From sequence record LC680885.1: a stretch of 64,000 nucleotides of DNA. One strand, written 5' to 3'. Position 1 is the first letter of the stretch; the number at the start of each line of letters is the position of its first letter. Of this stretch, positions 1-64,000 are shown piece after piece. The notes beneath the pieces were generated by a model. That model ran no database searches, was not told where the DNA came from, and saw nothing but the letters and a program-made list of their open reading frames with translations. Both the position numbers and the translations under genes were made by a program.

Positions 1-62
1 ATTTTTAGAAATTTGCAATAACGAGAATTTATAATATTTAAAAGTAAAGGATGAAATAGATA

Positions 63-3000
63 ATGGCAGAAGTTTTTAATAAAGATTTAAAAGAAATAGT
101 TCACGATAATATGATGATATATTTTAATGAAATTAACACTAACCGTCAAATACCAGATATTAGAGATGGTTTGAAACCTATTCAAAGAAAAATACTTTAT
201 ATTATGTATAAAAATGGTTATAGATCTGATAAGAAATTTGCTAAATCAGCTAGAATAGCTGGTGACACTACTATATTACACCCACATAGTAATGATGGTA
301 TTTATGATTCTGCAGTTAATATGGTTACACCGTTTTCTATGAACCAACCATTAATTGAAGGACATGGTGCATTTGGTTCTATTACAGGAGCTTCAGCAGC
401 CGCTTCACGTTATTGTTTAACTGGAGAACATATAGTTGATATGAGTAATGGAGAACTTGTAAGAATTAAAGATATAGTACCTCATAGTGAATTAGACAGT
501 GATAATAAAATTGATAAAGTTGTCATGGACTTTAGACGTAAACCAGTTAAAGCAATTAAATTCTTTAATTCAGGTAAACATAATGTAATGGAATTAAACA
601 CTAATGCAGGCAAAACTATTAAAGCCACACCAAATCATCCTTTATTAACTGTAATCAAACACCCAACAAAAGGATTAGATTTCAAATGGAAAACAATGGA
701 TGAAATTAAAGAAGGAGATTATTTAATCAACAGAACTATGATTAAAAATGATCTCAAAGATTTTAGAAGTAAAAATCTTAATGAAAATGAAAAAGAAAGC
801 TTTAAAAAATGGGGAGAAATTCTTTCTAATAAATATTTTAATAGAACTTTAGATCCTGAATATGGAGTATTAATGAGAAGTATTGAAACTGAAAAGAGTC
901 TTCCTAATAAAGTATTAGAAGCTTGTTTAGGTTATAAAAGAGAATTCTTATTAGAGTTATTTAAACAAGATGGATTTATTGTAGATAATATTGGTTTAGT
1001 TATCGAAAGTCATAGTAAAAGATTCTTGCAAGAAATAGCTACTTTATTATCTCAATTTGGTATTTATTCTGTGATATCATTATTCAGTGATAGTGATTAT
1101 AGATTACAAATTCAAGATATTCACTCACTTAAGAATTTATCTAAACACTTAATTAAAGATGATGATTTATTTAAAGATAAAATTGATGAAATTATTGATA
1201 TGTATAGAAATTTAGAAAGTAATAATCCATATCAAGTTATTCCTTATTTAGATGAAGTATTAGATGAGAGAAAAATGACTTCTTATCTATATCCAGAGTT
1301 ATTTAATACTAGAAAGAATTTCTTAAATAACTTTAATTTACTTGAAGAAGAATACGGTATTGAAATTGAAGAAAGAGATCATTTAATGTTATTTATCTCT
1401 AAATACTTAGATAACTATACTTATTTTGAACAAGTAGAAAGTATTGAAGAGTTGGAAGAAGAGGAAGTAGTTTATTCTATTAAAGTTGATACAGATGATC
1501 ATTCATTTATGTCTGAAGGATTTATTCATCATAATACAGAAATGAGATTAAATAAATTCTCAGAAAGAAATTTATTAGATAATATCAATGATAATGCAGT
1601 TAATATGGTTAAGAACTTTGATGGATCAATGTTAGAACCTTTAGTGTTACCTTCTAAATTACCTTATGTATTAGTTAATGGTTCATTTGGTATTGGTGGT
1701 GGAGGACATAGATCTGATTTGCCACCACATTCTACTGAAGATGTAATTAATATTACTATTGACAGAATTAAAAATCCTAATAAGAAATTAAAAACACTTA
1801 TTAAAGATAATAAATTTAAACCACAATTTCCTTATGGTGGAGAAGCATTTTGTGATGATTTAGAGAAATGTTATCGTACAGGTAAAGGTTCTATGTTATT
1901 AAGATCTGTAGTTGAAAAAGATGAAAGTAAAATGACTCTTACAATTAAAGAAATTCCTTATAACGTTACTTTGACTAGGGTTAAAGAAGCTATCAGAGAA
2001 GCACATAAAGAGGAACAATTAGATGGTCTTAAAAATATTAGTGACGGAACTCAAAACGGAGATGTTCGTTTAATTCTTCAATATACAAAATCTTCTGACT
2101 TAGATTTAGCATTAAATCAATTGTATAAAGTTAAGACAATTACTTCTAGAGTTAACTTTGATGTTAAATTAGTAGATAATAATAAGCTAGTGGAAACTAA
2201 TTTATTAGGTATTATTGATAGATGGATTGAATTTAGACAATCAACTGTGAAACGTTTTAAATCATTTAAAATTAAAGATTTAAGAAGTCGTATTCATATT
2301 ATTGAAGGTCTATTAGTTGTATTAGATTCTAAGAATATCGATGAATTAATTAAAATAGTTAAATCTGGTAAAGGTAAAGAAGATATTATTGATGTAGTTA
2401 GTAAGAAATTTGGTATATCTCATGCACAAGCTTCTTATGTAGCTGAAATGAAACTATATACAATTAATAATCTTGAAATCAACAAATTGGTTGAAGAAAA
2501 GAAAGAAAAAGAAAAGATTGTTAATGAAGAAATGGTATACATGAAAGATGTAAGTAAACTGAATGATCTTATTATTAATGAAATGAAAGAAATTAAGAAA
2601 GATAAAAATACACTTAAACCATCTAGATTAACTAAGTACTCTGATATTGATTTTAAAAATGATAATAAAGAATTATTAATTAAAGATGAAGATTTCATGT
2701 GTATTATTACTAGACAAAATAAGATTAAGAAAGTTAAAGATGAAATTAGTAAACCTCAAAAGAGAAATGGTAAAGGTATCTCTATTGGTAAATTATCAGA
2801 TGGTGATATTCCATTAAACATCTTTAATGCTAATAGTAAAGATAACTTATTCTTAATTACTGATACAGGAAAAATATTCTATGATAAAGTTTATGAATTC
2901 CCTGAAATTAAATCATTGAATAACTTTGGTAAAGATATTAGTAGATTTGTTAAGAATGAAAAGATTATTAAAGCATTTACTTTAACTGATGAAGAATTTA

Positions 3001-3617
3001 AAGATCCAGATACAGCTTTTGTAGTAACAACAGCTTTGAATAAAACTAAAATGGTTATGGTTGAAGAAATTAAAAAATCTGGTGTAATTCTTATGAAATT
3101 AAATGAAGATGATAAAGTTATCAATGTTCATAATGTACATTCTAAGAAACCATTTAATTTAATAGCTATATCTGAAAAAGGTAATGCTATTAGATTCTCA
3201 AGTGAATTAATTCCAGTTCAAAATAGAAATACAATTGGTTCTTCTATATTCAGTAATACAACTATTAATAAAGATAATAAAGTTGCTTCAACTGTAGTTG
3301 ATTCTGGACAAGATAAGATGTTAATAGTAACTCATAAAGGTTTAGCTAAACAAATTATGACTGAAGACATTCCAGTTAAATCTAGAATGATTAAAGGTGT
3401 AATTGCAGCTAAATTTAAAAATGAAAAAGATTCTGTAATGTATATTAGTATGATAGATGATGAAGAAGATAATCTATTATTAGTTACTGAAAACAAAACT
3501 ATCAATGTACCTTTAAAAGAAATCAATACGTATAAAAGAACAACTTATGGTAATCCAGTAATGAAACTTAATGATAACGAATTCTGTATAGATTCTTCTA
3601 TCATTAAACATAATTAG
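63..3617 (+). CDS. gyrA: DNA gyrase subunit A precursor containing an intein
   Basis: DGLKPIQRKILY, HPHSNDGIY, GHGAFGS..AAASRY catalytic-Tyr region; C-terminal pinwheel repeats with GyrA-box-like QKRNGKG. Confidence 0.95.
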   Translation: MAEVFNKDLKEIVHDNMMIYFNEINTNRQIPDIRDGLKPIQRKILYIMYKNGYRSDKKFAKSARIAGDTTILHPHSNDGIYDSAVNMVTPFSMNQPLIEGHGAFGSITGASAAASRYCLTGEHIVDMSNGELVRIKDIVPHSELDSDNKIDKVVMDFRRKPVKAIKFFNSGKHNVMELNTNAGKTIKATPNHPLLTVIKHPTKGLDFKWKTMDEIKEGDYLINRTMIKNDLKDFRSKNLNENEKESFKKWGEILSNKYFNRTLDPEYGVLMRSIETEKSLPNKVLEACLGYKREFLLELFKQDGFIVDNIGLVIESHSKRFLQEIATLLSQFGIYSVISLFSDSDYRLQIQDIHSLKNLSKHLIKDDDLFKDKIDEIIDMYRNLESNNPYQVIPYLDEVLDERKMTSYLYPELFNTRKNFLNNFNLLEEEYGIEIEERDHLMLFISKYLDNYTYFEQVESIEELEEEEVVYSIKVDTDDHSFMSEGFIHHNTEMRLNKFSERNLLDNINDNAVNMVKNFDGSMLEPLVLPSKLPYVLVNGSFGIGGGGHRSDLPPHSTEDVINITIDRIKNPNKKLKTLIKDNKFKPQFPYGGEAFCDDLEKCYRTGKGSMLLRSVVEKDESKMTLTIKEIPYNVTLTRVKEAIREAHKEEQLDGLKNISDGTQNGDVRLILQYTKSSDLDLALNQLYKVKTITSRVNFDVKLVDNNKLVETNLLGIIDRWIEFRQSTVKRFKSFKIKDLRSRIHIIEGLLVVLDSKNIDELIKIVKSGKGKEDIIDVVSKKFGISHAQASYVAEMKLYTINNLEINKLVEEKKEKEKIVNEEMVYMKDVSKLNDLIINEMKEIKKDKNTLKPSRLTKYSDIDFKNDNKELLIKDEDFMCIITRQNKIKKVKDEISKPQKRNGKGISIGKLSDGDIPLNIFNANSKDNLFLITDTGKIFYDKVYEFPEIKSLNNFGKDISRFVKNEKIIKAFTLTDEEFKDPDTAFVVTTALNKTKMVMVEEIKKSGVILMKLNEDDKVINVHNVHSKKPFNLIAISEKGNAIRFSSELIPVQNRNTIGSSIFSNTTINKDNKVASTVVDSGQDKMLIVTHKGLAKQIMTEDIPVKSRMIKGVIAAKFKNEKDSVMYISMIDDEEDNLLLVTENKTINVPLKEINTYKRTTYGNPVMKLNDNEFCIDSSIIKHN
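414..1535 (+). mobile_element. Intein (374 aa) in GyrA with degenerate LAGLIDADG domain
   Basis: Starts CLTGEHIV right after SRY; block B IKATPNHPLL; ends VYSIKV..FIHHN then Thr; block E-like FLLELFKQDG and block H-like SKRFLQEIATLLSQFGI. Confidence 0.93.
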
Positions 3618-3628
3618 TTGAGAAAGAA

Positions 3629-3817
3629 GTGTATTATATGAAACCATGTAAATATATTATAAAAATAAGTAATGATTCTTATCTTTGCTATAAGTATGAT
3701 GAGCCTTTAGAAACAACAGATAAAAAGAAAGCAACTAGATTTAATGAGCTTGAATTAGCACAAGAAGAAGTGAAATTAATGGGAATTGGTGAAATTGAAA
3801 AAATTCCTTATAAATAA
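3629..3817 (+). CDS. hypothetical protein
   Basis: 62-aa ORF after gyrA, followed by a hairpin terminator. Confidence 0.5.
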   Translation: MYYMKPCKYIIKISNDSYLCYKYDEPLETTDKKKATRFNELELAQEEVKLMGIGEIEKIPYK

Positions 3818-3827
3818 AAATTAATCA

Positions 3828-3855
3828 GGGAGATGGCATTAATTTGCCATCTCCC
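3828..3855 (+). terminator. intrinsic terminator-like hairpin
   Basis: GGGAGATGGCA / TGCCATCTCCC 11-bp stem, T-rich downstream. Confidence 0.7.
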
Positions 3856-3888
3856 TCATATTATTAATTTTTTGGTAAATTCTCTTGA

Positions 3889-3900
3889 AACAACCAAATA
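3889..3900 (+). promoter_or_regulatory. putative late (non-virion RNAP) promoter AACA-N6-TA
   Basis: Matches the AR9 late-promoter consensus, 33 nt before the virion RNAP gene; short motif, chance match possible. Confidence 0.4.
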
Positions 3901-3933
3901 TTGTTAAATAAAAAGAATTGGATGTGAAATATA

Positions 3934-5614
3934 TTGGAAAAGAAATATATTAGATGTAATTCATGTAGTTCAGTACAAGAATATAGTGAAGATATTACAT
4001 CTTGTTCGGAATGTAGTTCTGAAAATATTTCAGTCATTAAATCTCCTGTTGATTTAGTTAATGAAGCTGAAGTATTAGTTACAGAATCTGAAATGGATTT
4101 CTTATTAGACTATAATGATTATCAAGAATACGATAAAAAAGGCAAATCTTGTTGGTTTGATATATATTTAATTAAGTATCCTAGAGATAATACTCAAATT
4201 AAACATATTGTATTACAGAATCAAAAAGGAAGAGAAGAAGATTTATTAATTGATTACGCTGGAGACGATAAAGGTGGTAATCCTATTGTAATAAATGATA
4301 CAGGAAGTATTAAGACTGTATTAAATGATGTTGATACTTTATCTGAAGTTGTTAAAGTTAGATTCTTAAGTAAAGAATCAACTAAGAGAAGAGGTAAAGA
4401 AGATTTTGGTTTAAATTCAGAAGAATACGTATCATTTAATAAAGATAAATATAATTTTTATAATGATGCTAAATTAAGAACTTTAGTTAAAGTTTTAGAA
4501 TCAATGGGCAACACATTATTCTTAGATAGCAAAAGTGATATTGTATGGAATAAAATATTCACTGAACACAATGTACTTAATTCACCTTTATTTACTTATC
4601 AAGAAGTAATGGATTACAATGAGACTAATCTTTATAAAGAATATGGAGATTATGAATTTGAAGAAAGATTAGAAGACGTTATATACGAATATCAATTAGA
4701 AAATGAAATTGGTGTATTTAATTTCTTATATAATAAAAATAAAGGTAATAAGCCTAAATTTACTGAAGATATGGAAGAAGTATATGCTACAGTAACTCCA
4801 TCTATGTTGTTATCTGATGATTTTAAAATGTCAGAAGATCACGGTAGAATTAATCCGAATGTATTGTCTTTATTATACTTTAAAATATTAGAAAAGAAAT
4901 TAGGTATTAGATCAATTGAATTAGTAACATATGTAAATTCTAATAGAGATGACATAATTCTATTCCCTGTTTCTTATAACGGTCAAGGATATGTATTAGC
5001 TGACTTTAAATTAGACAGTCCTATAGTTTTTAAAAATATGGATGATGTTAATAAATATTGTGCATACCAATTTGGATATGATCAAGAAAATGAAGAAAAT
5101 GAAAATATATTTAAATTCTCAGTTAAAGAAGTACCTGCTGAATTTAATTTCCAAAAAGCTATTTCAAGTAATATGGAAATAATTGAAAGATTCTTTATGA
5201 AATTCAATGAGAATACTTTAAATGAAACTGTATTAGAACCAGAATCAATTTTAAATGAAGCTGTTGGAGATAATAAAAAGAAACGTCAAGAAATACAAAA
5301 TAAAATATTAGACGTTATTTCTTCATTAGACAAAGATCAATCTAATATGAATAAATATAAAACATTCTTTGATGAAATGAATGATGAAGAATTCATGAGA
5401 TATATTAAGAGATTTGTTAATAGTAATGAAAACTTCTACATTGAAGTATTACCTAATAAATCTGAAGCTGGATTTAAAGAAGTTGAAGAAGCTTTAAACA
5501 AACTTGATGTACCTATGAATGAATTTGTTTATTATCGACATGATGGAAATAAAGATGATCCTTTAAGAACTAGATATAAAGTTCCAGTAGGGTATTTGCA
5601 TGTAAAACGTCTAC
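3934..5614 (+). CDS. rpoB: Virion RNA polymerase beta subunit C-terminal part, exon 1
   Basis: Ends VPVGYLHVKRL at the GTGTG 5' splice site; joins exon 2 in frame; N-terminal CxxC..CxxC extension. Confidence 0.82.
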
Positions 5615-5866
5615 GTGTGAAACGTTACACAAGAAAGACAATGAAGATTGTTGAGGATTGTGTGGCATAATAAATTATGCTAACTTTTTAGTTGAATAAG
5701 CAGTATCTACCTATAAAGATACGATATGCTATTAATAATACTCCCGCATGTATAAAAAGTGATTTTTATATGTGAAGCCGGGTGAAGACACTATATTTTA
5801 ATTATAGTGGTTAGGGAAATGTATATGGTTAGGAACACAAACTATTTATGAATGTCCTTTATATAT

Positions 5867-5892
5867 TAGTATTAAATGTAGACTTAATACTA
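5867..5892 (+). other. EBS1 hairpin of the group II intron
   Basis: 9-bp stem TAGTATTAA/TTAATACTA; loop ATGTAGAC pairs with exon 5609-5614 GTCTAC. Confidence 0.85.
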
Positions 5893-6096
5893 TGATTTAA
5901 TTGATAGGTTATTAAATCTCTTAACGGAATATAAAGGGAACAGATAGAACCTAAGTACATTTATTTACCTAGACTAAAAGGAACGTTTGATATCTCATAA
6001 TTTTTTATGAGAAGTAAGAGAGAATGTAGTACCATTGAAGCTATGATAATAAGTAGTGGAGGGAAAGTTCTTAGTCATAAAAAGCTCTAATCCTTT

Positions 6097-7446
6097 ATGA
6101 ACATTTCTTTATTCTTAGATAAAGGGATGATAACAATGAATAAAGGAAGAACAATACCAAAAGAAGTTTTTGTTGAAAGGTTAAATAATTTAGATGACAT
6201 TGATAAGTATGAATTCCTTATAGAAGATTATAAAGGAGTTACTAAGAAATATACTTTTAAACATACAGAATGTGATCATGAATTTCAAATGACCGGAAAA
6301 AACTTTTTAAATGGACAAAGATGTCCAAAATGTGCTCAAAATAAAAGAAACCAATCAAATGTCTTGGAAGATGAAAAAATAATCAATAGGGTTAAAGATT
6401 TAAATTTTGATATTATTAAATATAATGGTAAGACTCTTAAAAATGATTTTATGTGTAAAAAATGTAATTATGAATTTAATTGCACCTTTAAATTCCTTTT
6501 CTCACAAAAAGAGTGTCCTTACTGTGGACTAAAAAAGGTTGATAAAATCAATAAGAATATCGATAGCTTACAAAGAAAGCTAGATGAAAAAGGATATACT
6601 TTAGATATTATACCAGAGTATTTTAATTATACTAAAAAATCTAAATTCAAATGTAGAAATTGTAATGAGTACCTATTAGAATATTATAATAATATTAAAA
6701 ATTTAAATAAACCTCAGAATTGTAAATGTTTCGTAAAGAAACGATTAAACATGCTTCCAAGTTATAAGAAGAAATTAGAAAAATATGATAGTGATTACAA
6801 AATCTTTGATGAGACTTATATAAACTCTAAAACGCCATGTAAATTTAAACATTTAACTTGTGGTACTGAATTCCAAAAAAGACCGGCTGACTTCTTTTCA
6901 AATAGTCAAAAATGTCCTAAATGCGTTATGATTAATAAGAATAAGTATACAGATAAACAAGTTGAGAATATATTGTCTGATACTATGTTTGAAATTACCG
7001 GAGAATATTTTGGAAGTAAAGAAAAAACTGAGTTTAAATGTATGAATTGTGGACATGATTTCACATCAACTCTGATGTCTATATTAAATGGGAAAAAATG
7101 CGGTAAATGTGATTCTAGAGAAAGTTTAGGAGAATCTAGAATCAACAAATTCCTAGTTGACAACAATATAGATTTTGAAAGAGAAAAGTCATTTGATGGT
7201 TTAGAGTATAAATCTAAATTGAGATTTGATTTCTATGTAAAAGACAAAAACCTTCTTATAGAATTTGATGGAGCACAACATTTTGGTCCTATTGAAATAT
7301 TTGGTGGGGAAGATAGATTTAACGAAGATCAAATAAGAGACAATTTAAAAAATAAATACTGCCAAGATAATAACATTGATCTCCTTAGAATCCCTTATAC
7401 AGATATAAGAAATATTGATAAAATATTAGAGCAGAAATTTTTATGA
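6097..7446 (+). CDS. Intron-encoded putative homing endonuclease: five Zn-ribbon repeats plus a Vsr/DUF559-like PD-(D/E)xK domain (probable start 6136)
   Basis: HTECDHEF..CPKC-type repeats; C-terminal RFDFY..LLIEFDGAQHF..RDNLKNKYC..LLRI; no RT/YADD motif. Confidence 0.85.
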   Translation: MNISLFLDKGMITMNKGRTIPKEVFVERLNNLDDIDKYEFLIEDYKGVTKKYTFKHTECDHEFQMTGKNFLNGQRCPKCAQNKRNQSNVLEDEKIINRVKDLNFDIIKYNGKTLKNDFMCKKCNYEFNCTFKFLFSQKECPYCGLKKVDKINKNIDSLQRKLDEKGYTLDIIPEYFNYTKKSKFKCRNCNEYLLEYYNNIKNLNKPQNCKCFVKKRLNMLPSYKKKLEKYDSDYKIFDETYINSKTPCKFKHLTCGTEFQKRPADFFSNSQKCPKCVMINKNKYTDKQVENILSDTMFEITGEYFGSKEKTEFKCMNCGHDFTSTLMSILNGKKCGKCDSRESLGESRINKFLVDNNIDFEREKSFDGLEYKSKLRFDFYVKDKNLLIEFDGAQHFGPIEIFGGEDRFNEDQIRDNLKNKYCQDNNIDLLRIPYTDIRNIDKILEQKFL

Positions 7447-7450
7447 TGGA

Positions 7451-7484
7451 AAGCCGTATGAGGCGAAAGTCTCACGTACGGTTT
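7451..7484 (+). ncRNA. Group II intron domain V (catalytic)
   Basis: AAGCCGTATGAGGC-GAAA-GTCTC-AC-GTACGGTTT: AGC triad, GNRA loop, AC bulge, 9+5 bp. Confidence 0.95.
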
Positions 7485-7532
7485 GGTGCAGGGGAAAAGA
7501 GGTACGTTTAGTATACTCTTACCTATTGCAAT

Positions 7533-7894
7533 AACAATTACTTTCGAAGAAGAATGCATACAGTTTAGATGCTTCAACTAGATCAATGAAGACAGGTCAA
7601 TTAACTTCATCTGACAAAGTGGCAAGTGTATCAAATATGGAAGCTTCTGCATTGAAAGCTATTGGAGCTCAAGATATCTTAAGAGAATTGATGGGTCCAC
7701 GTTCAGACTCTATGAATGCTAAGCAAGAATTAAATAAAAACATCTCTATGTATGGATATTCTCGTTTAGAGGATTTACCAGATGATCTTTCTGATAAGAC
7801 TACATTAAATACTACTTTCTATTATTTACTTGGTGCTGGTATAGAATCTGATTTACTTAAAGACACTAGACCTGATTATGATCAAGAAGAATAA
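7533..7894 (+). CDS. rpoB: Virion RNA polymerase beta subunit C-terminal part, exon 2
   Basis: Spliced: KRL-QQLLSKKNAYSLDASTRSMKTGQ..VSNMEASALKAIGAQDILRELMGPRSD, like the bacterial beta GEMEVWALEAYGA..LQEMLT.KSD region; spliced product 680 aa. Confidence 0.85.
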
Positions 7895-7900
7895 TAAATA

Positions 7901-7915
7901 TATATTATAAAAATG
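7901..7915 (+). promoter_or_regulatory. putative early (virion RNAP) promoter TATATTAT-N5-TG
   Basis: One of 14 intergenic copies with fixed spacing; hairpin begins at the final G. Confidence 0.75.
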
Positions 7916-7950
7916 AGGTAATGACATTAGCTTGTCATTACCTCTAATAT
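7915..7950 (+). repeat. GAGGTAATG..CATTACCTC-TAATAT hairpin repeat, copy 1
   Basis: 12-bp inverted repeat; five intergenic copies. Confidence 0.85.
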
Positions 7951-7972
7951 ATTTAAATAATAGGAGAGTGTT

Positions 7973-8407
7973 TTGGATATGGAAAAAGTTATAGAAAATA
8001 CGGTAAAAGAATTAAGAGAATTGGCAGTAAAAGAAATAGAGTTTTTTGGTGAACCTGAAATAAACGTATTTCATATTAATGGATATACACTTATAAGCTT
8101 AAGTAGAGATTTTTATCTTTTCACATCAGTTAAAGATGATAATAAAGAGATTTTAAACGCATTATTAAAAGATGATTTATTTAATTATTTTGATGAATAT
8201 GATAATAAATTTGGATTTTTCGTATATTATGAAACTGTTGTAGATAAAAAGACAAATAAAAAAGGAGAATGGAAGAATCTCAAACACTTAATAGATACTT
8301 TTGAATGGGAAAATGGAGACCTTTTAGAATTTGTAAAGGAAGAAAATTTATCAGTGAATGAGTCGTTAAAGAAAAAAGAATTAAGAGAATCTACAGAAGA
8401 ATTATAA
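7973..8407 (+). CDS. hypothetical protein
   Basis: ORF with AGGAG RBS after an early promoter (likely start 7979). Confidence 0.65.
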   Translation: MDMEKVIENTVKELRELAVKEIEFFGEPEINVFHINGYTLISLSRDFYLFTSVKDDNKEILNALLKDDLFNYFDEYDNKFGFFVYYETVVDKKTNKKGEWKNLKHLIDTFEWENGDLLEFVKEENLSVNESLKKKELRESTEEL

Positions 8408-8475
8408 AATTGAGTAGAACATATAAGTATCCTTAAGTTCATACAATTTATATGAATTTAGAAAGGAGTAACTAT

Positions 8476-8625
8476 ATGATTACTTGGTTAATAGCTATAC
8501 TAGTAGTTTTATTAATACTAGGTATTATATTCCGTGGACTGTTAGCAGTAATACCACCTATGGGATGGTCTGGAATTGTAGTTGCAATCTTAGTTATATT
8601 AGTAGTATTTTACCTATTCAGGTAG
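8476..8625 (+). CDS. small two-TM membrane protein (49 aa; not in ORF track)
   Basis: AAGGAG RBS; MITWLIAILVVLLILGIIFRGLLAVIPPMGWSGIVVAILVILVVFYLFR. Confidence 0.7.
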   Translation: MITWLIAILVVLLILGIIFRGLLAVIPPMGWSGIVVAILVILVVFYLFR

Positions 8626-8630
8626 ATAAA

Positions 8631-8667
8631 GAGGTAATGGCATATTATATGTCATTACCTCTAATAT
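8631..8667 (+). repeat. GAGGTAATG hairpin repeat, copy 2
   Basis: 14-bp stem with a G-U pair, followed by TAATAT. Confidence 0.8.
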
Positions 8668-8692
8668 ATCGCAATTAAAGTATTTTCAAGCA

Positions 8693-8707
8693 TATATTAT
8701 TTAAATG
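8693..8707 (+). promoter_or_regulatory. putative early promoter TATATTAT-N5-TG
   Basis: Consensus match; hairpin AGATAATGATT/AATCATTATCT follows. Confidence 0.7.
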
Positions 8708-8761
8708 AGATAATGATTATACCAATCATTATCTTTTAATAAAAAACGGGAGGTATAAGGT

Positions 8762-9052
8762 ATGAAAGAATTAACAAGTTCAGTAGAAAAAGCAGCAGGT
8801 ACAAGTTGGAGTGCGTTAGTAACACATCAAGTTTTTATAGGGTTAGGTTTAGTTTTATTAAGTTTAATCGTATTTGCTATTTTGTATTATGCATTTAAAA
8901 AATTAAATGTCATGAATAACTTATCACCTATCATTGTATTGGTAGTTATTTTAGTTATTGGAATTGATTTGGCTTTATTCGGATACGGTTTAATGCATAT
9001 ATTTAATCCAGGATATTATGCATTACAAGAAATTAAAGAAGTCATTAAATAA
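8762..9052 (+). CDS. membrane protein, two TM helices
   Basis: GGAGG RBS; two hydrophobic segments. Confidence 0.7.
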   Translation: MKELTSSVEKAAGTSWSALVTHQVFIGLGLVLLSLIVFAILYYAFKKLNVMNNLSPIIVLVVILVIGIDLALFGYGLMHIFNPGYYALQEIKEVIK

Positions 9053-9140
9053 ATGATTTCAATGAATCAATACAATAATAGATAATAATTAAAAAAGTTA
9101 TTATCTATTATTATTTTTAAACTAGGAGAGTGAAATTGAT

Positions 9141-9488
9141 ATGAATAAAGATTATGAAAAAGTAAAGCTAAATTCTATAAATGAAATATTGGGAGGAGTG
9201 GATATTGAATCTTCTTTATATAGATTTTGGGAAATATATAGCAAGAAATATGATGAATATGTTTATTTAGTTTTTGAAGACATAGATTATGAAAATAATT
9301 ATAACAATACAGTTAATATTAAAGGGATATTTAGAATTGACACTTCTGATAAATCTTTATTATTTGAAGATGAATTTACATTCAATAATGTATTGGTAAC
9401 GGATTCAGCTGAGGATTTTGGTATTAGAGTAGATAACTATGCATATGATGATCTAATAAAACATCTAGAGGAAAATAAAATTATTTAA
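9141..9488 (+). CDS. hypothetical protein
   Basis: ORF with RBS. Confidence 0.65.
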   Translation: MNKDYEKVKLNSINEILGGVDIESSLYRFWEIYSKKYDEYVYLVFEDIDYENNYNNTVNIKGIFRIDTSDKSLLFEDEFTFNNVLVTDSAEDFGIRVDNYAYDDLIKHLEENKII

Positions 9489-9509
9489 AATTATAGGAGA
9501 TGAATAGAT

Positions 9510-9797
9510 ATGAGAAAAGAATTAAGTGATTATATTAATAAGGAAAAATTGGATGCATTAAGTATATCTTTACAAGGAGATGATTTTGATTCTTTAGAAC
9601 CAAAAGCTAAAGAAGAAGTATTTGAAAAATACTTAAAATTAGAAAAATTACATGTAGAATTTAGATATGAAGAATCATTAAGTAAAATTGCAGAATCTTT
9701 GAAAGATATTTCACGTAAAGAAAATAATTCAGATTCAAGTAATGTAGATAAAGACGCTATTTTATCAGCTTTAAAGAATTTTGCACGTAAAATTTAA
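9510..9797 (+). CDS. hypothetical protein, paralogue of 9817-10074
   Basis: Shared Y[IV]xxEKLxA[LI]SxxLxxxDF[DE]S..EV[FL]ExY. Confidence 0.65.
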   Translation: MRKELSDYINKEKLDALSISLQGDDFDSLEPKAKEEVFEKYLKLEKLHVEFRYEESLSKIAESLKDISRKENNSDSSNVDKDAILSALKNFARKI

Positions 9798-9816
9798 ATA
9801 GAGAGTAGGTAAAACA

Positions 9817-10074
9817 TTGGATGAAATAAGACAAATAGAAAAATATGTAGATGTAGAAAAATTAAATGCAATAAGTAATTATCTCTTTAGAAGCGATTTT
9901 GAAAGTTCTAGATTAGGAGAAGTTCAAAGAAAAGAAGTTTTAGAAGTTTATATGGTAATGGATAAAAATGACATTCAACATTATTTAGCTAAGAAAATTG
10001 AAGAAAATGGAGATAAACTTTGTAATTCTCTAAGTGAATTTGAAGAATTAATAAAAAGGATAAAGGGGATGTAA
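9817..10074 (+). CDS. hypothetical protein, paralogue of 9510-9797
   Basis: Shared N-terminal motif. Confidence 0.6.
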   Translation: MDEIRQIEKYVDVEKLNAISNYLFRSDFESSRLGEVQRKEVLEVYMVMDKNDIQHYLAKKIEENGDKLCNSLSEFEELIKRIKGM

Positions 10075-10080
10075 ATTAAA

Positions 10081-10455
10081 ATGAAAAAATTAATGATTTT
10101 AGGTCTAACAATATTTTTAACAGTTATTTTAGCAGCATGTAGTGGTGAAGAAAAGAACCCTAGTGAAGAAACAGCAAAAGGAGATAGTTATAAATTAATA
10201 TATTACGAAATTTTAAATAATGGAGATAGTGATTATCCTAGAGTGGAAATTGCTTATGAAAATAGAATTAAAGAAGTTCAATCCGAATCTATTGATATCG
10301 ATAATTTAATTGAGCATGTCTCAAAAGATCCAAAAGAAAAACCTAAATTAGTTATTGACGGTGATGAGTATCATGTATATAGACAACCTTACATGACTTA
10401 TAATCAAGAAGATATTGAAGGTGAAGTAGAAAGTAAAGAGGAAGTGAAAAAATAA
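10081..10455 (+). CDS. lipoprotein
   Basis: MKK-hydrophobic signal with lipobox LAAC. Confidence 0.75.
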   Translation: MKKLMILGLTIFLTVILAACSGEEKNPSEETAKGDSYKLIYYEILNNGDSDYPRVEIAYENRIKEVQSESIDIDNLIEHVSKDPKEKPKLVIDGDEYHVYRQPYMTYNQEDIEGEVESKEEVKK

Positions 10456-11051
10456 TGAAAAAGTTTTCTATGATCCTAGTATCAATAATTACATTATTAG
10501 CATTCGTTAGTCAAGATGCATTAGCTATTGGAAGTTCAACTTCCAGTAGTTCTTCATCTTCTTCATCAGTCAGCTCATCTGCATCGAGATCATCAACTTC
10601 ATCAAGTATGAGTTCTTCATCATCAGCAAGTAGATCAGCTATGCAAAGTAGTATGAATGCTCAAAATAATGCTAACAGTGCAAGTAGAAATAGTTCATTG
10701 AACAGTAGTATGAGTAGAAATAATTCATCATTTTCATTAACTAACCCAAATAGTATGTATAATAGAAATAATCAAATGAATTCATATAATTCACAGCTTA
10801 GACAAAGTAATTATATGAATAATATGTTGATGTACTATTTATTATTTAATGGTATTAATAATCAAAATAACTTAAAGAAACAGAAATCAATTTTAATGAA
10901 TCAAATGAATAAAGATCAAAAGTTATATACAGTGACAATTAAAACTAAAGATAATAAAAAGCAATTGTTAACTGTCACTAAAAAGGATTATGATAAAATT
11001 AAAGAAGGAGATACTGTTAAATATTCTAATAATAAATTAGAAATAAAATAA
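10455..11051 (+). CDS. exported Ser/Asn-rich low-complexity protein
   Basis: Signal peptide ending ALA; long Ser run; small beta-rich C-terminal domain; start overlaps the previous stop. Confidence 0.7.
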   Translation: MKKFSMILVSIITLLAFVSQDALAIGSSTSSSSSSSSSVSSSASRSSTSSSMSSSSSASRSAMQSSMNAQNNANSASRNSSLNSSMSRNNSSFSLTNPNSMYNRNNQMNSYNSQLRQSNYMNNMLMYYLLFNGINNQNNLKKQKSILMNQMNKDQKLYTVTIKTKDNKKQLLTVTKKDYDKIKEGDTVKYSNNKLEIK

Positions 11052-11069
11052 TAAAAGGGAGATTATATT

Positions 11070-11441
11070 ATGAAAAAATTTGGAGAAGTATTTAGCAAAA
11101 AAGAAGCAGCAAAATTATTAATTGAATTAAATAAAAATGCATGGTATCCATCAGAGCCAGGTAGTGCGTTTAGTAGTCTTCTTGTTGATGGGAAAACACT
11201 ATCAAGATACAATTTAGATTTTGAAAAAGAATTCCATGATATGTTCTATTATGATACAGAATCTAATGCTATGGAAGAGGATGAAGACTATATCACTATC
11301 CCTGAAGTTAGTGATGATGTTATTGATTTTAATGCGGTATATGACATCTTGAAAGATCAGGATTTAATAAGCGGAGTAATTAATTTAAATTCGATTATTG
11401 GCAAAAGAATTAATGAATCATTTTGGAGAGTACATGGATAG
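11070..11441 (+). CDS. hypothetical protein
   Basis: ORF with RBS. Confidence 0.6.
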   Translation: MKKFGEVFSKKEAAKLLIELNKNAWYPSEPGSAFSSLLVDGKTLSRYNLDFEKEFHDMFYYDTESNAMEEDEDYITIPEVSDDVIDFNAVYDILKDQDLISGVINLNSIIGKRINESFWRVHG

Positions 11442-12250
11442 AAATAAAAATAATAATAGGAGATGAATTGGAAATGGCAGAAAAAATTCTAAATTTAAAA
11501 ATAGTAGTAAGTAATGATTTAAAAGATGTATATGATACAAAATTATCTGGAGGAGGTTATAAAAATAATGAAATAATGGTATCAGAAAATGATATTTTAA
11601 AAATAAAATTAGATATTAAAGATGAACAAGGCAAAGAATTAAAATTAGAAGACATAAATCACTTAATAAGAGTTGGATCTAATGTTAAAAATATTAAAAG
11701 ACTTTTTGATAGAGTTTATAAAATAGATGAATTTTTTGAAAAAGATGGGAAATACTATTTATATAAAATAAAAGAAAATATGGACACTCAATGTTTAATG
11801 TTTAGCGTATACAATTTGGATTCAGAAATTGATGAAGACGTTTTAATGGACATCTTTATTTATAATGATAGTTTTCATAAGTCAGTATTAGGTGTAGTTA
11901 ACAGATATATTGAAAATAAAAAAGATGAAGATATAGTTAAAAAATTTGTATCTGATATCAGAAGTGATTTTGATGAAAAAGAAATTGAATATACAATAGA
12001 AAATATTGACGATTTACTTTTTAGTAGCAATGTTTTTGATTTATTAAATTACGTACATGAAAATAGTCATACTGACGAAGTTATTGATTGTTTTTCAAGC
12101 GAAATTCAAAAATCTTTAAGTGAATCAGTAAATGCTGAAAGTCGTGATGAAGATTATACTTTTGCTGAAGGCATAAATAATATTTTTGGAATTGCAGGGT
12201 TTTCTCTAACAAATGGTAAAGTTTTTAAATTTAATTACTTAAGTGTATAA
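11423..12250 (+). CDS. hypothetical protein (true start probably slightly downstream)
   Basis: Long ORF with phage-like composition. Confidence 0.6.
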   Translation: MESTWIEIKIIIGDELEMAEKILNLKIVVSNDLKDVYDTKLSGGGYKNNEIMVSENDILKIKLDIKDEQGKELKLEDINHLIRVGSNVKNIKRLFDRVYKIDEFFEKDGKYYLYKIKENMDTQCLMFSVYNLDSEIDEDVLMDIFIYNDSFHKSVLGVVNRYIENKKDEDIVKKFVSDIRSDFDEKEIEYTIENIDDLLFSSNVFDLLNYVHENSHTDEVIDCFSSEIQKSLSESVNAESRDEDYTFAEGINNIFGIAGFSLTNGKVFKFNYLSV

Positions 12251-12276
12251 TATTAATATTAGGAGATGAATTAGAT

Positions 12277-13371
12277 ATGGAAAATAACAAAAATGAATTA
12301 ATTAGCAGAGAGAATATTTCACCAGAAGTTTTTAAAAAGGTTGATGAAATTAATATACTTGATAAGAAATCTATTATTGAGTATGGACATGAAGTACAAG
12401 ATAAGTTATCTAAAGAATCAGATAAAGTATTAAAGAATATTAAAGAAAATGATTCTAATGAAAAGATTAATAAAGTATTAGATGATATGTTAGATGTATT
12501 TAACTCATATGATCCACAAAAGATTGATGAAAATATGAAACAAGAAGAAAAAGGTTTCATGGATAAAATTAAATCTATGTTTAATAAAGGTAAAGAAAAC
12601 TTAATCGGTAAAGAATTATCTAAAGTTGATTCAGCTTCAAATAATATGACTTTCATTGAAAGACAATTAAAAGAAAGTAGTTCTTCAGTTGATACTGCAA
12701 ATAAAAATTTAGATAATTTAATTCAATCTAATAAAGATTATTATGAGAACTTAAGTGAATATATTGAAGCAGCTAAATATAAGAAATTAGAGTTAACAGA
12801 TGAAATTCAAAAAGATACTGATGAAGTTAGAAATATTGAAGATGTTGGTGAAAAACAAAATCAAATTCAATTAGTATCTGATAAAGAACAAGGTTTAGAT
12901 AATCTTGATAAACGTATTTATGACTTAAGTACATCATTAGCTTTAGCAGAACAAAATGTATTTGAATTAGAAATGATTAAGAATATCAATTATAGTCTTA
13001 AAGAAAATATTAATAACTCTTTAGTAAATAGTATCCCTATCTGGAAATCTCAATTAACTAAAGCAGTAGTATTGATTCAACAACAACAATCAATTAAAAC
13101 TAATAAAGCTATTAGAGAAGCAACTTCTGATATTTTATTAAGTAACTCTAATATTCTTAAAGATAACGCAGTTCAGATGTATAATGAATCTAATAAATCA
13201 TTTATTGATATTGATGTTCTTAAACAAACTCAAAGTAATATGATTGAAATGACAGAAGATTTAAAACGTATGTCTGAAGAAGCTTATAATGAAAGATTAC
13301 GTGGATATGAAGAACTTAAAGAAATTAAGGAAGATAAAAAAGAATTAGAAAACAAGAAAATAGAAATGTAA
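12277..13371 (+). CDS. telA: TelA/KlaA-family toxic anion resistance protein
   Basis: SIIEYG.EVQ.KLS..S..VL start, helical coiled-coil, LKENINNSLVNSIPIWKSQL, ATSDILLSNS pattern; 364 aa. Confidence 0.8.
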   Translation: MENNKNELISRENISPEVFKKVDEINILDKKSIIEYGHEVQDKLSKESDKVLKNIKENDSNEKINKVLDDMLDVFNSYDPQKIDENMKQEEKGFMDKIKSMFNKGKENLIGKELSKVDSASNNMTFIERQLKESSSSVDTANKNLDNLIQSNKDYYENLSEYIEAAKYKKLELTDEIQKDTDEVRNIEDVGEKQNQIQLVSDKEQGLDNLDKRIYDLSTSLALAEQNVFELEMIKNINYSLKENINNSLVNSIPIWKSQLTKAVVLIQQQQSIKTNKAIREATSDILLSNSNILKDNAVQMYNESNKSFIDIDVLKQTQSNMIEMTEDLKRMSEEAYNERLRGYEELKEIKEDKKELENKKIEM

Positions 13372-13375
13372 GAAG

Positions 13376-14551
13376 GTGTATTATTACATGTTAGATATTT
13401 TAATCTATTCATTTTCTGGTTTCGCCATTGTAGGGGGCTCTGCAATGGCGATTTATAATGGAAATAAGTTAGTTAAAAAGAAAAAAAGAGTCTCACAAAA
13501 TGAATTAAAACTTAAAGATACAGAAGAATTAATTGATCTCAATGAAACTAAAATAATGGAAAAATTAAATGATTCTTATAAATTAGAAAATGCTTTTGAC
13601 TGTAAGGAAAGATACTACGCTTTACATTATCTATTGAGTCATCCAGAAATGGAATTCTATAAAGAAATAGCCACTCATGTTTATTCAGCTGTTTTAAATG
13701 AAAAAACTAATATTGGAGCTGAATATACTAAAGATTTATTTATTGAAGGGAAATCCTATGATAAAAGATTAGACTTATTGACATTCTCTTTAGTATACAA
13801 AAAAGATAGTAAATTTGAAATTAACAAAGAAAATGGAATTATGGAAGAGTTTAAAGATTTACTTGACACTAATATAGAAGATTTAGAGATGCTAGAAAGA
13901 GAAGGTTTTATATATACGAAAGATGACTCAGGCATATTTTATAAATATTTATTTTTCGGGACTAAAATACTAATCGGTTTAGTTAATTTACATGGTGATT
14001 ATTATATAACTATTATAGATGAAAAAGAAAACGTTTATATTAAAGATATGAAACTTGGTGAAGAGTTGGATGCTTTACAATATTTTGACGGAAGAAGGTT
14101 TTTGTATCATCCATTAGATTTCTTTATATTAGAAGATGGCGAATTACAACTATTAGATCCATATTCATATAATTTAGAACATGTTAACAATAAAAAAATA
14201 ATATTTGATCCTAAGTCTTATGATTCAGAACCTATAGGGAATAAGCGTATAAACTTATATCATGAAGACATAGAATTTAAAAAAGTTCCTTTTAACACTG
14301 AAGGATTATTAAATTATTTAAATAATGATGTTAAAATAGAAAATGATGATTTTATTTATCTTAAAGGAAACAAAGTGGAAAGAAATATAGATAAGAATCA
14401 TTGGTCGAATTTAATAGAAACTAATTATATGATGAATTATAGAGATAAAAAGAAATTCATGAAAAATATTCATAATAAATTAGTAGAAGAAAAAAGAATG
14501 AAAGATATTGAAGAATATAAAAGTTACTCTGAAATAGGGAGAAAGGAGTGA
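13376..14551 (+). CDS. membrane-anchored protein of the HWxNxIxTN family
   Basis: N-terminal TM; KERYYALHYLL and HWSNLIETN shared with 19383 and 53227. Confidence 0.65.
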   Translation: MYYYMLDILIYSFSGFAIVGGSAMAIYNGNKLVKKKKRVSQNELKLKDTEELIDLNETKIMEKLNDSYKLENAFDCKERYYALHYLLSHPEMEFYKEIATHVYSAVLNEKTNIGAEYTKDLFIEGKSYDKRLDLLTFSLVYKKDSKFEINKENGIMEEFKDLLDTNIEDLEMLEREGFIYTKDDSGIFYKYLFFGTKILIGLVNLHGDYYITIIDEKENVYIKDMKLGEELDALQYFDGRRFLYHPLDFFILEDGELQLLDPYSYNLEHVNNKKIIFDPKSYDSEPIGNKRINLYHEDIEFKKVPFNTEGLLNYLNNDVKIENDDFIYLKGNKVERNIDKNHWSNLIETNYMMNYRDKKKFMKNIHNKLVEEKRMKDIEEYKSYSEIGRKE

Positions 14552-14558
14552 AGATTCT

Positions 14559-15395
14559 TTGAGTAAAGATTTTTTCTCTCATAATAATGTAAATTATAAA
14601 AAAGATTTAGATAAACAACTTGATGATGATTTAGATAAAATTTACGGTCAACAATCTATGGATACCAATCCTTATGGTCATGTAGGGTTTGTTGATAAGG
14701 ATGTTAGGGAAGCTAAAGAGAAACTTGATAAGCTTAATGATGATTTGAGGCTTAAAGGAAACAGTGCAATGATTGATAGTGATTTAATTCTAAAGGGAAT
14801 TGATAAACGTAAAACTTTAGAAAGGGAAAAATTGAATAGTGTTTATGACAGTATATATGATCTTGGTTCCATAGTTCCTGTAAGTCATAGTTACTATAGA
14901 CAGCTGGATGAGATTAATAAACGTAATACTAATATAAAAAATAACTCTCGTAATTATATTAAAAAAGATTTAGATGAAGAAGCATTGAATAGAAGACAAT
15001 ATAGAAATATGTGGAATAAACCTGTAATGACTTATGAACAAAAATTAATGAATAGATTAGATGAAATAAGAAGTAAGAAAATAACTAATAAAAATAAAGA
15101 AAGATATACTGTTGAAGTTTCAGCTATAATGTATATAACAAGTTGTAAATTTATTCCTGAATTCACTAAAGATGATATAATGAATGCTTATTTTGATGTA
15201 AAAGAAATGATGAACAAAAAAGATAAAATCTTAGGAAATGGTGAAAGTGTAAAAAATTTCACTTTAATATTTGCTAAAGCTATATGGTTTTTAAGAGGAA
15301 ATATTAAAGAAAAGAGTATAATAACAAATCATTCAGCACATGCAATTAATACTAATTTTTTAATAAAAGATTTATATGATCTTAGAGTATTTTAA
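14559..15395 (+). CDS. hypothetical protein
   Basis: 278-aa ORF. Confidence 0.6.
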   Translation: MSKDFFSHNNVNYKKDLDKQLDDDLDKIYGQQSMDTNPYGHVGFVDKDVREAKEKLDKLNDDLRLKGNSAMIDSDLILKGIDKRKTLEREKLNSVYDSIYDLGSIVPVSHSYYRQLDEINKRNTNIKNNSRNYIKKDLDEEALNRRQYRNMWNKPVMTYEQKLMNRLDEIRSKKITNKNKERYTVEVSAIMYITSCKFIPEFTKDDIMNAYFDVKEMMNKKDKILGNGESVKNFTLIFAKAIWFLRGNIKEKSIITNHSAHAINTNFLIKDLYDLRVF

Positions 15396-15414
15396 TTAGG
15401 AGAGTGAAAAAGAT

Positions 15415-15804
15415 ATGGGAAGTTTAATAGGTTTAATTGTGCTAATAGTAAATTCACTATTAGCATCAATTTTTATTTTTAGTAACTTAGGAAAAATGGG
15501 TAAATTTAAAAACAGTTCATGGGTTCCAATTGAAAGAGAGATAAAAAATAGAATGAAATTCTTAATGGCTATTAATTTTATTCTATTTCTATCATCATTA
15601 ATATTATTATTTAAAAATATTATATCGGCTCAAGTATCATTATTATCAATAATTATATTTGGAGGGGTATTTATATTCTTTTTATTTAAATTGATGAGAG
15701 ACAATCAGTATTTTAGTAAGAGTAATAAATTTTATAATACAGTTTATATGATGAGTTTATTTTTATTAACAATAGATGTTTTATTATCATTTTATAATCT
15801 ATAA
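15415..15804 (+). CDS. membrane protein (about 4 TM)
   Basis: Four hydrophobic segments; RBS. Confidence 0.65.
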   Translation: MGSLIGLIVLIVNSLLASIFIFSNLGKMGKFKNSSWVPIEREIKNRMKFLMAINFILFLSSLILLFKNIISAQVSLLSIIIFGGVFIFFLFKLMRDNQYFSKSNKFYNTVYMMSLFLLTIDVLLSFYNL

Positions 15805-15837
15805 AAGATTAAAGAAATATATAAGTTAAATAAAGAT

Positions 15838-15874
15838 GAGGTAATGACAAATTATATGTCATTACCTCTAATAT
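15838..15874 (+). repeat. GAGGTAATG hairpin repeat, copy 3
   Basis: GAGGTAATGACA/TGTCATTACCTC plus TAATAT. Confidence 0.85.
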
Positions 15875-15893
15875 ACTATAAGGAGAGTTTAAA

Positions 15894-16985
15894 ATGAAAA
15901 AATCATTAATAACAGCATCATTATTAAGTACGGTACTACTGTTGGGAGCATGCGGAAACGAAGGATCATCATCAGAGAATAAAGGGTCAAACTTAAAACC
16001 AGAAAAGCAAGAAGAAATTTATTCTAAAGAAGCAAAATTATTAGGTAAAGCAATAAGTAATGAAGATGCTATGGATGATTCTACAAATAAAGTTTCAGAT
16101 GATTTTAAGAAATCTTTAGACAGATATGAAGATAAAACTAAAAATTTAGATAGCGTAGATACTCAAGTTGGTGATTTAACTTTAAGAGTTGGAAAATCTA
16201 TTGAAATCATGAGTGAACGCATGTATGAATTAGATAAGTTCAATAAAGATAATCCAGATAAAGAAATGGAATACAATCTAGCTCTTGTTGATGTTGGAAT
16301 TAATACCGCTCAATCTCTAGAAAGTATAAATGAAGATTATGAATCAATCGATGTATCATATAAAAATGAAATTATCGGTAAGAAAGCTAATGAAGAAGTA
16401 ACTGATGTTTTATCAACTTTCCCAGCATATGAACTTGATGAATTGATAGATGATTATGGAACTGGTATTGTTGGAAATGATGAAACAGATCTAACACAAG
16501 AACAACAAAAAGTATTATCAGACACTAAATATCGAGATGAACTTAAAAAAGAAGTAATGACTCAAGAAGAACCAGACGCTTCTAAAAATGAATATAATGA
16601 ATCTGTGAATATGTTTAATAAATTTGCACCAGAATTCCTTCATTATAAAGAAGTAGATGAAATGGTATCTTCAACAGAAAATAACAATATGATGGATATC
16701 AGAAATGCTGTTGTAAGTGCTAATACAGATGCCGGAGTAGATAGTTATGAAGATATGGAAGAAGATGCTGAATCATTAGAAGATGATACTGAGAGTATCG
16801 AAGATGAAGAAAGATCAGATGACGAAGGATATGATATTGATGGCTGGTCTGCAGAATCTTATAATGAATTAGTAGATGAATATAACACTCTTACTGATGG
16901 TGAAAAAATGGATCACGTAGATGAAGATGTATCTAATATTGAATATGAACAATTAGAAGAGAGAGTTGCAAAATTAGAAGAATAA
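15894..16985 (+). CDS. acidic lipoprotein with a duplicated C-terminal motif
   Basis: Lipobox LGAC; repeat YNExVxx[FY]N..H..VDExVSxxE twice. Confidence 0.75.
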   Translation: MKKSLITASLLSTVLLLGACGNEGSSSENKGSNLKPEKQEEIYSKEAKLLGKAISNEDAMDDSTNKVSDDFKKSLDRYEDKTKNLDSVDTQVGDLTLRVGKSIEIMSERMYELDKFNKDNPDKEMEYNLALVDVGINTAQSLESINEDYESIDVSYKNEIIGKKANEEVTDVLSTFPAYELDELIDDYGTGIVGNDETDLTQEQQKVLSDTKYRDELKKEVMTQEEPDASKNEYNESVNMFNKFAPEFLHYKEVDEMVSSTENNNMMDIRNAVVSANTDAGVDSYEDMEEDAESLEDDTESIEDEERSDDEGYDIDGWSAESYNELVDEYNTLTDGEKMDHVDEDVSNIEYEQLEERVAKLEE

Positions 16986-16998
16986 CGGAGGAAATTAA

Positions 16999-18405
16999 AT
17001 GAAGAGAATCTTTAAAAGTTTAACTCTTTATATATTTTTATTTATTTTAGCTTCTTTAACCTTATTTTTAGGATTTAAAGAAGCTATTAATTATATCATA
17101 TTGGGATTATTAACTTTCTTATTAATCCTTTCTTTTTACTTTTTATTAAGTTATGCATATAATTTAATTATATCATTATTTGGATATAAGAAATTAAAAA
17201 GAGATTATGATATTATAGCACCTAAAACTAGATTTTTAATAATGGTAGCTGCTCATAATGAAGAGACTGTTATTAGAGAAACTATTAAAAATCTTAAAAA
17301 GATTAATTATGACAAAAGCATGTTTGATATCTGTATAGTTTCAGATAATTCTACAGATAATACAACAAATATTGCTTTAGAAGAAAATGTTACTGTTGTG
17401 GATACGATTAAAGGAAGATTTAAAAGAGAAGGCGTTGGAAAACCAGCAGGATTACAATATGCATTAAGAGAATTAGGATTTGAAAGTATAAAAAATAAAT
17501 ACGATTTAGTAATGGTATTGGATGCAGATAATTTTGTTAGCCCTAATATATTAAGAGAAGTAAATTCTCAATATATCGCTAAAAATAAACCTGAAGCAAT
17601 TCAAGTCTATTTAGATAGTAAAAATTATGATAGTATGATGTCTTTAGCATATAGTGCAGTATTTTGGACTAATAATAAATTTATTCAAGCGGCTAAATAT
17701 AGATTAGGTTTACCGAATTCAATCGGAGGAACAGGTTTCTCAGTTAGATCAGATTATCTTATTGATAGTGGAGGATTTAACTATGAATCATTAACAGAGG
17801 ATTTAGAAATGGAAGTTGAAATAGTTAGCAATGGTGGAAGAGTTTTATGGAATGATTTTGCGTCTATTTATGATGAAAAACCAGAAGGATTGAAAGTTTC
17901 TATGGTCCAACGTTTGAGATGGGCTAAGGGTCATTTTTACGTAGGATATAAAAATTTCTTTCCATTATTAAAATTATTCGCAAAGACATTTAATATTAAA
18001 TATATAGATAAAATAGTTTTCCTTATGACAATGGGAAGAAGTTTACATTTAGCATTAATGTTATTAGTTATATCATTGCAAGGGTTATATTTATATTTAA
18101 ATAATAAAACAGAAATTATCATAAATAATTTCCATTATCCAACTGTATTACAATTATTAAATGATAATTTCTTATTTTTAGGAATTTTTAATGCTATTCT
18201 ATTAAGTTACAGTTTCTTATTTTTACCATTATATTCTATATATAATAAAATAAAGAGTAAAAATATAATTAAGAATGCAATATCATTTTTATATTATGTG
18301 GTAACTGATTTTATAGTTCAAACTCAAGCAATATTTGTTTGGAAAGAACAAAAGAACTGGGTAAGAACTCCTCATGATAAAAATAAAATAAAAACAGACA
18401 AATAA
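16999..18405 (+). CDS. processive family-2 glycosyltransferase (cellulose synthase/IcaA-like)
   Basis: AAHNEE, DNSTD, GKPAGL, LDAD, GTG, LTED, QRLRW (D,D,D,QxxRW); N- and C-terminal TM helices. Confidence 0.88.
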   Translation: MKRIFKSLTLYIFLFILASLTLFLGFKEAINYIILGLLTFLLILSFYFLLSYAYNLIISLFGYKKLKRDYDIIAPKTRFLIMVAAHNEETVIRETIKNLKKINYDKSMFDICIVSDNSTDNTTNIALEENVTVVDTIKGRFKREGVGKPAGLQYALRELGFESIKNKYDLVMVLDADNFVSPNILREVNSQYIAKNKPEAIQVYLDSKNYDSMMSLAYSAVFWTNNKFIQAAKYRLGLPNSIGGTGFSVRSDYLIDSGGFNYESLTEDLEMEVEIVSNGGRVLWNDFASIYDEKPEGLKVSMVQRLRWAKGHFYVGYKNFFPLLKLFAKTFNIKYIDKIVFLMTMGRSLHLALMLLVISLQGLYLYLNNKTEIIINNFHYPTVLQLLNDNFLFLGIFNAILLSYSFLFLPLYSIYNKIKSKNIIKNAISFLYYVVTDFIVQTQAIFVWKEQKNWVRTPHDKNKIKTDK

Positions 18406-18444
18406 TATTGAATGTGAATAAATAAATTAAAGGAGATATCTATT

Positions 18445-19053
18445 ATGCATATTAAAAAATTTAATGATTCACAATTACATTTTATATCTAAAATGATTGA
18501 CAAGGGTTACAATAATAAAACTATTCTTACACTATTCAAAAAAGAGTTCAATGTAGAAACAATATCTGCATATGTAACACAAGTTCGTAGAGGTCAACAA
18601 GGAAAGAATATTAGCCAAAACTATAAATTTGCTATTGATGGCAACTATCCAACTTATTATGAATGGGTAGAATATTTAATTGATAATGATATCTATTATG
18701 GAACTAAATTTGAAGAATTTGGAAATTATATTAAAACTAAAATTGAAGAAGACGATTTATTCTTAATTACTAAAAGTAATACATTTAAATTGATTGCGTA
18801 TTTACAAGAAACTGATAACGGATTTAAAATAGTAAAATCAATAGATGATAAAGTAATTGATGAAAAATTTACACATGATGTTGAAATTAAAGTTAATAAT
18901 ATGTATAAAGTAAATCTAGAAAATAAAAATTCTTATATACTTTTAAATATTGACATTTCAGATAAATATATGGTACTAATGTATATACTTTTATATTCAA
19001 TTAAAGGCATGGATTCTATAATAAATTATCATTTATATAACGACAAAAATTAA
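18445..19053 (+). CDS. putative DNA-binding protein (HTH-like N-domain shared with 41430-42068)
   Basis: QxHxIxxxIDKG..N..IL..F..IRRG..NYxFA..YPT motif. Confidence 0.55.
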   Translation: MHIKKFNDSQLHFISKMIDKGYNNKTILTLFKKEFNVETISAYVTQVRRGQQGKNISQNYKFAIDGNYPTYYEWVEYLIDNDIYYGTKFEEFGNYIKTKIEEDDLFLITKSNTFKLIAYLQETDNGFKIVKSIDDKVIDEKFTHDVEIKVNNMYKVNLENKNSYILLNIDISDKYMVLMYILLYSIKGMDSIINYHLYNDKN

Positions 19054-19068
19054 TTAAGGAGAGATTGA

Positions 19069-19386
19069 ATGTTTTCAATAACTATAATATTAATGATAGC
19101 ACTATTAGTAGTGCTATCATGTTATACTCATAAATTAAATAAAGAGAATAAAGATGTAGATTTAACCGAAAATATGCCTAGATATGCTATGGCAAACAGA
19201 AATGCTAAATTAATCTATATTAAAGCAGATTCTAAAAGTTATTTAAACTATCAGATTAACGAATTCAAAAATAATAAAAGATTCAAAGATTATGGTTACG
19301 AAATTGATAAAGTTGATTGGAATGGAAATATTGTTCATGAGAGTAGAGATAGTGACCTCAAATTGATTAAAGATCGGAGAAGATGA
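19069..19386 (+). CDS. membrane-anchored hypothetical protein
   Basis: N-terminal hydrophobic helix. Confidence 0.6.
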   Translation: MFSITIILMIALLVVLSCYTHKLNKENKDVDLTENMPRYAMANRNAKLIYIKADSKSYLNYQINEFKNNKRFKDYGYEIDKVDWNGNIVHESRDSDLKLIKDRRR

Positions 19387-19931
19387 TTATGGCCTTAATG
19401 GTAATCACATTGACGCTCATTATAATTGTGCTTATTGCAATTATTCTTTTTCAAGCTAGTCAAATAAAAAATATTAATAAAAATAATGATAGATATTTTG
19501 ACGAAAACGAGTTTTATAATAGTCAAGATATTTTTGGATTTAACAAAAAAGGAATTATGGGTTTTTTAAATATGTCTTTTGCATTGGTTTCAGAATATGA
19601 TAAAGAAGAAAGATTGTATGCGGGTCATTACTTGTTAAAAAATATGAATGCGAAATTCTTGATATTTGATTCTAATCATGTAATATATAAAGAAGTAACT
19701 TCAAAAGAACTACTGTTAGAAAAAGATAAAAGAGAATATCTTTTTTCAAAACAAATAGAAAGACCTAAATTTTATGATCATTGGTCTAATTTAATTCAAA
19801 CTAATAAAAAACTTAACGCTAAGAACTTGAAAAAATTAACGAATGAATACGACAATATTCTAAAACAAAAATTTGACCTAGAACAAATTAATGAATTTAA
19901 AGATTATATGGAAGGAAGAATTACTTTATGA
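19383..19931 (+). CDS. membrane-anchored protein of the HWxNxIxTN family
   Basis: EERLYAGHYLL, HWSNLIQTN. Confidence 0.65.
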   Translation: MIMALMVITLTLIIIVLIAIILFQASQIKNINKNNDRYFDENEFYNSQDIFGFNKKGIMGFLNMSFALVSEYDKEERLYAGHYLLKNMNAKFLIFDSNHVIYKEVTSKELLLEKDKREYLFSKQIERPKFYDHWSNLIQTNKKLNAKNLKKLTNEYDNILKQKFDLEQINEFKDYMEGRITL

Positions 19932-20068
19932 CAGTATTAATAATATTATCCATAATGACTTTTTTAGTTGTAGCATTTGGCATTATTGAGAAAGATGTTG
20001 ATATCCTTGCAACTGGAGCTTTAATTGCATGTTTGGCATTGTTTTACGTAGCTTTTGGGATAATCTAA
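19928..20068 (+). CDS. small two-TM protein (46 aa; not in ORF track)
   Basis: ATGA overlap with the previous stop; two hydrophobic helices. Confidence 0.55.
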   Translation: MTVLIILSIMTFLVVAFGIIEKDVDILATGALIACLALFYVAFGII

Positions 20069-20098
20069 AAAGAAAATAAAAAGATCGGAGAAATAATT

Positions 20099-20272
20099 AT
20101 GATTATAGCACCTATTTTATTGATAATATCTGTTTTTTTAATAATAGCTTCATTAATATCTTTTGTTATAACAGTTATAAATTTTAATGAAGGAATAGTC
20201 TCTTTAATAATTGCAGTTGCAGGAGGCATATTTTTCTTATTATCTTGTGCATTTGGAATAATGGGTTTATAA
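20099..20272 (+). CDS. small two-TM protein (57 aa; not in ORF track)
   Basis: GGAG RBS; two hydrophobic helices. Confidence 0.6.
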   Translation: MIIAPILLIISVFLIIASLISFVITVINFNEGIVSLIIAVAGGIFFLLSCAFGIMGL

Positions 20273-20296
20273 AATTAAAGATCGGAGAAAATAATT

Positions 20297-20488
20297 ATGG
20301 GTACATTTTTGGGAATATCACTCTTAGTGGCTTTTGGATTAACTTTAATCTTCTTTTTATTAACAGCTATATTTGATGATGTTGAAACATTATTAATGAT
20401 AGATATTATCTTAGGTATAATAACTGTAGTACTATTTATAGCCTTAGGTATATTTGCTATACTTGACCAAAGTCAATTTTACTATTAA
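20297..20488 (+). CDS. small two-TM protein
   Basis: Same AAAGATCGGAGA leader as 20099. Confidence 0.65.
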   Translation: MGTFLGISLLVAFGLTLIFFLLTAIFDDVETLLMIDIILGIITVVLFIALGIFAILDQSQFYY

Positions 20489-20517
20489 GAATAAATATTA
20501 AGAGAGGATGATTAGAT

Positions 20518-20787
20518 GTGAATTTATTTAATTTATTTAAAAAAGAAGATAAAAGATTAGCATTAATAAGAAATAAATTTGATGAAGAAAAAATTACTGC
20601 AGTAATCAGAAAAGAAGGTAATAAAATTGAAGTGGAATATTTATTATTTAATGATGAAAATTGCATGATGAGACCTTCTTATTATTCTGAAGAAGATCGT
20701 TTAGAAGTAGAAAACAAAATAAAAGCTGTTATGGCATATTATGGTTATTTAGACAATGACTTTATTATGTATGCAGATGTAATTTAA
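20518..20787 (+). CDS. hypothetical protein
   Basis: GAGG RBS. Confidence 0.6.
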   Translation: MNLFNLFKKEDKRLALIRNKFDEEKITAVIRKEGNKIEVEYLLFNDENCMMRPSYYSEEDRLEVENKIKAVMAYYGYLDNDFIMYADVI

Positions 20788-20812
20788 TTATATTAAAAGA
20801 GGTGTTTAAGTA

Positions 20813-20896
20813 ATGATAACGACATACATTATATTTTCAATTTTAGTACTAGGATTAGTTAATATTATTTCATACAAAAAATCAAAAGCAAAATAA
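20813..20896 (+). CDS. 27-aa membrane peptide (not in ORF track)
   Basis: GAGGTG RBS; hydrophobic helix with basic tail. Confidence 0.4.
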   Translation: MITTYIIFSILVLGLVNIISYKKSKAK

Positions 20897-20906
20897 ATTA
20901 AAAATT

Positions 20907-20939
20907 GGAACTAACCTTTCTATATGAGAGGTTAGTTCC
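20907..20939 (+). terminator. intrinsic terminator-like hairpin
   Basis: GGAACTAACCTTTC/GAGAGGTTAGTTCC with a T-run downstream. Confidence 0.65.
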
Positions 20940-21017
20940 TCATATTTGATTTTTTTTAGAAATAATTGCGTTATTTATTATTTCAATTAATTTATTTAGA
21001 AGGAGAGATACATTATA

Positions 21018-21191
21018 TTGATAATTAAAATACTGTTTTTGATATTTTTAGTATTGGGCAATATTTTATTTTTAAATTCATTATTTACAATTATCTTTAA
21101 TGAGTTTGATACATATAAGAGAGAATTAATAATGAATCTTATATCACTGCTATCAATTTTTACTGCATTATGGTTATACTCATTAATTTAA
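21018..21191 (+). CDS. small two-TM protein (57 aa, TTG start; not in ORF track)
   Basis: AGGAG RBS; two hydrophobic helices. Confidence 0.45.
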   Translation: MIIKILFLIFLVLGNILFLNSLFTIIFNEFDTYKRELIMNLISLLSIFTALWLYSLI

Positions 21192-21304
21192 ATCAACTAG
21201 AAAAATTTTAATGTTTTTAAGGAAAATTTCTAGCTTTTTTATAAAAAATTTGTTATAATAAATAACGTTATAGTATTAAATAATTTTTGGAGAGTGAATG
21301 TTAA

Positions 21305-22606
21305 ATGTCAAAATTAACTAGCAAAATTAATGATTTGATTAAATCAAACCCATCAGTGTACGGTAAAGAAGATAATTACACGCCTATGTATGAATCAGGA
21401 GTTGACTTATTGGACTATAGAAATGGTTTCTTAAATACTGTTACAGATGATGAACGTATTGGATTAATGGGCGGTAAAGTAACTACATTTATTGGTGGAT
21501 CAGGTTCAGGTAAAACAACACTTGCTATTCAAGCAGCAGCAAAAATTGTTGAAAAATATGAGAACTCAAGTGTTATTCATTATGACTTTGAAGATGCAAC
21601 TACTGATGAACGTATTTATCAAGTAACAGGTTGGTCTAAAGAAATGAAACAAGAAAAATACACTAAATTAAATAAAAAGATTAGTTTAGATTCAGTAGAT
21701 CAATTAATTCGTGGTATCCGTGATACTAAATTAGAAAATGAAGAAGAATTCACTATCCATACAGACAAAATTGATCCAGAAACTGGAGAAAAAGTTTCAT
21801 TCATGGCTCCAACAGTAGTTATCATTGACTCTGTTGCTACAATGGCTTCTAAAGAAATTGATGATAAAGATGGTGAAGGTGGACAAATGAATGCCACTAA
21901 ACAAGCTAAAGATAATACAACATTCATTAAACGTATTATTGGTTCATCTACATTAAATTCAGCTAATATTATGCTTATTTTAATTAATCATATTACAACT
22001 AAAATTGATATCAATCCATATGCAGCTACACCTAAAGAATTAAACTATCTTAAACAAGGTGAAGCATTACCAGGTGGTAAAGCAATCAACTATATGGCGA
22101 ATAACATGTTTAAGATTAGTCCATCACAGGCTTTAGATCCAGAAGGAAATTCTAATCAAGCTAAATATGGAATTAAAGGTTTTATCAATACAGTTGAAGT
22201 TATTAAATCACGTTCAAATGCAGCTGGTGCTAAATTTGATTTAATCTTTGAACAAAAGAATGGCTTTAATAATGCTTTATCAAATCTATTGTTCTTACAA
22301 AGTGAAAAAATGCTTAAAGGTAATCCAAGAGCTTATCGTATTGATGGTTATGATGATGTTAGCTTTACACTTAAAACATTTATGGATAAATATGAGAGTA
22401 ATAAAGATTTTAAAGAATACTTTGATAACTATGTTAAAGGTATCTATAAAGAAAAATTCTTAGCTAATATTGAACATGAATCTAGTTTAGATAATGAAGA
22501 ATTAGAATTAGTTGAATTAGTTAATAAAGATGAAGATATTTGGTTAGGTTCAGACGGTAATTATTATGATTCTGATAAAAATGCTATAGAAGTATCTAAA
22601 GATTAA
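21305..22606 (+). CDS. recA: RecA/UvsX-family recombinase
   Basis: Walker A GGSGSGKTT, YDFEDA, Walker B VVIIDSVA, LINHI, PGGKAINY, IKSRS. Confidence 0.9.
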   Translation: MSKLTSKINDLIKSNPSVYGKEDNYTPMYESGVDLLDYRNGFLNTVTDDERIGLMGGKVTTFIGGSGSGKTTLAIQAAAKIVEKYENSSVIHYDFEDATTDERIYQVTGWSKEMKQEKYTKLNKKISLDSVDQLIRGIRDTKLENEEEFTIHTDKIDPETGEKVSFMAPTVVIIDSVATMASKEIDDKDGEGGQMNATKQAKDNTTFIKRIIGSSTLNSANIMLILINHITTKIDINPYAATPKELNYLKQGEALPGGKAINYMANNMFKISPSQALDPEGNSNQAKYGIKGFINTVEVIKSRSNAAGAKFDLIFEQKNGFNNALSNLLFLQSEKMLKGNPRAYRIDGYDDVSFTLKTFMDKYESNKDFKEYFDNYVKGIYKEKFLANIEHESSLDNEELELVELVNKDEDIWLGSDGNYYDSDKNAIEVSKD

Positions 22607-22680
22607 TTTTTAAAAGGGATAATTCCAATGAAGATAATATACTTCATTGGAACCCTTTAATTCAAATTTTGGTTCAAATA

Positions 22681-22695
22681 TATATTATAAGATTG
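22681..22695 (+). promoter_or_regulatory. putative early promoter TATATTAT-N5-TG
   Basis: Consensus; hairpin GTAGAATAT/ATATTCTAC starts at the final G. Confidence 0.75.
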
Positions 22696-22758
22696 TAGAA
22701 TATTAAGAGCATGATATTCTACAAATATATTCATTATTATAGGAGAGTGTATTAAGAT

Positions 22759-24900
22759 ATGACAAAAGACAAAACACAAAGAATGGTAGAAATTGAAGAT
22801 AAGCGAAGTCATGAGTTTTTATCAGAACCTCTATTAATGCCTAACGTTAATAGAACTAATGGTAACAGATCACAAATGTTTACATCTCACATTGGTCAAT
22901 GTATTCAATTAACTGGAGCTGAACCACCTTTAATTCAAACTGGTTTTGAAAATCAAGTAGGTAAATATTCAACTGGATACAAGAAAGCTAATAGAGATTT
23001 TGAAGTTATTTATAAATTTGAAAAGAATAAGTACGTTAATTACTATTTAATTAAGTACAAAGATAATGATGAATATGATGTAATTATTAGAGAAGAAGCT
23101 AATCACTTAGCTGAGAAGTTCGGAAATAAATATAATAATGATGAAATTGATAAACTAAAAGTTGGAGATACTGTTAGTAAAGAAACTGTATTATTTAAAG
23201 ATCAAAACTATGATGAAGATAATAATTTCCAATATGGTGCTAATGCAACTTCTGTATTCTTACCATTCAAAGGTATGACGAATGAGGACGGAATTGTAGT
23301 ATCAGAATCATTAGCAGAGAAAATGTCAAGTTATTTTGTAAATGTAATCAATATCACTATCAATACAAACGATATTCCTTTAAATTTATATGGAAATGAA
23401 GATGAGTATAAATCATTTCCAGATGTAGGTGAAGAAGTTCAAAATGGAGTATTGTGTGCAACTCGTAGATTGAATTACGATGAGATTATTCATAAATTTA
23501 AAAATGAAATGCTTACTAAAACATTAGAAGATGATAATGCTTATAAAGTTCACGGTAAAGTTATTGATATTGATGTACTTAATAATGAAGATATTGAAAA
23601 ATTAGAAAATCAAAAATATTCAGAGCAATTTGTCAAGTATATTAAAGAATTAAGACACTTTTATAAAACATTTGTAACTGTTACAGATGATATTGTACGT
23701 AAAAAGAAATTTAGTAATGACTTAATTAGAATTCATAATAAATTTAAAGGTTATATTGATGATAACGCTAAATTAGTTTATGACAATAATCAATTTGATA
23801 AAATTATCTTTAGAGTTAAAGTTTTAGAAAAGAAACCTTTAGTTCATGGATCGAAAATCACCACACGCTATGGGGGTAAAGGAGTCGTAGCTGAAATTGT
23901 ACCTGATGATCAAATGCCAATGATCACAGAGTTCGATGGAGAAGACTTCACTAAAGATTCTACTAAAACACCAATTAGTAAACGAGTAGATTTAATCCAT
24001 AATAATATGGGTATCATTAACCGTGGAAATCCATCAGCTTTAATTGAGTTAGAATTAAATCATGTATCAAATGTAATAAGACATCGTATAAGTAAATTAG
24101 ATGATGTTAATCAACAGAAAGAATATCTATTAGGATATATTAAAGATGTAGATAAAATTTCATACGATAATTATGTTAAATTATTTAATCAATTAGATTT
24201 ATCTGAAACTAAAGAAGCTATTAATGAAATTATTAAAGAAGGTATTGTATTACATCAAGCACCATTCTTTGGCAATATTGATTCAGAACAATTAAGATAC
24301 GTATTTAATAAATATAATATTAAGAAAAATAGATTAAATATAAGTAATAGAACATTCATGGTTGGAGATTTATATCACTTAAAACTTAAACATGAACCGT
24401 CTGGTAAATTAAGTGCAAAATCTCTTGACTTTAACAATTACAGTGGAATTCCTACTAGAACTCCAGATAGTAAAAAGTATCTATCAAGAATTAATAATAA
24501 TCCACTTAGAATTGGCGAGATGGAAACATCTAATATGATGATCGGTGGATCTATTAAAGCAATCAATCAATTAACGAATATGTATTCAAATAACCCAGAT
24601 ATGCGTAAACGTTTATTAGTTGAATTGTATACAGGTAATCCATTTAAGATCAATACAGAGAGTATACAAAAACGAACTCAAAATAATAATACTAAAGTAC
24701 TTAATGCTTACTTTAGTCCATTGAATGTTAGTATGACATTTGATGAACCTGAAGAAGATGAATTACTAGATATCATGGATTTAAATGAAGACCAATTAGA
24801 ATTCTTAATGGAAAAATACGAAAATTTAGATGATATCAATGATTTAACACCTCAAGAAATAAATGGTTTAGTTAAAGAAATTATTGAAGAAAGTAAATAA
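22759..24900 (+). CDS. rpoB: Non-virion RNA polymerase beta subunit, C-terminal half
   Basis: NRSQMFTSHIGQ, NEDGIVVS, GSKITTRYGGKGVV, NRGNP, KLKH, LRIGEME; preceded by an early promoter. Confidence 0.9.
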   Translation: MTKDKTQRMVEIEDKRSHEFLSEPLLMPNVNRTNGNRSQMFTSHIGQCIQLTGAEPPLIQTGFENQVGKYSTGYKKANRDFEVIYKFEKNKYVNYYLIKYKDNDEYDVIIREEANHLAEKFGNKYNNDEIDKLKVGDTVSKETVLFKDQNYDEDNNFQYGANATSVFLPFKGMTNEDGIVVSESLAEKMSSYFVNVINITINTNDIPLNLYGNEDEYKSFPDVGEEVQNGVLCATRRLNYDEIIHKFKNEMLTKTLEDDNAYKVHGKVIDIDVLNNEDIEKLENQKYSEQFVKYIKELRHFYKTFVTVTDDIVRKKKFSNDLIRIHNKFKGYIDDNAKLVYDNNQFDKIIFRVKVLEKKPLVHGSKITTRYGGKGVVAEIVPDDQMPMITEFDGEDFTKDSTKTPISKRVDLIHNNMGIINRGNPSALIELELNHVSNVIRHRISKLDDVNQQKEYLLGYIKDVDKISYDNYVKLFNQLDLSETKEAINEIIKEGIVLHQAPFFGNIDSEQLRYVFNKYNIKKNRLNISNRTFMVGDLYHLKLKHEPSGKLSAKSLDFNNYSGIPTRTPDSKKYLSRINNNPLRIGEMETSNMMIGGSIKAINQLTNMYSNNPDMRKRLLVELYTGNPFKINTESIQKRTQNNNTKVLNAYFSPLNVSMTFDEPEEDELLDIMDLNEDQLEFLMEKYENLDDINDLTPQEINGLVKEIIEESK

Positions 24901-24907
24901 ATAAATG

Positions 24908-24939
24908 GGAGTAATGATCATTATTTTGATCATTACTCC
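24908..24939 (+). terminator. intergenic hairpin (variant of the TAATG/CATTA family)
   Basis: GGAGTAATGATCA/TGATCATTACTCC, 13 bp. Confidence 0.6.
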
Positions 24940-24953
24940 TATATTTAAAGGAT

Positions 24954-25508
24954 GTGTTTAAAATTTATCCTGATTACGATGAATTTTTAAAGAAAGAGTT
25001 AGATCGCTTTGGAATTGATACAGATAGCATAGCTTATCATTCTGATCTTAATTACAATTATTGTAAAGAGAAATTAGAATCAATTGAAAAGGAAGATAAA
25101 GAAATGGAATTTAATTATTTGAATTTAGAAGATATATCTTTAAATAAAGAAGAGACAAGTGGAGTTATGACTATAAGAGAATTAGTAAATACTATTGATC
25201 ACTTGATATATACAGAAAATGAAGTTACACCTCTATACTACTTCTTTATGGATAAAATCGATTCACTTCCTATGATTAATATGATTACTTATAAAAAGGC
25301 AGCTAACACATTCTATGAAGAGTATAAAAGATATAACACTGGAAATCATTCAGCTTATATAAATATTAAAGGAGAATGGAAACAGTTATCATTTAATCAA
25401 TTTAAAGAATCTTTAAAAGAAGTTTTATTATCTTCACATAAAGAAAGCAATGTTGATAAATTATTTAAAGAGTTAAATAATTTAACTGTAAAAGATAATT
25501 TTTCATAA
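24954..25508 (+). CDS. hypothetical protein, partial C-terminal tag
   Basis: Ends LTVKDNFS. Confidence 0.6.
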   Translation: MFKIYPDYDEFLKKELDRFGIDTDSIAYHSDLNYNYCKEKLESIEKEDKEMEFNYLNLEDISLNKEETSGVMTIRELVNTIDHLIYTENEVTPLYYFFMDKIDSLPMINMITYKKAANTFYEEYKRYNTGNHSAYINIKGEWKQLSFNQFKESLKEVLLSSHKESNVDKLFKELNNLTVKDNFS

Positions 25509-25538
25509 TTATTCTTAGATCAAAATTAGTAATAAGTA

Positions 25539-25553
25539 TATATTATAAATATG
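25539..25553 (+). promoter_or_regulatory. putative early promoter TATATTAT-N5-TG
   Basis: Consensus; hairpin GAGACAATG/CATTGTCTC at the final G. Confidence 0.75.
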
Positions 25554-25617
25554 AGACAATGTTCATTAACTTGATCATTGTCTCATATATTGTTTTATTT
25601 TTTATAAAAATAAGGAG

Positions 25618-27507
25618 ATGAATTGGATAATGGAAAATAATACATTAAATTCGTATATAAAGGATAATTTTAAATATTTTAAAGATGATAAATTAGAAAT
25701 TGATAAAATATTTAAATTTAAAGATGATAAGACTAAAGAAAAATTTGAAATGTTTTTTAATGGAGTTATATATACATTGAAAAATTTAAGTTATAGTGAA
25801 GTATCTAAAATGTATAATGAAACAATTAAAGAGAAAAGTAATGTTCAAGGTAAAGCTGAAAGTTATATAAATTATTTAAATAATGAATTGAAAAATAGAG
25901 GACTAGATGAAGAAACTAAAAAACTTTATAAAGATTTATTAATGACTTTAAAAGCTGATTTGAAAAGATATAATGCTAATTTAGATGACAGCATTATAAA
26001 TAAATTATTCAAAAATAAGAATATATCAATATCTTATTATAGTTTAATAGTACCTTATAATATTGCTAACGAAATTGAATTTAATAAAAACTATTATAGT
26101 TTTCTTGGATTAGATGATTTCACTAAATTCATAATCTTTCCATATTATCAACTTCTATATTTATCTAAAGGTAATCTAAAAAATATTCATATAAAGAATA
26201 CAGACATAAATCTTCATAGTTACTTTATTGATATAATAAAGAAGTATATTAGAAATTTAATAGATAATAAAGATTTAGATACATTAAAAGAATTATTAGA
26301 CGTATTAACAAATGAGCACGAATATTTAAGATCTCTAAGACATACCGACTATAGAAAAGGTAATGGAAAAAATTTATTAGAGTTACTAATAGAAATGAAT
26401 TTTAATGAATTTAAGGAAATATTATATGAAATGATATATATTATAATGAATAATAACTTGAAAAAAGAATTAAAATCAGAAATGAATTATGATATATACA
26501 AGCATAGTATACTTTTAGTAAGTTTAATGAATAATGAGGTAGAAGAACATAGACAAACTAAATTTAATAGTAAATTTTTAATAGAGAGTAATAATACAAT
26601 TAGAGCAACTGCTATTTCAGATTCATACGGTAAAAATGAGTACTACCAAAATAACTTATTAGGTCACTATATTAATGATCTATATGTAGATAAAAATAAA
26701 ATAAATAAATTTAAAAGAGTTAATAAAGTTAGAAGTTTTAAATCTTTTATTTATTTAACTAACCAAAGATGTATTATCGGTGGTGAGAAATATTATAAAT
26801 ACTTGTATAAATATTTATTTGATCCAAGTAATTTAACTAGAGAAGAGTTTGAAGTATCTACATTATTAATTAAATTAATAACTTGTAAATCTAGTAATCA
26901 ATTAAAGAAAGTTATGGAAAATGCTAAAACTGACTCTGTATTAAATAATATTTTATTTGAAAATGAAATTAGTGATATAATTAAAATTGGTATACAGATG
27001 AATATTAATACTATATTCAATAAAAAAGGTTTAAGTAAAATTAATACAGTTGATTTAACTGTAGGAAATATTGTAAATCCTTTGTTATATAATAAAGCAA
27101 ATGATTATGAAGAACAAACAGAAATCATTGATTCAGTATTTAAAAATTTTACTTATGATATAGATATCAATTTTGATAAATATTATTATAAAGATTTAAA
27201 TGAATATTTTGAAAATAAATTAAATTTAGGTCTTCTAAAAGAATCAAATATAGATATTAGTATTAATATTAATTATAATAAAATTGCAAAAACTATTGTA
27301 AATAATATTAAAGATAAGCTTAGAGGAAAATATCATTTTGAAAGGAATGAATTTATTATTACTTACGATAAGATGAATATTACTCGTTTAACCACTACAG
27401 AATTTTGTAATGGTTTATGTGAATATTTAAGTAAATACTTCCCAGAAGAAGCTAAAAAGTTAAATAAGAGTTTTAGAGCTGAAATTGTAAATACAATGTT
27501 TAGATAA
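25618..27507 (+). CDS. large hypothetical protein
   Basis: 629-aa ORF, no recognisable motif (start probably the second Met). Confidence 0.65.
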   Translation: MNWIMENNTLNSYIKDNFKYFKDDKLEIDKIFKFKDDKTKEKFEMFFNGVIYTLKNLSYSEVSKMYNETIKEKSNVQGKAESYINYLNNELKNRGLDEETKKLYKDLLMTLKADLKRYNANLDDSIINKLFKNKNISISYYSLIVPYNIANEIEFNKNYYSFLGLDDFTKFIIFPYYQLLYLSKGNLKNIHIKNTDINLHSYFIDIIKKYIRNLIDNKDLDTLKELLDVLTNEHEYLRSLRHTDYRKGNGKNLLELLIEMNFNEFKEILYEMIYIIMNNNLKKELKSEMNYDIYKHSILLVSLMNNEVEEHRQTKFNSKFLIESNNTIRATAISDSYGKNEYYQNNLLGHYINDLYVDKNKINKFKRVNKVRSFKSFIYLTNQRCIIGGEKYYKYLYKYLFDPSNLTREEFEVSTLLIKLITCKSSNQLKKVMENAKTDSVLNNILFENEISDIIKIGIQMNINTIFNKKGLSKINTVDLTVGNIVNPLLYNKANDYEEQTEIIDSVFKNFTYDIDINFDKYYYKDLNEYFENKLNLGLLKESNIDISININYNKIAKTIVNNIKDKLRGKYHFERNEFIITYDKMNITRLTTTEFCNGLCEYLSKYFPEEAKKLNKSFRAEIVNTMFR

Positions 27508-27523
27508 AAAGGAGAAATTAAAG

Positions 27524-28078
27524 ATGGATGTTAAAAAAACGTTTAATGCAGATATTATGGAGACAGATAGAAGAATTTTCTATAACATTATTAACGTAGA
27601 AATGTCTCTTAGTGATAAAAGAAAAATGTATAATAAAGTCAATGATGAAAATGAGGTTTTAACATATGTATTTGATAGTTACACAGATTACGTATTGATG
27701 GAAAATGAAGGTATAATGACTATGGCAAAAGATTTAAATGATTTCATTAAACATTCTATTTTCGATTACCATTTTTCCTCTTTAATAAAACAATTTTTAC
27801 CTTCGACCAACTTCCGGAATTTTGGAGATTTTGTCCTTATGTTAGAAAGAGAATTATTTGCACCTAATCAAGAAACTTTAAGTCAATTCTCTTCAAAAGA
27901 TGATATAATTTATGTGTACTATAATACTACTCTAAATAAAATAATTATTGTTGATCACATTATGTACTTAAAAGCACTAATGGAGTACGTTAAAGAAGAA
28001 AAAGATTTCTATGAAGATTTATATATAGAATTTGAAAAAGAAGTTAAAAAATATTTAGTTGAAAATAACTTTAAATAG
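27524..28078 (+). CDS. hypothetical protein, partial C-terminal tag
   Basis: Ends KKYLVENNFK. Confidence 0.65.
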   Translation: MDVKKTFNADIMETDRRIFYNIINVEMSLSDKRKMYNKVNDENEVLTYVFDSYTDYVLMENEGIMTMAKDLNDFIKHSIFDYHFSSLIKQFLPSTNFRNFGDFVLMLERELFAPNQETLSQFSSKDDIIYVYYNTTLNKIIIVDHIMYLKALMEYVKEEKDFYEDLYIEFEKEVKKYLVENNFK

Positions 28079-28095
28079 AGGAGAGATAATATTTA

Positions 28096-28836
28096 ATGAA
28101 TGAATATGGTAAAATTAATAAAAAAGTTTTTAATATAGATCGTAGCAACTTTGAAGTAGTTTTAATGGACTACATGGATACTAAACAGATGAAAAATAAT
28201 TACAATAGAAATATAACCGATCAAGAAAAAATTGATCGGTTAATACCTTTAATTAAACAACAAGAAAATGAACAAGATGAGGGTAGAATATTTGAAAATG
28301 CTAGAAGATATGAACTTCTTTTAGCTAAAACATTTGAATACTCTCTTAATGGAAAATTAGAATTATACAAATTAAAAGAAGTATTAAATTATTACGAAGA
28401 AAAAAATCTTTTTAATATAGTATATCCAAATTTTAAATACACTTTTAATGTAGTTTCACCCAGTAAAGAGTATTCCTTATTGTCTTTAAAAACTAAAATA
28501 TTTTTAATTATAGAAACTATTATAGACTTTATTAAAAATGATTATGTAGAAGATAATCTTTCTATTAAGTTAATTTTAAATTCAGAAGAAATAATGATTG
28601 ATACACTTGATTTAAACGAAAAATCATTGTATAATATCTTTAATCTATCAAGTAAATATACAAATGAATTATTATCTTATAATGGAGATTATTTGTTCTC
28701 ACATGATCAAATAAAACGTATAGAAAATATAAATAATATTTTATTTAACGATATATACAAAGATAAAGATAAAGAAATTTTAGAATTTTTATCTAAGAAA
28801 GTAAAAAATAAATACATTTCAAAATATTTTAAATAA
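28096..28836 (+). CDS. hypothetical protein
   Basis: ORF with RBS. Confidence 0.65.
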   Translation: MNEYGKINKKVFNIDRSNFEVVLMDYMDTKQMKNNYNRNITDQEKIDRLIPLIKQQENEQDEGRIFENARRYELLLAKTFEYSLNGKLELYKLKEVLNYYEEKNLFNIVYPNFKYTFNVVSPSKEYSLLSLKTKIFLIIETIIDFIKNDYVEDNLSIKLILNSEEIMIDTLDLNEKSLYNIFNLSSKYTNELLSYNGDYLFSHDQIKRIENINNILFNDIYKDKDKEILEFLSKKVKNKYISKYFK

Positions 28837-28853
28837 ACAGGAGTGAATAGGAT

Positions 28854-30023
28854 ATGTCAAATTTAACTATGCAAGAAAAAGACTTAATTATGATTGAAAA
28901 TAAGTATAATAGATTTTTAGATAAAAAGGAAAAGATAATGAATAAAGAAACAGACTTTATTAAAATTGCATTTGAAGAATTAATGGACTTCATTGTACAT
29001 TTTGGTCATAATAAATTCTTTAAATCAGACACAATATTTTATAGATATTATGATGGAATGTTAGAGAATTATAAAATAGAATTAAATAAAATATCTAAAG
29101 TGGAAGATGATTTAGTACTAACGTATTTAAATAAAATTATTAATGATACTGATAAAGTTGAATTCTATAATAACATGAAGAAAATTTCAGAAAGTTATAG
29201 TAAAGAAAAATTAATCGTATCTATATCATATATAAAAGCTTTGGACTTCTATATACACATGATGCGAAATGAAGAATTAATGAGTGATATGGGATCTCTT
29301 ACAGTTCATCCTTACGATTTTAATAAACGATTAATAAGTGAATATAAAAAAGATAATATATTTTGGAAAAAACTAAGTGATGAAGAAAAGTCAAATGCAA
29401 TTCAAATGTCTAATATATATTTTGAAGGTATTGAAAATAAAGAAATTGGTAGATTTACCACTGAACATATAAACAGTGAAAAAGAAGGAACTGCATTTAA
29501 TTTTAATATAAATACATTTCATAAATTCTTTGATCAATTTGTATCTTTGGATATAGCTTATACGGATGGTTTAATATTTAATTTAATGATGAATAGTAAT
29601 ATCAATAAATATTATGAGAGATACTATAAAGAAATAGATCATGATATCTTCAATGCTAGTTATATTTCTGATAAATATGAATATGAAAACTTAGAAAAAG
29701 ATAAATTTTTAAAAACTTTAAATCGTATAGATATGTTTTATGATATAAATGTACCTTTATATATTTATAATAGTGAAGAACCATCAAATAAAAAATACTA
29801 TAATTATCTAACTGCTATGAAGTCTTTTGCTTTAAATGATTTGGTTAATCGTTATTATGATTCTTATGAATATATAGAATATTTTAGCGAAGTTAATGTC
29901 AATGATTCTTTCACGTTAGATATGTTAAGTGACGATGATGAAAGTGAATCAAATTATTTTGAAGAATTGTTTAAAAAAATAAAGAAAGAAAATGAAGAAA
30001 GACAATGGTTACAAGCTTTTTAA
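28854..30023 (+). CDS. hypothetical protein
   Basis: 389-aa ORF with RBS. Confidence 0.65.
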   Translation: MSNLTMQEKDLIMIENKYNRFLDKKEKIMNKETDFIKIAFEELMDFIVHFGHNKFFKSDTIFYRYYDGMLENYKIELNKISKVEDDLVLTYLNKIINDTDKVEFYNNMKKISESYSKEKLIVSISYIKALDFYIHMMRNEELMSDMGSLTVHPYDFNKRLISEYKKDNIFWKKLSDEEKSNAIQMSNIYFEGIENKEIGRFTTEHINSEKEGTAFNFNINTFHKFFDQFVSLDIAYTDGLIFNLMMNSNINKYYERYYKEIDHDIFNASYISDKYEYENLEKDKFLKTLNRIDMFYDINVPLYIYNSEEPSNKKYYNYLTAMKSFALNDLVNRYYDSYEYIEYFSEVNVNDSFTLDMLSDDDESESNYFEELFKKIKKENEERQWLQAF

Positions 30024-30056
30024 AAATGAATTAAAAAGATAGAGAGGAGAAAATTT

Positions 30057-30242
30057 ATGACATTTTTAATTGGTATCTTAACTATTATTTTAATTTGTTT
30101 AGTGATAATAGGAGTGTTTTTATTTGTATCAGGTCTGATAAGTTTGTTACTTTCAACAAGTAATTTTGAAGAAGATATAATAACAACGAGTATATCAGGT
30201 TTATTTGCCATCATATTCTTTCTTATACTGTCATCGTTCTAA
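30057..30242 (+). CDS. small two-TM protein
   Basis: Hydrophobic; RBS; similar to 30277. Confidence 0.6.
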   Translation: MTFLIGILTIILICLVIIGVFLFVSGLISLLLSTSNFEEDIITTSISGLFAIIFFLILSSF

Positions 30243-30276
30243 CAAAAATATTTTTTAATAAAAAGGAGAGAAAATT

Positions 30277-30504
30277 ATGTTTGCTTTATTAGGAATATTA
30301 GCAATAATATTTTTATTATTAATATTTATAGGTTTACCTTTATTTGTCATGGGAGTAGCTTGCATATTTATGTCACTTTATGAAATCTTTGTGGAAAAAG
30401 AAAAAGATATTGATATGCTACTGACATCAACTTATATAACTCTCGGTTCATCAATGGCATTAGGTTTAGCTATCTTTATATCATTTTGTGTTGAAAACAT
30501 GTAA
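30277..30504 (+). CDS. small two-TM protein
   Basis: Hydrophobic; RBS. Confidence 0.6.
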   Translation: MFALLGILAIIFLLLIFIGLPLFVMGVACIFMSLYEIFVEKEKDIDMLLTSTYITLGSSMALGLAIFISFCVENM

Positions 30505-30531
30505 TCATTTAAAATAAAAAGGAGAAATATT

Positions 30532-32523
30532 ATGTTAAAATTTAATGAAATTAATGAAAGTAATTTAGATGACGTACAAAAATATTTAGAGGAGCAATCT
30601 TATGTATATTATAATACATCAGATCAACCAGAATTAACTGATGAAGAATTTGACAAACTATTAAGAGAATACGAAAAGTTCCGTCCATTTAATGGCGGAG
30701 CTTTACCTTCTAAAGGTAAAAAATTAGTAGATGTTTCACATGAATATCCTGAATTAGTAGGAACAGTTTCTAAGGTTAATTCAGTTGAAGAATTAGCTGA
30801 ATGGATTGAAGAAAAAGGACTAATTAATAGAGAATTATTAATTACACAGAAATATGATGGTAATTCAGTATTAGTTATTTTAACTACTAAAGGAGATTAT
30901 TTAGTAACTAAATCAGCATTAACTAGAGGTAAAGATGGTAAAGGTGCTGACTTAACTGACTTCTTCAGTCATATTAAAATTAAAAAATCAGATGTCGATA
31001 TTAATGCAGTTGATTTATCTGAAGACGATATTGATATCGCTATTAAGTGTGAAGCAGTAATGAGTTATAGTAACTTTAATAAGATTGATGAAGAGTATGC
31101 TAACCCTAGATCAATCGTTGCAGGATTATTAAACTCAGATGATGGATATAAGAAACGTAAGTTAATTAATTTATTACCATTGAGAATTAATATTAGTAAT
31201 AAAGAATTAACTCGACAAGAAGAATTAAATTTAATTTCAGCAATTACTAGTCATAGTACTGTATTTGATCAGCTTGATCCACAGTATAATTTTGTTATGG
31301 AAGATGAACACGATTATAAAGACTTTAATGAATTATATCATCAGATAGCTGATGAAAGAGAGTATTATGAATACATGATTGATGGATTAGTTATTGAAGC
31401 TCTTGATGAAGATGATAGAAATCGTTTAGGTAGATTAAATGATCGTAATAAGTTTGATGTAGCATTGAAATTCCCATATATGACTAAAAAGACTAATGTT
31501 ATTGATATTGAATTTGATGTATCTGAAAATGGTACAGGTAGATATACACCTGTAGTTAGATTTGAACCTATTTATTTTAATGGTGCTAAATGTGAAAGAG
31601 TTTCTATTTCTAACTATAAACGTTTTAAAGAACTTCAATTAGTTAAAGGACAAGAAGTTATTATTGAATATCGTAATGATGTTTTGAGTTATTTAACTCC
31701 ATCTCCTACTAACGAAATTACTGGAGAACCTATACCGTTCATTAAAGAGTGTGTATACTGTGGTGAAGAACTTGAAGTTAATGAAAATGAAACATTTGTA
31801 TCATGTATTAATAACGATTGTGAATGTAGAGTATTAGGTATTATTAACAACTATGTAGATAAAATGAGTATTAAAGGAATTGAATATTCTACTATTAATA
31901 AGCTTTATAAAGGTAACAAACTACCTAACGGAATCCAAAGTTTATATGAAATTGATAAAAACGATATTATGCAAGTAGATACTTTTAAAGAAAAATCAGC
32001 TCAGAATATTATTAATACAATTCATAAAAATAAAGAATATTATGACTATGATGTATTAGGTTCATTAGGATTAAATGGAGTTGGAAGAACTACATTTAAA
32101 TTAGTTACTAAAGTCTATGATCCACAAGAAATAGATTATACAGATTTAAGTATTAAAGATTTAACTTCTATTAAAGGAATCGCTGATATTACTGCTGAGA
32201 TTATTATTAATGGTTATAAACAGAATAAAGATTTAATTGAATTCTTATTTAATGAATTGGATGTTAAATCACTTAAAAAAGAAATGGAAGCTAATAAAGA
32301 TGATTCAGTTGAGCCAATGAATATTGTATTTAGTGGATTTAGAGATGCTGAATTTAAAGAACAGTTAGAACTTAAAGGTCATAAAGTAACTTCATCAGTT
32401 TCAGGTAAGACTGATTTATTAGTTACTCCAGATCCAAATTCAGGTTCATCTAAGATTAATAAAGCTAAAGAAAAAGGTATCAAGATCATTGATATTGAAA
32501 GTTCTAAAGGTGAGTTGTTATAA
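30532..32523 (+). CDS. ligA: NAD-dependent DNA ligase
   Basis: YYN..P.LTDEEFD, KYDG adenylation motif, DGLV, ALKFP, TGRYTPV, Cys4 Zn finger, HhH, BRCT (SVSGKTDLLV). Confidence 0.93.
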   Translation: MLKFNEINESNLDDVQKYLEEQSYVYYNTSDQPELTDEEFDKLLREYEKFRPFNGGALPSKGKKLVDVSHEYPELVGTVSKVNSVEELAEWIEEKGLINRELLITQKYDGNSVLVILTTKGDYLVTKSALTRGKDGKGADLTDFFSHIKIKKSDVDINAVDLSEDDIDIAIKCEAVMSYSNFNKIDEEYANPRSIVAGLLNSDDGYKKRKLINLLPLRINISNKELTRQEELNLISAITSHSTVFDQLDPQYNFVMEDEHDYKDFNELYHQIADEREYYEYMIDGLVIEALDEDDRNRLGRLNDRNKFDVALKFPYMTKKTNVIDIEFDVSENGTGRYTPVVRFEPIYFNGAKCERVSISNYKRFKELQLVKGQEVIIEYRNDVLSYLTPSPTNEITGEPIPFIKECVYCGEELEVNENETFVSCINNDCECRVLGIINNYVDKMSIKGIEYSTINKLYKGNKLPNGIQSLYEIDKNDIMQVDTFKEKSAQNIINTIHKNKEYYDYDVLGSLGLNGVGRTTFKLVTKVYDPQEIDYTDLSIKDLTSIKGIADITAEIIINGYKQNKDLIEFLFNELDVKSLKKEMEANKDDSVEPMNIVFSGFRDAEFKEQLELKGHKVTSSVSGKTDLLVTPDPNSGSSKINKAKEKGIKIIDIESSKGELL

Positions 32524-32970
32524 ATGAAATATTATAAGGTTAATTATAATGGTATATTGAAAATATTGAATCTAGATGATTTTGAAGATGATAGAATTAT
32601 TGAAACACTTAGTAATATTGAGTTATATTTAAAAGAAGATGAAGAAATTAGATTATTGGATTTATTTAAAAAGCCAACTATAGCAATGGACACTCGAATT
32701 ACAAAAGAAAGAGATAACCTTTATATGAATGGTCATCTCTTTTTAGAAGTTGAGAATGCATCATGTAAACTATGGAGTTACCATATTAATTTAAATGGTG
32801 ACGAAACATTAAATGAAATATATGAAAGGATATATAACGGATACGATAAAATTTTCTCTTTTAATAAAATGAGAGAAGATGGTCTATTATTTTTATATGA
32901 ATATGAACATTATACAGAAATATCTGAAAAAGAATATAAAGAAAATAAGGTTAAAGAAAATTTTAAATAA
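32524..32970 (+). CDS. C-terminal-tag family protein (MKYY..G subfamily)
   Basis: MKYYKV..GIL; ends EISEKEYKENKVKENFK. Confidence 0.75.
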   Translation: MKYYKVNYNGILKILNLDDFEDDRIIETLSNIELYLKEDEEIRLLDLFKKPTIAMDTRITKERDNLYMNGHLFLEVENASCKLWSYHINLNGDETLNEIYERIYNGYDKIFSFNKMREDGLLFLYEYEHYTEISEKEYKENKVKENFK

Positions 32971-32988
32971 AAAAGGAGATTTTAAATT

Positions 32989-33441
32989 ATGAAATATTAT
33001 ATTTTAACACAACAGGGGATTGCTGAAGTTTTAGGTATTGATAGTGAATCGGTTTATTGCTATAGAAATTTATTTAGAGATGATGAATTATATTTAAAAG
33101 AAGATGAAGAAATTAAATTTTCAGAAATTATTACTAATCAAACACCGGATATAGAATACAAAGTTGTTGGAACAAATAAAGATACCGTAACAGTGATAGC
33201 TTATATGGAAATAGATTTAGGTGAAGGAGATTATCATCAAATTGGATCTTGCAGAATGAAATTAGATAAAGATAGAACTCTAGAAGAAGTATACAATATT
33301 GTATATGAGAAAATGTCCAATAGAACTTTTTCATTCAATAAAGCTAAAGAAATGGGTATATCTTTATATGAAGAGAGTGATTATGAAGAAGTATCTAAAA
33401 AAGAATATAAAAAATACAAAGTAGAGAATAATTTTAAATAA
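32989..33441 (+). CDS. C-terminal-tag family protein
   Basis: Ends EVSKKEYKKYKVENNFK. Confidence 0.75.
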   Translation: MKYYILTQQGIAEVLGIDSESVYCYRNLFRDDELYLKEDEEIKFSEIITNQTPDIEYKVVGTNKDTVTVIAYMEIDLGEGDYHQIGSCRMKLDKDRTLEEVYNIVYEKMSNRTFSFNKAKEMGISLYEESDYEEVSKKEYKKYKVENNFK

Positions 33442-33461
33442 TGGAATGAGTTGTTATTGTT

Positions 33462-33941
33462 ATGGAAAAATATTATAGATTAACTTTAGAGGGTGTTAGT
33501 TTTATTTTAAATGATTGTGAAGAAAACGATATAGTTAAATCAACTTATAATGAAGATGAAAATTATGTACATTTAGAATCTTTATTAAATGTAGGAATGC
33601 CTTATGAAACTATATATTTTAAAGATAGACATAAAATAGTATTTAAAGAAAATGAAAATATATTCAAGACATTGATAAATTCAATTAAAAATAAATATTA
33701 TGACTTTGATGATAAAAATATGGAATTTCAAGTAGGCATTGGTGATGATGAAATAAAGGTCAAATCACCGATGCCAGTATTTTCTAAAGTGAATATATTT
33801 AATTTTAAAGTTAATAAAGAAATGGACATTATTGATTTTATGGACAATTATAAAATTAATGTATTAATTAAAGATAAGCATTACATTGAAATTACTGAAA
33901 AAGAATATAAAAATATTATAATTAAAAATACATTTAAATAA
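33462..33941 (+). CDS. C-terminal-tag family protein
   Basis: Ends EITEKEYKNIIIKNTFK. Confidence 0.75.
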   Translation: MEKYYRLTLEGVSFILNDCEENDIVKSTYNEDENYVHLESLLNVGMPYETIYFKDRHKIVFKENENIFKTLINSIKNKYYDFDDKNMEFQVGIGDDEIKVKSPMPVFSKVNIFNFKVNKEMDIIDFMDNYKINVLIKDKHYIEITEKEYKNIIIKNTFK

Positions 33942-33969
33942 TAAGGAGATTTTATAATTGAAATATTAT
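33933..33969 (+). repeat. 37-bp gene-junction direct repeat (identical copy at 34878-34914)
   Basis: TTTAAATAATAAGGAGATTTTATAATTGAAATATTAT. Confidence 0.85.
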
Positions 33970-34416
33970 GAATTTAATAAAAAAGGAATTATTAAAATAT
34001 TAGGATTAGATACAGCTTATTTAAGAGAAGATGAAGATATTTTTAGAGAAGGAAATCTTTATTTAAAAGAAAATGAATCAATAAAAATAAAAGATATTAT
34101 AACAAATAAAAAAGATATGAAATTTAATTGCAGTCTTTATGAAGGATCTGAAGATAGCTCATTAATGAAAGCTAATTTAACTTTCAGACATGGGTCAGGG
34201 CAACTTTTATTGAATATTGAATATATTGATTTAAAAGAAATAAAAGATCACACTGTTGAAGAAGTTTACAAATACGCTAAAGATTTAGTTTTAAATAAAA
34301 CATTTTCTTTTAATAAAGCTGAAGAGCTTGGTATATGTTTATATGAAGGAAAAGAATATGAAGAAATTACTGAGGAAGAATATAAAAAATACAAAGTAGA
34401 AAATACTTTTAAATAA
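33958..34416 (+). CDS. C-terminal-tag family protein
   Basis: Ends EITEEEYKKYKVENTFK. Confidence 0.75.
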   Translation: MKYYEFNKKGIIKILGLDTAYLREDEDIFREGNLYLKENESIKIKDIITNKKDMKFNCSLYEGSEDSSLMKANLTFRHGSGQLLLNIEYIDLKEIKDHTVEEVYKYAKDLVLNKTFSFNKAEELGICLYEGKEYEEITEEEYKKYKVENTFK

Positions 34417-34436
34417 TGAAATGAGGTGTTATTGTT

Positions 34437-34886
34437 ATGGACAAATATTATAAATTAACAGCGGAAGGTATATTTGATGTTTTCAAATTAGATAAAAAAC
34501 ACATTATATTCCCAGAAGATAAAAATACAATAATAGATTTCAGATCAAAGGAAGAACGTATAGAGAAAATTAATGAACTTATATACTTTAAAGATAATCA
34601 AGAAATAACAATAAACTCATTATCTAATTTAACAGACAATATCGTAATAGATAAATCAGGTTCTAAATATACATTTAACCATTTAATAGAAATATCATTC
34701 ACTACTTTTAGTCATAAAAAAAGATATAACAAAACAATCAATGTACCGAATGTATTTAAAGGAACTGTAAGAGAAAATAGTAGTAGAAGTGCCTTAGATA
34801 TACCGATAGATATCAACAATATTGATAAAATAGAATTAACATTTAAAGAATATAAAGATCTAGTAATAAAAGAAACTTTTAAATAA
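34437..34886 (+). CDS. C-terminal-tag family protein
   Basis: Ends ELTFKEYKDLVIKETFK. Confidence 0.75.
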   Translation: MDKYYKLTAEGIFDVFKLDKKHIIFPEDKNTIIDFRSKEERIEKINELIYFKDNQEITINSLSNLTDNIVIDKSGSKYTFNHLIEISFTTFSHKKRYNKTINVPNVFKGTVRENSSRSALDIPIDINNIDKIELTFKEYKDLVIKETFK

Positions 34887-34902
34887 TAAGGAGATTTTAT
34901 AA

Positions 34903-35352
34903 TTGAAATATTATAAATTAAATAAGGATGGTTATATTAAATTTTTAGGGTTAGATGTTTTGCCTGGACTTAAAACCTCAATTGTTGAAAAAGAAATAAA
35001 AAATAAAAACTTCATTGTCAAATATTGCAATGGAGCAGATTTTTGTTTTACATTAGATGAAATTAATAAAATGAAAAACAAAGATATTTACCCTAAACTT
35101 GGATTTGAAAGTCTAACTGAAAAAGTTAATCATGAAATAGAAAATAATCCAATAGTATTTGTTAATAGAAAATATGAAGATGCTAAAGCTTTAATTCATG
35201 TAGATTTAATTATTAATAATGAAGAAACTACATTAATGACTATGCCAAGATTTAATATTAATTTTTTAAATCATAATTTGTATATGGAACACTTTGATGA
35301 AATAACAGAGAAACAGTATAAAAATATTATGGTAAAAGATTCATTTAAGTAA
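34903..35352 (+). CDS. C-terminal-tag family protein
   Basis: Ends EITEKQYKNIMVKDSFK. Confidence 0.75.
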   Translation: MKYYKLNKDGYIKFLGLDVLPGLKTSIVEKEIKNKNFIVKYCNGADFCFTLDEINKMKNKDIYPKLGFESLTEKVNHEIENNPIVFVNRKYEDAKALIHVDLIINNEETTLMTMPRFNINFLNHNLYMEHFDEITEKQYKNIMVKDSFK

Positions 35353-35367
35353 AACTCAATTTAAATA

Positions 35368-35382
35368 TATATTATAAAATTG
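35368..35382 (+). promoter_or_regulatory. putative early promoter TATATTAT-N5-TG
   Basis: Consensus; hairpin GAAAGATGTAT/ATACATCTTTC follows. Confidence 0.75.
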
Positions 35383-35434
35383 TGAAAGATGTATGATACT
35401 TATACATCTTTCTAAAATATTTATTTAAAGAGAG

Positions 35435-35863
35435 GTGAAAAAGATAATGAGTTCTAATTTTGATTATTATATATTGCAATCGAGTATTTCAGAAGCTAGA
35501 AAAAGGATTAAGAATAATCTAGATGTAAATGGATATATGGTTATAAGACAAATATTTTTCAGTCATTTAGATTATAAAGATTATTATAATATGTATCATA
35601 AAGTAAATAATGTAGAAGATTATTACAATGATATTATATTAGAAAGTATTAAGGATATTATATTTGATGAAGAAGGTAAACTTAATGAAGAAGTAGCATT
35701 TAGTTTAATTAGAGGTTCTAATTCGAATATATGTGCTTTAATTAAAGATAATAAAGGCAATTACAAAATTTATAAAAAAGATAAATATGTAATTAAAGCT
35801 ATAGAAGATTTATTATCTGAGAAAGATTATAAAAGAATATTGGTTAAAAATACTTTTAAATAA
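35435..35863 (+). CDS. C-terminal-tag family protein
   Basis: Ends LLSEKDYKRILVKNTFK. Confidence 0.7.
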   Translation: MKKIMSSNFDYYILQSSISEARKRIKNNLDVNGYMVIRQIFFSHLDYKDYYNMYHKVNNVEDYYNDIILESIKDIIFDEEGKLNEEVAFSLIRGSNSNICALIKDNKGNYKIYKKDKYVIKAIEDLLSEKDYKRILVKNTFK

Positions 35864-35908
35864 TTTGAAAGTGAATGCAACTTACTTTTATTATATTACA
35901 AGTGAGAG

Positions 35909-36574
35909 TTGGTGATTTTATTGATAAAAATGCATTTAATAAACTTTCAAAAAAGGTCTATGAATAGTTATAAGAAGAATTTAAACACAATTGTACTTTT
36001 CATAGATTATGATAAAAATATTTTCAACCAAATTAATAATCAATTAGTTATAGATGTATTAGGTAATGATACTATAAGATTAAATAATGCTAATTATTCA
36101 TTAATGTTAGATGAGAAGATTTTTAGTTCTGAAAGGACAACAATTGATTTCTATAATAAAATAGTAAATAATGATATATTAAATATTATTAAAGAAAATA
36201 TATCTAATGTAGATAATTATTCTAAATTAAAAGAAATCAATAATATGACTGATAGTGAATTTAATGATATTATTAATAAAGATAATTTATTTAAATGTCA
36301 AAATAAATACTTCAGTATGAATAAAATACCTTATATAGAAAAAGAAATACCTGAAAGTTTTTATCTAGATCATTTTAAAGAGATTAATTTAGATTTTATA
36401 TTTGAGAAGCTTTTTGAAGAGAATAGAGAAGATGAAGAAAAATTAAAGTACGTTTATACTTTAGCTGAATTATTTCTAACACTCAAACAAGGTAAGAATA
36501 TATTTTATAATTATAATAAAGAGGTAGATAAGAAATATTATAGATCTATATTTATAAATTCTTTATTTAATTAA
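35909..36574 (+). CDS. hypothetical protein with a divergent C-terminal tag
   Basis: Ends EVDKKYYRSIFINSLFN; start uncertain. Confidence 0.6.
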   Translation: MVILLIKMHLINFQKRSMNSYKKNLNTIVLFIDYDKNIFNQINNQLVIDVLGNDTIRLNNANYSLMLDEKIFSSERTTIDFYNKIVNNDILNIIKENISNVDNYSKLKEINNMTDSEFNDIINKDNLFKCQNKYFSMNKIPYIEKEIPESFYLDHFKEINLDFIFEKLFEENREDEEKLKYVYTLAELFLTLKQGKNIFYNYNKEVDKKYYRSIFINSLFN

Positions 36575-36575
36575 T

Positions 36576-36893
36576 ATGATAAGAAAGGAGAGAAATAATA
36601 TGAAGAAAATATACGGATTTAAAATAAAATATAATAAAAAAGTGGTAGATACTTTCACTTTTGAAAGTTTTGAAGAAGCTATGAATAAACTAGAATTATC
36701 ATTATTAGAAATTTATGACTCAGAAGATTTTACAACTATGCAATTAATTTTAAACACATATGACATTGAAGAAATTAATGAAGATAGTTTTAAAGATAAA
36801 TTAAGACTAAATCATCTTAATCACATTAAGAATTTTAGTATTGAATTGTTTTCTAAATATATTAACAATAATAAGGAAGAAGGAATTGCGTAA
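36576..36893 (+). CDS. hypothetical protein (likely start at the second Met)
   Basis: AAGGAG RBS lies inside the called N-terminus. Confidence 0.6.
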   Translation: MIRKERNNMKKIYGFKIKYNKKVVDTFTFESFEEAMNKLELSLLEIYDSEDFTTMQLILNTYDIEEINEDSFKDKLRLNHLNHIKNFSIELFSKYINNNKEEGIA

Positions 36894-37108
36894 TGTTCGA
36901 GGAAAGTAAAGTACCATTTTCATTTATTTATAAAGAAACTAAATACTTCTTACACAGAAGAAATATTAAGAATTTCCCTAATGGAGATTCTGAATTCTTA
37001 TTGTATGGAGATGAAAATGGGAAGTCATTCATAATAGAAGAAAGTAAATTAGAAAACTTAATTGAACAACATGAAGTTGAAGTATCTTACGAAGAAGATA
37101 TTATTTAA
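36893..37108 (+). CDS. hypothetical protein
   Basis: Start overlaps the previous stop. Confidence 0.55.
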   Translation: MFEESKVPFSFIYKETKYFLHRRNIKNFPNGDSEFLLYGDENGKSFIIEESKLENLIEQHEVEVSYEEDII

Positions 37109-37111
37109 ATA

Positions 37112-37126
37112 TATATTATTAAATTG
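37112..37126 (+). promoter_or_regulatory. putative early promoter TATATTAT-N5-TG
   Basis: Consensus; GAGGTAATG hairpin starts at the final G. Confidence 0.75.
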
Positions 37127-37162
37127 AGGTAATGACATACAATTTGTCATTACCTCTAATAT
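37126..37162 (+). repeat. GAGGTAATG hairpin repeat, copy 4
   Basis: 12-bp stem plus TAATAT. Confidence 0.85.
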
Positions 37163-37189
37163 ATTAAACAATCAAAGGAGAAAACGATC

Positions 37190-37573
37190 ATGAAGAAATT
37201 TTTAGTATTACCATTATTATTCGTTTTATTATTAACAGGGTGCTCTCAAGCTGATAAAGTTAGTCAGAATATGTCTGAAGAGTCAGATAATTTTAATGTA
37301 GTTAGAAAAGTAACTGTCATTAATGCAATTAAAAATGACATAATATTCCAAATGTCTGGACGTATGTCTATTAAAGCAGATAATGAGGATAACCAATTAG
37401 AAATAGTTGTAGAAAATGAAGATGGCAAATATCAGAAACATATCATTGGTTTATCTGATAATGTTTCATATACTGTTGAAGATGTTACAACTAAAAATGT
37501 AAGTAAATATCAATATGAAATTAATTATAATCCTAAAATGTGGATCCCTGCAAAACCAGATTATAAAGATTAA
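37190..37573 (+). CDS. phage lipoprotein
   Basis: Lipobox LTGC; beta-rich body of a type common in Firmicutes phages. Confidence 0.8.
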   Translation: MKKFLVLPLLFVLLLTGCSQADKVSQNMSEESDNFNVVRKVTVINAIKNDIIFQMSGRMSIKADNEDNQLEIVVENEDGKYQKHIIGLSDNVSYTVEDVTTKNVSKYQYEINYNPKMWIPAKPDYKD

Positions 37574-37598
37574 TATAATAGAATGGAGAGTATGATTT

Positions 37599-37895
37599 AT
37601 GTCTAAGAAAAAGAAATTAGAAAAAAGACTTAATGTAAGAATTAATCAAGAACAAAAGAAAGCTATTTTAAAACGTGAAGATATCGATAGAATGGATTTT
37701 GAGTTCATTACATTAGATAAAGAGAAACATGATGAAGAAGAAAAATTTGATATCAAAGTAAAATCTAACGATAAGTTTTCTCTAATTATCATTATTAAAT
37801 TCTTTTCTAAATTGTTGAATTTTAGTATTAAAAGAGATAAGAAAAAAGAAGATATAAAAGACGGTAATGAAGATTCTAATTTAGATAAAGAATAA
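37599..37895 (+). CDS. basic hypothetical protein
   Basis: GGAG RBS. Confidence 0.55.
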   Translation: MSKKKKLEKRLNVRINQEQKKAILKREDIDRMDFEFITLDKEKHDEEEKFDIKVKSNDKFSLIIIIKFFSKLLNFSIKRDKKKEDIKDGNEDSNLDKE

Positions 37896-37901
37896 TAAAA
37901 A

Positions 37902-37934
37902 TGCCATAATACACTTAAATTGTGTATTATGGCA
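37902..37934. terminator. bidirectional terminator between convergent genes
   Basis: TGCCATAATACAC/GTGTATTATGGCA, 13 bp. Confidence 0.75.
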
Positions 37935-37940
37935 AATTAT

Positions 37941-38243
37941 TTATTTTTCAGGTTTAAAACGGTCTTTAAGTCTAGGATATAGACGTAGATGCGCTTTACG
38001 AGTAGGATCTGTAACAACAATTTGATTTGTTCTAGGATTTCTACGTTTACGCATATCTTCAGGTTTAACTTCAAGGACACCAATTTCAGGGATAATAGTT
38101 TTAGTTTGATCAGCATCATTTGCAGATTCAACAATTATTTCTATCATCTCATTATAAGCATCAACTAGTTCTCTTTGTGTTAATCCAGTACGTCTAGACC
38201 ATTCTCTAAAGAAGTGTTTTTGATCTTGAATTTGATTTAGCAT
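37941..38243 (-). CDS. hup: HU/IHF-family DNA-binding protein
   Basis: 100 aa; TGLTQ helix, IPEIGVLEV, RKRRNPRT arm, RLKD. Confidence 0.82.
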   Translation of the reverse strand: MLNQIQDQKHFFREWSRRTGLTQRELVDAYNEMIEIIVESANDADQTKTIIPEIGVLEVKPEDMRKRRNPRTNQIVVTDPTRKAHLRLYPRLKDRFKPEK

Positions 38244-38283
38244 TTTATTAGTTCCTTTCCATATAATATATTTTTAATTTTTT

Positions 38284-38295
38284 TAGAAAATTGTT
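38284..38295 (-). promoter_or_regulatory. putative late promoter AACA-N6-TA upstream of hup
   Basis: AACA-ATTTTC-TA on the minus strand; short motif. Confidence 0.35.
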
Positions 38296-38434
38296 AATAT
38301 TTTACTAGCTTTTTTCTAAATTTTATGATATAATATTGTTATGGAATTTCATAGTTGTAAAAAAATAATTTTTTGCAATAACTTAAATTTTTATATGGTT
38401 TCGAATTTTTAATTATAAGGAGAGTCAGATATCG

Positions 38435-40057
38435 TTGGGTAATTATTTAAGAAAAATTACGAAGAATATACAAGATGAGGTCAGTACAAAAGAGTCATTT
38501 AATGAGGATGTAATATACTTTAGGGAGAATGAAAACCTAGAAGATATTATATCTGATATTTACAAATCAGTAGAATTTATTAAAGGCGTAAAATTCATTG
38601 ATTGTAAAGTTGTTCCTCCAAGTGAAGTTTATGAGTACAATCAAATGACAGACAAACAATTTAAAGCAAGAGATTTTAGAAAAATCAACGTAGAAGAATC
38701 AAAACTATTAGAAGTTCAAATTACTGTAGAATTTGAATCAGCTGAAGGGGAAAAAGAATTATACACACATAAATTAGATTTCCCTGAACTTATAGAAGGT
38801 CAGTATTATTATATTAATGATAATAAGTTCTTCCCTATCTTACAATTAGCTGATACTGAATTCTATAAACCTAAAGCAAGTACAGTAGTAATGAAAAACT
38901 TATTACAACCATTATCAGTAAATGGTTCTAAAAAAGATGAACTTATTGATGATGATAAGAAAATGCCTAAGAAGTTAAGAGGTAGAACATTATACTTAGA
39001 AGTATTTAATAAAAATAAACCTGTTCCAGCATTTTTATTCTTTATTGCTAAAATGGGTCTAGATGAAACATTTGAATTCTTAGATATTAAAGAATATTGT
39101 GAATTAGTAGATACCAACGATGAAAAAGATGATGAACACTACTATTTTAGAATTAATAATAAAATAACTATTCAAGTTGATAAAGAATGGTTAGATCAAG
39201 ACGATAGATATAGAACTTCTATGGTCTTATGTATTAAAGATTTATTTAAAGGTATGAGAGCAGGATTAGATAAAGTATATGATAAAGAATTCTGGCTTAA
39301 GAATTTAGGATCTGTATTTAGTGGTTCTACTAACGTTGACACTAAAATTGAAAAATCTAATTCTATGATTTTATCATTTGATAGAATTTTAGATAGTCGT
39401 ACTAAAAATATTTCTAGATTAGATCCAGAAGATAAAGAATCAACTTATCATGTAGTTAAATACATGTTTAAAAACTTTGATAATCTTAATTTATTAGATA
39501 ATACAGATTTAGCTAATAAACGTTTAAGAGTATTAGAATACTTAACTTATCCACTGAATAGAAAGAACTCTGATACATCTTATCGTATGATTAATTTCAC
39601 AGATAAGAAACGTACAATTAAAAATCTTAAAGGATTATTCTCAGGTGTACCTCGTGATTTCTTATTAAAAACTATAGGAACATCTGAAGGAATTAGATAT
39701 TCCAATGCAGTTAATACAATTGACTTATTTACTAGAATTCTTAAAATGACTAAAGCAGGTCCACAAACTGCTGTTGATACTAGTAAACCATCTATTAGAA
39801 CTATTAATATCAATAATACTTATTTCGGTAGAATTGATTTAATAGCAACATCTTCAAACAATCCAGGTATTACACGTACATTAACACCATTCTGTGAGGT
39901 TAAAGATCCTGGTGAGAATGGTTCATTCTATTTTGAAAATAAACCTAACATCAGAGAAAATATTGACACAGATAATTTAGATAAACTAGAGAAAGAATCT
40001 GAAGACAATGAAGTTGTATTAGATATTAAAGAAATTGTAGAAGAGGATGACGAATAA
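38435..40057 (+). CDS. rpoB: Non-virion RNA polymerase beta subunit, N-terminal half
   Basis: LDFPELIEGQYYYIN..FPILQL, DLANKRLR, YFGRIDLIATSSNNPGITRTL (beta GRVCPIETPEG.N.GL region); size fits phiKZ gp123/AR9 gp105-type subunits. Confidence 0.8.
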   Translation: MGNYLRKITKNIQDEVSTKESFNEDVIYFRENENLEDIISDIYKSVEFIKGVKFIDCKVVPPSEVYEYNQMTDKQFKARDFRKINVEESKLLEVQITVEFESAEGEKELYTHKLDFPELIEGQYYYINDNKFFPILQLADTEFYKPKASTVVMKNLLQPLSVNGSKKDELIDDDKKMPKKLRGRTLYLEVFNKNKPVPAFLFFIAKMGLDETFEFLDIKEYCELVDTNDEKDDEHYYFRINNKITIQVDKEWLDQDDRYRTSMVLCIKDLFKGMRAGLDKVYDKEFWLKNLGSVFSGSTNVDTKIEKSNSMILSFDRILDSRTKNISRLDPEDKESTYHVVKYMFKNFDNLNLLDNTDLANKRLRVLEYLTYPLNRKNSDTSYRMINFTDKKRTIKNLKGLFSGVPRDFLLKTIGTSEGIRYSNAVNTIDLFTRILKMTKAGPQTAVDTSKPSIRTININNTYFGRIDLIATSSNNPGITRTLTPFCEVKDPGENGSFYFENKPNIRENIDTDNLDKLEKESEDNEVVLDIKEIVEEDDE

Positions 40058-41367
40058 TGGCTAGATTTTTACTTAAGAATAAAGACTTATCAAAATTACC
40101 AGTAGTAACAAATCATGAATCAATTGATAAGAAAGGTGATTTCACTGAAGACGGTATCTTCAGTGAGAAAATCTTTGGACCTGATTCAGATGTAGATAAT
40201 ATTACAAATGAAGCTATAGTTTATTTAGGTAATAACTATATTATTACACCTTTAGGATATGACAGAATTAAAAAATTAATAGGTAGAAAAAGATTTGCTG
40301 AAATTATTAGTTCTGAAAAACCTATTGATGAAAATGGTAATGTAATTGAACCAGAAGATGACCATAATTCATATATTGGTTTAGTTGAATTTAGAAAGAA
40401 CTTCTTAAAGATTCTTAAAGAAGAAGTTAAACGTGATAAACGTAAAACTAAAGATTACAATAGAGTTGTTCAATGGTATTTAAATGGAACATTATTCCAA
40501 AATTATGTAACTGTATTTAGTCCTAAATTAAGACCGGCTACAGTTAATAAAGCAACTAAGACATTTAGACATTCAGAAATTAATAAAGAATTTAATTTAT
40601 TAATTGCTCATAGTAATAGTCTTAAAGAATTAGATGAACATTATACAGATGATTCAGTTGAACTACAAAAGTTAAACCTACTTAATAAAATTCAAGATGA
40701 CAACATGAATATCTATGATCGTATTATCAATGAAAACATTAAAGGTAAAATGGGTACTATTCGTAAATTAATTATGGGTAGTCGTGTAGGATATTCAGCT
40801 CGTTCAGTAATTGTTCCAGCTCCTGATTTAAAATTAAATGAAATTAGAATGAATTATACAATCTTCTTAGAAATATACAAACCACTATTAGCTAATTTAA
40901 TGTATGTAACGGAAAATATTCCATTACCTAAAGCAGAAGAAATATTAGGTAGAGCTTTAGATAACTTTAATCCTAAAGTATATAAATATATGAAAGAATT
41001 AGTTAACAAAACTGAAGGTGGAATGAGAGTAATTTTGAACCGAAATCCATCTATCTCAGAATCATCAGTTCAAATATTAAAAATTAAAGATATCATTAGT
41101 GATATTGACTCAGCTGTAGTAGGTATTAGTAATAATATACTTGCAGGTATGGGTGCTGACTATGATGGAGACACATTGAATATTATAGCTCTCTTCTCAG
41201 AAGAGCAATATGATATGTTAAAAGTACAAGATCCAGTCAATCAATTAATATCATATAATGATGGTCTATTTAATAGAACTTATTCACTTAATAAAGACTC
41301 ACAGATTGCAGTTTATTTATTAAATAATCCTAAATCAAAAGATGTAAGTATAAAAGCTAGTAAATAG
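40057..41367 (+). CDS. rpoC: Non-virion RNA polymerase beta' subunit, N-terminal part with catalytic motif
   Basis: DGIFSEKIFGP, KLRP, GKMGTIRKLIMGSRVGYSARSVI, LNRNPSI, GMGADYDGD. Confidence 0.9.
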   Translation: MARFLLKNKDLSKLPVVTNHESIDKKGDFTEDGIFSEKIFGPDSDVDNITNEAIVYLGNNYIITPLGYDRIKKLIGRKRFAEIISSEKPIDENGNVIEPEDDHNSYIGLVEFRKNFLKILKEEVKRDKRKTKDYNRVVQWYLNGTLFQNYVTVFSPKLRPATVNKATKTFRHSEINKEFNLLIAHSNSLKELDEHYTDDSVELQKLNLLNKIQDDNMNIYDRIINENIKGKMGTIRKLIMGSRVGYSARSVIVPAPDLKLNEIRMNYTIFLEIYKPLLANLMYVTENIPLPKAEEILGRALDNFNPKVYKYMKELVNKTEGGMRVILNRNPSISESSVQILKIKDIISDIDSAVVGISNNILAGMGADYDGDTLNIIALFSEEQYDMLKVQDPVNQLISYNDGLFNRTYSLNKDSQIAVYLLNNPKSKDVSIKASK

Positions 41368-41429
41368 ATTTTTTAGAATAACGGTCTTATCAGATCGTTA
41401 TTCTTATTAAATAAATATGACTGGAGACA

Positions 41430-42068
41430 TTGACCATGAACAAAAGACAAAGAAAGAAATTAGAGAAGAAAAAATTAGAAGAACAAAGTAACGAAAAAAT
41501 TATAGATTTGCCAAAATTAAAAGAAGAAAAGGATGAAGTTAAAATGAATAAAGAAGTTAAAAGAGAAGGATCTTACAAGAAATTAACTAAGGAACAAGTA
41601 CATTATATTGCAGAATTAATTGACAAAGGACACGGAAACACTTATATTTTAAAAGAACTTAAAGCTAAGTTTGGTATTGACCGTAAATCACATTCAATCA
41701 CACATATTAGACGTGGTGAACATCCTACATTTAAAGCACTTACAGATGACAATTATCACTTTGCTGAAGTGGGATATCCTACATTTAATGAATACAAAAA
41801 GATTTTACGTGGAGAAGTTAAACCTAAAAGTAAAACACGTGTAAAAGCTGAAGAAAAGGTTAATAAAGTAAAAGAATCACCAGTAGTAGAAAAAGTATCT
41901 AATGTTACAGAAGAAAAAGTAGAACAAGTAAAAGAAAAAATGAGTAATATTCAAAAAGATAAAGAAACTGGTAAAGAATATCGTGATAAAGAAAGTATTC
42001 ATAAAGCAGGTAAACCTCAAGAAACTATCTTTGATAAGATTATCAAACGTGTTTTAAATATTTTATAA
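41430..42068 (+). CDS. putative DNA-binding protein (paralogous domain to 18445-19053)
   Basis: QVHYIAELIDKG..ITHIRRG..NYHFA..YPT. Confidence 0.55.
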   Translation: MTMNKRQRKKLEKKKLEEQSNEKIIDLPKLKEEKDEVKMNKEVKREGSYKKLTKEQVHYIAELIDKGHGNTYILKELKAKFGIDRKSHSITHIRRGEHPTFKALTDDNYHFAEVGYPTFNEYKKILRGEVKPKSKTRVKAEEKVNKVKESPVVEKVSNVTEEKVEQVKEKMSNIQKDKETGKEYRDKESIHKAGKPQETIFDKIIKRVLNIL

Positions 42069-42086
42069 TAGAAAAGATGATAAGAA

Positions 42087-43139
42087 ATGTCCAAATATGA
42101 TTTAACTTTATATCATCATTTAAAACAAGAAGTAAAACCATGTAGATTAACAACTTCACAGGATGAGACAATGATACGTTGTCCTTTCTGTGGAGATTCT
42201 AAAAAGTCTAAAAGTTCAACACATTTATATATACAAAATAGAACTCCATTTAAATATTTCTGTCAAAGATGTAATGCTTCTGGAGTTATGAGTAATAAAG
42301 TTTTAGCTATGTTAAATAGTGGTAATGTAGAAATAAATAGTTATATTAACAATCAATATAATGAATATATTTCTAATATGAATAAAAAATATGGCAAATC
42401 TTTTATCAATAGAAATACAAAAGAATTAAAATACTACCCAAATAAATATACCGATTTAGAAATAAGCAAGATTAATTATATTAATGAAAGATTGGGTATT
42501 AACATAGATGAGAAGGATATTGAATTATATAAGATTATTTTAAATATAGAAGATTTTTATAAGAATAATGAATTTGATATAGATAATCAATATCAAATAA
42601 ATAATCTTAATAATAATTATTTTAGTTATATGTTGAACGATAAGAACACTATTAATTGTAGATTAATGAATAGTGACACATTTGGGGCTAATGGGAAGAA
42701 ACATTTTAAACAAAAAATATTTAAGAATTTAGCTGATGAAAGTACTAGATTTTATTCAATTAAGAATGAATTAAGATTGGATAGAAGAGTATATAATATT
42801 CATATAGCTGAAGGATTCTTTGATATATTGGGGATATTTAATCATGTGTATAATAAAGAAATAAATGACAATGATATATTTATAGCTAATAACGGAAAAG
42901 GTTATAAATTTGTATTAAATTATCTAAATAGTTTAGGTATACTTAATATGAATATAAATATTTATTCCGATAGAGATGTTAAAATTACTGATTATCGCAG
43001 TAAGAGAATGCTCGGTAATTCGCTACCAGTAATTTTAAATGATGCTAATATATATTATAATGAATTTGAAGATGAGAAAGATTTTGGGGTAACAAAAGAT
43101 AAAATAAAATTATCAGAACCAATTAAGTTTAATCAATAA
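42087..43139 (+). CDS. DNA primase (T4 gp61/DnaG-like)
   Basis: RCPFCGDS..H..CQRC Zn finger; TOPRIM IAEGFFD and YSDRD. Confidence 0.82.
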   Translation: MSKYDLTLYHHLKQEVKPCRLTTSQDETMIRCPFCGDSKKSKSSTHLYIQNRTPFKYFCQRCNASGVMSNKVLAMLNSGNVEINSYINNQYNEYISNMNKKYGKSFINRNTKELKYYPNKYTDLEISKINYINERLGINIDEKDIELYKIILNIEDFYKNNEFDIDNQYQINNLNNNYFSYMLNDKNTINCRLMNSDTFGANGKKHFKQKIFKNLADESTRFYSIKNELRLDRRVYNIHIAEGFFDILGIFNHVYNKEINDNDIFIANNGKGYKFVLNYLNSLGILNMNINIYSDRDVKITDYRSKRMLGNSLPVILNDANIYYNEFEDEKDFGVTKDKIKLSEPIKFNQ

Positions 43140-43146
43140 ATAAATT

Positions 43147-43161
43147 TATATTATAAAAGTG
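43147..43161 (+). promoter_or_regulatory. putative early promoter TATATTAT-N5-TG
   Basis: Consensus; GAGGTAATG hairpin at the final G. Confidence 0.72.
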
Positions 43162-43195
43162 AGGTAATGGATATTATATTCATTACCTCTAATAT
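43161..43195 (+). repeat. GAGGTAATG hairpin repeat, copy 5
   Basis: 13-bp stem with G-U plus TAATAT. Confidence 0.8.
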
Positions 43196-43216
43196 TATTT
43201 ACACTAGGAGAGTGAA

Positions 43217-43723
43217 TTGGATATGGCAAAAGAAATTTTTAGTTCAGAAGATATTTTTAAGGATTTAACAGATTTTCACACAGAAAGTAGATTAGAGGAA
43301 TTTAGTCACAAGAATATTTTAACATCTTTATTAGAAAATGCAGATAGTAAAAATAATTTAGAAAAAATAATATTGATTCTATCTATAAATATTAATTCAT
43401 CTTTAAAAAATTTAAATTCTATTGAAGATGAAATGATAGATGTTTTTAGTAAAGAAATAGATATTAAGAAAGATAAAGATAATATTGATTTGCTATTAAA
43501 AAATCTTAGAAATGTTAAAGATAATTCAAGTATGGAAGACATTAAAGAATATTTAGTATTAGAAGTATCTTTAGATGAGGTTATTGATAAAATTAATGAA
43601 GATGATTTTTATAATGAAGAAGTAAAAGATTTATATCTTAAATTCTATAATAATCTTTCTATTTTAATTATATCTTTTAAATTGTTAACATTCTATAATG
43701 GTTTTAATAATGTAGTATCTTAA
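43217..43723 (+). CDS. hypothetical protein
   Basis: ORF with RBS. Confidence 0.65.
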   Translation: MDMAKEIFSSEDIFKDLTDFHTESRLEEFSHKNILTSLLENADSKNNLEKIILILSININSSLKNLNSIEDEMIDVFSKEIDIKKDKDNIDLLLKNLRNVKDNSSMEDIKEYLVLEVSLDEVIDKINEDDFYNEEVKDLYLKFYNNLSILIISFKLLTFYNGFNNVVS

Positions 43724-43743
43724 TTAAATTTAATATAAGGAGA

Positions 43744-44373
43744 ATGATTAGAATGAGAGATAAATTTTTATTATTTGAAAATGATGATAATAGCATATAT
43801 ATGCTATTATCAAATTTTAAATTCAATAAAGAAATTAAAATAGATTATACACATGATATAAAAAATATCGATGATGTTCCTAAGTATTTTAATAAAGGAA
43901 TAAAGAGATTTAAAATGAGATATGACTTTCATTCAGGCCATATTATTAGACAAGATGAATTTTACAACTACATGGATAATTTAGATGCTGATTTTAAAAA
44001 TTCAAATGCTAAAGCTTTAGAGAAAATAACTTTCTCTAATCTTATTAGTGATGATAAAATCAATATAGTATATACAGGTAAGAAAGATGATAATAATAAA
44101 ATTGTAAAAACTAATATTTACTTTATTGTCCCTGTTAGTATTGCTTCTGAAGAAATAAATTCAAATCTAATATCTTTAGATATTACAGCTATGAATAAAA
44201 GATTAAATGATGTTTATAAATCTGAAACAACTAATCAGAAACTATTAGGAATAAAACCTAGTGTTACAAATATCAATATTATTGATAGACAAAATAAAAT
44301 TATTAATGAATACTTTAGAGATATAGGAGTAGATTATAACTTTATTAATGATTTTAGTAAATCAGAAGAATAA
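43744..44373 (+). CDS. hypothetical protein
   Basis: ORF with RBS. Confidence 0.65.
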   Translation: MIRMRDKFLLFENDDNSIYMLLSNFKFNKEIKIDYTHDIKNIDDVPKYFNKGIKRFKMRYDFHSGHIIRQDEFYNYMDNLDADFKNSNAKALEKITFSNLISDDKINIVYTGKKDDNNKIVKTNIYFIVPVSIASEEINSNLISLDITAMNKRLNDVYKSETTNQKLLGIKPSVTNINIIDRQNKIINEYFRDIGVDYNFINDFSKSEE

Positions 44374-44387
44374 AGGAGGATATATTT

Positions 44388-45119
44388 ATGATTGAAGAAG
44401 CTTTTAAATTGAATTTCATAAGTCTAATATTAAATATACCTTACTTTTTAATATCAATTTACTTATTTTATTATTTTTATACTTACAAGAAAATTAAAAA
44501 TAATAAAGATGATATATACGATGTAGCACCAGTAGCTTTTACAAGTTATTTGAGTATAATAATTATAATTATACTCAAATTATCTACTAATAGTTTATCT
44601 CAATATGGTAATTTGATATATCATCCTTTTAAAATATTTACTTTAATTATAGTAGGTTTGATGATGTATGTTGTACTGGATGCTTCATTATTTATATTTG
44701 ATAAGATGAAAAGCTCATTAAAGATATTCATTGTATTGAATATCTTTTTAATTGCATTATTAATATCTGATTCATTATTGTTTAATATGATTATTATGAT
44801 AGTTATATCAATTCTATTAATTTTGACTTCATTATACTTTACAGTTGATCATTTAGATAGTAAAGATAAATATGTAAAAATAACTTTTTGCACATTCTTT
44901 ACTTTATTCCCTCTATTTTTATCACTGTTAGTTATAAATATGGATGTAATTAAATTTAACTTAATAGATGTTAATACTAATAATAAAATTGATAATATGC
45001 ATTTAGTTATAATTGTGCAAATAATTTTACTAATATGGAACTTAGTAGTAATGATATTCAAAATATTTAATATCAATATATACACCGTTATATCAGAAGT
45101 ATTTAAAAGAAATAAATGA
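44388..45119 (+). CDS. polytopic membrane protein (about 7 TM)
   Basis: Multiple hydrophobic helices; GGAGG RBS. Confidence 0.7.
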   Translation: MIEEAFKLNFISLILNIPYFLISIYLFYYFYTYKKIKNNKDDIYDVAPVAFTSYLSIIIIIILKLSTNSLSQYGNLIYHPFKIFTLIIVGLMMYVVLDASLFIFDKMKSSLKIFIVLNIFLIALLISDSLLFNMIIMIVISILLILTSLYFTVDHLDSKDKYVKITFCTFFTLFPLFLSLLVINMDVIKFNLIDVNTNNKIDNMHLVIIVQIILLIWNLVVMIFKIFNINIYTVISEVFKRNK

Positions 45120-45120
45120 A

Positions 45121-45160
45121 TATTAGGATAATGATCAAATTAATGGTCATTATCCTAATA
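45121..45160 (+). terminator. intergenic hairpin (variant of the TAATG/CATTA family)
   Basis: TATTAGGATAATGATC/GGTCATTATCCTAATA, T-rich downstream. Confidence 0.65.
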
Positions 45161-45198
45161 TTATTTTCTTTTTTTTGTAACTACTATTATTTTAGATA

Positions 45199-45213
45199 TA
45201 TATTATAATTATG
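45199..45213 (+). promoter_or_regulatory. putative early promoter TATATTAT-N5-TG
   Basis: Consensus; RBS follows directly with no hairpin. Confidence 0.7.
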
Positions 45214-45230
45214 AAGGGAGGAATATAATA

Positions 45231-45476
45231 ATGATATTTAATATTCTAATAGCAATTGCATATGAGATGCTTGTTTCTTTAGGTTTAGGTGTTTCAGCTT
45301 TTTATATATCTTTATTTTTATTAAGATATATAAAAAATAATATTATCAAGAAAGAAATTAAAAATGAAAATAGAAAGTTATTTTATTTTTCATTATTAAT
45401 AGTTATAATATTTATGTCAATAAAATCATACGTTGATATAAAATTAAGTATTATAGAACAAATATTGAAAATGTAA
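45231..45476 (+). CDS. small two-TM protein
   Basis: Hydrophobic helices; GGAGG RBS. Confidence 0.6.
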   Translation: MIFNILIAIAYEMLVSLGLGVSAFYISLFLLRYIKNNIIKKEIKNENRKLFYFSLLIVIIFMSIKSYVDIKLSIIEQILKM

Positions 45477-45503
45477 AAAGCGTAACATAAGATATTTTAA
45501 TTA

Positions 45504-45518
45504 TATATTATAATTATG
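45504..45518 (+). promoter_or_regulatory. putative early promoter with upstream AAAAAGCGTAAC element
   Basis: Consensus; upstream box 45475-45486. Confidence 0.75.
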
Positions 45519-45570
45519 AAGATATAATAATATTAATTATATCTTTAATAAAAATAAAGGAGAAATTAAA

Positions 45571-45849
45571 ATGACAGAATTTGAAAATGAAATTAAAGTA
45601 TCAAAAGAGGAGAAGAAGATTAAAAGATTTATTGATCAAGGTATTGATAATTTATCTGATACTGTGGGAGAGAATATTGAAGGTATTCCATTATCTTTAA
45701 CTGATTATTTTCCTAAAATAAAGAAATTAATTATTAAATTAATTGATCGAGAAGAAAGTGATGAAATTAAAATGACAAATGAATTAGGTGAAGTATTTAA
45801 ATTTAATAGAACTTCACACGATATTTATTTAACATCAACTAAATTTTAA
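45571..45849 (+). CDS. hypothetical protein
   Basis: AAGGAG RBS. Confidence 0.65.
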   Translation: MTEFENEIKVSKEEKKIKRFIDQGIDNLSDTVGENIEGIPLSLTDYFPKIKKLIIKLIDREESDEIKMTNELGEVFKFNRTSHDIYLTSTKF

Positions 45850-45886
45850 TGAAAACTTTCTATGATCCAACAATAAAATTAAAGGT

Positions 45887-46519
45887 GTGGTATGTATGAT
45901 TAAAGTCAATGAGCTATTAACAGAAGTTAAGGAAATAAAAACAAATGACAGTTATACGAAATTAATAAATGAGTATAGGGATATTATTAATGAAGAATAT
46001 ATATCTTATAAACCGTTAAAAGATTATTACAATTTTATTATATATTATCTAGAGAAATCTAGAAATCAAGCATTGGAATCTAACAACTTTAATGAATCCA
46101 ATTTAAATATCAAATTATTAATAGAAGATCTAATGATATTAAAAGATATTGTTAAATCTAATATTTTTGATACTAAAGAAGTAATCAGATCTACTGGGTT
46201 TAAATTAACAAATGGTAGTACATTTGATAGAGTTATCAAATACATTAAAGATAAACTAGATGAATTAATTATAGAAATAAATTCAAATAATTATAAATAT
46301 CAAAATATCTATTTCTATCTACCTGAACTAAATAATCTATTGCATAATACAATTCATATAGAACGTGTTTTAGATAAATATAAGAATAATGTAGATATTA
46401 TTAATATAAATAAATATAATTTATTTGAAATGATGCCTTGTAATGATATTATGGATAAAGATGAATTTTATATAATGGTTAATCATTTATATGATTTAGG
46501 TGTTTTAGAAAAAGCGTAA
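45887..46519 (+). CDS. hypothetical protein
   Basis: 210-aa ORF. Confidence 0.6.
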   Translation: MVCMIKVNELLTEVKEIKTNDSYTKLINEYRDIINEEYISYKPLKDYYNFIIYYLEKSRNQALESNNFNESNLNIKLLIEDLMILKDIVKSNIFDTKEVIRSTGFKLTNGSTFDRVIKYIKDKLDELIIEINSNNYKYQNIYFYLPELNNLLHNTIHIERVLDKYKNNVDIININKYNLFEMMPCNDIMDKDEFYIMVNHLYDLGVLEKA

Positions 46520-46537
46520 CATGTAATAAAATAAGTA

Positions 46538-46552
46538 TATATTATAATTATG
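46538..46552 (+). promoter_or_regulatory. putative early promoter with upstream AAAAAGCGTAAC element
   Basis: Consensus; upstream box 46509-46520. Confidence 0.75.
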
Positions 46553-46606
46553 AAGAAAGATAAAGTATTAATATCTTTCTAAATAAATCAAATGGAGGAA
46601 TTTAAA

Positions 46607-46777
46607 ATGAAAAAGAATTTATTATTAAAATCAGCAGTGGGATTTGGGTTAGGTATTGTATTAGGTGTAGTAAGTAATAAAATTGATGAAATGGTTATGC
46701 AAAAGGAAATGGAAAAGCAAATCTTTAAAAGAGCTTCAGAAATAACTTTTGAACATCCATTCAATAATCTAAAATAA
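46607..46777 (+). CDS. small membrane peptide (GFGLG family), copy 1
   Basis: MKKNLLLKSAVGFGLGIVLGVV..; GGAGG RBS just upstream. Confidence 0.65.
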   Translation: MKKNLLLKSAVGFGLGIVLGVVSNKIDEMVMQKEMEKQIFKRASEITFEHPFNNLK

Positions 46778-46858
46778 AGGAGGAAAGAGGATAATTGTTT
46801 TAAAGACCTAATGGACAAGGATCAAGTTCATTAGGTCTATAATTTTCTATGATCCAAA
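46770..46858 (+). repeat. 89-bp direct repeat copy 1 with potential H-type pseudoknot
   Basis: Identical to 47402-47490. Confidence 0.9.
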
Positions 46859-46880
46859 AAATAAAAAGGAGCTAAAATCA

Positions 46881-47195
46881 ATGAATAACAAAACTAAATT
46901 AGCAGAATTAAGAAAAGAATTAAAAATCGTATATTCGGATATACAATTGAGCAAAACAAGTACTATAGAAGAAAGACTTCACAAGAAAAAGGAAAGACTA
47001 ATTAAAGAAATTAATGAAATATTAGAAAAAGATCAAAATGTTTTCGATAGAGAAAAACATATAGCAAGAGTTAAAGATCAGAATAACGATAACATTCACA
47101 AGGGATCAGATGAATTTTCTAAGGCAGGTAGACTCCATAGAAAATATCAGAAGCAAGATAAACACAACATTTTCAATAATCCAGTACAAGATTAA
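46881..47195 (+). CDS. basic protein, KAGRLH family copy 1
   Basis: Paralogous to 47704-48009. Confidence 0.65.
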   Translation: MNNKTKLAELRKELKIVYSDIQLSKTSTIEERLHKKKERLIKEINEILEKDQNVFDREKHIARVKDQNNDNIHKGSDEFSKAGRLHRKYQKQDKHNIFNNPVQD

Positions 47196-47237
47196 AAAGT
47201 TGAATTTGAAAAAGCGTAACGTAAGATATTTTAATTA

Positions 47238-47252
47238 TATATTATAATAATG
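47238..47252 (+). promoter_or_regulatory. putative early promoter with upstream AAAAAGCGTAAC element
   Basis: Consensus; upstream box 47209-47220. Confidence 0.75.
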
Positions 47253-47304
47253 AAGAAAGAGATTATCATTAACTCTTTCTAATAAATTAAAAGGAGAAAT
47301 TATT

Positions 47305-47409
47305 ATGAAAAACTTAGTATTGAAATTAGTAGCAGGATTTGGATTAGGAATTGTGATGGCAGTTGTTTTAGACAAGATTGAAGAAATGACGTTCTCTAAT
47401 TTAAAATAA
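47305..47409 (+). CDS. small membrane peptide (GFGLG family), copy 2 (34 aa; not in ORF track)
   Basis: MKNLVLKLVAGFGLGIVMAVVLDKIEEMTFSNLK; AAGGAG RBS. Confidence 0.65.
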   Translation: MKNLVLKLVAGFGLGIVMAVVLDKIEEMTFSNLK

Positions 47410-47490
47410 AGGAGGAAAGAGGATAATTGTTTTAAAGACCTAATGGACAAGGATCAAGTTCATTAGGTCTATAATTTTCTATGATCCAAA
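47402..47490 (+). repeat. 89-bp direct repeat copy 2
   Basis: Identical to 46770-46858. Confidence 0.9.
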
Positions 47491-47521
47491 CTAAAACTAA
47501 AAATAAAAAGGAGAAATTAAA

Positions 47522-47698
47522 ATGTTAGAATTAAATGGAATTGAATTTGTAAATGAAAAGGAAATTAAAGAAGAGGAATTATTATTTAATTATTCAGATG
47601 AAGCAAGATATCCATCTGAACAGGCTTATAGAGAAGTAGATTTAATCATTGAGAGCTTCGACAATACAGCTTTCGGATTAAGAAAATGGGGAGTGTAA
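47522..47698 (+). CDS. hypothetical protein (58 aa; not in ORF track)
   Basis: AAGGAG RBS; MLELNGIEFVNEKEI..GLRKWGV. Confidence 0.55.
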   Translation: MLELNGIEFVNEKEIKEEELLFNYSDEARYPSEQAYREVDLIIESFDNTAFGLRKWGV

Positions 47699-47703
47699 TT
47701 AAA

Positions 47704-48009
47704 ATGGTCAGAGAAGAAAAAATCAAACAAATGAAACAAGAATTACAAGCAATTTTAGACAAAGAAATTAGGTTTAATGGTAAACCAATTTCAAATAAAC
47801 AATTTGAGAGAAAATTAGAACTAATGAAACAAATAGAAAAGTTAAAATTTGACATTAGATCAGAAAGATATCTGAGAAATGTCAAAAAGAATAAAATCAC
47901 TGAGTTTAAGGGTAAAAGTGATTATGCGAAAGCAGGAAGACTACATCAATCTTTCCAAAGTAAAGAAGAGCATAAAATATGGAAAGAAGATTTATTAGTA
48001 ATTCAATAA
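47704..48009 (+). CDS. basic protein, KAGRLH family copy 2
   Basis: GGGAG RBS; SDYAKAGRLH. Confidence 0.6.
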   Translation: MVREEKIKQMKQELQAILDKEIRFNGKPISNKQFERKLELMKQIEKLKFDIRSERYLRNVKKNKITEFKGKSDYAKAGRLHQSFQSKEEHKIWKEDLLVIQ

Positions 48010-48032
48010 TATATTAAATGGAGGAATTTAAA

Positions 48033-48227
48033 ATGAAAAAGATTATTAAATTAAAAACTGAGTATGCATTAATTTTAGGAATGTTAGTTGGGCTATTATT
48101 AGGATTATTAACTATGAATTTCTTTTTAGCGTTAGATATTATGTTCATGACAACTTTAGCATTTGTAGGTATGAATCATTATATCGGTGAAAAAAGAATG
48201 AATAATAGAAAAGGGGAAGTAAATTAA
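48033..48227 (+). CDS. small two-TM protein
   Basis: GGAGG RBS; similar to 48229. Confidence 0.6.
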   Translation: MKKIIKLKTEYALILGMLVGLLLGLLTMNFFLALDIMFMTTLAFVGMNHYIGEKRMNNRKGEVN

Positions 48228-48228
48228 T

Positions 48229-48423
48229 ATGCAGAATAAAATTAAGATAAAACCATGGATAGTATTTTGGACCGTATTTATTATTGGATTTATAGTTGGA
48301 GAAATTCTAGGTTATGTAGAAGGTAAATCATTGTTTGTAGGTATCGTATCAGCATTTATTTGTTTAGGAATTAATTATATGGTTGGAGAAATTAGAAGAG
48401 ATATTATTAGAAATAGAAAATAA
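48229..48423 (+). CDS. small two-TM protein
   Basis: Shares G[ML]NY.[IV]GE.R with 48033. Confidence 0.6.
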   Translation: MQNKIKIKPWIVFWTVFIIGFIVGEILGYVEGKSLFVGIVSAFICLGINYMVGEIRRDIIRNRK

Positions 48424-48456
48424 AAATTAATTAAATTATAAGGAGTTGAATTGGAT

Positions 48457-48564
48457 ATGTTATTAGAAAACTTCATTACAATTATCGTGTTACTTGGCTT
48501 AATGAAATTTACAGGTTGTTTCAAATTTATGAAAGAAATCTGGTCTAACAAAGGTAACAAATAG
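48457..48564 (+). CDS. 35-aa hydrophobic peptide with basic tail (not in ORF track)
   Basis: AGGAG RBS; MLLENFITIIVLLGLMKFTGCFKFMKEIWSNKGNK. Confidence 0.5.
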   Translation: MLLENFITIIVLLGLMKFTGCFKFMKEIWSNKGNK

Positions 48565-48641
48565 CAATAAAAGAGTGGATTATTTTCTATGATCCACTCT
48601 ACATATTTAAATTAAAAAAAAAACGAAAAGAGGAAATTAAA

Positions 48642-49148
48642 ATGAAAAAATTATTAATGACATTAGCATCAATCGCTTTAATCGCAGTTATCGGAGCAGC
48701 AGGGATATTTGGTTATAGTAGTTTTAAAAGCTTAACAGTCAATAAAGAAGATAGTAAGACTGAAGAAGTATCTAAAAAGAAAGAAGACAAAAAAGAAAAG
48801 AAAGAACAAGAAGAATCAGATAATGTAGAAGTAAATCAACAACAAGATCAAACTCAAGAAGTAAATAATAATGAACGACAAAATCAAACTACAGAAGATA
48901 ATAATACAAATGTACAACAAAATCAACAACAAGAACCAGTAGTTGAAGAGAAAACTCAAGTAACAGATAATGAAGGTAATAATATAGATGATATGGATTC
49001 AGAAGAATTTATTTCTAAATATACGGAAGGAATGGATGAAGAAGAAGCTCAAACAGTAAAAGACATGGCTGAAGAAGATTCAGGATATGAAGATTTCTTA
49101 CGTGGACAAGTAGAAGCTAGACAAAACGGACAAGGCGGAAATTACTAA
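48642..49148 (+). CDS. membrane-anchored Q/E/N-rich protein, triplet member 1
   Basis: MKKLL..IALIAVIGAAGIFGYS. Confidence 0.7.
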   Translation: MKKLLMTLASIALIAVIGAAGIFGYSSFKSLTVNKEDSKTEEVSKKKEDKKEKKEQEESDNVEVNQQQDQTQEVNNNERQNQTTEDNNTNVQQNQQQEPVVEEKTQVTDNEGNNIDDMDSEEFISKYTEGMDEEEAQTVKDMAEEDSGYEDFLRGQVEARQNGQGGNY

Positions 49149-49171
49149 TAAGAAGAAAAGAGTGAAATGAA

Positions 49172-49639
49172 ATGAAAAAAATCTTAAGTATTTTAACAGC
49201 GATAGCTTTAATCACAGTTATCGGAGCAGCAGGAGTATTCGGCTATAGTAGTTTTAAAGAATTAAATAATAGTAAAGATAGTCATAAAGTTGAAACAAGT
49301 AAAAAACAAAAAGAATCAGATGATAAAAATAACACTCAACAACAAGAACAAAATACATCAAAAGAAAACAACAATATCCAACAACAATCAAATGAAGATA
49401 GCCTAACAGAAAATATGGATGAAGAATATAAAAAACAACAGGAAATGTATGAAAGGCAATCAAAAGATGAAGCTCCAGAACCGGATTCTATAATTGGCAA
49501 CCCACCAAAAAATTATGAAACTCCAGAAAAAGATAAAATAACTATAAGTGAGTTAAGAGAAGTTTTAGGCGATGATATTGATGAAAGTAAAATTGATGAA
49601 GCAAAAGCGTCTGGCGAATATATTAATGATGAAGAATAA
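49172..49639 (+). CDS. membrane-anchored Q/E/N-rich protein, triplet member 2
   Basis: MKKIL..IALITVIGAAGVFGYS. Confidence 0.7.
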   Translation: MKKILSILTAIALITVIGAAGVFGYSSFKELNNSKDSHKVETSKKQKESDDKNNTQQQEQNTSKENNNIQQQSNEDSLTENMDEEYKKQQEMYERQSKDEAPEPDSIIGNPPKNYETPEKDKITISELREVLGDDIDESKIDEAKASGEYINDEE

Positions 49640-49670
49640 AAAATAAATAAAAAGAATAGAGGAAAATAAA

Positions 49671-50147
49671 ATGAAAAAATTATTAGTATCATTATCAATC
49701 TTAGCAGTAATTGTAGTATTAGTAGCGGCAGGTGTGTTTGGATATTCAAAATATAAAGAAGTAGAAATGAAACAACAGAATTTAGAAACACAATTAGAAG
49801 AAAAAAATTCCAATGAGCAAACTAATGAAAACGATCAACAACAAGAACAAGCAAATACAAATGAATCTCAAAATCAAGAAAATAGTTCAACAAAAAACAA
49901 TAACGACAATAAACAAAAAGTATCTAGAGACAATGTATTTGACTATGCTTTAGCTGCAGTAAATGAAGTAGGTGACGCTGATTTAATGAAATTCCAAGAA
50001 CCTTCTTACAGTGATGGTGTATGGACAATTGACACTAATAATAAATCTGGTTCAGGATCTAATACTATAAAAGTATACGATGATGGCTGGGTACAGATAT
50101 ATGATGGATCTGGTGAAATAGCTCATGAAACAAAAATAGAACTATAA
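49671..50147 (+). CDS. membrane-anchored Q/E/N-rich protein, triplet member 3
   Basis: MKKLL..LVAAGVFGYS; small folded C-terminal domain. Confidence 0.7.
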   Translation: MKKLLVSLSILAVIVVLVAAGVFGYSKYKEVEMKQQNLETQLEEKNSNEQTNENDQQQEQANTNESQNQENSSTKNNNDNKQKVSRDNVFDYALAAVNEVGDADLMKFQEPSYSDGVWTIDTNNKSGSGSNTIKVYDDGWVQIYDGSGEIAHETKIEL

Positions 50148-50167
50148 TTATTAAGGAGTGTTGATGA

Positions 50168-50413
50168 ATGATTAAAACAGAAACAAAAAATGAACATTTA
50201 TTTTTCAAATTTATTTCAGAATTAGGACTAACTAACGTGTATGATAACTTTATTGTAAGTGTTCCTTCAGGTCCTAAATTCATCAGATTAAATGAATTTG
50301 ATGAGGTAGAAGTGTATGAAAAATGCAATGAAAACCTAATCAAAGTAGTCAATATAGATACTAAATTTGATGATGTATTTTCGTTATTTTTCAAAATAAC
50401 GAAAGGAATTTAA
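50168..50413 (+). CDS. hypothetical protein
   Basis: AAGGAG RBS. Confidence 0.6.
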   Translation: MIKTETKNEHLFFKFISELGLTNVYDNFIVSVPSGPKFIRLNEFDEVEVYEKCNENLIKVVNIDTKFDDVFSLFFKITKGI

Positions 50414-50491
50414 AATATTATAGTCATGAATCTATTCAAGTAGATTCATGACTATTAATTATATATTTTTTTATAAATATAAGAAAGAGAG

Positions 50492-51193
50492 ATGACATTA
50501 ATTGTGTATGAAATTTCAGTAGCTCTAATGTTTTTAATCATAATATATTTTTCATTCAATACAATATATAAAACATTAGTAAGTGCGTATAACGAAAAAT
50601 TAAAAGGAAAATTCTTTTCCACAACGTTTTTGATATCTAGTTTATTATTTCCAATAATGATTATTGTATTTTACAATATAGATGGAATAGATATTGAAAT
50701 AGAATATGTTTTATTTTATTTTATACTATTAATAATTAACTTTGTATTAAATAAATTTCTTAAAGTTCATGATATTATAGTATATACGTCATTATTCTAT
50801 TCTTTATTTATAATGAATTATCATTATGAAATAGCTAACGACTTATATTTTGCTATATTTATTATAATAATAAATTTAACAATTCCATTAATTAAAATTT
50901 ATTTTCAATTAATGGAAATTGTAATTCAAACTGATGGAGAATATAAAGATATAGATATTAAAAAGAATATATTAAGACAGAATTTAAAAATAGTTAATTT
51001 AAATGATAACAATGCAAAATTTTCATTAGATGATTTTCTTGAAAGTAAATTTAATAATGATGAAGAATCAATAAGTGAATTCTTAGATAAAATGATTGAA
51101 AAAATATATTCTGAAAAAATAAATATAAAGTTGTATTGTTATCATATATTAATGGCATTATTAACTATATACTTTTTATTATCTCAAATTTAA
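50492..51193 (+). CDS. polytopic membrane protein
   Basis: Five to six hydrophobic helices. Confidence 0.65.
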   Translation: MTLIVYEISVALMFLIIIYFSFNTIYKTLVSAYNEKLKGKFFSTTFLISSLLFPIMIIVFYNIDGIDIEIEYVLFYFILLIINFVLNKFLKVHDIIVYTSLFYSLFIMNYHYEIANDLYFAIFIIIINLTIPLIKIYFQLMEIVIQTDGEYKDIDIKKNILRQNLKIVNLNDNNAKFSLDDFLESKFNNDEESISEFLDKMIEKIYSEKINIKLYCYHILMALLTIYFLLSQI

Positions 51194-51196
51194 ATA

Positions 51197-51211
51197 TATA
51201 TTATAAAAATG
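51197..51211 (+). promoter_or_regulatory. putative early promoter TATATTAT-N5-TG
   Basis: Consensus; hairpin GAGATTAATAA/TTATTAATCTC at the final G. Confidence 0.75.
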
Positions 51212-51251
51212 AGATTAATAATTTATTATTAATCTCAAATAAAAATTAAAG

Positions 51252-51782
51252 GTGGAAATAATTATGACACAAGAATTTTATGCAATCGTACAGTTTCAAA
51301 CTAATAGAAAATTTCAAGGAAAAGAGTATATTTATAAAGTACCTAAAAGACTTATTAAAAATGAAGATGAATTAGGATTAGAAAAATTTGCAATTGTATC
51401 TAATTTCAATCATAAAGATAGTAATTCAGTTCTAAGTCTTGCAGAAGATATTGCTAACGCTATTAGACCGGTAAAAATTAATAAAATCATGAATGAAGAT
51501 GAATTTATTGAATCAGAATATGTTGAAGATGCAGATGATTTAAATTATAGAAAAACCGATCAAGATGAAAGAGTTGAGTACAAATACTTATTATCTTTTA
51601 TCAAAGATGATGTTTATGATTATATTGAAGATATTGAGAAAGAAAAGGAAAAAGAAAAAATTGAAAAATTAATGAGACTAAGATTACAGAAGTTAGAAAA
51701 GAAAAAATCGTTTGACAATATTGTTGCGAGTTATGATGATAAAGAATTAAATGAATTATTTAATCGTTTTAAAGAATTATAA
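51252..51782 (+). CDS. hypothetical protein
   Basis: ORF after an early promoter (likely start at MTQEF). Confidence 0.65.
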   Translation: MEIIMTQEFYAIVQFQTNRKFQGKEYIYKVPKRLIKNEDELGLEKFAIVSNFNHKDSNSVLSLAEDIANAIRPVKINKIMNEDEFIESEYVEDADDLNYRKTDQDERVEYKYLLSFIKDDVYDYIEDIEKEKEKEKIEKLMRLRLQKLEKKKSFDNIVASYDDKELNELFNRFKEL

Positions 51783-51790
51783 ATATAATA

Positions 51791-51820
51791 TCCCAATGAG
51801 ATGAATTATTCTCATTGGGA
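51791..51820 (+). terminator. terminator-like hairpin
   Basis: TCCCAATGAGA/TCTCATTGGGA. Confidence 0.6.
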
Positions 51821-51854
51821 TTATTTAATTACTTAATTAGGAGATGAAAAGGAT

Positions 51855-52685
51855 ATGTATAACAATAAAAATTTTATGTCAAGTTTAAATTTAAACGAAA
51901 CAAAGTTGAGTGAATTTATAGATAAAGAAGATATAAATTCTGATGTGTCTAAGAAAGTGTATTATGAGAAAGTTATTGATTTGTACATGGATCAAATATT
52001 TAATGTAGATAATGAATTCTTAAAAAGTCTAATTGACTTTGATGATTTAAAATATACTAAAGATGAATTAGATTATATAATATATGAAGAAATGGGAGTA
52101 AATAGAAATAATAAAAAAGACTTATCTTTAATTCTTAATAGAGTATATGAATCTTATAAAGAATCTAAATCAGATAAAAATTATTATTTAATGAAATATT
52201 TATTACCGTTTACTCTATATAATGATAGAATTTTTAATAAAAACTTTTATTTACATTTTGGAGCTAATAGATTTTTTAAAAATGAATTTATAGATGCAAT
52301 TACTGATACTTTTATGTATATTAGAGATAATAATATAGAATGTGAAGTTATAGAATTATTATTTAACGATATACTCACTAAATTATATGTGCACAGTAAT
52401 GAAGTAGTATCTAGAATTTTAGTTAGAATAGCTAAAAAAGACGCTAGTTTATTATTTACCGATGATACTATATTTAATATACTATATTCTTTATATTCAC
52501 ATCAAACTATTAAGAAAATAAAAAGAAATATAAGTATAGAAAGTATCGAAAAAATTATTAAAATGAATAGATATACTTATATTGAAAGAATTGAAAAAGC
52601 TATAGGAAGACAATTATCTTTTTATGATAATCCAAACGGTAAAGAAATAAAGAATATGATAAAAGAATTTAAAAATAATAAATAG
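51855..52685 (+). CDS. hypothetical protein
   Basis: ORF with RBS. Confidence 0.65.
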   Translation: MYNNKNFMSSLNLNETKLSEFIDKEDINSDVSKKVYYEKVIDLYMDQIFNVDNEFLKSLIDFDDLKYTKDELDYIIYEEMGVNRNNKKDLSLILNRVYESYKESKSDKNYYLMKYLLPFTLYNDRIFNKNFYLHFGANRFFKNEFIDAITDTFMYIRDNNIECEVIELLFNDILTKLYVHSNEVVSRILVRIAKKDASLLFTDDTIFNILYSLYSHQTIKKIKRNISIESIEKIIKMNRYTYIERIEKAIGRQLSFYDNPNGKEIKNMIKEFKNNK

Positions 52686-52700
52686 GGAGTTGAAACGGAT

Positions 52701-53201
52701 ATGTTAAAAAATAAAAATATTGAAATTAACCAAGATATTATTAATCAAGAATTAATGAAAACAAAATATATGGAAGAGGCGATGTTAAAAGTGTTAAATC
52801 AAGACCTAGTAATCAATTTAAGATTTTTAAAAGATAATCTACTAACTGGATGGGAATTTGAAAATAATACAGCTGAATTTAAAGAAATAGAAAAATTCTA
52901 TGATCCGTCACTAAAAATAAGATTAATTTTTAAAGTTAATAATGAAAAAGAAATCAAGTATACAATTAATGAAGATGTTCAAGATATTTTAGAAAACTTT
53001 ATGATTAAAAAATCAAATGACGAAAGAGCTTGTGAAATTATTAAATCTGTTATTGAGTATGAATTCTTTAAGAAAGAAAATAAAAAGGGTCATGAACTTG
53101 ATATGAATACAATAGATTTATTAATGGGTAAAGTTAATGAATTAAAAATTAAGTACAATATCAGTAATAAACAAGCTAAGAAATTATATATAGCATTTTA
53201 A
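52701..53201 (+). CDS. hypothetical protein
   Basis: ORF with RBS. Confidence 0.65.
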   Translation: MLKNKNIEINQDIINQELMKTKYMEEAMLKVLNQDLVINLRFLKDNLLTGWEFENNTAEFKEIEKFYDPSLKIRLIFKVNNEKEIKYTINEDVQDILENFMIKKSNDERACEIIKSVIEYEFFKKENKKGHELDMNTIDLLMGKVNELKIKYNISNKQAKKLYIAF

Positions 53202-53226
53202 AATATAACTAAAGAGAGGTAATTTC

Positions 53227-53853
53227 ATGAGAAAAACAGTAAATCTATTTGATTGGTATATCTATAAAAATGGAGAATATACATTGATTCCTTACTTCTT
53301 CAGATTAGCTTCAGGATTATTAATATTAATTGTATTCTCATCTTTAACTGTAATTAATATTAAATTATCTTTTATATCATTAATGGTAACAATTCCAACA
53401 TTTTTGATAATTAATCTATTAATTTATTTATATTTTAATAAAAATTGTCTTAGAGAATATGGAGAAATAAATAAATCTTTTAAAGTGAAAGATAAATATT
53501 ATTCTTTTTGGTATATTGAATTAAATGAAGATAATGAGGTTTTTAAAGAAGCTTTTAATAATTTTAAAAATGAACACGAATGGATTATAGAAGAAGAAAA
53601 TATAAAAAATCTATCAGAAATACTGTCACAAAAATTTTTTATAAAAGACACTAAAATAGTAGAGACTGTAGCGAGAGAAAAAAGAAAACATTGGAAGAAC
53701 AATATTGACACTAATAGACTGATAACTTATAGAGAGTTTCTTAAATATAGAAAGAATAAAAAGAAATTTGAAGAGTCTAAGAAGTTAGAAAAGGAAATAA
53801 AAGAGTTTCAAGATTATTACAATTTAAACACTAAAGGAGAAATTAAAAAATGA
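53227..53853 (+). CDS. membrane protein of the HWxNxIxTN family
   Basis: Two TM helices; HWKNNIDTN..IKEFQDYY. Confidence 0.65.
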   Translation: MRKTVNLFDWYIYKNGEYTLIPYFFRLASGLLILIVFSSLTVINIKLSFISLMVTIPTFLIINLLIYLYFNKNCLREYGEINKSFKVKDKYYSFWYIELNEDNEVFKEAFNNFKNEHEWIIEEENIKNLSEILSQKFFIKDTKIVETVAREKRKHWKNNIDTNRLITYREFLKYRKNKKKFEESKKLEKEIKEFQDYYNLNTKGEIKK

Positions 53854-54314
53854 ATACTAAAATAATCGCAGCATTTCCGGGTACAGGTAAATCTTACATC
53901 AAAAATAATATCTCATTCTTAAAAACATCTGATTCAGATTCAACTAGTTTTTCATGGATAATTAAAGATGGAGAAAAAGTTAGAAATCCTAAATTTCCAA
54001 CGAATTATATTAGTTATATTAAGGATCTCTATTATAAAAATGTAATGGATTATATTTTCGTATCAACTCATAAAGAAGTTATCCAAGAGTTGATTGATAA
54101 TAATTTAGAATTTGTAGTAGCTTATCCAAAACGTTCAGATAAAGAATTATATTTAAAGAGATACAAAGAAAGAGGTTCAGATAGTAAATTTATTGAGCTT
54201 CTTGATAATATGTTTGATAGTTTTATAGATGATATAGAGAATAGAGTTCCTGAAGAAAACAGAATTGAACTTAATCATAATGAATATTTAGCTAACGTAT
54301 TAGATAAAATTTAA
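53850..54314 (+). CDS. small P-loop NTPase / kinase-like protein
   Basis: IIAAFPGTGKS Walker A; YLKRYKERG lid-like segment. Confidence 0.7.
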   Translation: MNTKIIAAFPGTGKSYIKNNISFLKTSDSDSTSFSWIIKDGEKVRNPKFPTNYISYIKDLYYKNVMDYIFVSTHKEVIQELIDNNLEFVVAYPKRSDKELYLKRYKERGSDSKFIELLDNMFDSFIDDIENRVPEENRIELNHNEYLANVLDKI

Positions 54315-54331
54315 ATAAGGAGAAATTAAAA

Positions 54332-54790
54332 ATGAGATACTTTAAAGGTATAGTAGCAGGAAAAGACTTTTTCTTAAAAGCAGATAATGAAGAAAATGCC
54401 ATTAAGGAATTAGCATCAAAAGAAATTAATTCTATAGGATCTTTTACAATGTTAAGTAATGAAAAACAGAAATACCTAATAATTTTCTTTAATGAAGATG
54501 AAGATAAATTTGTTGTTGGAAATGGATTAGAATCATATATATCATTAGACAGTCTTAAATCTGAATTAGAATCTAAAGATTTAGAATGTTATTATTTAGA
54601 TTTAGGTAATACAGATAATATCGAGATAAACGGTATTATAAAAAATCAAGAATACACATTAACAGAAATAATAATGGAAAGTATTAAATTAACTATGAAT
54701 GATTTTTATCAACAAGTTATAAATTCTGTATTAACTGAATTAACTGAAAAAGAATACAAAAATTCAATAGTTGTTAAAAATTTTAAATAA
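54332..54790 (+). CDS. C-terminal-tag family protein
   Basis: MRYF..; ends ELTEKEYKNSIVVKNFK. Confidence 0.72.
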   Translation: MRYFKGIVAGKDFFLKADNEENAIKELASKEINSIGSFTMLSNEKQKYLIIFFNEDEDKFVVGNGLESYISLDSLKSELESKDLECYYLDLGNTDNIEINGIIKNQEYTLTEIIMESIKLTMNDFYQQVINSVLTELTEKEYKNSIVVKNFK

Positions 54791-54809
54791 CTAGGAAGGA
54801 ATAAAAATA

Positions 54810-55280
54810 GTGAGAAATAAAAAAAGAAGCATAGATAGTTTGATAAATAATAATCTAGAATTACCAATTGAGATTACTGAAAATTATATAAATAATTTTA
54901 TATACAAATCATTAACTGCTATAAATAAGAAAAAAGAAATAAAACCAAATCAAACTTATATAATTAATCATAAGAATGAATTATTTAATAAAGCAGATAA
55001 TTTCATAAATTGTATTTTAGAATTATTAAAAGGTGATGTGGGTACTTTAATAGATAAAAAAGATTTAAAGTTAAAAAGAAATGTAAAGAAAGACAATATA
55101 AGTAATTGTCTTACAATATATACTATTGTAGAAACTTTAACTTACAATAATTCTATAACAATGATGATGGTAAAAAATGTAAATAATACCAATAAGGAAG
55201 TAACTGGTGAACTAATATTTGATATTAATATAAGTGATAAATTAGGTAAAGATAATTACAATGAAAATATTTATATTTAA
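54810..55280 (+). CDS. hypothetical protein
   Basis: GTG-start ORF. Confidence 0.55.
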   Translation: MRNKKRSIDSLINNNLELPIEITENYINNFIYKSLTAINKKKEIKPNQTYIINHKNELFNKADNFINCILELLKGDVGTLIDKKDLKLKRNVKKDNISNCLTIYTIVETLTYNNSITMMMVKNVNNTNKEVTGELIFDINISDKLGKDNYNENIYI

Positions 55281-55294
55281 TTACTATTTAAATA

Positions 55295-55309
55295 TATATT
55301 ATATAAATG
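55295..55309 (+). promoter_or_regulatory. putative early promoter TATATTAT-N5-TG
   Basis: Consensus; no clear hairpin. Confidence 0.7.
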
Positions 55310-55335
55310 AAGTTAATTAAAATACAGGAGATGAA

Positions 55336-55683
55336 TTGGATATGTTAAACGATACTAAAAAGATTTTAGACAGAATATACGACAAAATAAATGGTGATTT
55401 AATTGTTATTTCAGAGTGTAAAGATCTATTTGATAAGGAATTAAATTACACTTTAACTGAAGGTAATGAAGAAACAACAAATCTTGATTATTTGGCAGAT
55501 TCTTTAATTGTAGTTGCTTCAGATATATTTACTTTAAAAGAAGTACTTAATATTGACGAAGAAACTATTAATAATGAACTATTAGCAGAATTTAAACTAA
55601 GCTATAGAATGATACAAAATTTTCATATGAAATTAGAATTAAATAGTTATAAATTAAAAAAGATTAAAACCTCGGTTGAATAA
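55336..55683 (+). CDS. hypothetical protein
   Basis: ORF with RBS. Confidence 0.6.
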   Translation: MDMLNDTKKILDRIYDKINGDLIVISECKDLFDKELNYTLTEGNEETTNLDYLADSLIVVASDIFTLKEVLNIDEETINNELLAEFKLSYRMIQNFHMKLELNSYKLKKIKTSVE

Positions 55684-55702
55684 ATATAGGAGATGATTAG
55701 GA

Positions 55703-56188
55703 ATGAATTATTTAAAGAATGAAAAAGGGGAGGTCTTTCCAGTCAATGAAGAAGGAATGGAGAATATTATATTCTTTCTTCTAGACTACTCACAGAAAAA
55801 TGATTATAACACAATGAATTTGATTAAAGAGATAAATGATCACGTGATGAAAGGCGAAAATATAAGTAATAAATTTATTAATGAAAAGACAAAAGAAACG
55901 ATATTAACATTAGGTAAAGTAAAAGGTAATTTAACTAATGAATTAGCTAGAAGTGGTTATATAGTTAATTTCTCTAGAAATAAAATATCACTATCGATAT
56001 ATGTAAAAAATAATAGTTTTAAATTAGTAAGAATTTCAGATCATAATATTAATAAAAAAATAAATAAAAAAGGTGTAATCAGTAATAGATTTGACGGACA
56101 ATTAGTATGTAAAAATAATCTAGTTAAATCTTCTGATTTGAAAAAGCATGGAATTGATATTAATGAAGGAATATATTATTTAGAATAG
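55703..56188 (+). CDS. hypothetical protein (RISDH motif)
   Basis: ORF with RBS. Confidence 0.6.
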   Translation: MNYLKNEKGEVFPVNEEGMENIIFFLLDYSQKNDYNTMNLIKEINDHVMKGENISNKFINEKTKETILTLGKVKGNLTNELARSGYIVNFSRNKISLSIYVKNNSFKLVRISDHNINKKINKKGVISNRFDGQLVCKNNLVKSSDLKKHGIDINEGIYYLE

Positions 56189-56189
56189 G

Positions 56190-56483
56190 ATGAAACTATA
56201 TATGAAAAAGATAATAATGTTTTTAGGTATTTTGTTACTAACAACGGTATTGGTCGGTTGTGGAGAAAGTGTTGATTCAAAAGATAAAAAAGATTCAATC
56301 AAAACAGTAACTATTTATAGTAAAGACGGTAAAGTATTACATCAATATGAAGGAAAAGTTAGTGCTGAGAGAGTAACGGATAACAAATTTACTAAAATTG
56401 ATATAGACGGTAAGAAATTAAGAGTTGTAAATGCAGATGTAGTTATTGAAGAGAAAGGTATTGAGAAATTTGAAACAAAATAA
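56190..56483 (+). CDS. lipoprotein
   Basis: MKKIIMFLGILLLTTVLVGC lipobox. Confidence 0.72.
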   Translation: MKLYMKKIIMFLGILLLTTVLVGCGESVDSKDKKDSIKTVTIYSKDGKVLHQYEGKVSAERVTDNKFTKIDIDGKKLRVVNADVVIEEKGIEKFETK

Positions 56484-56493
56484 AGATTAAGTA

Positions 56494-56508
56494 TATATTA
56501 TAATTATG
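56494..56508 (+). promoter_or_regulatory. putative early promoter TATATTAT-N5-TG
   Basis: Consensus; hairpin AGAAAGATAT/ATATCTTTCT follows. Confidence 0.75.
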
Positions 56509-56560
56509 AAGAAAGATATTATCATATATCTTTCTAATAAAATTAATGGAGGAATTTGTT

Positions 56561-56857
56561 ATGGCAAAATTAAATGAAGAAGTATTAAGAGACTTTCAAG
56601 TAAAAACTGAAATTGATGGAGAATTTGAAGTAATGGAATCTGATGAGCTTGGTGTTGATGAAGCTTATGAAATTGAATTAATTAAAGAATTGGGATTAGA
56701 TGTCGATTCAAGTGTATTCTCTTATGCAATATCAGAAAAAGATGATGAAGAAAATACGTATACTTTAGAATATAGTCATGAAGGCGTTCTATTAACTATT
56801 CATGATATCGATTTTGAAAATGGTATTCATGATACTATTTATAAAAATGTAATTTAA
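56561..56857 (+). CDS. acidic hypothetical protein
   Basis: GGAGG RBS just upstream. Confidence 0.6.
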   Translation: MAKLNEEVLRDFQVKTEIDGEFEVMESDELGVDEAYEIELIKELGLDVDSSVFSYAISEKDDEENTYTLEYSHEGVLLTIHDIDFENGIHDTIYKNVI

Positions 56858-56866
56858 TGATTTAAG

Positions 56867-56899
56867 TATAGCTGATATCTTTAACGGATATCAGCTATA
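56867..56899 (+). terminator. intrinsic terminator-like hairpin
   Basis: TATAGCTGATATC/GATATCAGCTATA plus T-run. Confidence 0.7.
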
Positions 56900-56940
56900 T
56901 TATTTTTATTTTTTTACTTAAAGGAGATGAAAAGGATAAT

Positions 56941-57552
56941 ATGAATTATTTTGAATTGGAATATACAGGTTTAATTAATAATAATAAATTAGATAATCTA
57001 GTTCTACACAAACAAGAAAATGAAGAAATTGAATCGGGTGTTTTAAATATGGTTTTATTTAAATTGTATCTAAAAGAATTCTATAATGATAATATGGATG
57101 ATAATGATTTATGTAAGAAACTAAAAATGGAAATAAGAAGTATTCATAGTTATAATAATTCAGAAATTTATATTAATGAAGACTTTGCTGAAATATATGA
57201 TGGTATTAATCCGAATAATAATATTAAATCAGGAAAAATAAATAAAGATTATGAATATTTATTTAAATTTATTAAAGATAATATAAATGAAAAAGATTTA
57301 AATAATATACATGTGATTAAATTTACAACATTTGAAATAGAGAAATATAAACCTGTTGTGATTTTTATAAACTCAGATAAACTTAGAATTAAGACCAATA
57401 AATCAATTAGTAGATATACATCAACAAATGAATTTGTATTCTATAATATTTCAAGCGAAAGTTTATATACATTAATGAAAAATACAAATAGAATAAGAAA
57501 TATAACGGAAAAAGAATATAAAAAAGAATTAGTTAAAAGGAGTTTTTTATAA
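56941..57552 (+). CDS. C-terminal-tag family protein
   Basis: Ends NITEKEYKKELVKRSFL. Confidence 0.72.
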   Translation: MNYFELEYTGLINNNKLDNLVLHKQENEEIESGVLNMVLFKLYLKEFYNDNMDDNDLCKKLKMEIRSIHSYNNSEIYINEDFAEIYDGINPNNNIKSGKINKDYEYLFKFIKDNINEKDLNNIHVIKFTTFEIEKYKPVVIFINSDKLRIKTNKSISRYTSTNEFVFYNISSESLYTLMKNTNRIRNITEKEYKKELVKRSFL

Positions 57553-58100
57553 TGTATGAAGTTAATAAAAAATTTAAATATGCTAAAAGAGATAAAGAAT
57601 TCACATTATTCCACCATAAATCAAAAGAAAAAATAACTGATTCATTTATAATTAATAATTATATTTCATATGTATTATATCAATGCTACGAAAGAACACC
57701 AGGAAATGCAGAAGTTTGGTTGGAAATTAATGATATAAATAATATAAAAGGTGATTTCTTATTTAAATTTATGTTTGACAACAGACCTTCTTTTGGTTCT
57801 AATTATTTTCCTAAGTGTAAATTAAATATACAAGATAACAGTGATAATAATATTGTAACTATTGAATTTAGTGATAAATATAAAAGACATAATTTTATTC
57901 TAGAAGAAATATCTAAATTTAATAATGTTCATATTAATTTTTATGAAGAAGTATTATTTACTAATGAAGATGAAGAATTCAAGTTATTAAAGAATGTATT
58001 TAAAACTGATAACATTAAATATTACCAAAATAAAGATTTAATTAGTTATATTTCAGACAAAGAAGCTAGAAAAATTTTAGTAAAAGAAAACTTTAAATAG
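57552..58100 (+). CDS. C-terminal-tag family protein
   Basis: Ends YISDKEARKILVKENFK. Confidence 0.72.
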   Translation: MYEVNKKFKYAKRDKEFTLFHHKSKEKITDSFIINNYISYVLYQCYERTPGNAEVWLEINDINNIKGDFLFKFMFDNRPSFGSNYFPKCKLNIQDNSDNNIVTIEFSDKYKRHNFILEEISKFNNVHINFYEEVLFTNEDEEFKLLKNVFKTDNIKYYQNKDLISYISDKEARKILVKENFK

Positions 58101-58116
58101 AATAGGGGCAAATAAA

Positions 58117-58650
58117 TTGAATAAATATTTTAAATTTAAATTAAATAATAAAAGTGATTACGATGTATTTAAATTTTCAGGAAATGAAGAAGAAATAAGC
58201 GATTCTAAAATTATAGAGTCTTATTTTGATTATATGTTTAATTATTATATAAATGAAGCAATACCTGACTCCAGTATGATTAATATTGCTGTATTTACTG
58301 AAGGTAAAAGAAAAAGATTATTGAGATTTACTATAGATAAACCACCAATTTATATAAAAGAGCCAGTTAGTACTTTATTTATGAATGAAAATGATGAAGA
58401 TAAACAAATTAATTTTAAAGAATTTAACGAAATTAAAAAATTTATACACGAAAAGATTATGGAATTGAATAAAGGTGAATTTTATATTTATATTGATTAT
58501 AATTTTGATTATTCTTATAGAATAGATTACGATGATGTATTTGATAAAATATTATTTAATAAAAATAATCTAAATCTTTATTCATCATTTATTAAAGAAA
58601 CAGATGAAAATGAATATAAAAATTATCTAGTAAGAGAGAATTTTAAATAA
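58117..58650 (+). CDS. C-terminal-tag family protein
   Basis: Ends ETDENEYKNYLVRENFK. Confidence 0.72.
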   Translation: MNKYFKFKLNNKSDYDVFKFSGNEEEISDSKIIESYFDYMFNYYINEAIPDSSMINIAVFTEGKRKRLLRFTIDKPPIYIKEPVSTLFMNENDEDKQINFKEFNEIKKFIHEKIMELNKGEFYIYIDYNFDYSYRIDYDDVFDKILFNKNNLNLYSSFIKETDENEYKNYLVRENFK

Positions 58651-58667
58651 GGAAGTGAGACAGATAA

Positions 58668-59444
58668 ATGGAATATGTTATGATAAATAAATTATTAACA
58701 AAAAATGATTCATCTGAATTAAAAATAAACATGGTTAAACTATATAAAGAGGAAGAAGACTTTTTCAATTTCTTTTTAAACTTTATTATAGAATATAATT
58801 CATATTATATAGGAAATTATAAATACTTTTATAGTATAGATTCATTATCAGATTATAATTCAGATTATCAAATAAATGGAAATCCTTATGTGCCATTTGA
58901 GGAAGGGATAAAGGTAAATGAAGTCATTCATATTTATAAAAATAAATTATTTAGGAATATAAGTAAAGATATTGAAAATAGAATAACCGTACTTTATGTA
59001 GAAGACAAAGAAGACGATATTTCCTATTATATATTAATATCTAATTACTTTAATAAAAAATTTAAAAAAGAATATAAAGAAGAACTTCCCGATAAAGAAA
59101 AATTGTTAGCTAGACTTATAGTAAGATCCTTTCTAAATGAAAAAATTTTATTAGATTCACATTCAGAATTTTTAGTTATTAAAGATAAAGAAAAATTGAA
59201 TAATTTAATTAATAATTTAATGAAAAATCAAAAATACAAAATTTTAAATTTTGATTTCTTAAGTAATAGGGAATTAAAATATAATGGAGTAATATTTAAT
59301 ACAAATTTATATGATAATAAACTAATCCTGAAGTATTTAAAAGGAATAGACTACAAAGATATTATTAATAAAGATAAAGAAAAAATTACGTTTATAAATG
59401 AAAAAGGATATAAAAAACTAGCATTGAAAGAATCATTTAAATAA
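58668..59444 (+). CDS. C-terminal-tag family protein
   Basis: Ends FINEKGYKKLALKESFK. Confidence 0.72.
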   Translation: MEYVMINKLLTKNDSSELKINMVKLYKEEEDFFNFFLNFIIEYNSYYIGNYKYFYSIDSLSDYNSDYQINGNPYVPFEEGIKVNEVIHIYKNKLFRNISKDIENRITVLYVEDKEDDISYYILISNYFNKKFKKEYKEELPDKEKLLARLIVRSFLNEKILLDSHSEFLVIKDKEKLNNLINNLMKNQKYKILNFDFLSNRELKYNGVIFNTNLYDNKLILKYLKGIDYKDIINKDKEKITFINEKGYKKLALKESFK

Positions 59445-59522
59445 ATAATAAATATTCTCATCCATTCATTATATAATAACTTTTAATTATATAATAATTT
59501 TTAGAATGGATGAGATGCTTTT

Positions 59523-60182
59523 ATGAGTAATTATTTATATCGTTTTAACAAAGAGAATGTAAATATCTTCTATCATAAAAGGACTAATAATGGTCATAAA
59601 ATGTTATTTAATAATAGTAATGATAAAGATAGATCTATATACTTAATAAATACTGATGAAGAAATCAATAATATGGAACTAGTATCTAAATATATTGCTG
59701 GAAAAGTATTTGAAATACTAAACCAAGAAAATATGAAAATAGTACATATGGATTTCTTTAATAGTAAATTAGAATTCTTTATAAGTAGATCATCCAAGAA
59801 TAAATATATAATGAATATGTATTTTAGTTTAAAAAGTTATAATGATCTAATAGAAAATGAAAAAGAATTTATAGATAGTGTTAATGAGCTTAATTTAGAC
59901 TTTTTAAAATCAGTTTCTTTAGATCAAGACAATAATCATGTATTAGATATGACATTAATATTTTTAATAGATAAAAATAAAATAGATGAATTTATTAAAA
60001 ATCTATTTTACATTAATTATGTAAAGATAATAGAATTTATAATAGATACTATATCAGTATATGCAGATGATTACAAGAAATTTAATGAAGAAATAAATAT
60101 TCTTTTGGATCATAGAAATTTTGTAGAGGAAATAACATATAAAGAATATAAAAAGATAATGACAAAAGAGATGTTTATTTAA
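59523..60182 (+). CDS. C-terminal-tag family protein
   Basis: Ends EITYKEYKKIMTKEMFI. Confidence 0.72.
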   Translation: MSNYLYRFNKENVNIFYHKRTNNGHKMLFNNSNDKDRSIYLINTDEEINNMELVSKYIAGKVFEILNQENMKIVHMDFFNSKLEFFISRSSKNKYIMNMYFSLKSYNDLIENEKEFIDSVNELNLDFLKSVSLDQDNNHVLDMTLIFLIDKNKIDEFIKNLFYINYVKIIEFIIDTISVYADDYKKFNEEINILLDHRNFVEEITYKEYKKIMTKEMFI

Positions 60183-60195
60183 GGAGTAATTAACT

Positions 60196-60906
60196 ATGAA
60201 GATTTCAGCCAATAAAGAATTATTAGGAAAGAAAGTTATACCTTTAGGTTTTAAACAACTTAATAACTTATATAAAGATCATGATTATGTATATTTAAGA
60301 ATTCCTGAAATATTTAATGTATTTGATAAGTATCAATTTAAAGATGATAAATTTGTATATCTTAAAACAGAAATAAAACCCAGTACTATTGTAGATTTAA
60401 TAGATTCTTTATCAAGTGGTTTTAATTGGTTAATAAATGAATATATTTCTAATGATATACTAAATATACATTATATAAAGAAAAATTTATTAGACATTTC
60501 CAATAGTGAATATAAAACTCTAGAAGAAACAAGATCTCAGTTAGATTTAGAATTAGAATTCATAAGTAGTAATGAAAAACAAAGAAAGCAATCTAATATT
60601 TTAATAAAGGATATTCATAAAGAAATAAATTATATAAGGAATGAATACACAAAAGTATTCACTCTTAAGAAAAGTAAAACCAGAAATAATAAACCAATAA
60701 AAATAAAAATTAGAAATTTATATGATGAAGATCCAATATCTATATTAAAAATAATATTAGACTTAGGAGAAGAATATTGTATGAATAGTACTATATTTAA
60801 CGCATTTACTTATTCATTAATGTTAACAAATAATTTAGATTTCATAGACGAAAAAGAATTTCAGGATATAGTTAAGAAAGAGAAAGTGAAAAATACTTTC
60901 ATTTAA
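60196..60906 (+). CDS. C-terminal-tag family protein (4-aa insertion in tag)
   Basis: Ends FIDEKEFQDIVKKEKVKNTFI. Confidence 0.7.
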   Translation: MKISANKELLGKKVIPLGFKQLNNLYKDHDYVYLRIPEIFNVFDKYQFKDDKFVYLKTEIKPSTIVDLIDSLSSGFNWLINEYISNDILNIHYIKKNLLDISNSEYKTLEETRSQLDLELEFISSNEKQRKQSNILIKDIHKEINYIRNEYTKVFTLKKSKTRNNKPIKIKIRNLYDEDPISILKIILDLGEEYCMNSTIFNAFTYSLMLTNNLDFIDEKEFQDIVKKEKVKNTFI

Positions 60907-60912
60907 AACATT

Positions 60913-60953
60913 ATTCATATAGTTTGAGGAAATTTTCCTCAAACTATATGAAT
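60913..60953 (+). terminator. strong intrinsic terminator
   Basis: 19-bp stem ATTCATATAGTTTGAGGAA/TTCCTCAAACTATATGAAT followed by a long T-run. Confidence 0.8.
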
Positions 60954-61103
60954 TATTTTATTTTTTTTTCTAAAAATATAAACTAATTTATATTAATAAT
61001 TTTTATAATGTATCATTCACTTAGTCGCAAATATTTATTTATTTTAAGAACATAAATTTTATATCAAATAATATAGAATTTTTAAAAAGGAGAATTTAAT
61101 TTT

Positions 61104-61667
61104 ATGGAAAAATATGATAAATTAACTGAAGAATTAGAAGCTTTATATGAGCAATCTCAAGAAGAAGCTCTAGAAGAACAGTTCGAAAGCATTATCGAAT
61201 CAACTGATGAAGATAAAGCAGAAGAAGTTGAAGATAAAGATTCTAAAGAAGATTCAGACGAAGAAGAAACATCTGTTGAAGAACAATTTAACAGTATCTT
61301 AGAATCAGAAGATGAAGAATCTGATGAGGAAGAAGATGACGAAGATTCAGAAGAAGAACCGGTTGAAGAATCTGATGAGGAAGATTCAGAAGACGATTCA
61401 GAAGATGATGAAGATTCTTTAGAAGAAGAATTAAATCGTTTATTTGAAGAAAATGAAGACCCAGAAATGGATGTCGAAAAGCAAACTACAAAAGCTAATG
61501 ACATGAACTCAAAAAAATCATCTGACTCTACTGAACATCCTGAAGAAGATGTGAAAAAAATCACTTCAGAAGATGAAGACGAAGAAGAAGATGCTGAAGA
61601 TGACGAAGAAGAATCTACTAATGAAGATGAATCATTAGAAGAATCATTAGATCGTATCTTTGGTTAA
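61104..61667 (+). CDS. extremely acidic low-complexity protein (possible head scaffold/internal protein)
   Basis: D/E-rich; four xLEExFxSI[IL]E-like repeats; AAGGAG RBS. Confidence 0.7.
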   Translation: MEKYDKLTEELEALYEQSQEEALEEQFESIIESTDEDKAEEVEDKDSKEDSDEEETSVEEQFNSILESEDEESDEEEDDEDSEEEPVEESDEEDSEDDSEDDEDSLEEELNRLFEENEDPEMDVEKQTTKANDMNSKKSSDSTEHPEEDVKKITSEDEDEEEDAEDDEEESTNEDESLEESLDRIFG

Positions 61668-61688
61668 TTATTAATTAATCTTTAAAAT

Positions 61689-61722
61689 ATCCCCTAACCT
61701 TATTAATTTAAGGTTAGGGGAT
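61689..61722. terminator. bidirectional terminator between convergent gene blocks
   Basis: ATCCCCTAACCTTA/TAAGGTTAGGGGAT, 14 bp. Confidence 0.8.
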
Positions 61723-61736
61723 TAATATTGTATTTT

Positions 61737-62195
61737 TTATCTGAAATAATTAGTATTATCAGTCATTTTTCTTCCAAAAGCATCTAGTCCATCTAATGGA
61801 TTAACTTTATCTCCAGTTGTTTTAAAATCATCTCCACCATAAGTGCCGCTAAAATTTGTATCTACGCCTTTAGATAATTCTTCACTCATTTTATTTAAGT
61901 GTCTTACTCTTTCAACTTTTCTCTGATAATAGTCTTCTGCTTCTTGTTGAGATTTTAATCTATTTTCATCAATAGTTTCGTTATCTTTTAATTTAGTTAC
62001 TGGAGTAAAACCATCCATAACTACATAAAATTTATCAATTTGATCCTGATAAATAAAAGGTATTTTAGTTTTTAAATGTAAAGTAGTTGGTTCATCTTCA
62101 TACTGTAATGTCTCATATTCAAGTATATTACCTTCTTTATCGACAGTGACAGATATATCCATCATAATTTCTTCTTTTTTCTTTTCTTCTGACAA
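61737..62195 (-). CDS. hypothetical protein downstream of the tail fibre gene
   Basis: 152-aa ORF, same strand as the fibre gene. Confidence 0.6.
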   Translation of the reverse strand: MSEEKKKEEIMMDISVTVDKEGNILEYETLQYEDEPTTLHLKTKIPFIYQDQIDKFYVVMDGFTPVTKLKDNETIDENRLKSQQEAEDYYQRKVERVRHLNKMSEELSKGVDTNFSGTYGGDDFKTTGDKVNPLDGLDAFGRKMTDNTNYFR

Positions 62196-62219
62196 GTCTT
62201 TTCATCTCTCTTTCATATT

Positions 62220-64000
62220 TTAGTTTCTTCCATAAATATAAGAGTTTAGGAACCAAGCATTTCCTTTTTGACCTGGTTTAACACGAGCTCGTATAGCTAC
62301 TGAAGCTATAGATTGTTGTGGTATTCCTAAATCAACAATAATCTCTTTAAATTTAGTTTTAGTAACACTAGTAGAAGTGTCTTTAGGTATTGATACAGTT
62401 TTATCAAAAATTACACCATTCTGTTCGTTAAAAGAGTCTACTTTAATATCTATACCACATTGTGGAGTAGCATACCATATACCAATGTGTAACCATCTAG
62501 TTTCATGTTGACCGTATAATGTCATAGCACGTCTAAAGTAGCTACCTGTAGTCTTATCACTAAACATAAATGCATTACCGACATTTTTAAATCTAGGAGT
62601 ACCATTAGACATTAAATCTTGCACACCAGGTTCTGAACGTACATAAGCTGTAGTGAATCGTGGCATACCATTGTATACTAAATAACCACCATCAGGGCGT
62701 TTGATAGTGATACCGCCTTTAACTTCTCCCATAGCGTCTAACATAGTTTGAACAACTATATTTTTAGACATTAAATTAGTAATAGCAGCTTCTTTAATAG
62801 TAGCTCTACCATTAGAAATTATTACATCACCATCATTAATATCAACCATCTTAGATTTTAATTTAATACTATTAGGATCAATATCAAAAGAAGACAATTT
62901 ATCATTAGAAGAAGATGACATAGTAATACCATCAGCTAATAAAGATAATGCAGAACCCATTTTTTCTATTTTAGTTTTATCAGCATTGTAAGTTTCTTTA
63001 GTAACACTTAAAGCGATATTATTTTCTGTTTGACTAATTCTACTTTCCATATTAGTAATTCTAGCATTACTATCTTTAATAGATGGTTGCCAAGCAGTAG
63101 ATTTATTACCTTCTTCAACTTTTAATCCTTCAATATCAACAGACATTGGGAAAGTTCCATTTTTATTAATAATCATATTAATTAATGTGTCAACTGTAAA
63201 TGAATCATTAGGAATAAATACTACTTCTATTAATGTTAAAGCAGAAGTATCATCAAACGTAATATTACGTGAATCTTGACCTTTAGCAACACCATTAACA
63301 AAAGTATTAGTTATAGTTGAATTAGGTATACTAATATCAACATTAGTTAATGTACCAGTTTTCTTTTCTAAGTTAAAGCTTAATATGTGTTCACGTCTAT
63401 TTCTAACTTTATCTAATTTAAATTTAATACCTTGACCGTTAGCAGTTAAAGCTGCATTAAGTTCTCCGTATTCTAAATAATTAGTTTTAGTTAAAGTTAC
63501 AGAACCAATTGGTGTAATATTAGCAATGCTAATTAAGTTCATACCGCCAACTGTAATTTTACCGGCTTCTGTAACAGCATAACCATTAGAAATACTGTCA
63601 ATAGCTTTTTGAATAGCATCTTTAATATTCGATTGAGCTTCATTATATCTCAAGTAGTTAGTATTAAATTGAGCTATTTCTTCTTGAGTAGCTACACCGT
63701 CACTAATAGTATTAGTGATATCTTGTATTAGTATATTATATTTCTCATTAAATAAATCATATTTATTTTTTAAATCTGTTTTTACTGAATTAGCCATCAT
63801 TTTATTAGGATAAAGTGTATTAAAGATTTTATCTATTTCAGCTTTATCTTTATCAATAACATTTTTCTGTTTATCAATAGCAATTCTTTCAGCATTAGAT
63901 ATAATACCATCTTTGAAAGCTTCAGTAACTGTATCACCTAAACCTACAGCATTCTTTTCGATATTAGTTATTTTACCATTAATGGTTTTATTATAGTTTT
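62220..64000 (-). CDS. tail fibre / receptor-binding structural protein, 5'-truncated by the window edge
   Basis: Frame stays open from 63800 to the window end; DGIISNAE/DGVATQEE repeats; CBM-like GLKVEEGNKSTAWQPS; SRISQTENNIALSV. Confidence 0.7.
   Translation of the reverse strand, partial: NYNKTINGKITNIEKNAVGLGDTVTEAFKDGIISNAERIAIDKQKNVIDKDKAEIDKIFNTLYPNKMMANSVKTDLKNKYDLFNEKYNILIQDITNTISDGVATQEEIAQFNTNYLRYNEAQSNIKDAIQKAIDSISNGYAVTEAGKITVGGMNLISIANITPIGSVTLTKTNYLEYGELNAALTANGQGIKFKLDKVRNRREHILSFNLEKKTGTLTNVDISIPNSTITNTFVNGVAKGQDSRNITFDDTSALTLIEVVFIPNDSFTVDTLINMIINKNGTFPMSVDIEGLKVEEGNKSTAWQPSIKDSNARITNMESRISQTENNIALSVTKETYNADKTKIEKMGSALSLLADGITMSSSSNDKLSSFDIDPNSIKLKSKMVDINDGDVIISNGRATIKEAAITNLMSKNIVVQTMLDAMGEVKGGITIKRPDGGYLVYNGMPRFTTAYVRSEPGVQDLMSNGTPRFKNVGNAFMFSDKTTGSYFRRAMTLYGQHETRWLHIGIWYATPQCGIDIKVDSFNEQNGVIFDKTVSIPKDTSTSVTKTKFKEIIVDLGIPQQSIASVAIRARVKPGQKGNAWFLNSYIYGRN

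What the first reader, a model, noticed from the sequence alone, without database searches (positions are those of the whole stretch)
5615..7532. Group IIB intron in a lytic jumbo phage RNA polymerase gene, with no reverse transcriptase
Seen: GTGTG 5' end; DI closing helix AAACGTT(5620)/AACGTTT(5982); EBS1 loop GTAGAC(5878-5883) exactly complementary to the last 6 exon nt GTCTAC; DII hairpin; DIII with the AGTACC..GAAG..GGAGGGAAAG pattern; 34-nt DV with AGC triad, GAAA loop and AC bulge; DVI with bulged A at -8 and a RAY end (both IIB traits); the joined exons are in frame. Known: bacterial group II introns are normally RT-encoding retroelements, rarely in essential genes, and phage RNAP introns described in this group are group I. 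Here the ribozyme must splice for virion RNAP to be made. I cannot check whether this particular intron has been reported.
Basis: partly seen in the sequence, partly recalled or inferred. Interest (0 to 1): 0.95.

Follow-up and report, generated by a model that had tools for sequence, protein, structure and literature searches.

The report
Known group II intron, phage RNAP gene
A self-splicing group II intron really does interrupt the virion RNA polymerase beta-subunit gene of Staphylococcus jumbo phage S6, and it carries a homing endonuclease gene instead of a reverse transcriptase, but this exact intron was already catalogued in a 2025 paper.

Summary
The window is Staphylococcus jumbo phage S6 (LC680885). 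Bases 5615-7532 are a 1918-nt group II intron. Two Rfam models pass their gathering scores, and DV/DVI ends exactly at 7532. The exons join in frame and match adjacent halves of one 'RNAP beta subunit' profile. Six copies exist at the same site. On an alignment of five of them (S6 left out), the six-domain structure and the EBS1-IBS1 pairing show extensive compensatory covariation.

It encodes a homing endonuclease with five treble-clef zinc-ribbon repeats and a Vsr-like nuclease domain. 'No RT' is true, but the intron is not ORF-less. Phage PALS_2 has the same intron without this 1.35-kb cassette. DC4 and SA1 have the empty site.

It is not new. Merk, Jones & Eddy (NAR 2025, PMC12350094, Table S1) list this intron with identical coordinates, subtype IIB, host gene and HEG.

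What I add:
- EBS1-IBS1 covariation, which their table marks '-' for S6
- three uncultured copies at the same site
- a possible short co-conversion tract covering IBS1
- an intron hot-spot in this gene

Splicing and homing remain untested experimentally.

The parts
3934..5614 (+). Exon 1 of the virion RNAP beta C-terminal subunit gene. It is annotated S6_1710, and that annotation wrongly runs on into the intron to a stop at 5670.
   Evidence: tblastn finds homologs in 10 Staphylococcus jumbo phages, AR9, PBS1, LPJP1 and phiR1-37. PHROG 3233 'RNA polymerase beta subunit' profile positions 2-113 match aa 448-559. AR9 g078 is annotated as a virion RNAP subunit.
5609..5614 (+). IBS1 (GUCUAC)
   Evidence: It is exactly complementary to EBS1 at 5878-5883. 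Five different IBS1/EBS1 combinations occur in six copies and all are complementary.
5615..7532 (+). Group II (IIB-type) intron, 1918 nt, GUGUG...AAU
   Evidence: Rfam hits. The in-frame exon junction. Empty-site alleles in DC4, SA1 and Goe21. The same coordinates appear in Merk et al. Table S1.
5620..5988 (+). Domain I, with closing helix 5620-5626/5982-5988
   Evidence: The MFE fold of S6 DI and of the ORF-less PALS_2 copy, z = -5.7. Most DI helices covary in the 5-sequence alignment.
5846..5851 (+). Tentative EBS2 (UUUAUG), pairing with exon -14..-9 (UGUAAA)
   Evidence: The homologous alignment columns give an 8-bp match in L029, 6 bp in PALS_2/S6 and 5 bp in LPJP1, but are ambiguous in L018 and L030. 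Not established.
5878..5883 (+). EBS1 (GUAGAC) in an 8-nt hairpin loop
   Evidence: The EBS1-IBS1 helix is 100% paired, with 3 covarying positions.
5993..6012 (+). Domain II hairpin
   Evidence: MFE fold. Helix 20 has 6 pairs with compensatory changes.
6020..6072 (+). Domain III
   Evidence: MFE fold. Helices 21 and 23 are 100% paired, with covariation.
6074..7448 (+). Domain IV. The basal stem is GUCAUAAAAA / UUUUUAUGAU. An extra 8-bp stem, GCUCUAAU (6085-6092) / AUUAGAGC (7425-7432), closes off the ORF cassette.
   Evidence: Direct reading of the sequence. Comparison with the 45-nt DIV hairpin of PALS_2.
6086..7434 (+). About 1.35-kb cassette present in S6 and absent from PALS_2, LPJP1, L018, L030 and L029
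   Evidence: Pairwise alignment of S6 and PALS_2: 97.7% identity on both sides of the gap. The other copies are ORF-less.
6136..7446 (+). Homing endonuclease gene (S6_1720), 436 aa: five DUF4379/CapR-like treble-clef zinc-ribbon repeats followed by a Vsr/PD-(D/E)xK-like nuclease domain. The stop codon lies in the 3' strand of the DIV stem.
   Evidence: Pfam DUF4379, E 2e-18, five stretches. PHROG 559/9084/7140 endonuclease families, E 4e-79. AF2 model pLDDT 89. Foldseek matches to Vsr (1cw0_A, 1vsr), probability 1.0. Invariant D365, E376, G379 and K405. An AAAGGGA Shine-Dalgarno-like motif lies before ATG 6136.
7451..7484 (+). Domain V (34 nt; AGC triad, GAAA loop, AC bulge)
   Evidence: Rfam alignment and fold. 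It is almost invariant across the five aligned copies, with one compensatory GC-to-AU pair in L018.
7487..7530 (+). Domain VI, with bulged branch-point candidate A7525
   Evidence: Nine pairs carry compensatory changes. All four pairs of the basal helix (UGCA/UGCA in S6) differ in LPJP1 (ACUG/CAGU). The CCUAU segment with the bulged A is invariant.
7533..7894 (+). Exon 2 of the vRNAP beta-C gene. The database annotation S6_1730 starts at an internal Met at 7586.
   Evidence: PHROG 3233 profile positions 116-223 match aa 1-108. Weak Pfam RNA_pol_Rpb2_7 hit. The sequence is contiguous with exon 1 in DC4 and SA1.

Best explanation
Window 5615-7532 is a compact IIB-type group II ribozyme. Its core is about 570 nt, and it interrupts the virion RNAP beta C-terminal subunit gene of phage S6 inside its most conserved motif.

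Splicing (inferred). The intron is transcribed with the gene and folds into six domains. It recognises the 5' exon through EBS1-IBS1. It is removed by branching at A7525, which rejoins the codon C|AA so that a 681-aa subunit can be translated. It has no reverse transcriptase or maturase.

Mobility (inferred). The DIV loop carries a separately acquired cassette encoding a homing endonuclease with zinc-ribbon repeats and a Vsr-like nuclease domain. The most likely mechanism is the one used by group I introns: in a mixed infection the endonuclease cuts the intron-less allele near the insertion site, and double-strand-break repair copies the intron, together with a few flanking exon bases that include IBS1, from the intron-bearing genome.

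Shown here:
- the sequence and structure hallmarks
- the covariation
- the in-frame junction
- the empty-site and ORF-less alleles
- the fold of the ORF product

Not shown: splicing in vivo, lariat formation, endonuclease activity and its target, and the homing route.
For: Ribozyme:
- Rfam gathering-level hits to DV/DVI and to D1D4-5.
- All hallmark motifs lie at the stated coordinates.
- The natural ORF-less copy folds into six domains with z = -5.7.
- On five diverged copies, 88% of cells are paired against 39-46% in the slid controls. 80 pairs have changes on both sides against 16-34 in the controls.
- The EBS1-IBS1 helix is 100% paired, with 5 distinct complementary combinations across the six copies.

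Junction and host gene:
- The join is in frame.
- The two exons match PHROG 3233 profile positions 2-113 and 116-223.
- DC4, SA1 and Goe21 are contiguous across the site.
- Homology to AR9 g078, annotated as a virion RNAP subunit; the Sokolova review.
- The DC4 homolog was found in virions.

HEG:
- The cassette is absent from PALS_2, whose intron is otherwise 97.7% identical.
- PHROG endonuclease families, E 4e-79.
- Vsr-like fold and a conserved D...ExDGxxH...DxxK core.
- Relatives are annotated as intron or homing endonucleases in many phages, including AR9 g079, in the homologous gene.

DNA-level transfer:
- S6 exon 1 is DC4-like at nearly all informative sites from -794 to -17.
- It is PALS_2-like at -14, -5 and -2, right beside the intron.

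No group II RT:
- A tblastn probe with the LPJP1 intron RT finds none in any Staphylococcus phage among the rows listed.

Independent agreement:
- Merk et al. 2025 Table S1 and text.
Against: - No experiment shows splicing or homing, either here or in the 2025 paper, which says so explicitly.
- No convincing EBS2-IBS2 pairing was found.
- Group II introns usually need a maturase in vivo, and none is evident.
- The nuclease domain reaches Vsr only by fold. The Foldseek E-value is about 0.03 on the full-length model. Pfam DUF5889, DUF2726 and DUF559 hits are below their curated cut-offs, and the PDB sequence and profile searches miss it.
- The 'co-conversion' signal rests on only three sites. 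Two of them are in IBS1 and could instead reflect selection for EBS1 pairing.
- Relatives of S6 are reported to encode a 'retron-like' RT of unknown role. I did not test that protein.
Confidence: 0.82

Rival explanations
1. The intron moves by retrohoming. A reverse transcriptase supplied in trans reverse-splices it into DNA targets, and the endonuclease ORF is a passenger. [quoted passage not shown]
For: - The ribozyme descends from an RT-bearing lineage. RT-encoding bacterial and metagenomic introns share 92-98% identical DV/DVI.
- LPJP1 has an RT-encoding sister intron, and Merk et al. propose it acts in trans.
- MarsHill-like phages and DC4 are said to encode an RT.
Against: - No group II-type RT is detected in any Staphylococcus phage among the rows listed.
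- The intron-less alleles DC4 (GACUUC) and SA1 (GGCUUC) mismatch the S6 EBS1 at 2 of 6 positions, so they are poor reverse-splicing targets.
- Retron-type RTs lack the maturase X domain (general knowledge).
- The S6 genome contains uracil-substituted DNA, and its compatibility with TPRT is unknown.
Confidence: 0.08
2. The intron no longer splices. The gene is simply split, and the two annotated ORFs (S6_1710 and S6_1730) are translated separately and assemble as a further-fragmented beta subunit.
For: - Jumbo-phage RNAP subunits are naturally split into several polypeptides.
- GenBank annotates two separate CDSs.
- No splicing data exist.
Against: - The annotated second ORF starts 53 nt after the junction and would drop 18 residues (QQLLSKKNAYSLDASTRS) of the conserved motif. 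The first would gain a 19-aa intron-encoded tail.
- All ribozyme helices, the AGC triad, the bulged A and EBS1-IBS1 are maintained by compensatory changes across copies that are only 65-74% identical. That indicates selection on RNA function.
- Six independent genomes keep the intron at the same codon.
Confidence: 0.04
3. Splicing in vivo depends on a protein cofactor other than an RT-maturase. Either the zinc-ribbon endonuclease doubles as a maturase, as some LAGLIDADG proteins do for group I introns, or a host or phage RNA chaperone does the job.
For: - Group II introns rarely self-splice at physiological Mg2+ without a protein (general knowledge).
- The ORF has five nucleic-acid-binding zinc-ribbon modules.
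Against: PALS_2, LPJP1, L018, L030 and L029 keep the same ribozyme at the same essential site with no ORF at all. The endonuclease therefore cannot be required for splicing in those phages. A host or phage chaperone is not excluded.
Confidence: 0.06

Closest known systems
Phage group II introns carrying CapR-like/EDxHD-Vsr-like homing endonucleases (Merk, Jones & Eddy, NAR 2025, PMC12350094): AR9, PBS1 and MarsHill vRNAP beta' introns, and this S6 intron itself
   Same: It is the same object. Table S1 lists LC680885 191615-193532, subtype B, D1D4-5, AGC triad, GTGTG...AT, 'viral RNA pol beta', ORF 192136-193443, HEG. PALS_2 and LPJP1 are listed as ORF-less versions.
   Different: Nothing differs in kind. 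Their table marks pseudoknot interactions '-' for S6 and PALS_2. Here EBS1-IBS1 is demonstrated with covariation, three further uncultured copies are added, and the cassette boundaries and flank pattern are described.
Group II introns encoding LAGLIDADG homing endonucleases, in fungal mitochondrial rRNA genes and Thiomargarita (from my own knowledge and as cited in PMC12350094)
   Same: A group II ribozyme whose DIII/DIV region carries a DNA endonuclease instead of an RT. Presumed mobility is by DSB repair, and splicing is independent of a maturase.
   Different: The endonuclease fold is different: a Vsr/PD-(D/E)xK-like domain with zinc-ribbon repeats rather than LAGLIDADG. The host is a virulent phage protein-coding gene rather than an organellar or bacterial rRNA gene.
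I-Bth0305I / EDxHD family of Vsr-like homing endonucleases from phage group I introns and inteins (as cited in PMC12350094, ref 56)
   Same: A C-terminal Vsr-like nuclease domain with a conserved acidic/His core. These are phage-borne and intron-associated.
   Different: Sequence similarity is too low for HMMER to connect them. The N-terminal DNA-binding modules are DUF4379/CapR-like zinc ribbons. The carrier here is a group II intron, not a group I intron.
Classical bacterial IIB group II retroelements with RT/maturase
   Same: The six-domain ribozyme, GUGYG...AY ends, EBS1-IBS1, and DV/DVI. Their DV/DVI is up to 98% identical over 55 nt to RT-encoding introns in Clostridia-type genomes and metagenomes.
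   Different: There is no RT/maturase and no clear EBS2. It is very AT-rich (27% GC) and compact.

Membership tests
Group II intron (Rfam RF00029 + clan CL00102) | A covariance-model match to DV/DVI and to a D1-D4 model, at or above the gathering score | tested here: met
   66.4 bits against a gathering score of 40, and 44.5 against 34.5. The same two models hit the LPJP1 copy.
Group II intron | 5' GUGYG and 3' AY boundaries at an in-frame exon junction | tested here: met
   GUGUG at 5615 and AAU ending at 7532. The 681-aa in-frame join. Intron-less alleles are contiguous at exactly this point.
Group II intron | DV of about 34 nt with a catalytic AGC triad, a 2-nt bulge and a GNRA loop | tested here: met
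   7451-7484. It is nearly invariant in the five aligned copies.
Group II intron | DVI with a bulged branch-point adenosine 7-8 nt from the 3' splice site | tested here: met
   A7525. The basal helix is fully compensated between copies, and CCUAU is invariant.
Group II intron | A six-domain secondary structure supported by covariation | tested here: met
   80 of 195 pairs have changes on both sides, against 16-34 in the slid controls. 88% of cells are paired against 39-46%. Caveat: the structure was derived from one of the aligned sequences.
Group II intron | EBS1-IBS1 exon-binding pairing | tested here: met
   Six of six copies are complementary, with 5 different sequence combinations. Helix 1 is 100% paired.
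Group II intron (IIA/IIB) | EBS2-IBS2 pairing | tested here: inconclusive
   There is only a tentative candidate at 5846-5851, and it is not consistent in all copies.
Group IIB subclass | An AARC bulge in the lambda-epsilon' region of DI; similarity to classified IIB introns | tested here: met
   GAAUAAGC at about 5694-5701 contains AAGC and is conserved in 4 of the 5 aligned copies. Merk et al. classify the intron as B by this criterion and by comparison with the Zimmerly database. I did not test EBS3-IBS3 independently: the first 3'-exon nucleotide is A in all copies, so no covariation is possible.
Mobile group II retroelement | An intron-encoded RT/maturase in DIV | tested here: not met
   The DIV ORF has no RT or maturase domain. 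No group II RT is found in Staphylococcus phages among the rows listed.
Group II intron | Splicing by lariat formation | not testable with these tools
   This needs RT-PCR or in vitro splicing. The literature I could read reports none for S6.
EDxHD/Vsr-like homing endonucleases | A Vsr / PD-(D/E)xK-type nuclease fold | tested here: met
   In the AF2 model, pLDDT is 96-98 in the C-terminal domain. The best compact Foldseek matches are Vsr 1cw0_A and 1vsr, probability 1.0, TM-score on target 0.53-0.55.
EDxHD/Vsr-like homing endonucleases | Sequence-level family membership (a curated model above its cut-off) | tested here: not met
   DUF5889, DUF2726 and DUF559 are all below their curated cut-offs. 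No PDB hit by sequence or by profile. This matches the paper's description of a 'distantly related outgroup'.
Homing endonuclease (functional sense) | Site-specific cleavage of the intron-less allele, and super-Mendelian inheritance | not testable with these tools
   Only indirect evidence: polymorphic presence of the cassette, relatives in other phage introns, and the flank pattern.

The most novel reading that the evidence does not exclude
The roughly 570-nt AT-rich ribozyme splices efficiently inside S. aureus with no intron-encoded protein at all; five ORF-less copies sit at the same essential site. S6 captures the moment at which a Vsr-like homing endonuclease cassette invaded DIV and turned a retroelement-derived ribozyme into a DNA-homing element. 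That element brings its own IBS1 along by co-conversion, which frees it from the need for a pre-matched target.
Probability: 0.3. Interest if true: 0.55.

Novelty: already known. Interest (0 to 1): 0.25.

Why it matters
The discovery itself has been made. Group II introns exist in phages, they sit in jumbo-phage virion RNAP genes, and some carry Vsr-like homing endonucleases in place of an RT. This intron is listed by coordinate (Merk et al. 2025).

What remains worthwhile is experimental:
- The S6, PALS_2 and DC4 trio offers a natural set of +HEG, ORF-less and empty-site alleles at one locus. It can test whether a group II ribozyme can home purely at the DNA level.
- The same trio can test whether a compact group II ribozyme splices without any maturase in a Gram-positive host.

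For genome annotation, S6_1710 and S6_1730 (and PALS2_042 and PALS2_043) should be joined as one vRNAP beta-C gene.

Tried and rejected
- EBS2-IBS2. Two systematic complementarity scans gave only AU-rich candidates that are not consistent across copies. One long match in S6 (5764-5774) is the 3' strand of a DI hairpin and is absent in LPJP1, so I rejected it as chance.
- IMG/VR scans. The strict DV pattern gave 0 hits. A relaxed pattern gave 10 loci, of which only L018 proved to be related. A protein-based search for the host gene in IMG/VR found nothing.
- Rfam on the Madawaska, LY01, Machias and MarsHill inserts found nothing even at E<=1. On AR9 (L004) only the gathering-threshold search was run, and it also found nothing. 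I classed the first three sets of inserts as group I-like from the P/Q/R/S elements only.
- PDB searches with the nuclease domain as a single sequence and with the family profile did not reach Vsr or I-Bth0305I. Only the fold comparison did.
- The closest HEG relative, P0002 (45% identity), lies on a 2.7-kb ENA contig whose DNA could not be fetched, so its context is unknown.
- The mini group I motif search in the S6 window gave no real hits.
- I considered and rejected the 'split gene without splicing' reading; see the rival explanations.
Full report
IDENTITY OF THE WINDOW AND THE OBSERVATION

The intron region is 100% identical to Staphylococcus jumbo phage S6 (LC680885.1). Window 5615-7532 equals record 191615-193532.

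- GUGUG at 5615.
- The DI closing helix at 5620-5626/5982-5988.
- GUAGAC at 5878-5883, complementary to the last six exon bases, GUCUAC.
- A 34-nt DV at 7451-7484 with the AGC triad, a GAAA loop and an AC bulge.
- DVI with A7525 bulged, 8 nt from the end. The intron ends AAU at 7532.

Rfam gives exactly two gathering-level hits in the whole 64-kb window. Intron_gpII (DV/DVI) scores 66.4 bits at 7449-7532, and group-II-D1D4-5 scores 44.5 bits at 5679-5821.

The exons 3934-5614 and 7533-7894 join in frame to a 681-aa protein.

THE HOST GENE AND THE JUNCTION

The two exon products match adjacent halves of one profile, PHROG 3233 'RNA polymerase beta subunit'. Exon 1 residues 448-559 match profile positions 2-113, and exon 2 residues 1-108 match positions 116-223.

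Homologs occur in ten Staphylococcus jumbo phages, in AR9/PBS1-type Bacillus phages, in Listeria phage LPJP1 and in Yersinia phiR1-37. The AR9 homolog, g078, is annotated as a virion RNAP subunit with an N-terminal HD domain. That matches the description of vRNAP C-beta in the Sokolova review (PMC7598289).

The uninterrupted DC4 homolog, UFVDC4_00134, was detected by LC-MS in purified virions, from one peptide (PMC10638138). 'Virion RNAP beta, C-terminal part' is therefore supported.

A query made of 200 nt of each exon matches DC4, SA1 and Bacillus phage Goe21 without interruption. These are empty-site alleles.

The GenBank records of S6 and PALS_2 annotate the two exons as separate hypothetical proteins.

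A 436-aa ORF lies in DIV, from ATG 6136 (preceded by AAAGGGA) to a stop at 7444-7446.

It is not an RT. The evidence:
- Pfam finds five DUF4379 treble-clef zinc-ribbon stretches and weak CapR matches.
- PHROGs places it in endonuclease families: phrog_559 at E 4e-79, phrog_9084 'homing endonuclease' and phrog_7140 'intron encoded nuclease'.
- A 60-sequence family alignment shows an invariant D365...E376-x-D378-G-x-x-H382...D402-x-x-K405 core.
- An AlphaFold2 model has pLDDT 89 overall and 96-98 in the C-terminal domain.
- Its best compact structural matches are E. coli Vsr endonuclease, 1cw0_A and 1vsr, with probability 1.0 and TM-score on target 0.53-0.55.

By sequence the nuclease domain stays below the Pfam cut-offs for DUF5889, DUF2726 and DUF559. 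It does not reach any PDB entry.

tblastn finds relatives in 509 phage records, many annotated as intron or homing endonucleases. They include AR9 g079, a 'group I intron VSR' endonuclease in the homologous AR9 gene.

NATURAL VARIANTS

Phage PALS_2 has the same intron at the same site, but it is only 581 nt long. It is 97.7% identical to S6 on both sides of a roughly 1.35-kb gap (S6 6086-7434), which falls in the DIV loop.

In S6 the cassette brings an extra 8-bp stem, 6085-6092/7425-7432, and the ORF stop lies in the 3' strand of the DIV basal stem.

LPJP1 has a 626-nt ORF-less copy, 69% identical, at the same codon.

Scanning for the DV sequence and then running local BLAST uncovered three more ORF-less copies in uncultured phage contigs: L018 (IMG/VR), and L030 and L029 (metagenomes). 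All three lie in vRNAP beta-C homologs at the same residue.

Many RT-encoding bacterial and metagenomic introns share only a near-identical DV/DVI, 92-98% over about 55 nt. That is consistent with descent from an RT-bearing lineage.

STRUCTURE AND COVARIATION

The PALS_2 RNA folds into the canonical six-domain layout (MFE -146 kcal/mol, z = -5.7).

I projected that structure, plus EBS1-IBS1, onto the five-sequence alignment (PALS_2, LPJP1, L018, L030, L029):
- 88.1% of cells are paired, against 39-46% when partners are slid.
- 80 pairs have changes on both sides, against 16-34 in the slid controls.
- 0 of 500 shuffles reach the observed values.

The usual caveat applies, because the structure was derived from one of the rows. 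The excess of compensatory changes is nevertheless large.

EBS1-IBS1 takes five forms:
- S6: GUCUAC / GUAGAC.
- PALS_2: GUCUAC / GUAGGC, with one G.U.
- LPJP1 and L018: GACUAC / GUAGUC.
- L030: GGCUAC / GUAGCC.
- L029: GUAUGC / GCAUAC.

The DVI basal helix changes at all four pairs between S6 and LPJP1, while the CCUAU segment with the bulged A is invariant.

Of the 15 S6-versus-PALS_2 differences inside the ribozyme, 3 of the 5 that fall in helices keep a standard pair.

EBS2-IBS2 could not be established. The 3' end is AY, not a conserved RAY.

MOBILITY INFERENCE

S6 exon 1 is far closer to intron-less DC4 than to intron-bearing PALS_2: 98.8% against 89.5% at protein level.

At sites where DC4 and PALS_2 differ, S6 follows DC4 almost everywhere from -794 to -17. 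It follows PALS_2 at -14, -5 and -2, immediately next to the intron, and two of those three sites lie in IBS1.

The intron-less alleles read GACUUC (DC4) and GGCUUC (SA1), which mismatch the S6 EBS1 at two positions.

This fits DNA-level acquisition with a short co-conversion tract that installs IBS1. Selection for pairing after insertion is an alternative. It argues against reverse splicing into DC4-like targets.

A tblastn probe with the LPJP1 intron RT finds no group II RT in any Staphylococcus phage among the rows listed: 60 of 70 hits were shown at E<=0.1. Korn et al. and the DC4 paper do mention a 'retron-like' RT in related phages. I did not examine it.

COMPARISON WITH WHAT IS KNOWN

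[quoted passage not shown] They report 20 introns.

[quoted passage not shown] It also contains the PALS_2 and LPJP1 ORF-less versions.

Their text describes the HEG architecture as CapR/DUF4379/DUF723-like repeats plus a distant EDxHD/Vsr nuclease. It proposes HEG-based homing shared with group I introns, and it states that splicing was not tested.

The finding is therefore correct but already known.

My additions are incremental:
- EBS1-IBS1 with covariation. Their pseudoknot column is '-' for S6 and PALS_2.
- Three further copies at the same site.
- The cassette boundaries.
- The flank pattern.
- The hot-spot described below.

SIDE OBSERVATIONS

The roughly 90 nt around this site form an intron hot-spot:
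- Madawaska has two 146-nt ORF-less introns, identical at 126 of 146 positions. They carry the classical group I P/Q/R/S elements and flank a 35-nt micro-exon that contains the S6 group II site.
- LY01 and Machias have a similar small intron only 3 nt upstream of the S6 site.
- MarsHill has a 1.3-kb HEG-bearing intron 65 nt downstream.
- AR9 exon homology ends 23 nt downstream of the S6 site.

Rfam finds nothing in these small introns, even at E<=1.

The window also holds gyrA with a LAGLIDADG-containing intein at 63-3617. The same feature is annotated in MarsHill.

VERDICT

This is a real, well-formed IIB-type group II intron with a Vsr-like homing endonuclease in a jumbo-phage virion RNAP gene. 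Novelty is nil since 2025, so interest is low. The residual interest is in the untested biochemistry: maturase-free splicing and DNA-level homing of a group II intron.

Noticed in passing
L007 (Madawaska) 780-925 and 961-1106, micro-exon 926-960; also L008 (LY01) and L009 (Machias): Two 146-nt ORF-less introns, identical at 126 of 146 positions, carry the classical group I P/Q/R/S elements (AATTGCTGGGAAAG / AATCAGCATC / GTTCAACGACTAAAT / AAGATATAGTCT). They flank a 35-nt micro-exon in the same vRNAP beta-C gene. They are unusually small for group I introns, and Rfam finds nothing there even at E<=1.
   Followed up: partly
DC4 reference L005 positions about 780-880, equal to the window exon region about 5595-5614 plus 7533-7600: This is an intron hot-spot, with at least five different insertion sites within about 90 nt of the conserved beta motif. 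Relative to the S6 group II site they lie at -21 (Madawaska, LY01, Machias), -3 (LY01, Machias), 0 (S6, PALS_2, LPJP1, L018, L030, L029), +14 (Madawaska), about +23 (AR9, PBS1) and +65 (MarsHill with a HEG; Machias).
   Followed up: partly
L018 about 6151-6654 (-), L030 6597-7158 (-), L029 about 1893-2411 (-): Three uncultured-phage contigs carry ORF-less homologs of this intron at the same codon of vRNAP beta-C homologs. They are IMGVR_UViG_3300043104_000318, CYGL01000309.1 and Ga0172378_10096639, and they are 69-74% identical to PALS_2. L018 and L029 appear to have a second insertion of about 350 nt further downstream in the gene.
   Followed up: partly
L035, L038, L027, L022, L024, L025, L026, L028: RT-encoding group II introns in Clostridia- and Lachnospiraceae-type genomes and in metagenomes share a 92-98% identical DV/DVI (about 55 nt) with the S6 intron but no detectable DI similarity. 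This hints at the bacterial lineage the phage ribozyme came from.
   Followed up: partly
window 5601, 5610, 5613 (exon -14, -5, -2) and 7537, 7549 (exon +5, +17): Synonymous exon differences cluster at the intron. At -14, -5 and -2, S6 matches PALS_2 and not DC4, although the rest of exon 1 is DC4-like. At +5 and +17, S6 has private synonymous changes.
   Followed up: yes
window 3934-5670 and 7586-7894 (S6_1710, S6_1730); PALS2_042 and PALS2_043: The database annotation splits the interrupted gene into two 'hypothetical proteins'. The first runs 19 codons into the intron, and the second starts at an internal Met. Neither record annotates the intron.
   Followed up: yes
window 63-3617: DNA gyrase subunit A is interrupted by an intein with a LAGLIDADG endonuclease domain: Pfam Intein_splicing at residues 129-491 and LAGLIDADG_3 at 291-339. 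The same feature is annotated in MarsHill gp228.
   Followed up: partly
L030 1418-2161 (-) and L020 5540-6394 (-): Homologs of the S6 intron endonuclease, about 33% identical, lie a few kb from group II DV/DVI hits in two uncultured contigs but outside those introns. Their context was not examined.
   Followed up: no
window 10455-11051: A 198-aa ORF with a signal-peptide-like N-terminus and very long Ser/Asn-rich low-complexity stretches. The PALS_2 homolog is labelled 'endo-1,4-beta-xylanase A precursor', which looks like a low-complexity artefact.
   Followed up: no
not in the window (MarsHill-like phages, DC4): Published descriptions say relatives of S6 encode a 'retron-like' RNA-directed DNA polymerase of unknown function. 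The group II RT probe did not detect it. I did not check whether S6 has it, or whether it has any link to the intron.
   Followed up: no

What the first reader, a model, noticed from the sequence alone, without database searches (positions are those of the whole stretch)
6097..7446. Group II intron carrying a Vsr-like, Zn-ribbon-repeat homing endonuclease instead of a maturase
Seen: the domain IV ORF has five C/HxxC..CxxC repeats and a C-terminal RFDFY..IEFDGAQH..RD..K nuclease domain, and stops 4 nt before DV; no RT motifs. Known: this nuclease class (EDxHD/Vsr-like, e.g. I-Bth0305I) occurs in phage group I introns, while non-RT ORFs in group II introns are known mainly as LAGLIDADG proteins in fungal mitochondria. 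In phiKZ-like phages an intron nuclease in an RNAP gene can cut the intron-less allele of a co-infecting relative. Inference: a chimeric element that splices as group II but spreads by DNA-break homing via the phage RecA/UvsX, and may be a weapon in phage-phage competition.
Basis: partly seen in the sequence, partly recalled or inferred. Interest (0 to 1): 0.88.

Follow-up and report, generated by a model that had tools for sequence, protein, structure and literature searches.

The report
Phage group II intron carrying nuclease
A self-splicing group II intron in the virion RNA polymerase gene of Staphylococcus jumbo phage S6 carries a DNA-cutting "homing" nuclease instead of the usual reverse transcriptase; this is real and biologically unusual, but this exact element was already described in 2025.

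Summary
The window is Staphylococcus phage S6 (LC680885). A 1,918-nt group IIB intron (5615-7532) interrupts the virion RNA-polymerase beta-subunit gene. Its domain IV holds a 436-aa ORF (6136-7446; the longest ORF starts at 6097). The ORF has five zinc-ribbon modules and a C-terminal nuclease domain. The best structural match of that domain is the I-Bth0305I (EDxHD) catalytic domain, then Vsr. No RT or maturase is present.

It is not new. Merk, Jones & Eddy (NAR 2025, PMC12350094) list this intron, these coordinates and this nuclease architecture in their Table S1 and text. Splicing, cleavage and homing remain untested.

- EBS1-IBS1 pairing, with covariation across four phage lineages.
- Strong covariation for the whole ribozyme fold.
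- Exact boundaries of the nuclease cassette in the domain IV loop; the stop codon lies inside the stem.
- Three ORF-less copies at the same site (PALS_2, Listeria phage LPJP1, one IMG/VR contig), which suggest S6 gained the nuclease secondarily.
- A tight cluster of synonymous differences around the insertion site in intron-less relatives.
- At least three further intron sites within about 200 nt of the same gene in related phages.

The parts
3934..5614 (+). Exon 1 of the virion RNA-polymerase beta-subunit gene. It is the orthologue of AR9 gp077: an N-terminal non-RNAP part plus the RNAP beta C-terminal region.
   Evidence: phrog_3233 'RNA polymerase beta subunit' E=1.7e-13 and phrog_23439 E=7e-44. 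AR9 gp077 is annotated as a virion RNAP subunit. The uninterrupted 677-aa homologue in UFV_DC4 is 100% identical over the last 260 aa.
5603..5607 (+). IBS2 candidate (UAAAA), tentative
   Evidence: Complementary to UUUUA in the hairpin loop at 5796-5800. LPJP1 has UAAG opposite CUUA in the equivalent loop, but not at the same aligned columns.
5609..5614 (+). IBS1 (GUCUAC), the last 6 nt of exon 1
   Evidence: Perfect complement of EBS1 at 5878-5883. LPJP1 and IMG/VR contig L146 have GACUAC paired with GUAGUC, a compensatory change. PALS_2 has EBS1 GUAGGC, which pairs through a G-U wobble.
5615..7532 (+). Group IIB intron, 1,918 nt, running from 5' GUGUG to AAU 3'
   Evidence: Rfam RF02004 and RF00029. 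In-frame exon ligation. Intron-less allele in UFV_DC4. Same coordinates as Merk et al. Table S1, 191615-193532.
5679..5821 (+). Part of domain I matched by Rfam group-II-D1D4-5
   Evidence: 44.5 bits, gathering 34.5.
5796..5800 (+). EBS2 candidate (UUUUA) in the loop of hairpin 5789-5809, tentative
5878..5883 (+). EBS1 (GUAGAC) in the loop of hairpin 5870-5889
   Evidence: Only copy in the 5' part of the intron. Chance of one copy in a shuffle is 0.07. It covaries with IBS1 in LPJP1 and L146 at the homologous alignment columns.
6074..6083 (+). Domain IV basal stem, 5' strand (GUCAUAAAAA)
   Evidence: Pairs with 7438-7447. The stem is conserved in all four lineages, with one compensatory pair.
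6084..7437 (+). Nuclease gene cassette (1,354 nt). It occupies the domain IV terminal loop and replaces a 17-nt loop seen in PALS_2.
   Evidence: Alignment of S6 and PALS_2. The intron is 97.7% identical up to 6083 and again from 7438.
6136..7446 (+). Homing-endonuclease ORF, 436 aa. The maximal ORF starts at 6097. It has five CapR/DUF4379-type zinc-ribbon modules plus a Vsr/EDxHD-like nuclease domain (about residues 326-436).
   Evidence: Pfam DUF4379. phrog_559, phrog_9084 and phrog_7140 homing endonucleases. AF2 pLDDT 87.5 for the full protein and 96 for the C-terminal domain. Foldseek matches to 3r3p and 1cw0. Invariant D365, E376, H382, D402 and K405.
7438..7447 (+). Domain IV basal stem, 3' strand (UUUUUAUGAU). 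It contains the ORF's stop codon UGA at 7444-7446.
7451..7484 (+). Domain V, with catalytic triad AGC at 7452-7454 and a GAAA tetraloop
   Evidence: RF00029 at 66.4 bits. The helix is conserved with compensatory pairs.
7487..7530 (+). Domain VI, with the bulged branch-point A candidate at 7525, 7 nt before the 3' splice site
   Evidence: Consensus fold of four introns. 8 of 17 pairs show compensatory changes.
7533..7894 (+). Exon 2 of the virion RNAP beta-subunit gene
   Evidence: phrog_3233 E=1.5e-14. Weak Pfam RNA_pol_Rpb2_7 hit, E=0.0034, below the family cut-off. In frame with exon 1.

Best explanation
Identity. This is a group IIB self-splicing intron in the essential virion RNA-polymerase beta-subunit gene of Staphylococcus jumbo phage S6. 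Its domain IV loop has been occupied by a free-standing-type homing endonuclease gene. The protein has five zinc-ribbon DNA-binding modules and a Vsr/EDxHD-type nuclease domain.

Proposed mechanism.
- The ribozyme removes the whole insert from the mRNA, so the polymerase subunit is still made. This step is inferred from conserved structure and in-frame exons. It needs no intron protein, because ORF-less twins sit in the same essential gene of other phages.
- During co-infection the nuclease cuts the intron-less allele, or an ORF-less-intron allele, of a related phage.
- The break is repaired from the S6 copy by phage recombination. A UvsX-like gene lies in the window.
- Repair copies in the intron, the nuclease gene and a short stretch of flanking exon. 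That stretch includes the IBS1 bases the ribozyme needs.
- So the element spreads at the DNA level like a mobile group I intron, not by retrohoming.

Shown here: the anatomy, the fold and the covariation. Inferred: splicing, cleavage, homing and any competitive benefit.

The element is already in the literature (Merk, Jones & Eddy 2025).
For: Intron:
- Rfam hits.
- 164-pair consensus fold across S6, PALS_2, LPJP1 and an IMG/VR contig. 98.3% of cells are paired. 56 pairs show compensatory changes against 26+-3 in shuffles (0/500) and 3-9 in slid controls.
- EBS1/IBS1 covariation.
- In-frame ligation, and an intron-less allele whose protein is 100% identical over the last 260 aa.

Nuclease:
- No RT.
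- Top PDB fold match 3r3p, I-Bth0305I, probability 1.0, TM 0.63; then Vsr 1cw0, TM 0.71 normalised by query.
- Catalytic-type residues invariant in 35 homologues.
- Intact ORF with an RBS.
- Homologues at 31-33% identity sit in introns of the same gene in MarsHill and AR9.
- 8 of the 40 closest IMG/VR relatives lie next to group I introns.

Nuclease gained secondarily:
- PALS_2 has the same intron, 97.7% identical, with a 17-nt loop in place of the cassette.
- LPJP1 and L146 have ORF-less introns at the identical site.

Footprint at the target:
- 6 of the 10 S6/UFV_DC4 differences in 1,380 nt fall within -14..+41 of the insertion site.
- All are synonymous; scan P about 8e-5.
- Two of them break IBS1 pairing in the intron-less alleles.

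Other:
- UvsX-like recombinase at 21305-22606.
- Published description of the same element.
Against: - There are no experimental data for splicing, cleavage or homing, here or in the published paper.
- The nuclease's target is unknown.
- The S6 nuclease has no close relative. The best is 45% identical, on a contig whose DNA could not be read. So there is no population evidence that this particular gene is moving.
- Only one sequenced phage carries the nuclease-containing form.
- The flank differences could reflect selection for EBS-IBS pairing or shared ancestry of S6 and PALS_2 rather than co-conversion.
- Sequence-level searches do not link the domain to any solved nuclease. The link is at fold level, with modest Foldseek E-values (1e-3).
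Confidence: 0.8

Rival explanations
1. The nuclease gene is its own selfish element. Its target is the domain IV loop of ORF-less copies of this intron (PALS_2-type alleles), not the intron-less exon junction. It would spread from intron to intron, while the intron itself is old and vertically inherited or otherwise immobile.
For: ORF-less introns at exactly this site occur in three other lineages, so such targets are common. The S6 and PALS_2 introns are 97.7% identical and differ only by a clean replacement of the domIV loop.
Against: No homologous nuclease was found in any other group II intron of this DV type: 0 of 60 IMG/VR sites. Intron-encoded nucleases of this family in neighbouring sites of the same gene sit in different introns, which points to exon targets. 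The clustered exon differences around the insertion site fit exon-level events. This rival is not exclusive of the main explanation.
Confidence: 0.2
2. The ORF is a decaying or domesticated nuclease. It would be inactive as a nuclease, or retained as a splicing cofactor in the way some LAGLIDADG proteins became maturases.
For: There is a single known copy with no close relatives. One of the five zinc ribbons has a non-canonical CxC.
Against: All family-invariant residues are kept (D365, E376, G379, H382, D402, K405). The model is confident: pLDDT 96 for the nuclease domain. The ORF is intact and has an RBS. ORF-less versions of the same intron sit in the same essential gene in PALS_2, LPJP1 and L146, so no intron-encoded splicing factor is needed.
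Confidence: 0.1
3. The intron moves by classical retrohoming, using a group II reverse transcriptase supplied in trans by another intron or by the host. On this reading the nuclease ORF is a passenger.
For: The related Listeria phage LPJP1 has one RT-encoding group II intron beside ORF-less ones. The published paper proposes trans-mobilisation for that phage.
Against: Only one group II intron is listed for S6. No Staphylococcus phage appears among the listed tblastn hits of the LPJP1 RT; about half of the hits are listed, so this is not exhaustive. Intron-less Staphylococcus-phage alleles carry two mismatches to EBS1 (GACUUC against GUCUAC), which would make them poor retrohoming targets.
Confidence: 0.05

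Closest known systems
Phage group II introns encoding CapR/DUF4379-repeat plus EDxHD/Vsr-like homing endonucleases (Merk, Jones & Eddy, Nucleic Acids Res 2025, PMC12350094)
   Same: This is the same element. Table S1 lists LC680885, 'viral RNA pol beta', intron 191615-193532, ORF 192136-193443, class IIB, GTGTG...AT, AGC triad, 'HEG'. Those positions equal window 5615-7532 and 6136-7443. The text describes 3-5 CapR/DUF4379-like domains followed by an EDxHD/Vsr-like domain, and proposes nuclease-based homing.
   Different: Nothing differs in kind. The paper marks pseudoknot (EBS/IBS) evidence as absent for S6 and PALS_2. It does not give the domain IV insertion boundaries or the allele comparison, which were worked out here. 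Its three other nuclease-carrying introns (AR9, PBS1, MarsHill) are in a different gene, the beta-prime N-terminal subunit.
   Same: It is the best structural match of the S6 C-terminal domain (Foldseek probability 1.0, TM 0.57/0.63). Both have a Vsr-like core and both are encoded inside a phage self-splicing intron.
   Different: Sequence similarity is undetectable by HMMER. The S6 N-terminal DNA-binding region is made of five zinc ribbons. The host intron is group II, not group I. Cleavage by the S6 protein is untested.
LAGLIDADG-encoding group II introns of fungal mitochondrial rRNA genes (Mullineux et al. 2010, cited in PMC12350094)
   Same: A group II ribozyme carries a DNA endonuclease rather than an RT, and is thought to move by double-strand-break repair.
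   Different: The nuclease family is unrelated: there is no LAGLIDADG hit. The host is a phage protein-coding gene rather than an organellar rRNA gene.
PhiPA3 gp210, an HNH homing endonuclease in an intron, which targets PhiKZ gene gp178 (Birkholz et al., Science 2024, PMC11620839)
   Same: A jumbo phage carries an intron-encoded nuclease, shown there to cut a co-infecting relative and give a competitive advantage.
   Different: The nuclease fold differs (HNH nickase). The intron type was not read from the paper here. The host is Pseudomonas. The function is shown there and only conjectured here.

Membership tests
Group II intron (class IIB) | Domain V with catalytic triad, and domain VI with a bulged branch-point A near the 3' end | tested here: met
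   RF00029 scores 66.4 bits against a gathering score of 40. The AGC triad is at 7452-7454. The bulged A is at 7525, 7 nt from the 3' splice site. Helices are kept by compensatory changes in four lineages.
Group II intron (class IIB) | 5' GUGYG and 3' AY boundaries, with a domain I-IV architecture | tested here: met
   GUGUG at 5615 and AAU ending at 7532. RF02004 D1-D4-5 scores 44.5 bits against a gathering score of 34.5. The consensus fold has 164 pairs.
Group II intron (class IIB) | EBS1-IBS1 (and EBS2-IBS2) pairing between domain I loops and the 5' exon | tested here: met
   EBS1 GUAGAC (5878-5883) pairs with IBS1 GUCUAC (5609-5614). In LPJP1 and L146 the pair covaries to GUAGUC/GACUAC. 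EBS2/IBS2 (UUUUA/UAAAA) is only tentative.
Group II intron (class IIB) | The insert is a discrete intervening sequence: an intron-less allele exists and the exons join in frame | tested here: met
   UFV_DC4, MarsHill and SA1 lack it. The joined exons give a protein 100% identical to UFV_DC4 over 260 aa.
Group II intron (class IIB) | Self-splicing, with lariat formation | not testable with these tools
   Needs RT-PCR or in-vitro splicing. It is not reported in the literature found.
EDxHD / Vsr-like homing endonuclease | Vsr-like (PD-(D/E)xK-related) nuclease fold | tested here: met
   The C-terminal 111 aa model has pLDDT 96. Foldseek top hits are 3r3p_B (I-Bth0305I) and 1cw0/1vsr (Vsr), all at probability 1.0. 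20 of 24 family members hit Pfam DUF2726 and 6 of 24 hit DUF559.
EDxHD / Vsr-like homing endonuclease | Conserved acidic and histidine catalytic residues (E, D, H, D) | tested here: inconclusive
   D365, E376, (D378), H382, D402 and K405 are invariant or nearly so within the family. A residue-by-residue superposition on I-Bth0305I or Vsr catalytic residues was not obtained.
EDxHD / Vsr-like homing endonuclease | Site-specific cleavage of the allele that lacks the element | not testable with these tools
   Requires a biochemical assay.
Group II intron-encoded protein (RT/maturase) | Reverse-transcriptase domain (RVT_1, YADD) and maturase X domain | tested here: not met
   No RVT or maturase family in Pfam at E<=1. 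No RT among the meaningful fold matches. By contrast, about 30 of 60 IMG/VR introns with the same DV type carry an RT ORF.
HNH endonuclease (the label carried by phrog_559 and several GenBank records) | HNH/beta-beta-alpha-metal motif | tested here: not met
   No HNH family in Pfam. The nuclease domain folds like Vsr. The label is an annotation carry-over.
LAGLIDADG homing endonuclease | LAGLIDADG motif and domain | tested here: not met
   No Pfam hit.

The most novel reading that the evidence does not exclude
The nuclease-armed intron may be a weapon in competition between co-infecting Staphylococcus jumbo phages. It would cut the essential virion-RNAP gene of intron-less relatives. The tight cluster of synonymous changes at the insertion site in intron-less phages (UFV_DC4, MarsHill, SA1) would then be the footprint of an arms race: escape from cleavage, and loss of the IBS1 pairing needed for productive invasion. 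The three or four alternative introns packed into about 200 nt of this gene would be mutually excluding occupants of the same battleground. A group II ribozyme would have been recruited recently as a safe harbour by a nuclease family that normally lives in group I introns.
Probability: 0.25. Interest if true: 0.65.

Novelty: already known. Interest (0 to 1): 0.3.

Why it matters
Group II introns normally move by reverse transcription. An intron that keeps the ribozyme but has swapped its mobility engine for a DNA endonuclease shows that the splicing module and the mobility module are interchangeable between intron classes.

S6 and its relatives offer a natural series in one essential gene:
- an intron-less allele;
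- an ORF-less intron;
- a nuclease-carrying intron;
- neighbouring introns of other kinds.

That makes a good experimental system for three questions: how nucleases colonise introns, whether co-conversion must carry the exon-binding bases along, and whether such elements decide the outcome of phage co-infections. The concept and this very example are already published. What remains of value is experimental, together with the finer anatomy given here.

Tried and rejected
- Sequence-level searches of the PDB with the whole protein, the whole-family profile and the C-terminal profile found only zinc-ribbon proteins or nothing. The link to I-Bth0305I/Vsr appeared only at fold level.
- Foldseek with the full-length model was dominated by the zinc-ribbon repeats. 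Refolding the C-terminal domain alone was needed.
- Rfam, even at E<=0.1, did not classify the other inserts in this gene (MarsHill, PB50, LY01, Madawaska, Machias, AH12, AR9). Their group I nature rests on GenBank annotation only.
- The contig of the closest nuclease homologue (45% identity) has no retrievable DNA, so its context is unknown. Its gene layout, with 395 nt of non-coding sequence before the ORF, is compatible with an intron but proves nothing.
- A loose regular expression for DV on 80 IMG/VR nuclease loci was too noisy. It was replaced by Rfam scans of the top 40 loci.
- An exact search for the S6 DV sequence in IMG/VR found nothing. A degenerate DV pattern found 60 DV sites in 59 stretches.
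- I first read the near-identity of S6 and PALS_2 over the last 460 nt of exon 1 as a co-conversion tract. I rejected that. S6 is just as close to the intron-less UFV_DC4 there, and the divergent block 4100-5150 is a PALS_2-specific mosaic patch.
- An ungapped S6/UFV_DC4 comparison broke at an indel about 523 nt upstream. The statistics were restricted to -520..+860.
Full report
**Where the window comes from.** A BLAST of 5000-8000 against the phage collection gives a 100% match to Staphylococcus phage S6, LC680885.1 (window position = record position minus 186000). S6 belongs to the AR9/PBS1-like jumbo phages and is listed among uracil-DNA phages (PMC10303552).

**Observation.**
- The ORF 6097..7446 exists. 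The likelier start is ATG 6136, which is preceded by AAAGGGA. It is also the start used by GenBank and the literature.
- Rfam finds the two halves of a group II intron around the ORF. D1-D4 (RF02004) lies at 5679-5821 and D5/D6 (RF00029, 66.4 bits) at 7449-7532. There are no other group II hits in the 64 kb.
- The intron runs from GUGUG at 5615 to AAU at 7532 (1,918 nt).
- Joining 5614 to 7533 restores one reading frame of 680 codons.
- Pfam finds DUF4379 zinc fingers (E=1.6e-17, four stretches), weak CapR and DUF2726 hits, and no reverse transcriptase or maturase.
- PHROGs places the protein in homing-endonuclease families (phrog_559 at 2e-79, plus phrog_9084 and phrog_7140).
- Four zinc-ribbon modules are canonical. 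A fifth has CxxC...CxC.

**Host gene.**
- The exons match phrog_3233 "RNA polymerase beta subunit".
- The gene is orthologous to AR9 gp077. That record describes a protein whose RNAP domain is found in virions.
- MarsHill, Madawaska and Machias annotate the orthologue as "viral RNA polymerase beta subunit".

**The ribozyme is under selection.**
- The same intron without any ORF (581 nt) sits at the same site in phage PALS_2.
- ORF-less introns lie at exactly the same codon position of the orthologous gene in Listeria phage LPJP1.
- The same is true of an uncultivated phage contig, IMGVR_UViG_3300043104_000318.
- A four-way alignment gives a 164-pair consensus structure with 98.3% of cells paired.
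- 56 pairs show compensatory changes, against 26+-3 in shuffles (0 of 500 reach the observed value) and 3-9 when partners are slid by 1-3 columns.
- EBS1 (GUAGAC, 5878-5883, in a hairpin loop) is the exact complement of the last six exon bases (GUCUAC).
- In LPJP1 and the IMG/VR contig both sides have changed together (GUAGUC with GACUAC). PALS_2 pairs through a G-U wobble.
- The published table marks pseudoknot evidence as missing for S6 and PALS_2, so this adds to it.
- EBS2/IBS2 (UUUUA/UAAAA) is plausible but not secured.

**The protein.**
- AlphaFold2 with 35 homologues gives pLDDT 87.5 and five repeated hairpin modules followed by an alpha/beta domain.
- The C-terminal 111 residues, folded alone, give pLDDT 96.
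- Their best PDB match is the catalytic domain of the homing endonuclease I-Bth0305I (3r3p_B, probability 1.0). Next come Vsr (1cw0, 1vsr), then TnsA, PvuRts1I and the R2 endonuclease domain. All are PD-(D/E)xK-type nucleases.
- D365, E376, G379, H382, D402 and K405 are invariant in the family.
- HMMER finds no solved relative by sequence.
- The "HNH" label attached to phrog_559 and to several GenBank records is not supported.

**How the nuclease gene sits in the intron.**
- The S6 and PALS_2 introns are 97.7% identical up to 6083 and again from 7438.
- Between those points S6 has 1,354 nt (6084-7437) where PALS_2 has 17 nt.
- The flanks form the domain IV stem, GUCAUAAAAA (6074-6083) with UUUUUAUGAU (7438-7447). 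That stem is conserved in all four lineages.
- The ORF's stop codon lies inside the 3' strand of the stem.
- The domain IV loop is 3 nt in the IMG/VR contig, 17 nt in PALS_2, about 60 nt in LPJP1 and 1,354 nt in S6.
- With three ORF-less lineages, including the outgroups, the simplest reading is that the S6 lineage gained the nuclease gene by insertion into the loop. Loss in PALS_2 cannot be excluded.

**Where the nuclease family normally lives.**
- The nearest phage relatives are only 31-34% identical. They include Lactococcus 949-group phages, Staphylococcus K-like phages ("VSR homing endonuclease") and PBS1.
- In the large protein collection the best hit is 45% identical, on a contig without available DNA.
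- Of the 40 closest IMG/VR loci, none has a group II hit and 8 lie next to group I introns.
- Of 60 IMG/VR group II DV sites of the same DV type, none has a Vsr-like ORF and about 30 have an RT.
- Residence in a group II intron is therefore exceptional for this family, as the published paper also concludes.

**Alleles and mobility.**
- UFV_DC4, MarsHill and SA1 lack the intron.
- S6 and UFV_DC4 differ at 10 positions between -520 and +860 of the insertion site. Six of them (-14, -5, -2, +5, +17, +41) lie within 55 nt of the site. All are synonymous, and the scan-statistic P is about 8e-5.
- Positions -5 and -2 are in IBS1. Intron-carrying alleles have GUCUAC. Intron-less Staphylococcus-phage alleles have GACUUC or GGCUUC, with two mismatches to EBS1.
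- This fits three readings, which cannot be separated here: co-conversion of short flanks during DNA-level homing, selection for exon-ribozyme pairing, or escape of intron-less phages from invasion.
- A UvsX-like recombinase is encoded at 21305-22606.
- No group II RT was seen in Staphylococcus phages among the listed hits.

**A crowded gene.** Within about 200 nt of this gene, related phages carry inserts at three other sites.
- About 20 nt upstream of the S6 site: roughly 330-nt ORF-less inserts in LY01, Madawaska, PB50, Machias and AH12.
- 65 nt downstream: MarsHill and PB50 carry a 317-319-aa nuclease (the MarsHill protein is 31% identical to the S6 one). Machias, AH12 and AR9 have ORF-less inserts there.
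- Further downstream: AR9 has an insert with a "VSR" nuclease.
- Rfam does not classify these inserts.

**Comparison with the literature.**
- Merk, Jones & Eddy (NAR 2025, PMC12350094) searched phage genomes with the same Rfam models and report 20 group II introns.
[quoted passage not shown] It also has a row for the ORF-less PALS_2 intron.
- Their text describes the nuclease architecture: 3-5 CapR/DUF4379/DUF723-like domains plus an EDxHD/Vsr-like domain. It proposes nuclease-mediated homing.
- They state that splicing was not confirmed experimentally.
- A later literature search found no follow-up.
- The precedent for an intron nuclease acting in phage competition is Birkholz et al. 2024.

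**Verdict.** The element is a clear member of a recently described kind, and this specimen is itself published. Interest as a discovery is therefore low. The residual value is the finer anatomy above and a well-defined set of experiments.

Noticed in passing
window 63-3617 (+): The 1,184-aa DNA gyrase subunit A gene carries an intein. Orthologues in MarsHill, Madawaska, Machias and PB50 are annotated as intein-containing GyrA. It is a second selfish element 2 kb upstream of the intron.
   Followed up: partly
L004 (MarsHill) 2187-3514; L005 (PB50) about 2101-2447 and 2517-3835; L008, L009, L010, L012; L007 (AR9) 3342-3669 and 3778-5006: The same polymerase gene has at least three other insertion sites within about 200 nt in related phages. 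One is about 20 nt upstream of the S6 site, one is 65 nt downstream and one is further downstream. Some inserts carry Vsr-type nucleases 31-33% identical to the S6 one. Rfam does not recognise any of them, even at E<=0.1.
   Followed up: partly
L010 (Machias) 2517-2696 and L012 (AH12) 2517-2696: The insert at the +65 site is only 180 nt here, which is short for a self-splicing intron. It is unexplained. It may be a minimal or degenerate intron, or the exon boundaries inferred from tblastn may be imprecise.
   Followed up: no
L146:6151-6667 (-), contig IMGVR_UViG_3300043104_000318: An uncultivated AR9-like phage has a 517-nt ORF-less group II intron at exactly the S6 insertion site of the orthologous gene. 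Its domain IV loop is 3 nt and its 3' end is AC.
   Followed up: yes
window 4100-5150 compared with L002 (PALS_2): The PALS_2 copy of exon 1 has a mosaic block that is 10-18% diverged from S6, while both flanks are nearly identical. This points to recombination with another lineage inside the N-terminal, non-polymerase part of the gene.
   Followed up: partly
window 7915-7952, 8631-8668, 15838-15875, 37126-37163, 43161-43196: A conserved intergenic hairpin, GAGGTAATG(A/G)C-loop-GTCATTACCTC followed by TAATAT, recurs at least five times. It also occurs in the related phages. There is no T-run after the stem. It may be a phage-specific terminator or regulatory site.
   Followed up: partly
window 21305-22606, 22759-24900, 30532-32523, 40057-41367 (+): These are a UvsX-like recombinase (phrog_97, 6e-41), two further uninterrupted RNA-polymerase beta-like genes (phrog_3295, phrog_2987) and an NAD-dependent DNA ligase.
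   Followed up: partly
window 10455-11051 (+): A 198-aa ORF has a signal-peptide-like N-terminus and long serine/asparagine-rich low-complexity stretches.
   Followed up: no
L017, L024-L028, L030, L036 (IMG/VR loci): In eight of the 40 closest IMG/VR relatives of the nuclease, one or more group I intron cores (RF00028, 50-104 bits) lie upstream of the nuclease gene; in five loci the core ends about 90-130 nt before it. Several loci carry two to four group I introns in tandem within 2-4 kb.
   Followed up: no

What the first reader, a model, noticed from the sequence alone, without database searches (positions are those of the whole stretch)
7901..56508. Fourteen TATATTAT-N5-TG promoters whose predicted +1 is the base of an RNA hairpin
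Seen: TATATTAT followed exactly 5 nt later by TG at 7901, 8693, 22681, 25539, 35368, 37112, 43147, 45199, 45504, 46538, 47238, 51197, 55295 and 56494, all intergenic and mostly preceded by TA. In 12 of 14 an 8-13 bp stem starts within 0-2 nt of that G, and the stem sequences differ (GAGGTAATG, GTAGAATAT, GAGACAATG, AGAAAGAT, GAGATTAAT). Known: phiKZ early promoters are TATATTAC; 5'-terminal stem-loops protect Firmicutes mRNA from RppH/RNase J. Inference: a systematic 5'-end shield for early mRNAs, or a hairpin recognised by virion RNAP as in N4.
Basis: partly seen in the sequence, partly recalled or inferred. Interest (0 to 1): 0.7.

Follow-up and report, generated by a model that had tools for sequence, protein, structure and literature searches.

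The report
Early phage promoters with 5' RNA hairpins
In this giant Staphylococcus phage, most early promoters used by the phage's injected RNA polymerase are followed by a hairpin that would sit at the very first base of the message; the promoter motif is already published, but the hairpin seems unreported, occurs only in the Staphylococcus branch of this phage family, and most likely shields the 5' end of early mRNAs.

Summary
TATATTAT-N5-TG occurs 15 times, all on the + strand, against 1.85 expected. Twelve of the 14 are followed by a 9-13 bp hairpin starting at +1 (8 sites) or +3 (4 sites).

The window is Staphylococcus jumbo phage S6, an AR9/PBS1-like phage. The motif is the AR9-type virion-RNAP early promoter, AAATATATATTAT-N6-G(+1). 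Its start site was mapped in AR9, and the motif has already been reported for the S6 relative MarsHill.

The hairpin coupling appears unreported in the papers I searched.
- It occurs at 52 of 71 good-context promoters in five Staphylococcus jumbo phages, and at 0 of 27 in AR9, BpSp and Listeria LPJP1.
- It is locked to +1. It persists through compensatory changes and complete stem replacement.
- It is selected on the sense strand: 41 G·U pairs against 3.
- It lacks a U-tract and ends 12-24 nt before the Shine-Dalgarno sequence.

The best explanation is a 5'-terminal stem-loop that protects early mRNAs from 5'-end-dependent decay. This is inferred, not shown. N4-like hairpin recognition is not supported. 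A terminator or insulator role is unlikely. I rate it a new variant of a known kind, of moderate interest.

The parts
7901..7944 (+). Early promoter (TATATTAT 7901-7908, predicted +1 G at 7915) plus 5' hairpin 7915-7944 (12 bp, loop 6; GAGGTAATGACA type). Upstream of ORF 7973-8407.
   Evidence: dG -19.1, z -7.1
8693..8735 (+). Early promoter (+1 at 8707) plus 5' hairpin 8707-8735 (12 bp, loop 5). A separate promoterless hairpin lies just upstream at 8630-8662.
   Evidence: dG -10.9, z -4.1; hairpin kept in the Machias orthologue
22681..22722 (+). Early promoter (+1 at 22695) plus 5' hairpin 22695-22722 (11 bp, loop 6). Upstream of the non-virion RNAP beta-subunit gene 22759-24900.
   Evidence: z -4.4; the SA1 orthologue keeps the hairpin through two double compensatory changes; Pfam RNA_pol_Rpb2_6
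25539..25584 (+). Early promoter (+1 at 25553) plus 5' hairpin 25553-25584 (GAGACAATG stem with an inner 3-bp helix).
   Evidence: dG -16.5, z -4.8; the LY01 orthologue has the same stem with its loop inverted
35368..35412 (+). Early promoter (+1 at 35382) plus 5' hairpin 35384-35412 (13 bp, loop 3; starts at +3).
   Evidence: z -5.4; the Machias and SA1 orthologues have entirely different stems that still start at +1
37112..37156 (+). Early promoter (+1 at 37126) plus 5' hairpin 37126-37156 (12 bp, loop 7; GAGGTAATGACA type).
   Evidence: dG -18.5, z -7.3; PB50 orthologue has GACA/UGUC changed to GAUA/UAUC
43147..43189 (+). Early promoter (+1 at 43161) plus 5' hairpin 43161-43189 (13 bp, loop 3). 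Follows the DNA primase gene.
   Evidence: z -6.8. The only promoter hairpin in 37-57 kb that also passes the lenient terminator-like scan
45199..45233 (+). Early promoter (+1 at 45213) WITHOUT a hairpin. The Shine-Dalgarno sequence GGGAGG begins at +4 and the start codon is at 45231.
   Evidence: z -0.6
45504..45546 (+). Early promoter (+1 at 45518) plus 5' hairpin 45518-45546 (11 bp, loop 7, AU-rich).
   Evidence: dG -8.2, z -3.5; paralogous cassette
46538..46580 (+). Early promoter (+1 at 46552) plus 5' hairpin 46554-46580 (9 bp, loop 9; AGAAAGAT type; starts at +3).
   Evidence: z -2.4; paralogous cassette
47238..47280 (+). Early promoter (+1 at 47252) plus 5' hairpin 47254-47280 (AGAAAGAG type). 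Compared with 46538 it carries a T-to-G and A-to-C compensatory pair. It precedes a 34-aa ORF at 47305-47409.
   Evidence: (z -2.6)
51197..51236 (+). Early promoter (+1 at 51211) plus 5' hairpin 51211-51236 (11 bp, loop 4; GAGATTAAT type).
   Evidence: z -5.2; orthologues in LY01, Machias, PB50 and SA1 have different stems that all start at +1
55295..55343 (+). Early promoter (+1 at 55309) WITHOUT a hairpin in S6 and LY01. The leader is short, with the Shine-Dalgarno sequence at +18. Orthologues in Machias, PB50 and SA1 carry a 6-bp hairpin at +1.
56494..56535 (+). Early promoter (+1 at 56508) plus 5' hairpin 56510-56535 (10 bp, loop 6; AGAAAGAT type; starts at +3).
   Evidence: z -3.5
8223..8237 (+). 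It is intragenic, has no AAATA context and no hairpin, and is probably a chance match.
8630..8662 (+). Promoterless copy of the GAGGTAATGGCA...TGTCATTACCTC hairpin plus TAATATAT. It follows a stop codon, about 45 nt upstream of the 8693 promoter.
15838..15868 (+). Promoterless copy of the GAGGTAATGACA hairpin plus TAATATA. It lies 13 nt before the Shine-Dalgarno sequence of ORF 15894-16985 and has no consensus TATATTAT upstream.

Best explanation
Each site is an AR9-type early promoter read by the multisubunit virion RNA polymerase that phage S6 injects with its DNA. Transcription starts at the G that lies 6 nt after TATATTAT. In the Staphylococcus branch of this phage family, the first 24-33 transcribed bases form a stem-loop, leaving 0-3 unpaired nucleotides at the 5' end. 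About 12-24 nt of A-rich spacer follow, then the Shine-Dalgarno sequence.

The most likely function is that of a generic 5'-terminal stem-loop. It would deny a single-stranded 5' end to the host's 5'-end-dependent decay enzymes (RNase J1/J2 exonuclease, RNA pyrophosphohydrolase, 5'-end-stimulated RNase Y). That would lengthen the life of early messages made from a single incoming genome.

Shown here:
- promoter identity by homology
- existence of the hairpin and its phase-lock to the predicted +1
- conservation of structure rather than sequence
- selection on the sense strand
- restriction to one clade

Inferred:
- the start site in S6 itself
- the stabilising effect
- which nuclease is blocked
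For: Promoter.
- The motif is 8-fold enriched, all on the + strand and intergenic.
- The window is 100% identical to phage S6.
- The AR9 early consensus AAATATATATTAT-(6N)-G(+1) was mapped experimentally.
- The Staphylococcus-clade consensus is TTTAAATATATATTATAAAAATGA.

Phase-lock.
- In the whole S6 genome, strict hairpins (at least 8 bp, dG -7 or lower) start within -4..+4 of +1 at 18 of 37 promoters, against 0.22 expected (P about 2e-30).
- None starts between +5 and +85.
- By minimum-free-energy folding, 18 start at +1, 6 at +3 and 1 at +4.

Structure is selected, not sequence.
- Orthologous promoters in LY01, PB50, Machias and SA1 keep a hairpin at +1 despite compensatory changes or complete stem replacement.
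- In an alignment of 16 related hairpins, 5 of 9 pairs show changes on both sides and 96.5% of cells are paired. None of 500 shuffles reached the observed value on four of five measures (49/500 for further pair types), and the slid-partner controls gave 39-54% paired.

RNA level.
- Among 62 distinct hairpins the sense fold is more stable in 43 and the antisense fold in 11.
- There are 41 G·U pairs in the sense fold against 3 in the antisense fold.

Not a terminator.
- The tail after the hairpin is A-rich.
- Only 1 of 7 promoter hairpins in 37-57 kb passes a lenient terminator scan, whereas the promoterless hairpins there do pass.
- Five promoters carry both an upstream terminator-like hairpin and a 5' hairpin.

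Not needed by the polymerase.
- Hairpins occur at 0/15 AR9, 0/4 BpSp and 0/8 LPJP1 promoters, against 52/71 in the Staphylococcus clade (Fisher 4e-12).

Fits the shield idea.
- Most hairpin-less promoters have short leaders, with the Shine-Dalgarno sequence about 3-25 nt from +1 (read by eye from the folds). In the hairpin leaders the Shine-Dalgarno sequence lies 12-24 nt after the stem.
- S. aureus RNase J1 is reported to attack 5'-triphosphate and 5'-monophosphate RNA alike, unlike the B. subtilis enzyme (PMC7864078).
- 5'-terminal stem-loops are established stabilisers, for example ompA, papA and aprE (reference list of PMC3997798).
Against: - No transcript 5' end has been mapped in any Staphylococcus jumbo phage. 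The +1 is inferred from AR9.
- No half-life data exist.
- The host-based rationale is weak. Strong sigma-A early promoters of Staphylococcus phage K show no systematic +1 hairpin. B. subtilis also has RNase J1, yet AR9 manages without hairpins.
- The G·U asymmetry could come partly from strand-biased mutation, since the sense strand has G well above C.
- Hairpins of the same sequence type also occur without a promoter (8630, 15838). Some therefore have, or had, another role, or are spread as repeats.
- Many sites are paralogous or orthologous copies, so the counts overstate independent events.
Confidence: 0.5

Rival explanations
1. Insulator or terminator cassette, like the PeSL elements of T4-type phages. 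The hairpin would stop or attenuate transcription, or protect the 3' end of messages coming from the upstream gene. The promoter would simply be packed in front of it. The repeated promoter-hairpin cassettes might also act as recombination sites that shuffle small genes.
For: - PeSL cassettes (early promoter plus stem-loop in front of small ORFans) exist, and their stem-loops terminate transcription (PMC2839356).
- One Machias 5' hairpin (L014 44147-44178) is annotated 'terminator' in GenBank.
- The window's genes are co-directional for 61 kb, so read-through is expected.
- The same hairpin type occurs without a promoter after stop codons (8630, 15838).
- The cassettes in 45-48 kb are paralogous repeats, and LY01 has one fewer.
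Against: - There is no U-tract. The tails are A-rich, and only 1 of 7 passes the terminator scan, while genuine terminator-like hairpins with T-runs exist elsewhere.
- The hairpin lies downstream of the promoter and is locked to +1. PeSL stem-loops sit between -35 and -10 or over the -10 box.
- Five promoters have a separate terminator-like hairpin 53-94 nt upstream as well as the 5' hairpin.
- A terminator 30 nt into its own transcript would be self-defeating.
Confidence: 0.17
2. A co-transcriptional aid specific to the virion RNAP. Folding of the nascent 5' RNA would help this sigma-less polymerase clear its very AT-rich promoter, resist backtracking, or avoid persistent RNA-DNA hybrids on deoxyuridine DNA.
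For: - The coupling is specific to the early promoter class. Only 1 of 307 matches to the AR9 late motif AACA-N6-T[AG] has a hairpin at its start site.
- The phase-lock to +1 is tight.
Against: - Orthologous virion RNAPs of AR9, BpSp and LPJP1 use the same promoter consensus without hairpins.
- About a quarter of Staphylococcus-clade promoters lack the hairpin.
- The late motif has not been validated in S6, and most of the 307 matches are chance hits.
Confidence: 0.13
3. A structure-specific tag read by a protein. A phage or host RNA-binding factor would recognise any 5'-terminal hairpin. It could mark early messages for timed shut-off, for preferential translation, or for exemption from phage-induced host mRNA decay.
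For: - The feature is restricted to one clade, which suggests a clade-specific partner.
- The GA(G/A) start is conserved and the 5' arm is purine-rich, 76% purine in the first 9 nt.
- AR9 infection lowers host mRNA levels overall.
Against: - There is no conserved loop or stem sequence, loop size (3-9 nt) or stem length (7-14 bp).
- No candidate protein was identified.
- The idea that the stem mimics a Shine-Dalgarno / anti-Shine-Dalgarno pairing was tested and is no better than composition-matched shuffles.
Confidence: 0.1
4. A DNA-level element: a hairpin or cruciform recognised by the virion RNAP as in phage N4, or a palindromic operator for a repressor.
For: - The repeats are inverted repeats in the DNA, and in several the palindrome extends 1-2 bp upstream of +1.
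- The loop inversion between S6 and LY01 shows that the DNA palindrome can rearrange.
Against: - G·U pairs occur 41 times on the sense strand against 3 on the antisense strand, so the opposite strand would carry A·C mismatches.
- Stem sequences and the spacing between arms vary too much for a sequence-specific dimer.
- The position is downstream of +1, unlike N4 hairpins.
- The hairpin is absent from AR9-type promoters in other hosts.
Confidence: 0.03

Closest known systems
AR9/PBS1 early (virion-RNAP) promoters, AAATATATATTAT-(6N)-G+1 (Lavysh et al. 2017, PMC5312081)
   Same: Same core motif, same spacing to a G start, same type of phage (deoxyuridine-DNA jumbo phage with two multisubunit RNAPs), and the same placement in front of early genes, including non-virion RNAP subunits.
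   Different: AR9 leaders are short and unstructured. None of 15 strict-context promoters, and about 2 of the roughly 34 annotated ones, has a hairpin near +1. The AR9 paper does not mention hairpins.
Predicted early promoter motif of Staphylococcus jumbo phage MarsHill (bioRxiv 10.1101/2020.12.14.422802)
   Same: Same clade (96% identical to the window over the 8-kb query) and same TATATTAT motif, found upstream of 29 genes.
   Different: That report describes only the promoter motif. The text contains no 'hairpin', 'stem-loop' or 'terminator'.
5'-terminal stem-loop mRNA stabilisers (E. coli ompA and papA; B. subtilis aprE leader)
   Same: A stem-loop at or within a few nucleotides of the 5' end, structure-dependent rather than sequence-dependent, followed by an accessible ribosome-binding site.
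   Different: Those are single-gene features on host-RNAP transcripts with measured half-life effects. Here the feature is applied to roughly three quarters of one promoter class of a phage-encoded polymerase, and its function is untested.
PeSL (promoter-early stem-loop) cassettes of T4-type phages (PMC2839356, PMC4122927)
   Same: Repeated composite early-promoter plus stem-loop modules in front of small genes of unknown function in variable regions. Paralogous copies could support recombination.
   Different: PeSLs use host sigma-70 promoters. Their stem-loop lies between -35 and -10 or over the -10 box, is G/C-tract rich, and acts as a terminator. Here the stem-loop starts at +1, lacks a U-tract, and the promoter belongs to a virion RNAP.
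Phage N4 virion-RNAP hairpin promoters
   Same: A virion-carried RNAP and an inverted repeat at the promoter.
   Different: By my own knowledge, N4 uses a single-subunit RNAP that recognises a short DNA hairpin (5-7 bp stem, 3-nt loop) upstream of +1 on the template strand. Here the RNAP is multisubunit, the hairpin is transcribed, variable and dispensable, and it shows RNA-type G·U pairing.

Membership tests
AR9-type virion-RNAP early promoter | Consensus AAATATATATTAT followed by 6 nt and a G | tested here: met
   15 exact TATATTAT-N5-TG matches; the clade consensus is TTTAAATATATATTATAAAAATGA; the AR9 consensus comes from PMC5312081.
AR9-type virion-RNAP early promoter | The genome is an AR9/PBS1-like jumbo phage encoding split multisubunit virion and non-virion RNAPs | tested here: met
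   The window is 100% identical to phage S6. Relatives annotate virion and non-virion RNAP subunits at syntenic positions. ORF 22759-24900 matches RNA_pol_Rpb2_6.
AR9-type virion-RNAP early promoter | Intergenic, co-oriented with the downstream gene, in front of early-type genes | tested here: met
   14 of 15 are intergenic and on the gene strand. One precedes a non-virion RNAP subunit gene, as in AR9.
AR9-type virion-RNAP early promoter | Transcription starts at the G early in infection and does not need new protein synthesis | not testable with these tools
   This needs 5'-end mapping in infected cells. I found no transcriptome of a Staphylococcus jumbo phage.
5'-terminal stem-loop mRNA stabiliser | The stem begins within about 0-4 nt of the transcript's 5' end | tested here: met
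   Relative to the predicted +1, 18 hairpins start at +1, 6 at +3 and 1 at +4 in S6. None starts at +5..+85. The start site itself is inferred.
5'-terminal stem-loop mRNA stabiliser | Structure, not sequence, is what is maintained | tested here: met
   Stem turnover and compensatory changes in orthologues. 5 of 9 pairs covary, and 0 of 500 shuffles reach the observed value on four of five measures.
5'-terminal stem-loop mRNA stabiliser | Acts in RNA on the sense strand | tested here: met
   41 sense against 3 antisense G·U pairs; the sense fold is more stable in 43 of 62. Caveat: mutation bias.
5'-terminal stem-loop mRNA stabiliser | Lengthens mRNA half-life by blocking 5'-end-dependent nucleases | not testable with these tools
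   Requires half-life assays in wild-type and RNase J, RppH and RNase Y mutant hosts.
Intrinsic (rho-independent) terminator | G+C-rich stem immediately followed by a U-tract | tested here: not met
   Only 1 of 7 promoter hairpins in 37-57 kb passes the scan, and the tails are A-rich.
Intrinsic (rho-independent) terminator | Located at the 3' end of a transcription unit, upstream of the next promoter | tested here: not met
   The hairpin lies downstream of the promoter. Separate terminator-like hairpins sit 53-94 nt upstream at 9 promoters.
PeSL cassette (T4-type phages) | Composite early promoter plus stem-loop repeated in front of small ORFs | tested here: met
PeSL cassette (T4-type phages) | Host sigma-70-type promoter | tested here: not met
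   The motif is the virion-RNAP type. Sigma-70-like sites are not enriched: 172 found against 183 expected.
PeSL cassette (T4-type phages) | Stem-loop within or over the promoter (-35/-10) that acts as a terminator | tested here: not met
   The stem starts at +1. PeSL geometry is from PMC2839356.
PeSL cassette (T4-type phages) | Cassettes bound insertions, deletions or replacements between close relatives | tested here: inconclusive
   S6 46538 and 47238 both map to a single LY01 cassette, and there are paralogous repeats at 45-48 kb. Breakpoints were not mapped.
N4-type hairpin promoter | Short conserved DNA hairpin upstream of +1 that the virion RNAP requires | tested here: not met
   The hairpin is downstream of +1, variable, absent at about 25% of clade promoters and absent at all sampled AR9, BpSp and LPJP1 promoters.

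The most novel reading that the evidence does not exclude
The +1 hairpin is not a passive shield. It would be a clade-specific functional partner of the sigma-less virion RNAP, or of an unknown phage factor: a promoter-coupled RNA element that is needed for productive early transcription, or that marks early messages as 'self' during host mRNA shut-off. That would make it a new kind of promoter-proximal RNA signal for phage multisubunit polymerases.
Probability: 0.12. Interest if true: 0.75.

Novelty: new variant of a known kind. Interest (0 to 1): 0.5.

Why it matters
If the hairpins are 5' shields, this would be a rare case of a whole promoter class of a virus being fitted with a generic mRNA stabiliser. 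It would also be a clean natural experiment. Sister phages in Bacillus and Listeria use the same promoter without the hairpin.

That contrast could show what limits early phage gene expression in staphylococci. It could also show how RNase J-type decay is evaded.

There is a practical side. The promoter-plus-hairpin module of about 45-85 bp could become a portable 5' stabiliser for expression constructs in Staphylococcus.

For annotation, these hairpins should not be labelled terminators, as has happened at least once in GenBank.

Tried and rejected
1. N4-like DNA hairpin recognition. Rejected on position, variability, G·U asymmetry and absence from AR9, BpSp and LPJP1.

2. The upstream 'AAAAAGCGTAAC' at 45504, 46538 and 47238 as an AR9-type late promoter (AACA-N6-TA/G). 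The spacing does not fit. It is the shared end of paralogous genes and cassettes.

3. Hairpins at late promoters. Only 1 of 307 AACA-N6-T[AG] matches in S6 has a hairpin at its start site.

4. The 5' arm as a Shine-Dalgarno mimic, with the 3' arm as an anti-Shine-Dalgarno mimic (GAGGU, AGAAAG). Duplex energy with the 16S 3' end is -4.27 against -3.92 for composition-matched shuffles, so no signal.

5. The host alone as the cause. Strong sigma-A early promoters of phage K have no systematic +1 hairpin.

6. Rfam. No family matches the hairpins; the only hits are a group II intron.

7. Relaxed motif search (1 mismatch, or other spacings). No further promoter-hairpin pairs in the window.

8. A first control with a loose hairpin definition. 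It gave a 10% background at random G positions, so I replaced it with a strict definition.

9. Literature. No mention of these hairpins in the AR9 transcriptome paper, the MarsHill preprint, the DC4 paper or the jumbo-phage RNAP review. No Staphylococcus jumbo-phage transcriptome was found.

Full report
**Observation.** The pattern TATATTAT-N5-TG occurs 15 times in the window. All matches are on the + strand. Dinucleotide shuffles give 1.85 on average and never more than 6. TATATTAT alone is at chance level, 40 found against 42 expected. So the signal is the motif together with its spacing to TG.

The extra match at 8223 is inside an ORF. It lacks the upstream AAATA context and has no hairpin.

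Folding +1..+45 gives a dominant hairpin at 12 of the 14 sites. Energies run from -7.6 to -19.1 kcal/mol and z-scores from -2.4 to -7.3. Eight hairpins start at the G and four start two bases later. The two exceptions, 45199 and 55295, have very short leaders whose Shine-Dalgarno sequence begins at +4 and +18.

**What the window is.** An 8-kb piece is 100% identical to Staphylococcus phage S6 (LC680885, 267 kb). It is 77-99.6% identical to nine other Staphylococcus jumbo phages, with weak matches to Listeria LPJP1 and Bacillus BpSp. These are AR9/PBS1-like phages with a virion and a non-virion multisubunit RNAP.

In AR9, dRNA-seq and primer extension defined 41 early promoters with the consensus AAATATATATTAT-(6N)-G(+1). 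They are independent of protein synthesis and are therefore read by the injected virion RNAP (PMC5312081). The S6 sites match this exactly; the clade consensus is TTTAAATATATATTATAAAAATGA. The same TATATTAT motif was already reported upstream of 29 genes of MarsHill, which is 96% identical to the window over the 8-kb query. That text does not mention hairpins.

So the promoter half of the finding is known. AR9, not phiKZ, is the proper comparator.

**The hairpin is real, positioned and selected.** I assembled the S6 genome from fetched pieces. A strict hairpin (at least 8 bp, dG -7 or lower) starts within 4 nt of the predicted +1 at 18 of 37 promoters, against 0.22 expected (P about 2e-30). 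None starts between +5 and +85. Nine more lie 53-94 nt upstream and look like terminators of the preceding gene.

With a uniform folding criterion, the counts of good-context promoters carrying a 5' hairpin are:

| Phage | With hairpin |
|---|---|
| S6 | 23/30 |
| LY01 | 5/7 |
| PB50 | 7/9 |
| Machias | 10/14 |
| SA1 | 7/11 |
| AR9 | 0/15 |
| BpSp | 0/4 |
| LPJP1 | 0/8 |

These are; the Fisher test gives 4e-12.

Orthologous promoters keep a hairpin at +1 while the sequence changes:
- 22681 against SA1 shows two double compensatory substitutions.
- 37112 against PB50 changes GACA/UGUC to GAUA/UAUC.
- At 35368 and 51197 the whole stem is different in Machias and SA1, yet it still starts at +1.

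An unbiased MAFFT alignment of 16 GAGGTAATG-type sites gives 9 consensus pairs. Five have changes on both sides, and 96.5% of cells are paired. None of 500 shuffles reached the observed value on four of the five measures (49/500 for further pair types). The slid-partner controls gave only 39-54% paired.

Across 62 distinct hairpins the sense RNA is more stable than the antisense in 43 cases against 11. G·U pairs number 41 against 3. That places the selected structure in the transcript rather than in duplex DNA. Strand-biased mutation could contribute to this asymmetry.

**What it is not.** It is not a canonical terminator. The 10 nt after the stem are A-rich. Only one of the seven promoter hairpins in 37-57 kb meets a lenient stem-plus-T-run criterion, whereas the promoterless hairpins in the same stretch do. 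Five promoters carry both an upstream terminator-like hairpin and a 5' hairpin.

It is not required by the virion RNAP. Sister phages with the same promoter consensus lack it, and a quarter of the clade's own promoters lack it.

It is not an N4-type promoter hairpin. It is transcribed, variable in stem length (7-14 bp) and loop (3-9 nt), and shows RNA-type wobble pairs.

It is not a PeSL in the strict sense. PeSLs combine sigma-70 promoters with a terminator stem-loop lying within or over the promoter. Sigma-70-like sites are not enriched here.

It matches no Rfam family. A suspected Shine-Dalgarno / anti-Shine-Dalgarno mimicry of the two stem arms is no stronger than in composition-matched shuffles.

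**Most likely mechanism.** The anatomy is that of a classical 5'-terminal stem-loop stabiliser. It leaves 0-3 unpaired nucleotides at the 5' end. It tolerates any sequence as long as it pairs. A 12-24 nt unstructured spacer and an accessible Shine-Dalgarno sequence follow.

Most hairpin-less promoters simply omit the stem, which puts the ribosome-binding site about 3-25 nt from the 5' end (read by eye from the folds). I therefore favour protection of early messages against 5'-end-dependent decay by RNase J1/J2, pyrophosphohydrolase and RNase Y. My confidence is about 0.5.

One possible host-specific reason is that S. aureus RNase J1 is reported to degrade 5'-triphosphate RNA as readily as 5'-monophosphate RNA, unlike the B. 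subtilis enzyme. This rationale is weakened by phage K. Its strong sigma-A early promoters have short, unstructured leaders.

The coupling is specific to the early class. Only 1 of 307 matches to the AR9 late motif has a hairpin at its start site. This keeps a polymerase-linked or factor-linked role open.

**Novelty and score.** The promoter is already known. 5' stem-loop stabilisers and promoter-stem-loop cassettes are known kinds.

What appears new is the systematic, +1-locked fitting of one phage-polymerase promoter class with a structure-only hairpin, together with its restriction to the Staphylococcus branch. I found no mention of it in the AR9 transcriptome paper, the MarsHill preprint, the DC4 paper or the RNAP review. 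One such hairpin is annotated as a terminator in the Machias record.

I rate it a new variant of a known kind, with interest 0.5.

Noticed in passing
window 5679-7532: Group II intron: Rfam RF02004 at 5679-5821 and RF00029 at 7449-7532. It lies between ORFs 3934-5670 and 7586-7894. By synteny with Machias, these are exons of the virion RNAP beta-subunit gene. The intron ORF 6097-7446 matches a DUF4379 treble-clef zinc finger, not a reverse transcriptase.
   Followed up: partly
window 8630-8662 and 15838-15868; S6 record 48168, 65746, 15184, 166284: The GAGGTAATG(A/G)CA...TGTCATTACCTC hairpin, often followed by TAATATA, also occurs with no consensus promoter upstream. Copies follow stop codons or sit between convergent genes. 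The same stem type therefore serves, or once served, in more than one context.
   Followed up: partly
S6 record genome-wide (for example window 61689-61722, 3827-3856, 51790-51821): Families of strong intergenic hairpins share stems (ACCCTAACCTT, TCCCCTAATACT, CCCAATACC) and palindromic loops such as AAATTAAT. They read alike on both strands and are followed by T-runs. They are probably bidirectional terminators, but their recurrent sequences are unexplained.
   Followed up: no
window 25553-25584 vs LY01 (L016, reverse strand, promoter 734): The stems are identical, but the loop segment CATTAACTTG is replaced by its reverse complement CAAGTTAATG in LY01. This is a small inversion flanked by the inverted repeat.
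   Followed up: no
window 45188-48227: An array of paralogous cassettes, each with a promoter, a hairpin leader and a small hydrophobic ORF. Examples are 46592-46777 and 48018-48227. A 34-aa ORF at 47305-47409 is absent from the S6 annotation. A 99-nt repeat, 97% identical, occurs at 46760 and 47392. LY01 has one cassette fewer.
   Followed up: partly
window 37001-57000: Sigma-70-type promoter-like sites are not enriched: 172 found against 183 expected. This fits transcription that relies on the phage's own polymerases.
   Followed up: no
window 1-61700 vs 61700-64000: All sizeable ORFs are on the + strand for 61.7 kb, with GC skew between +0.1 and +0.38. Both strand and skew flip at a strong palindromic hairpin at 61689-61722.
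   Followed up: no
AR9 paper (PMC5312081): AR9 early 5' ends responded poorly to terminator-exonuclease enrichment. I wondered whether 5' hairpins could explain this, but AR9 early leaders are unstructured, so they do not.
   Followed up: yes
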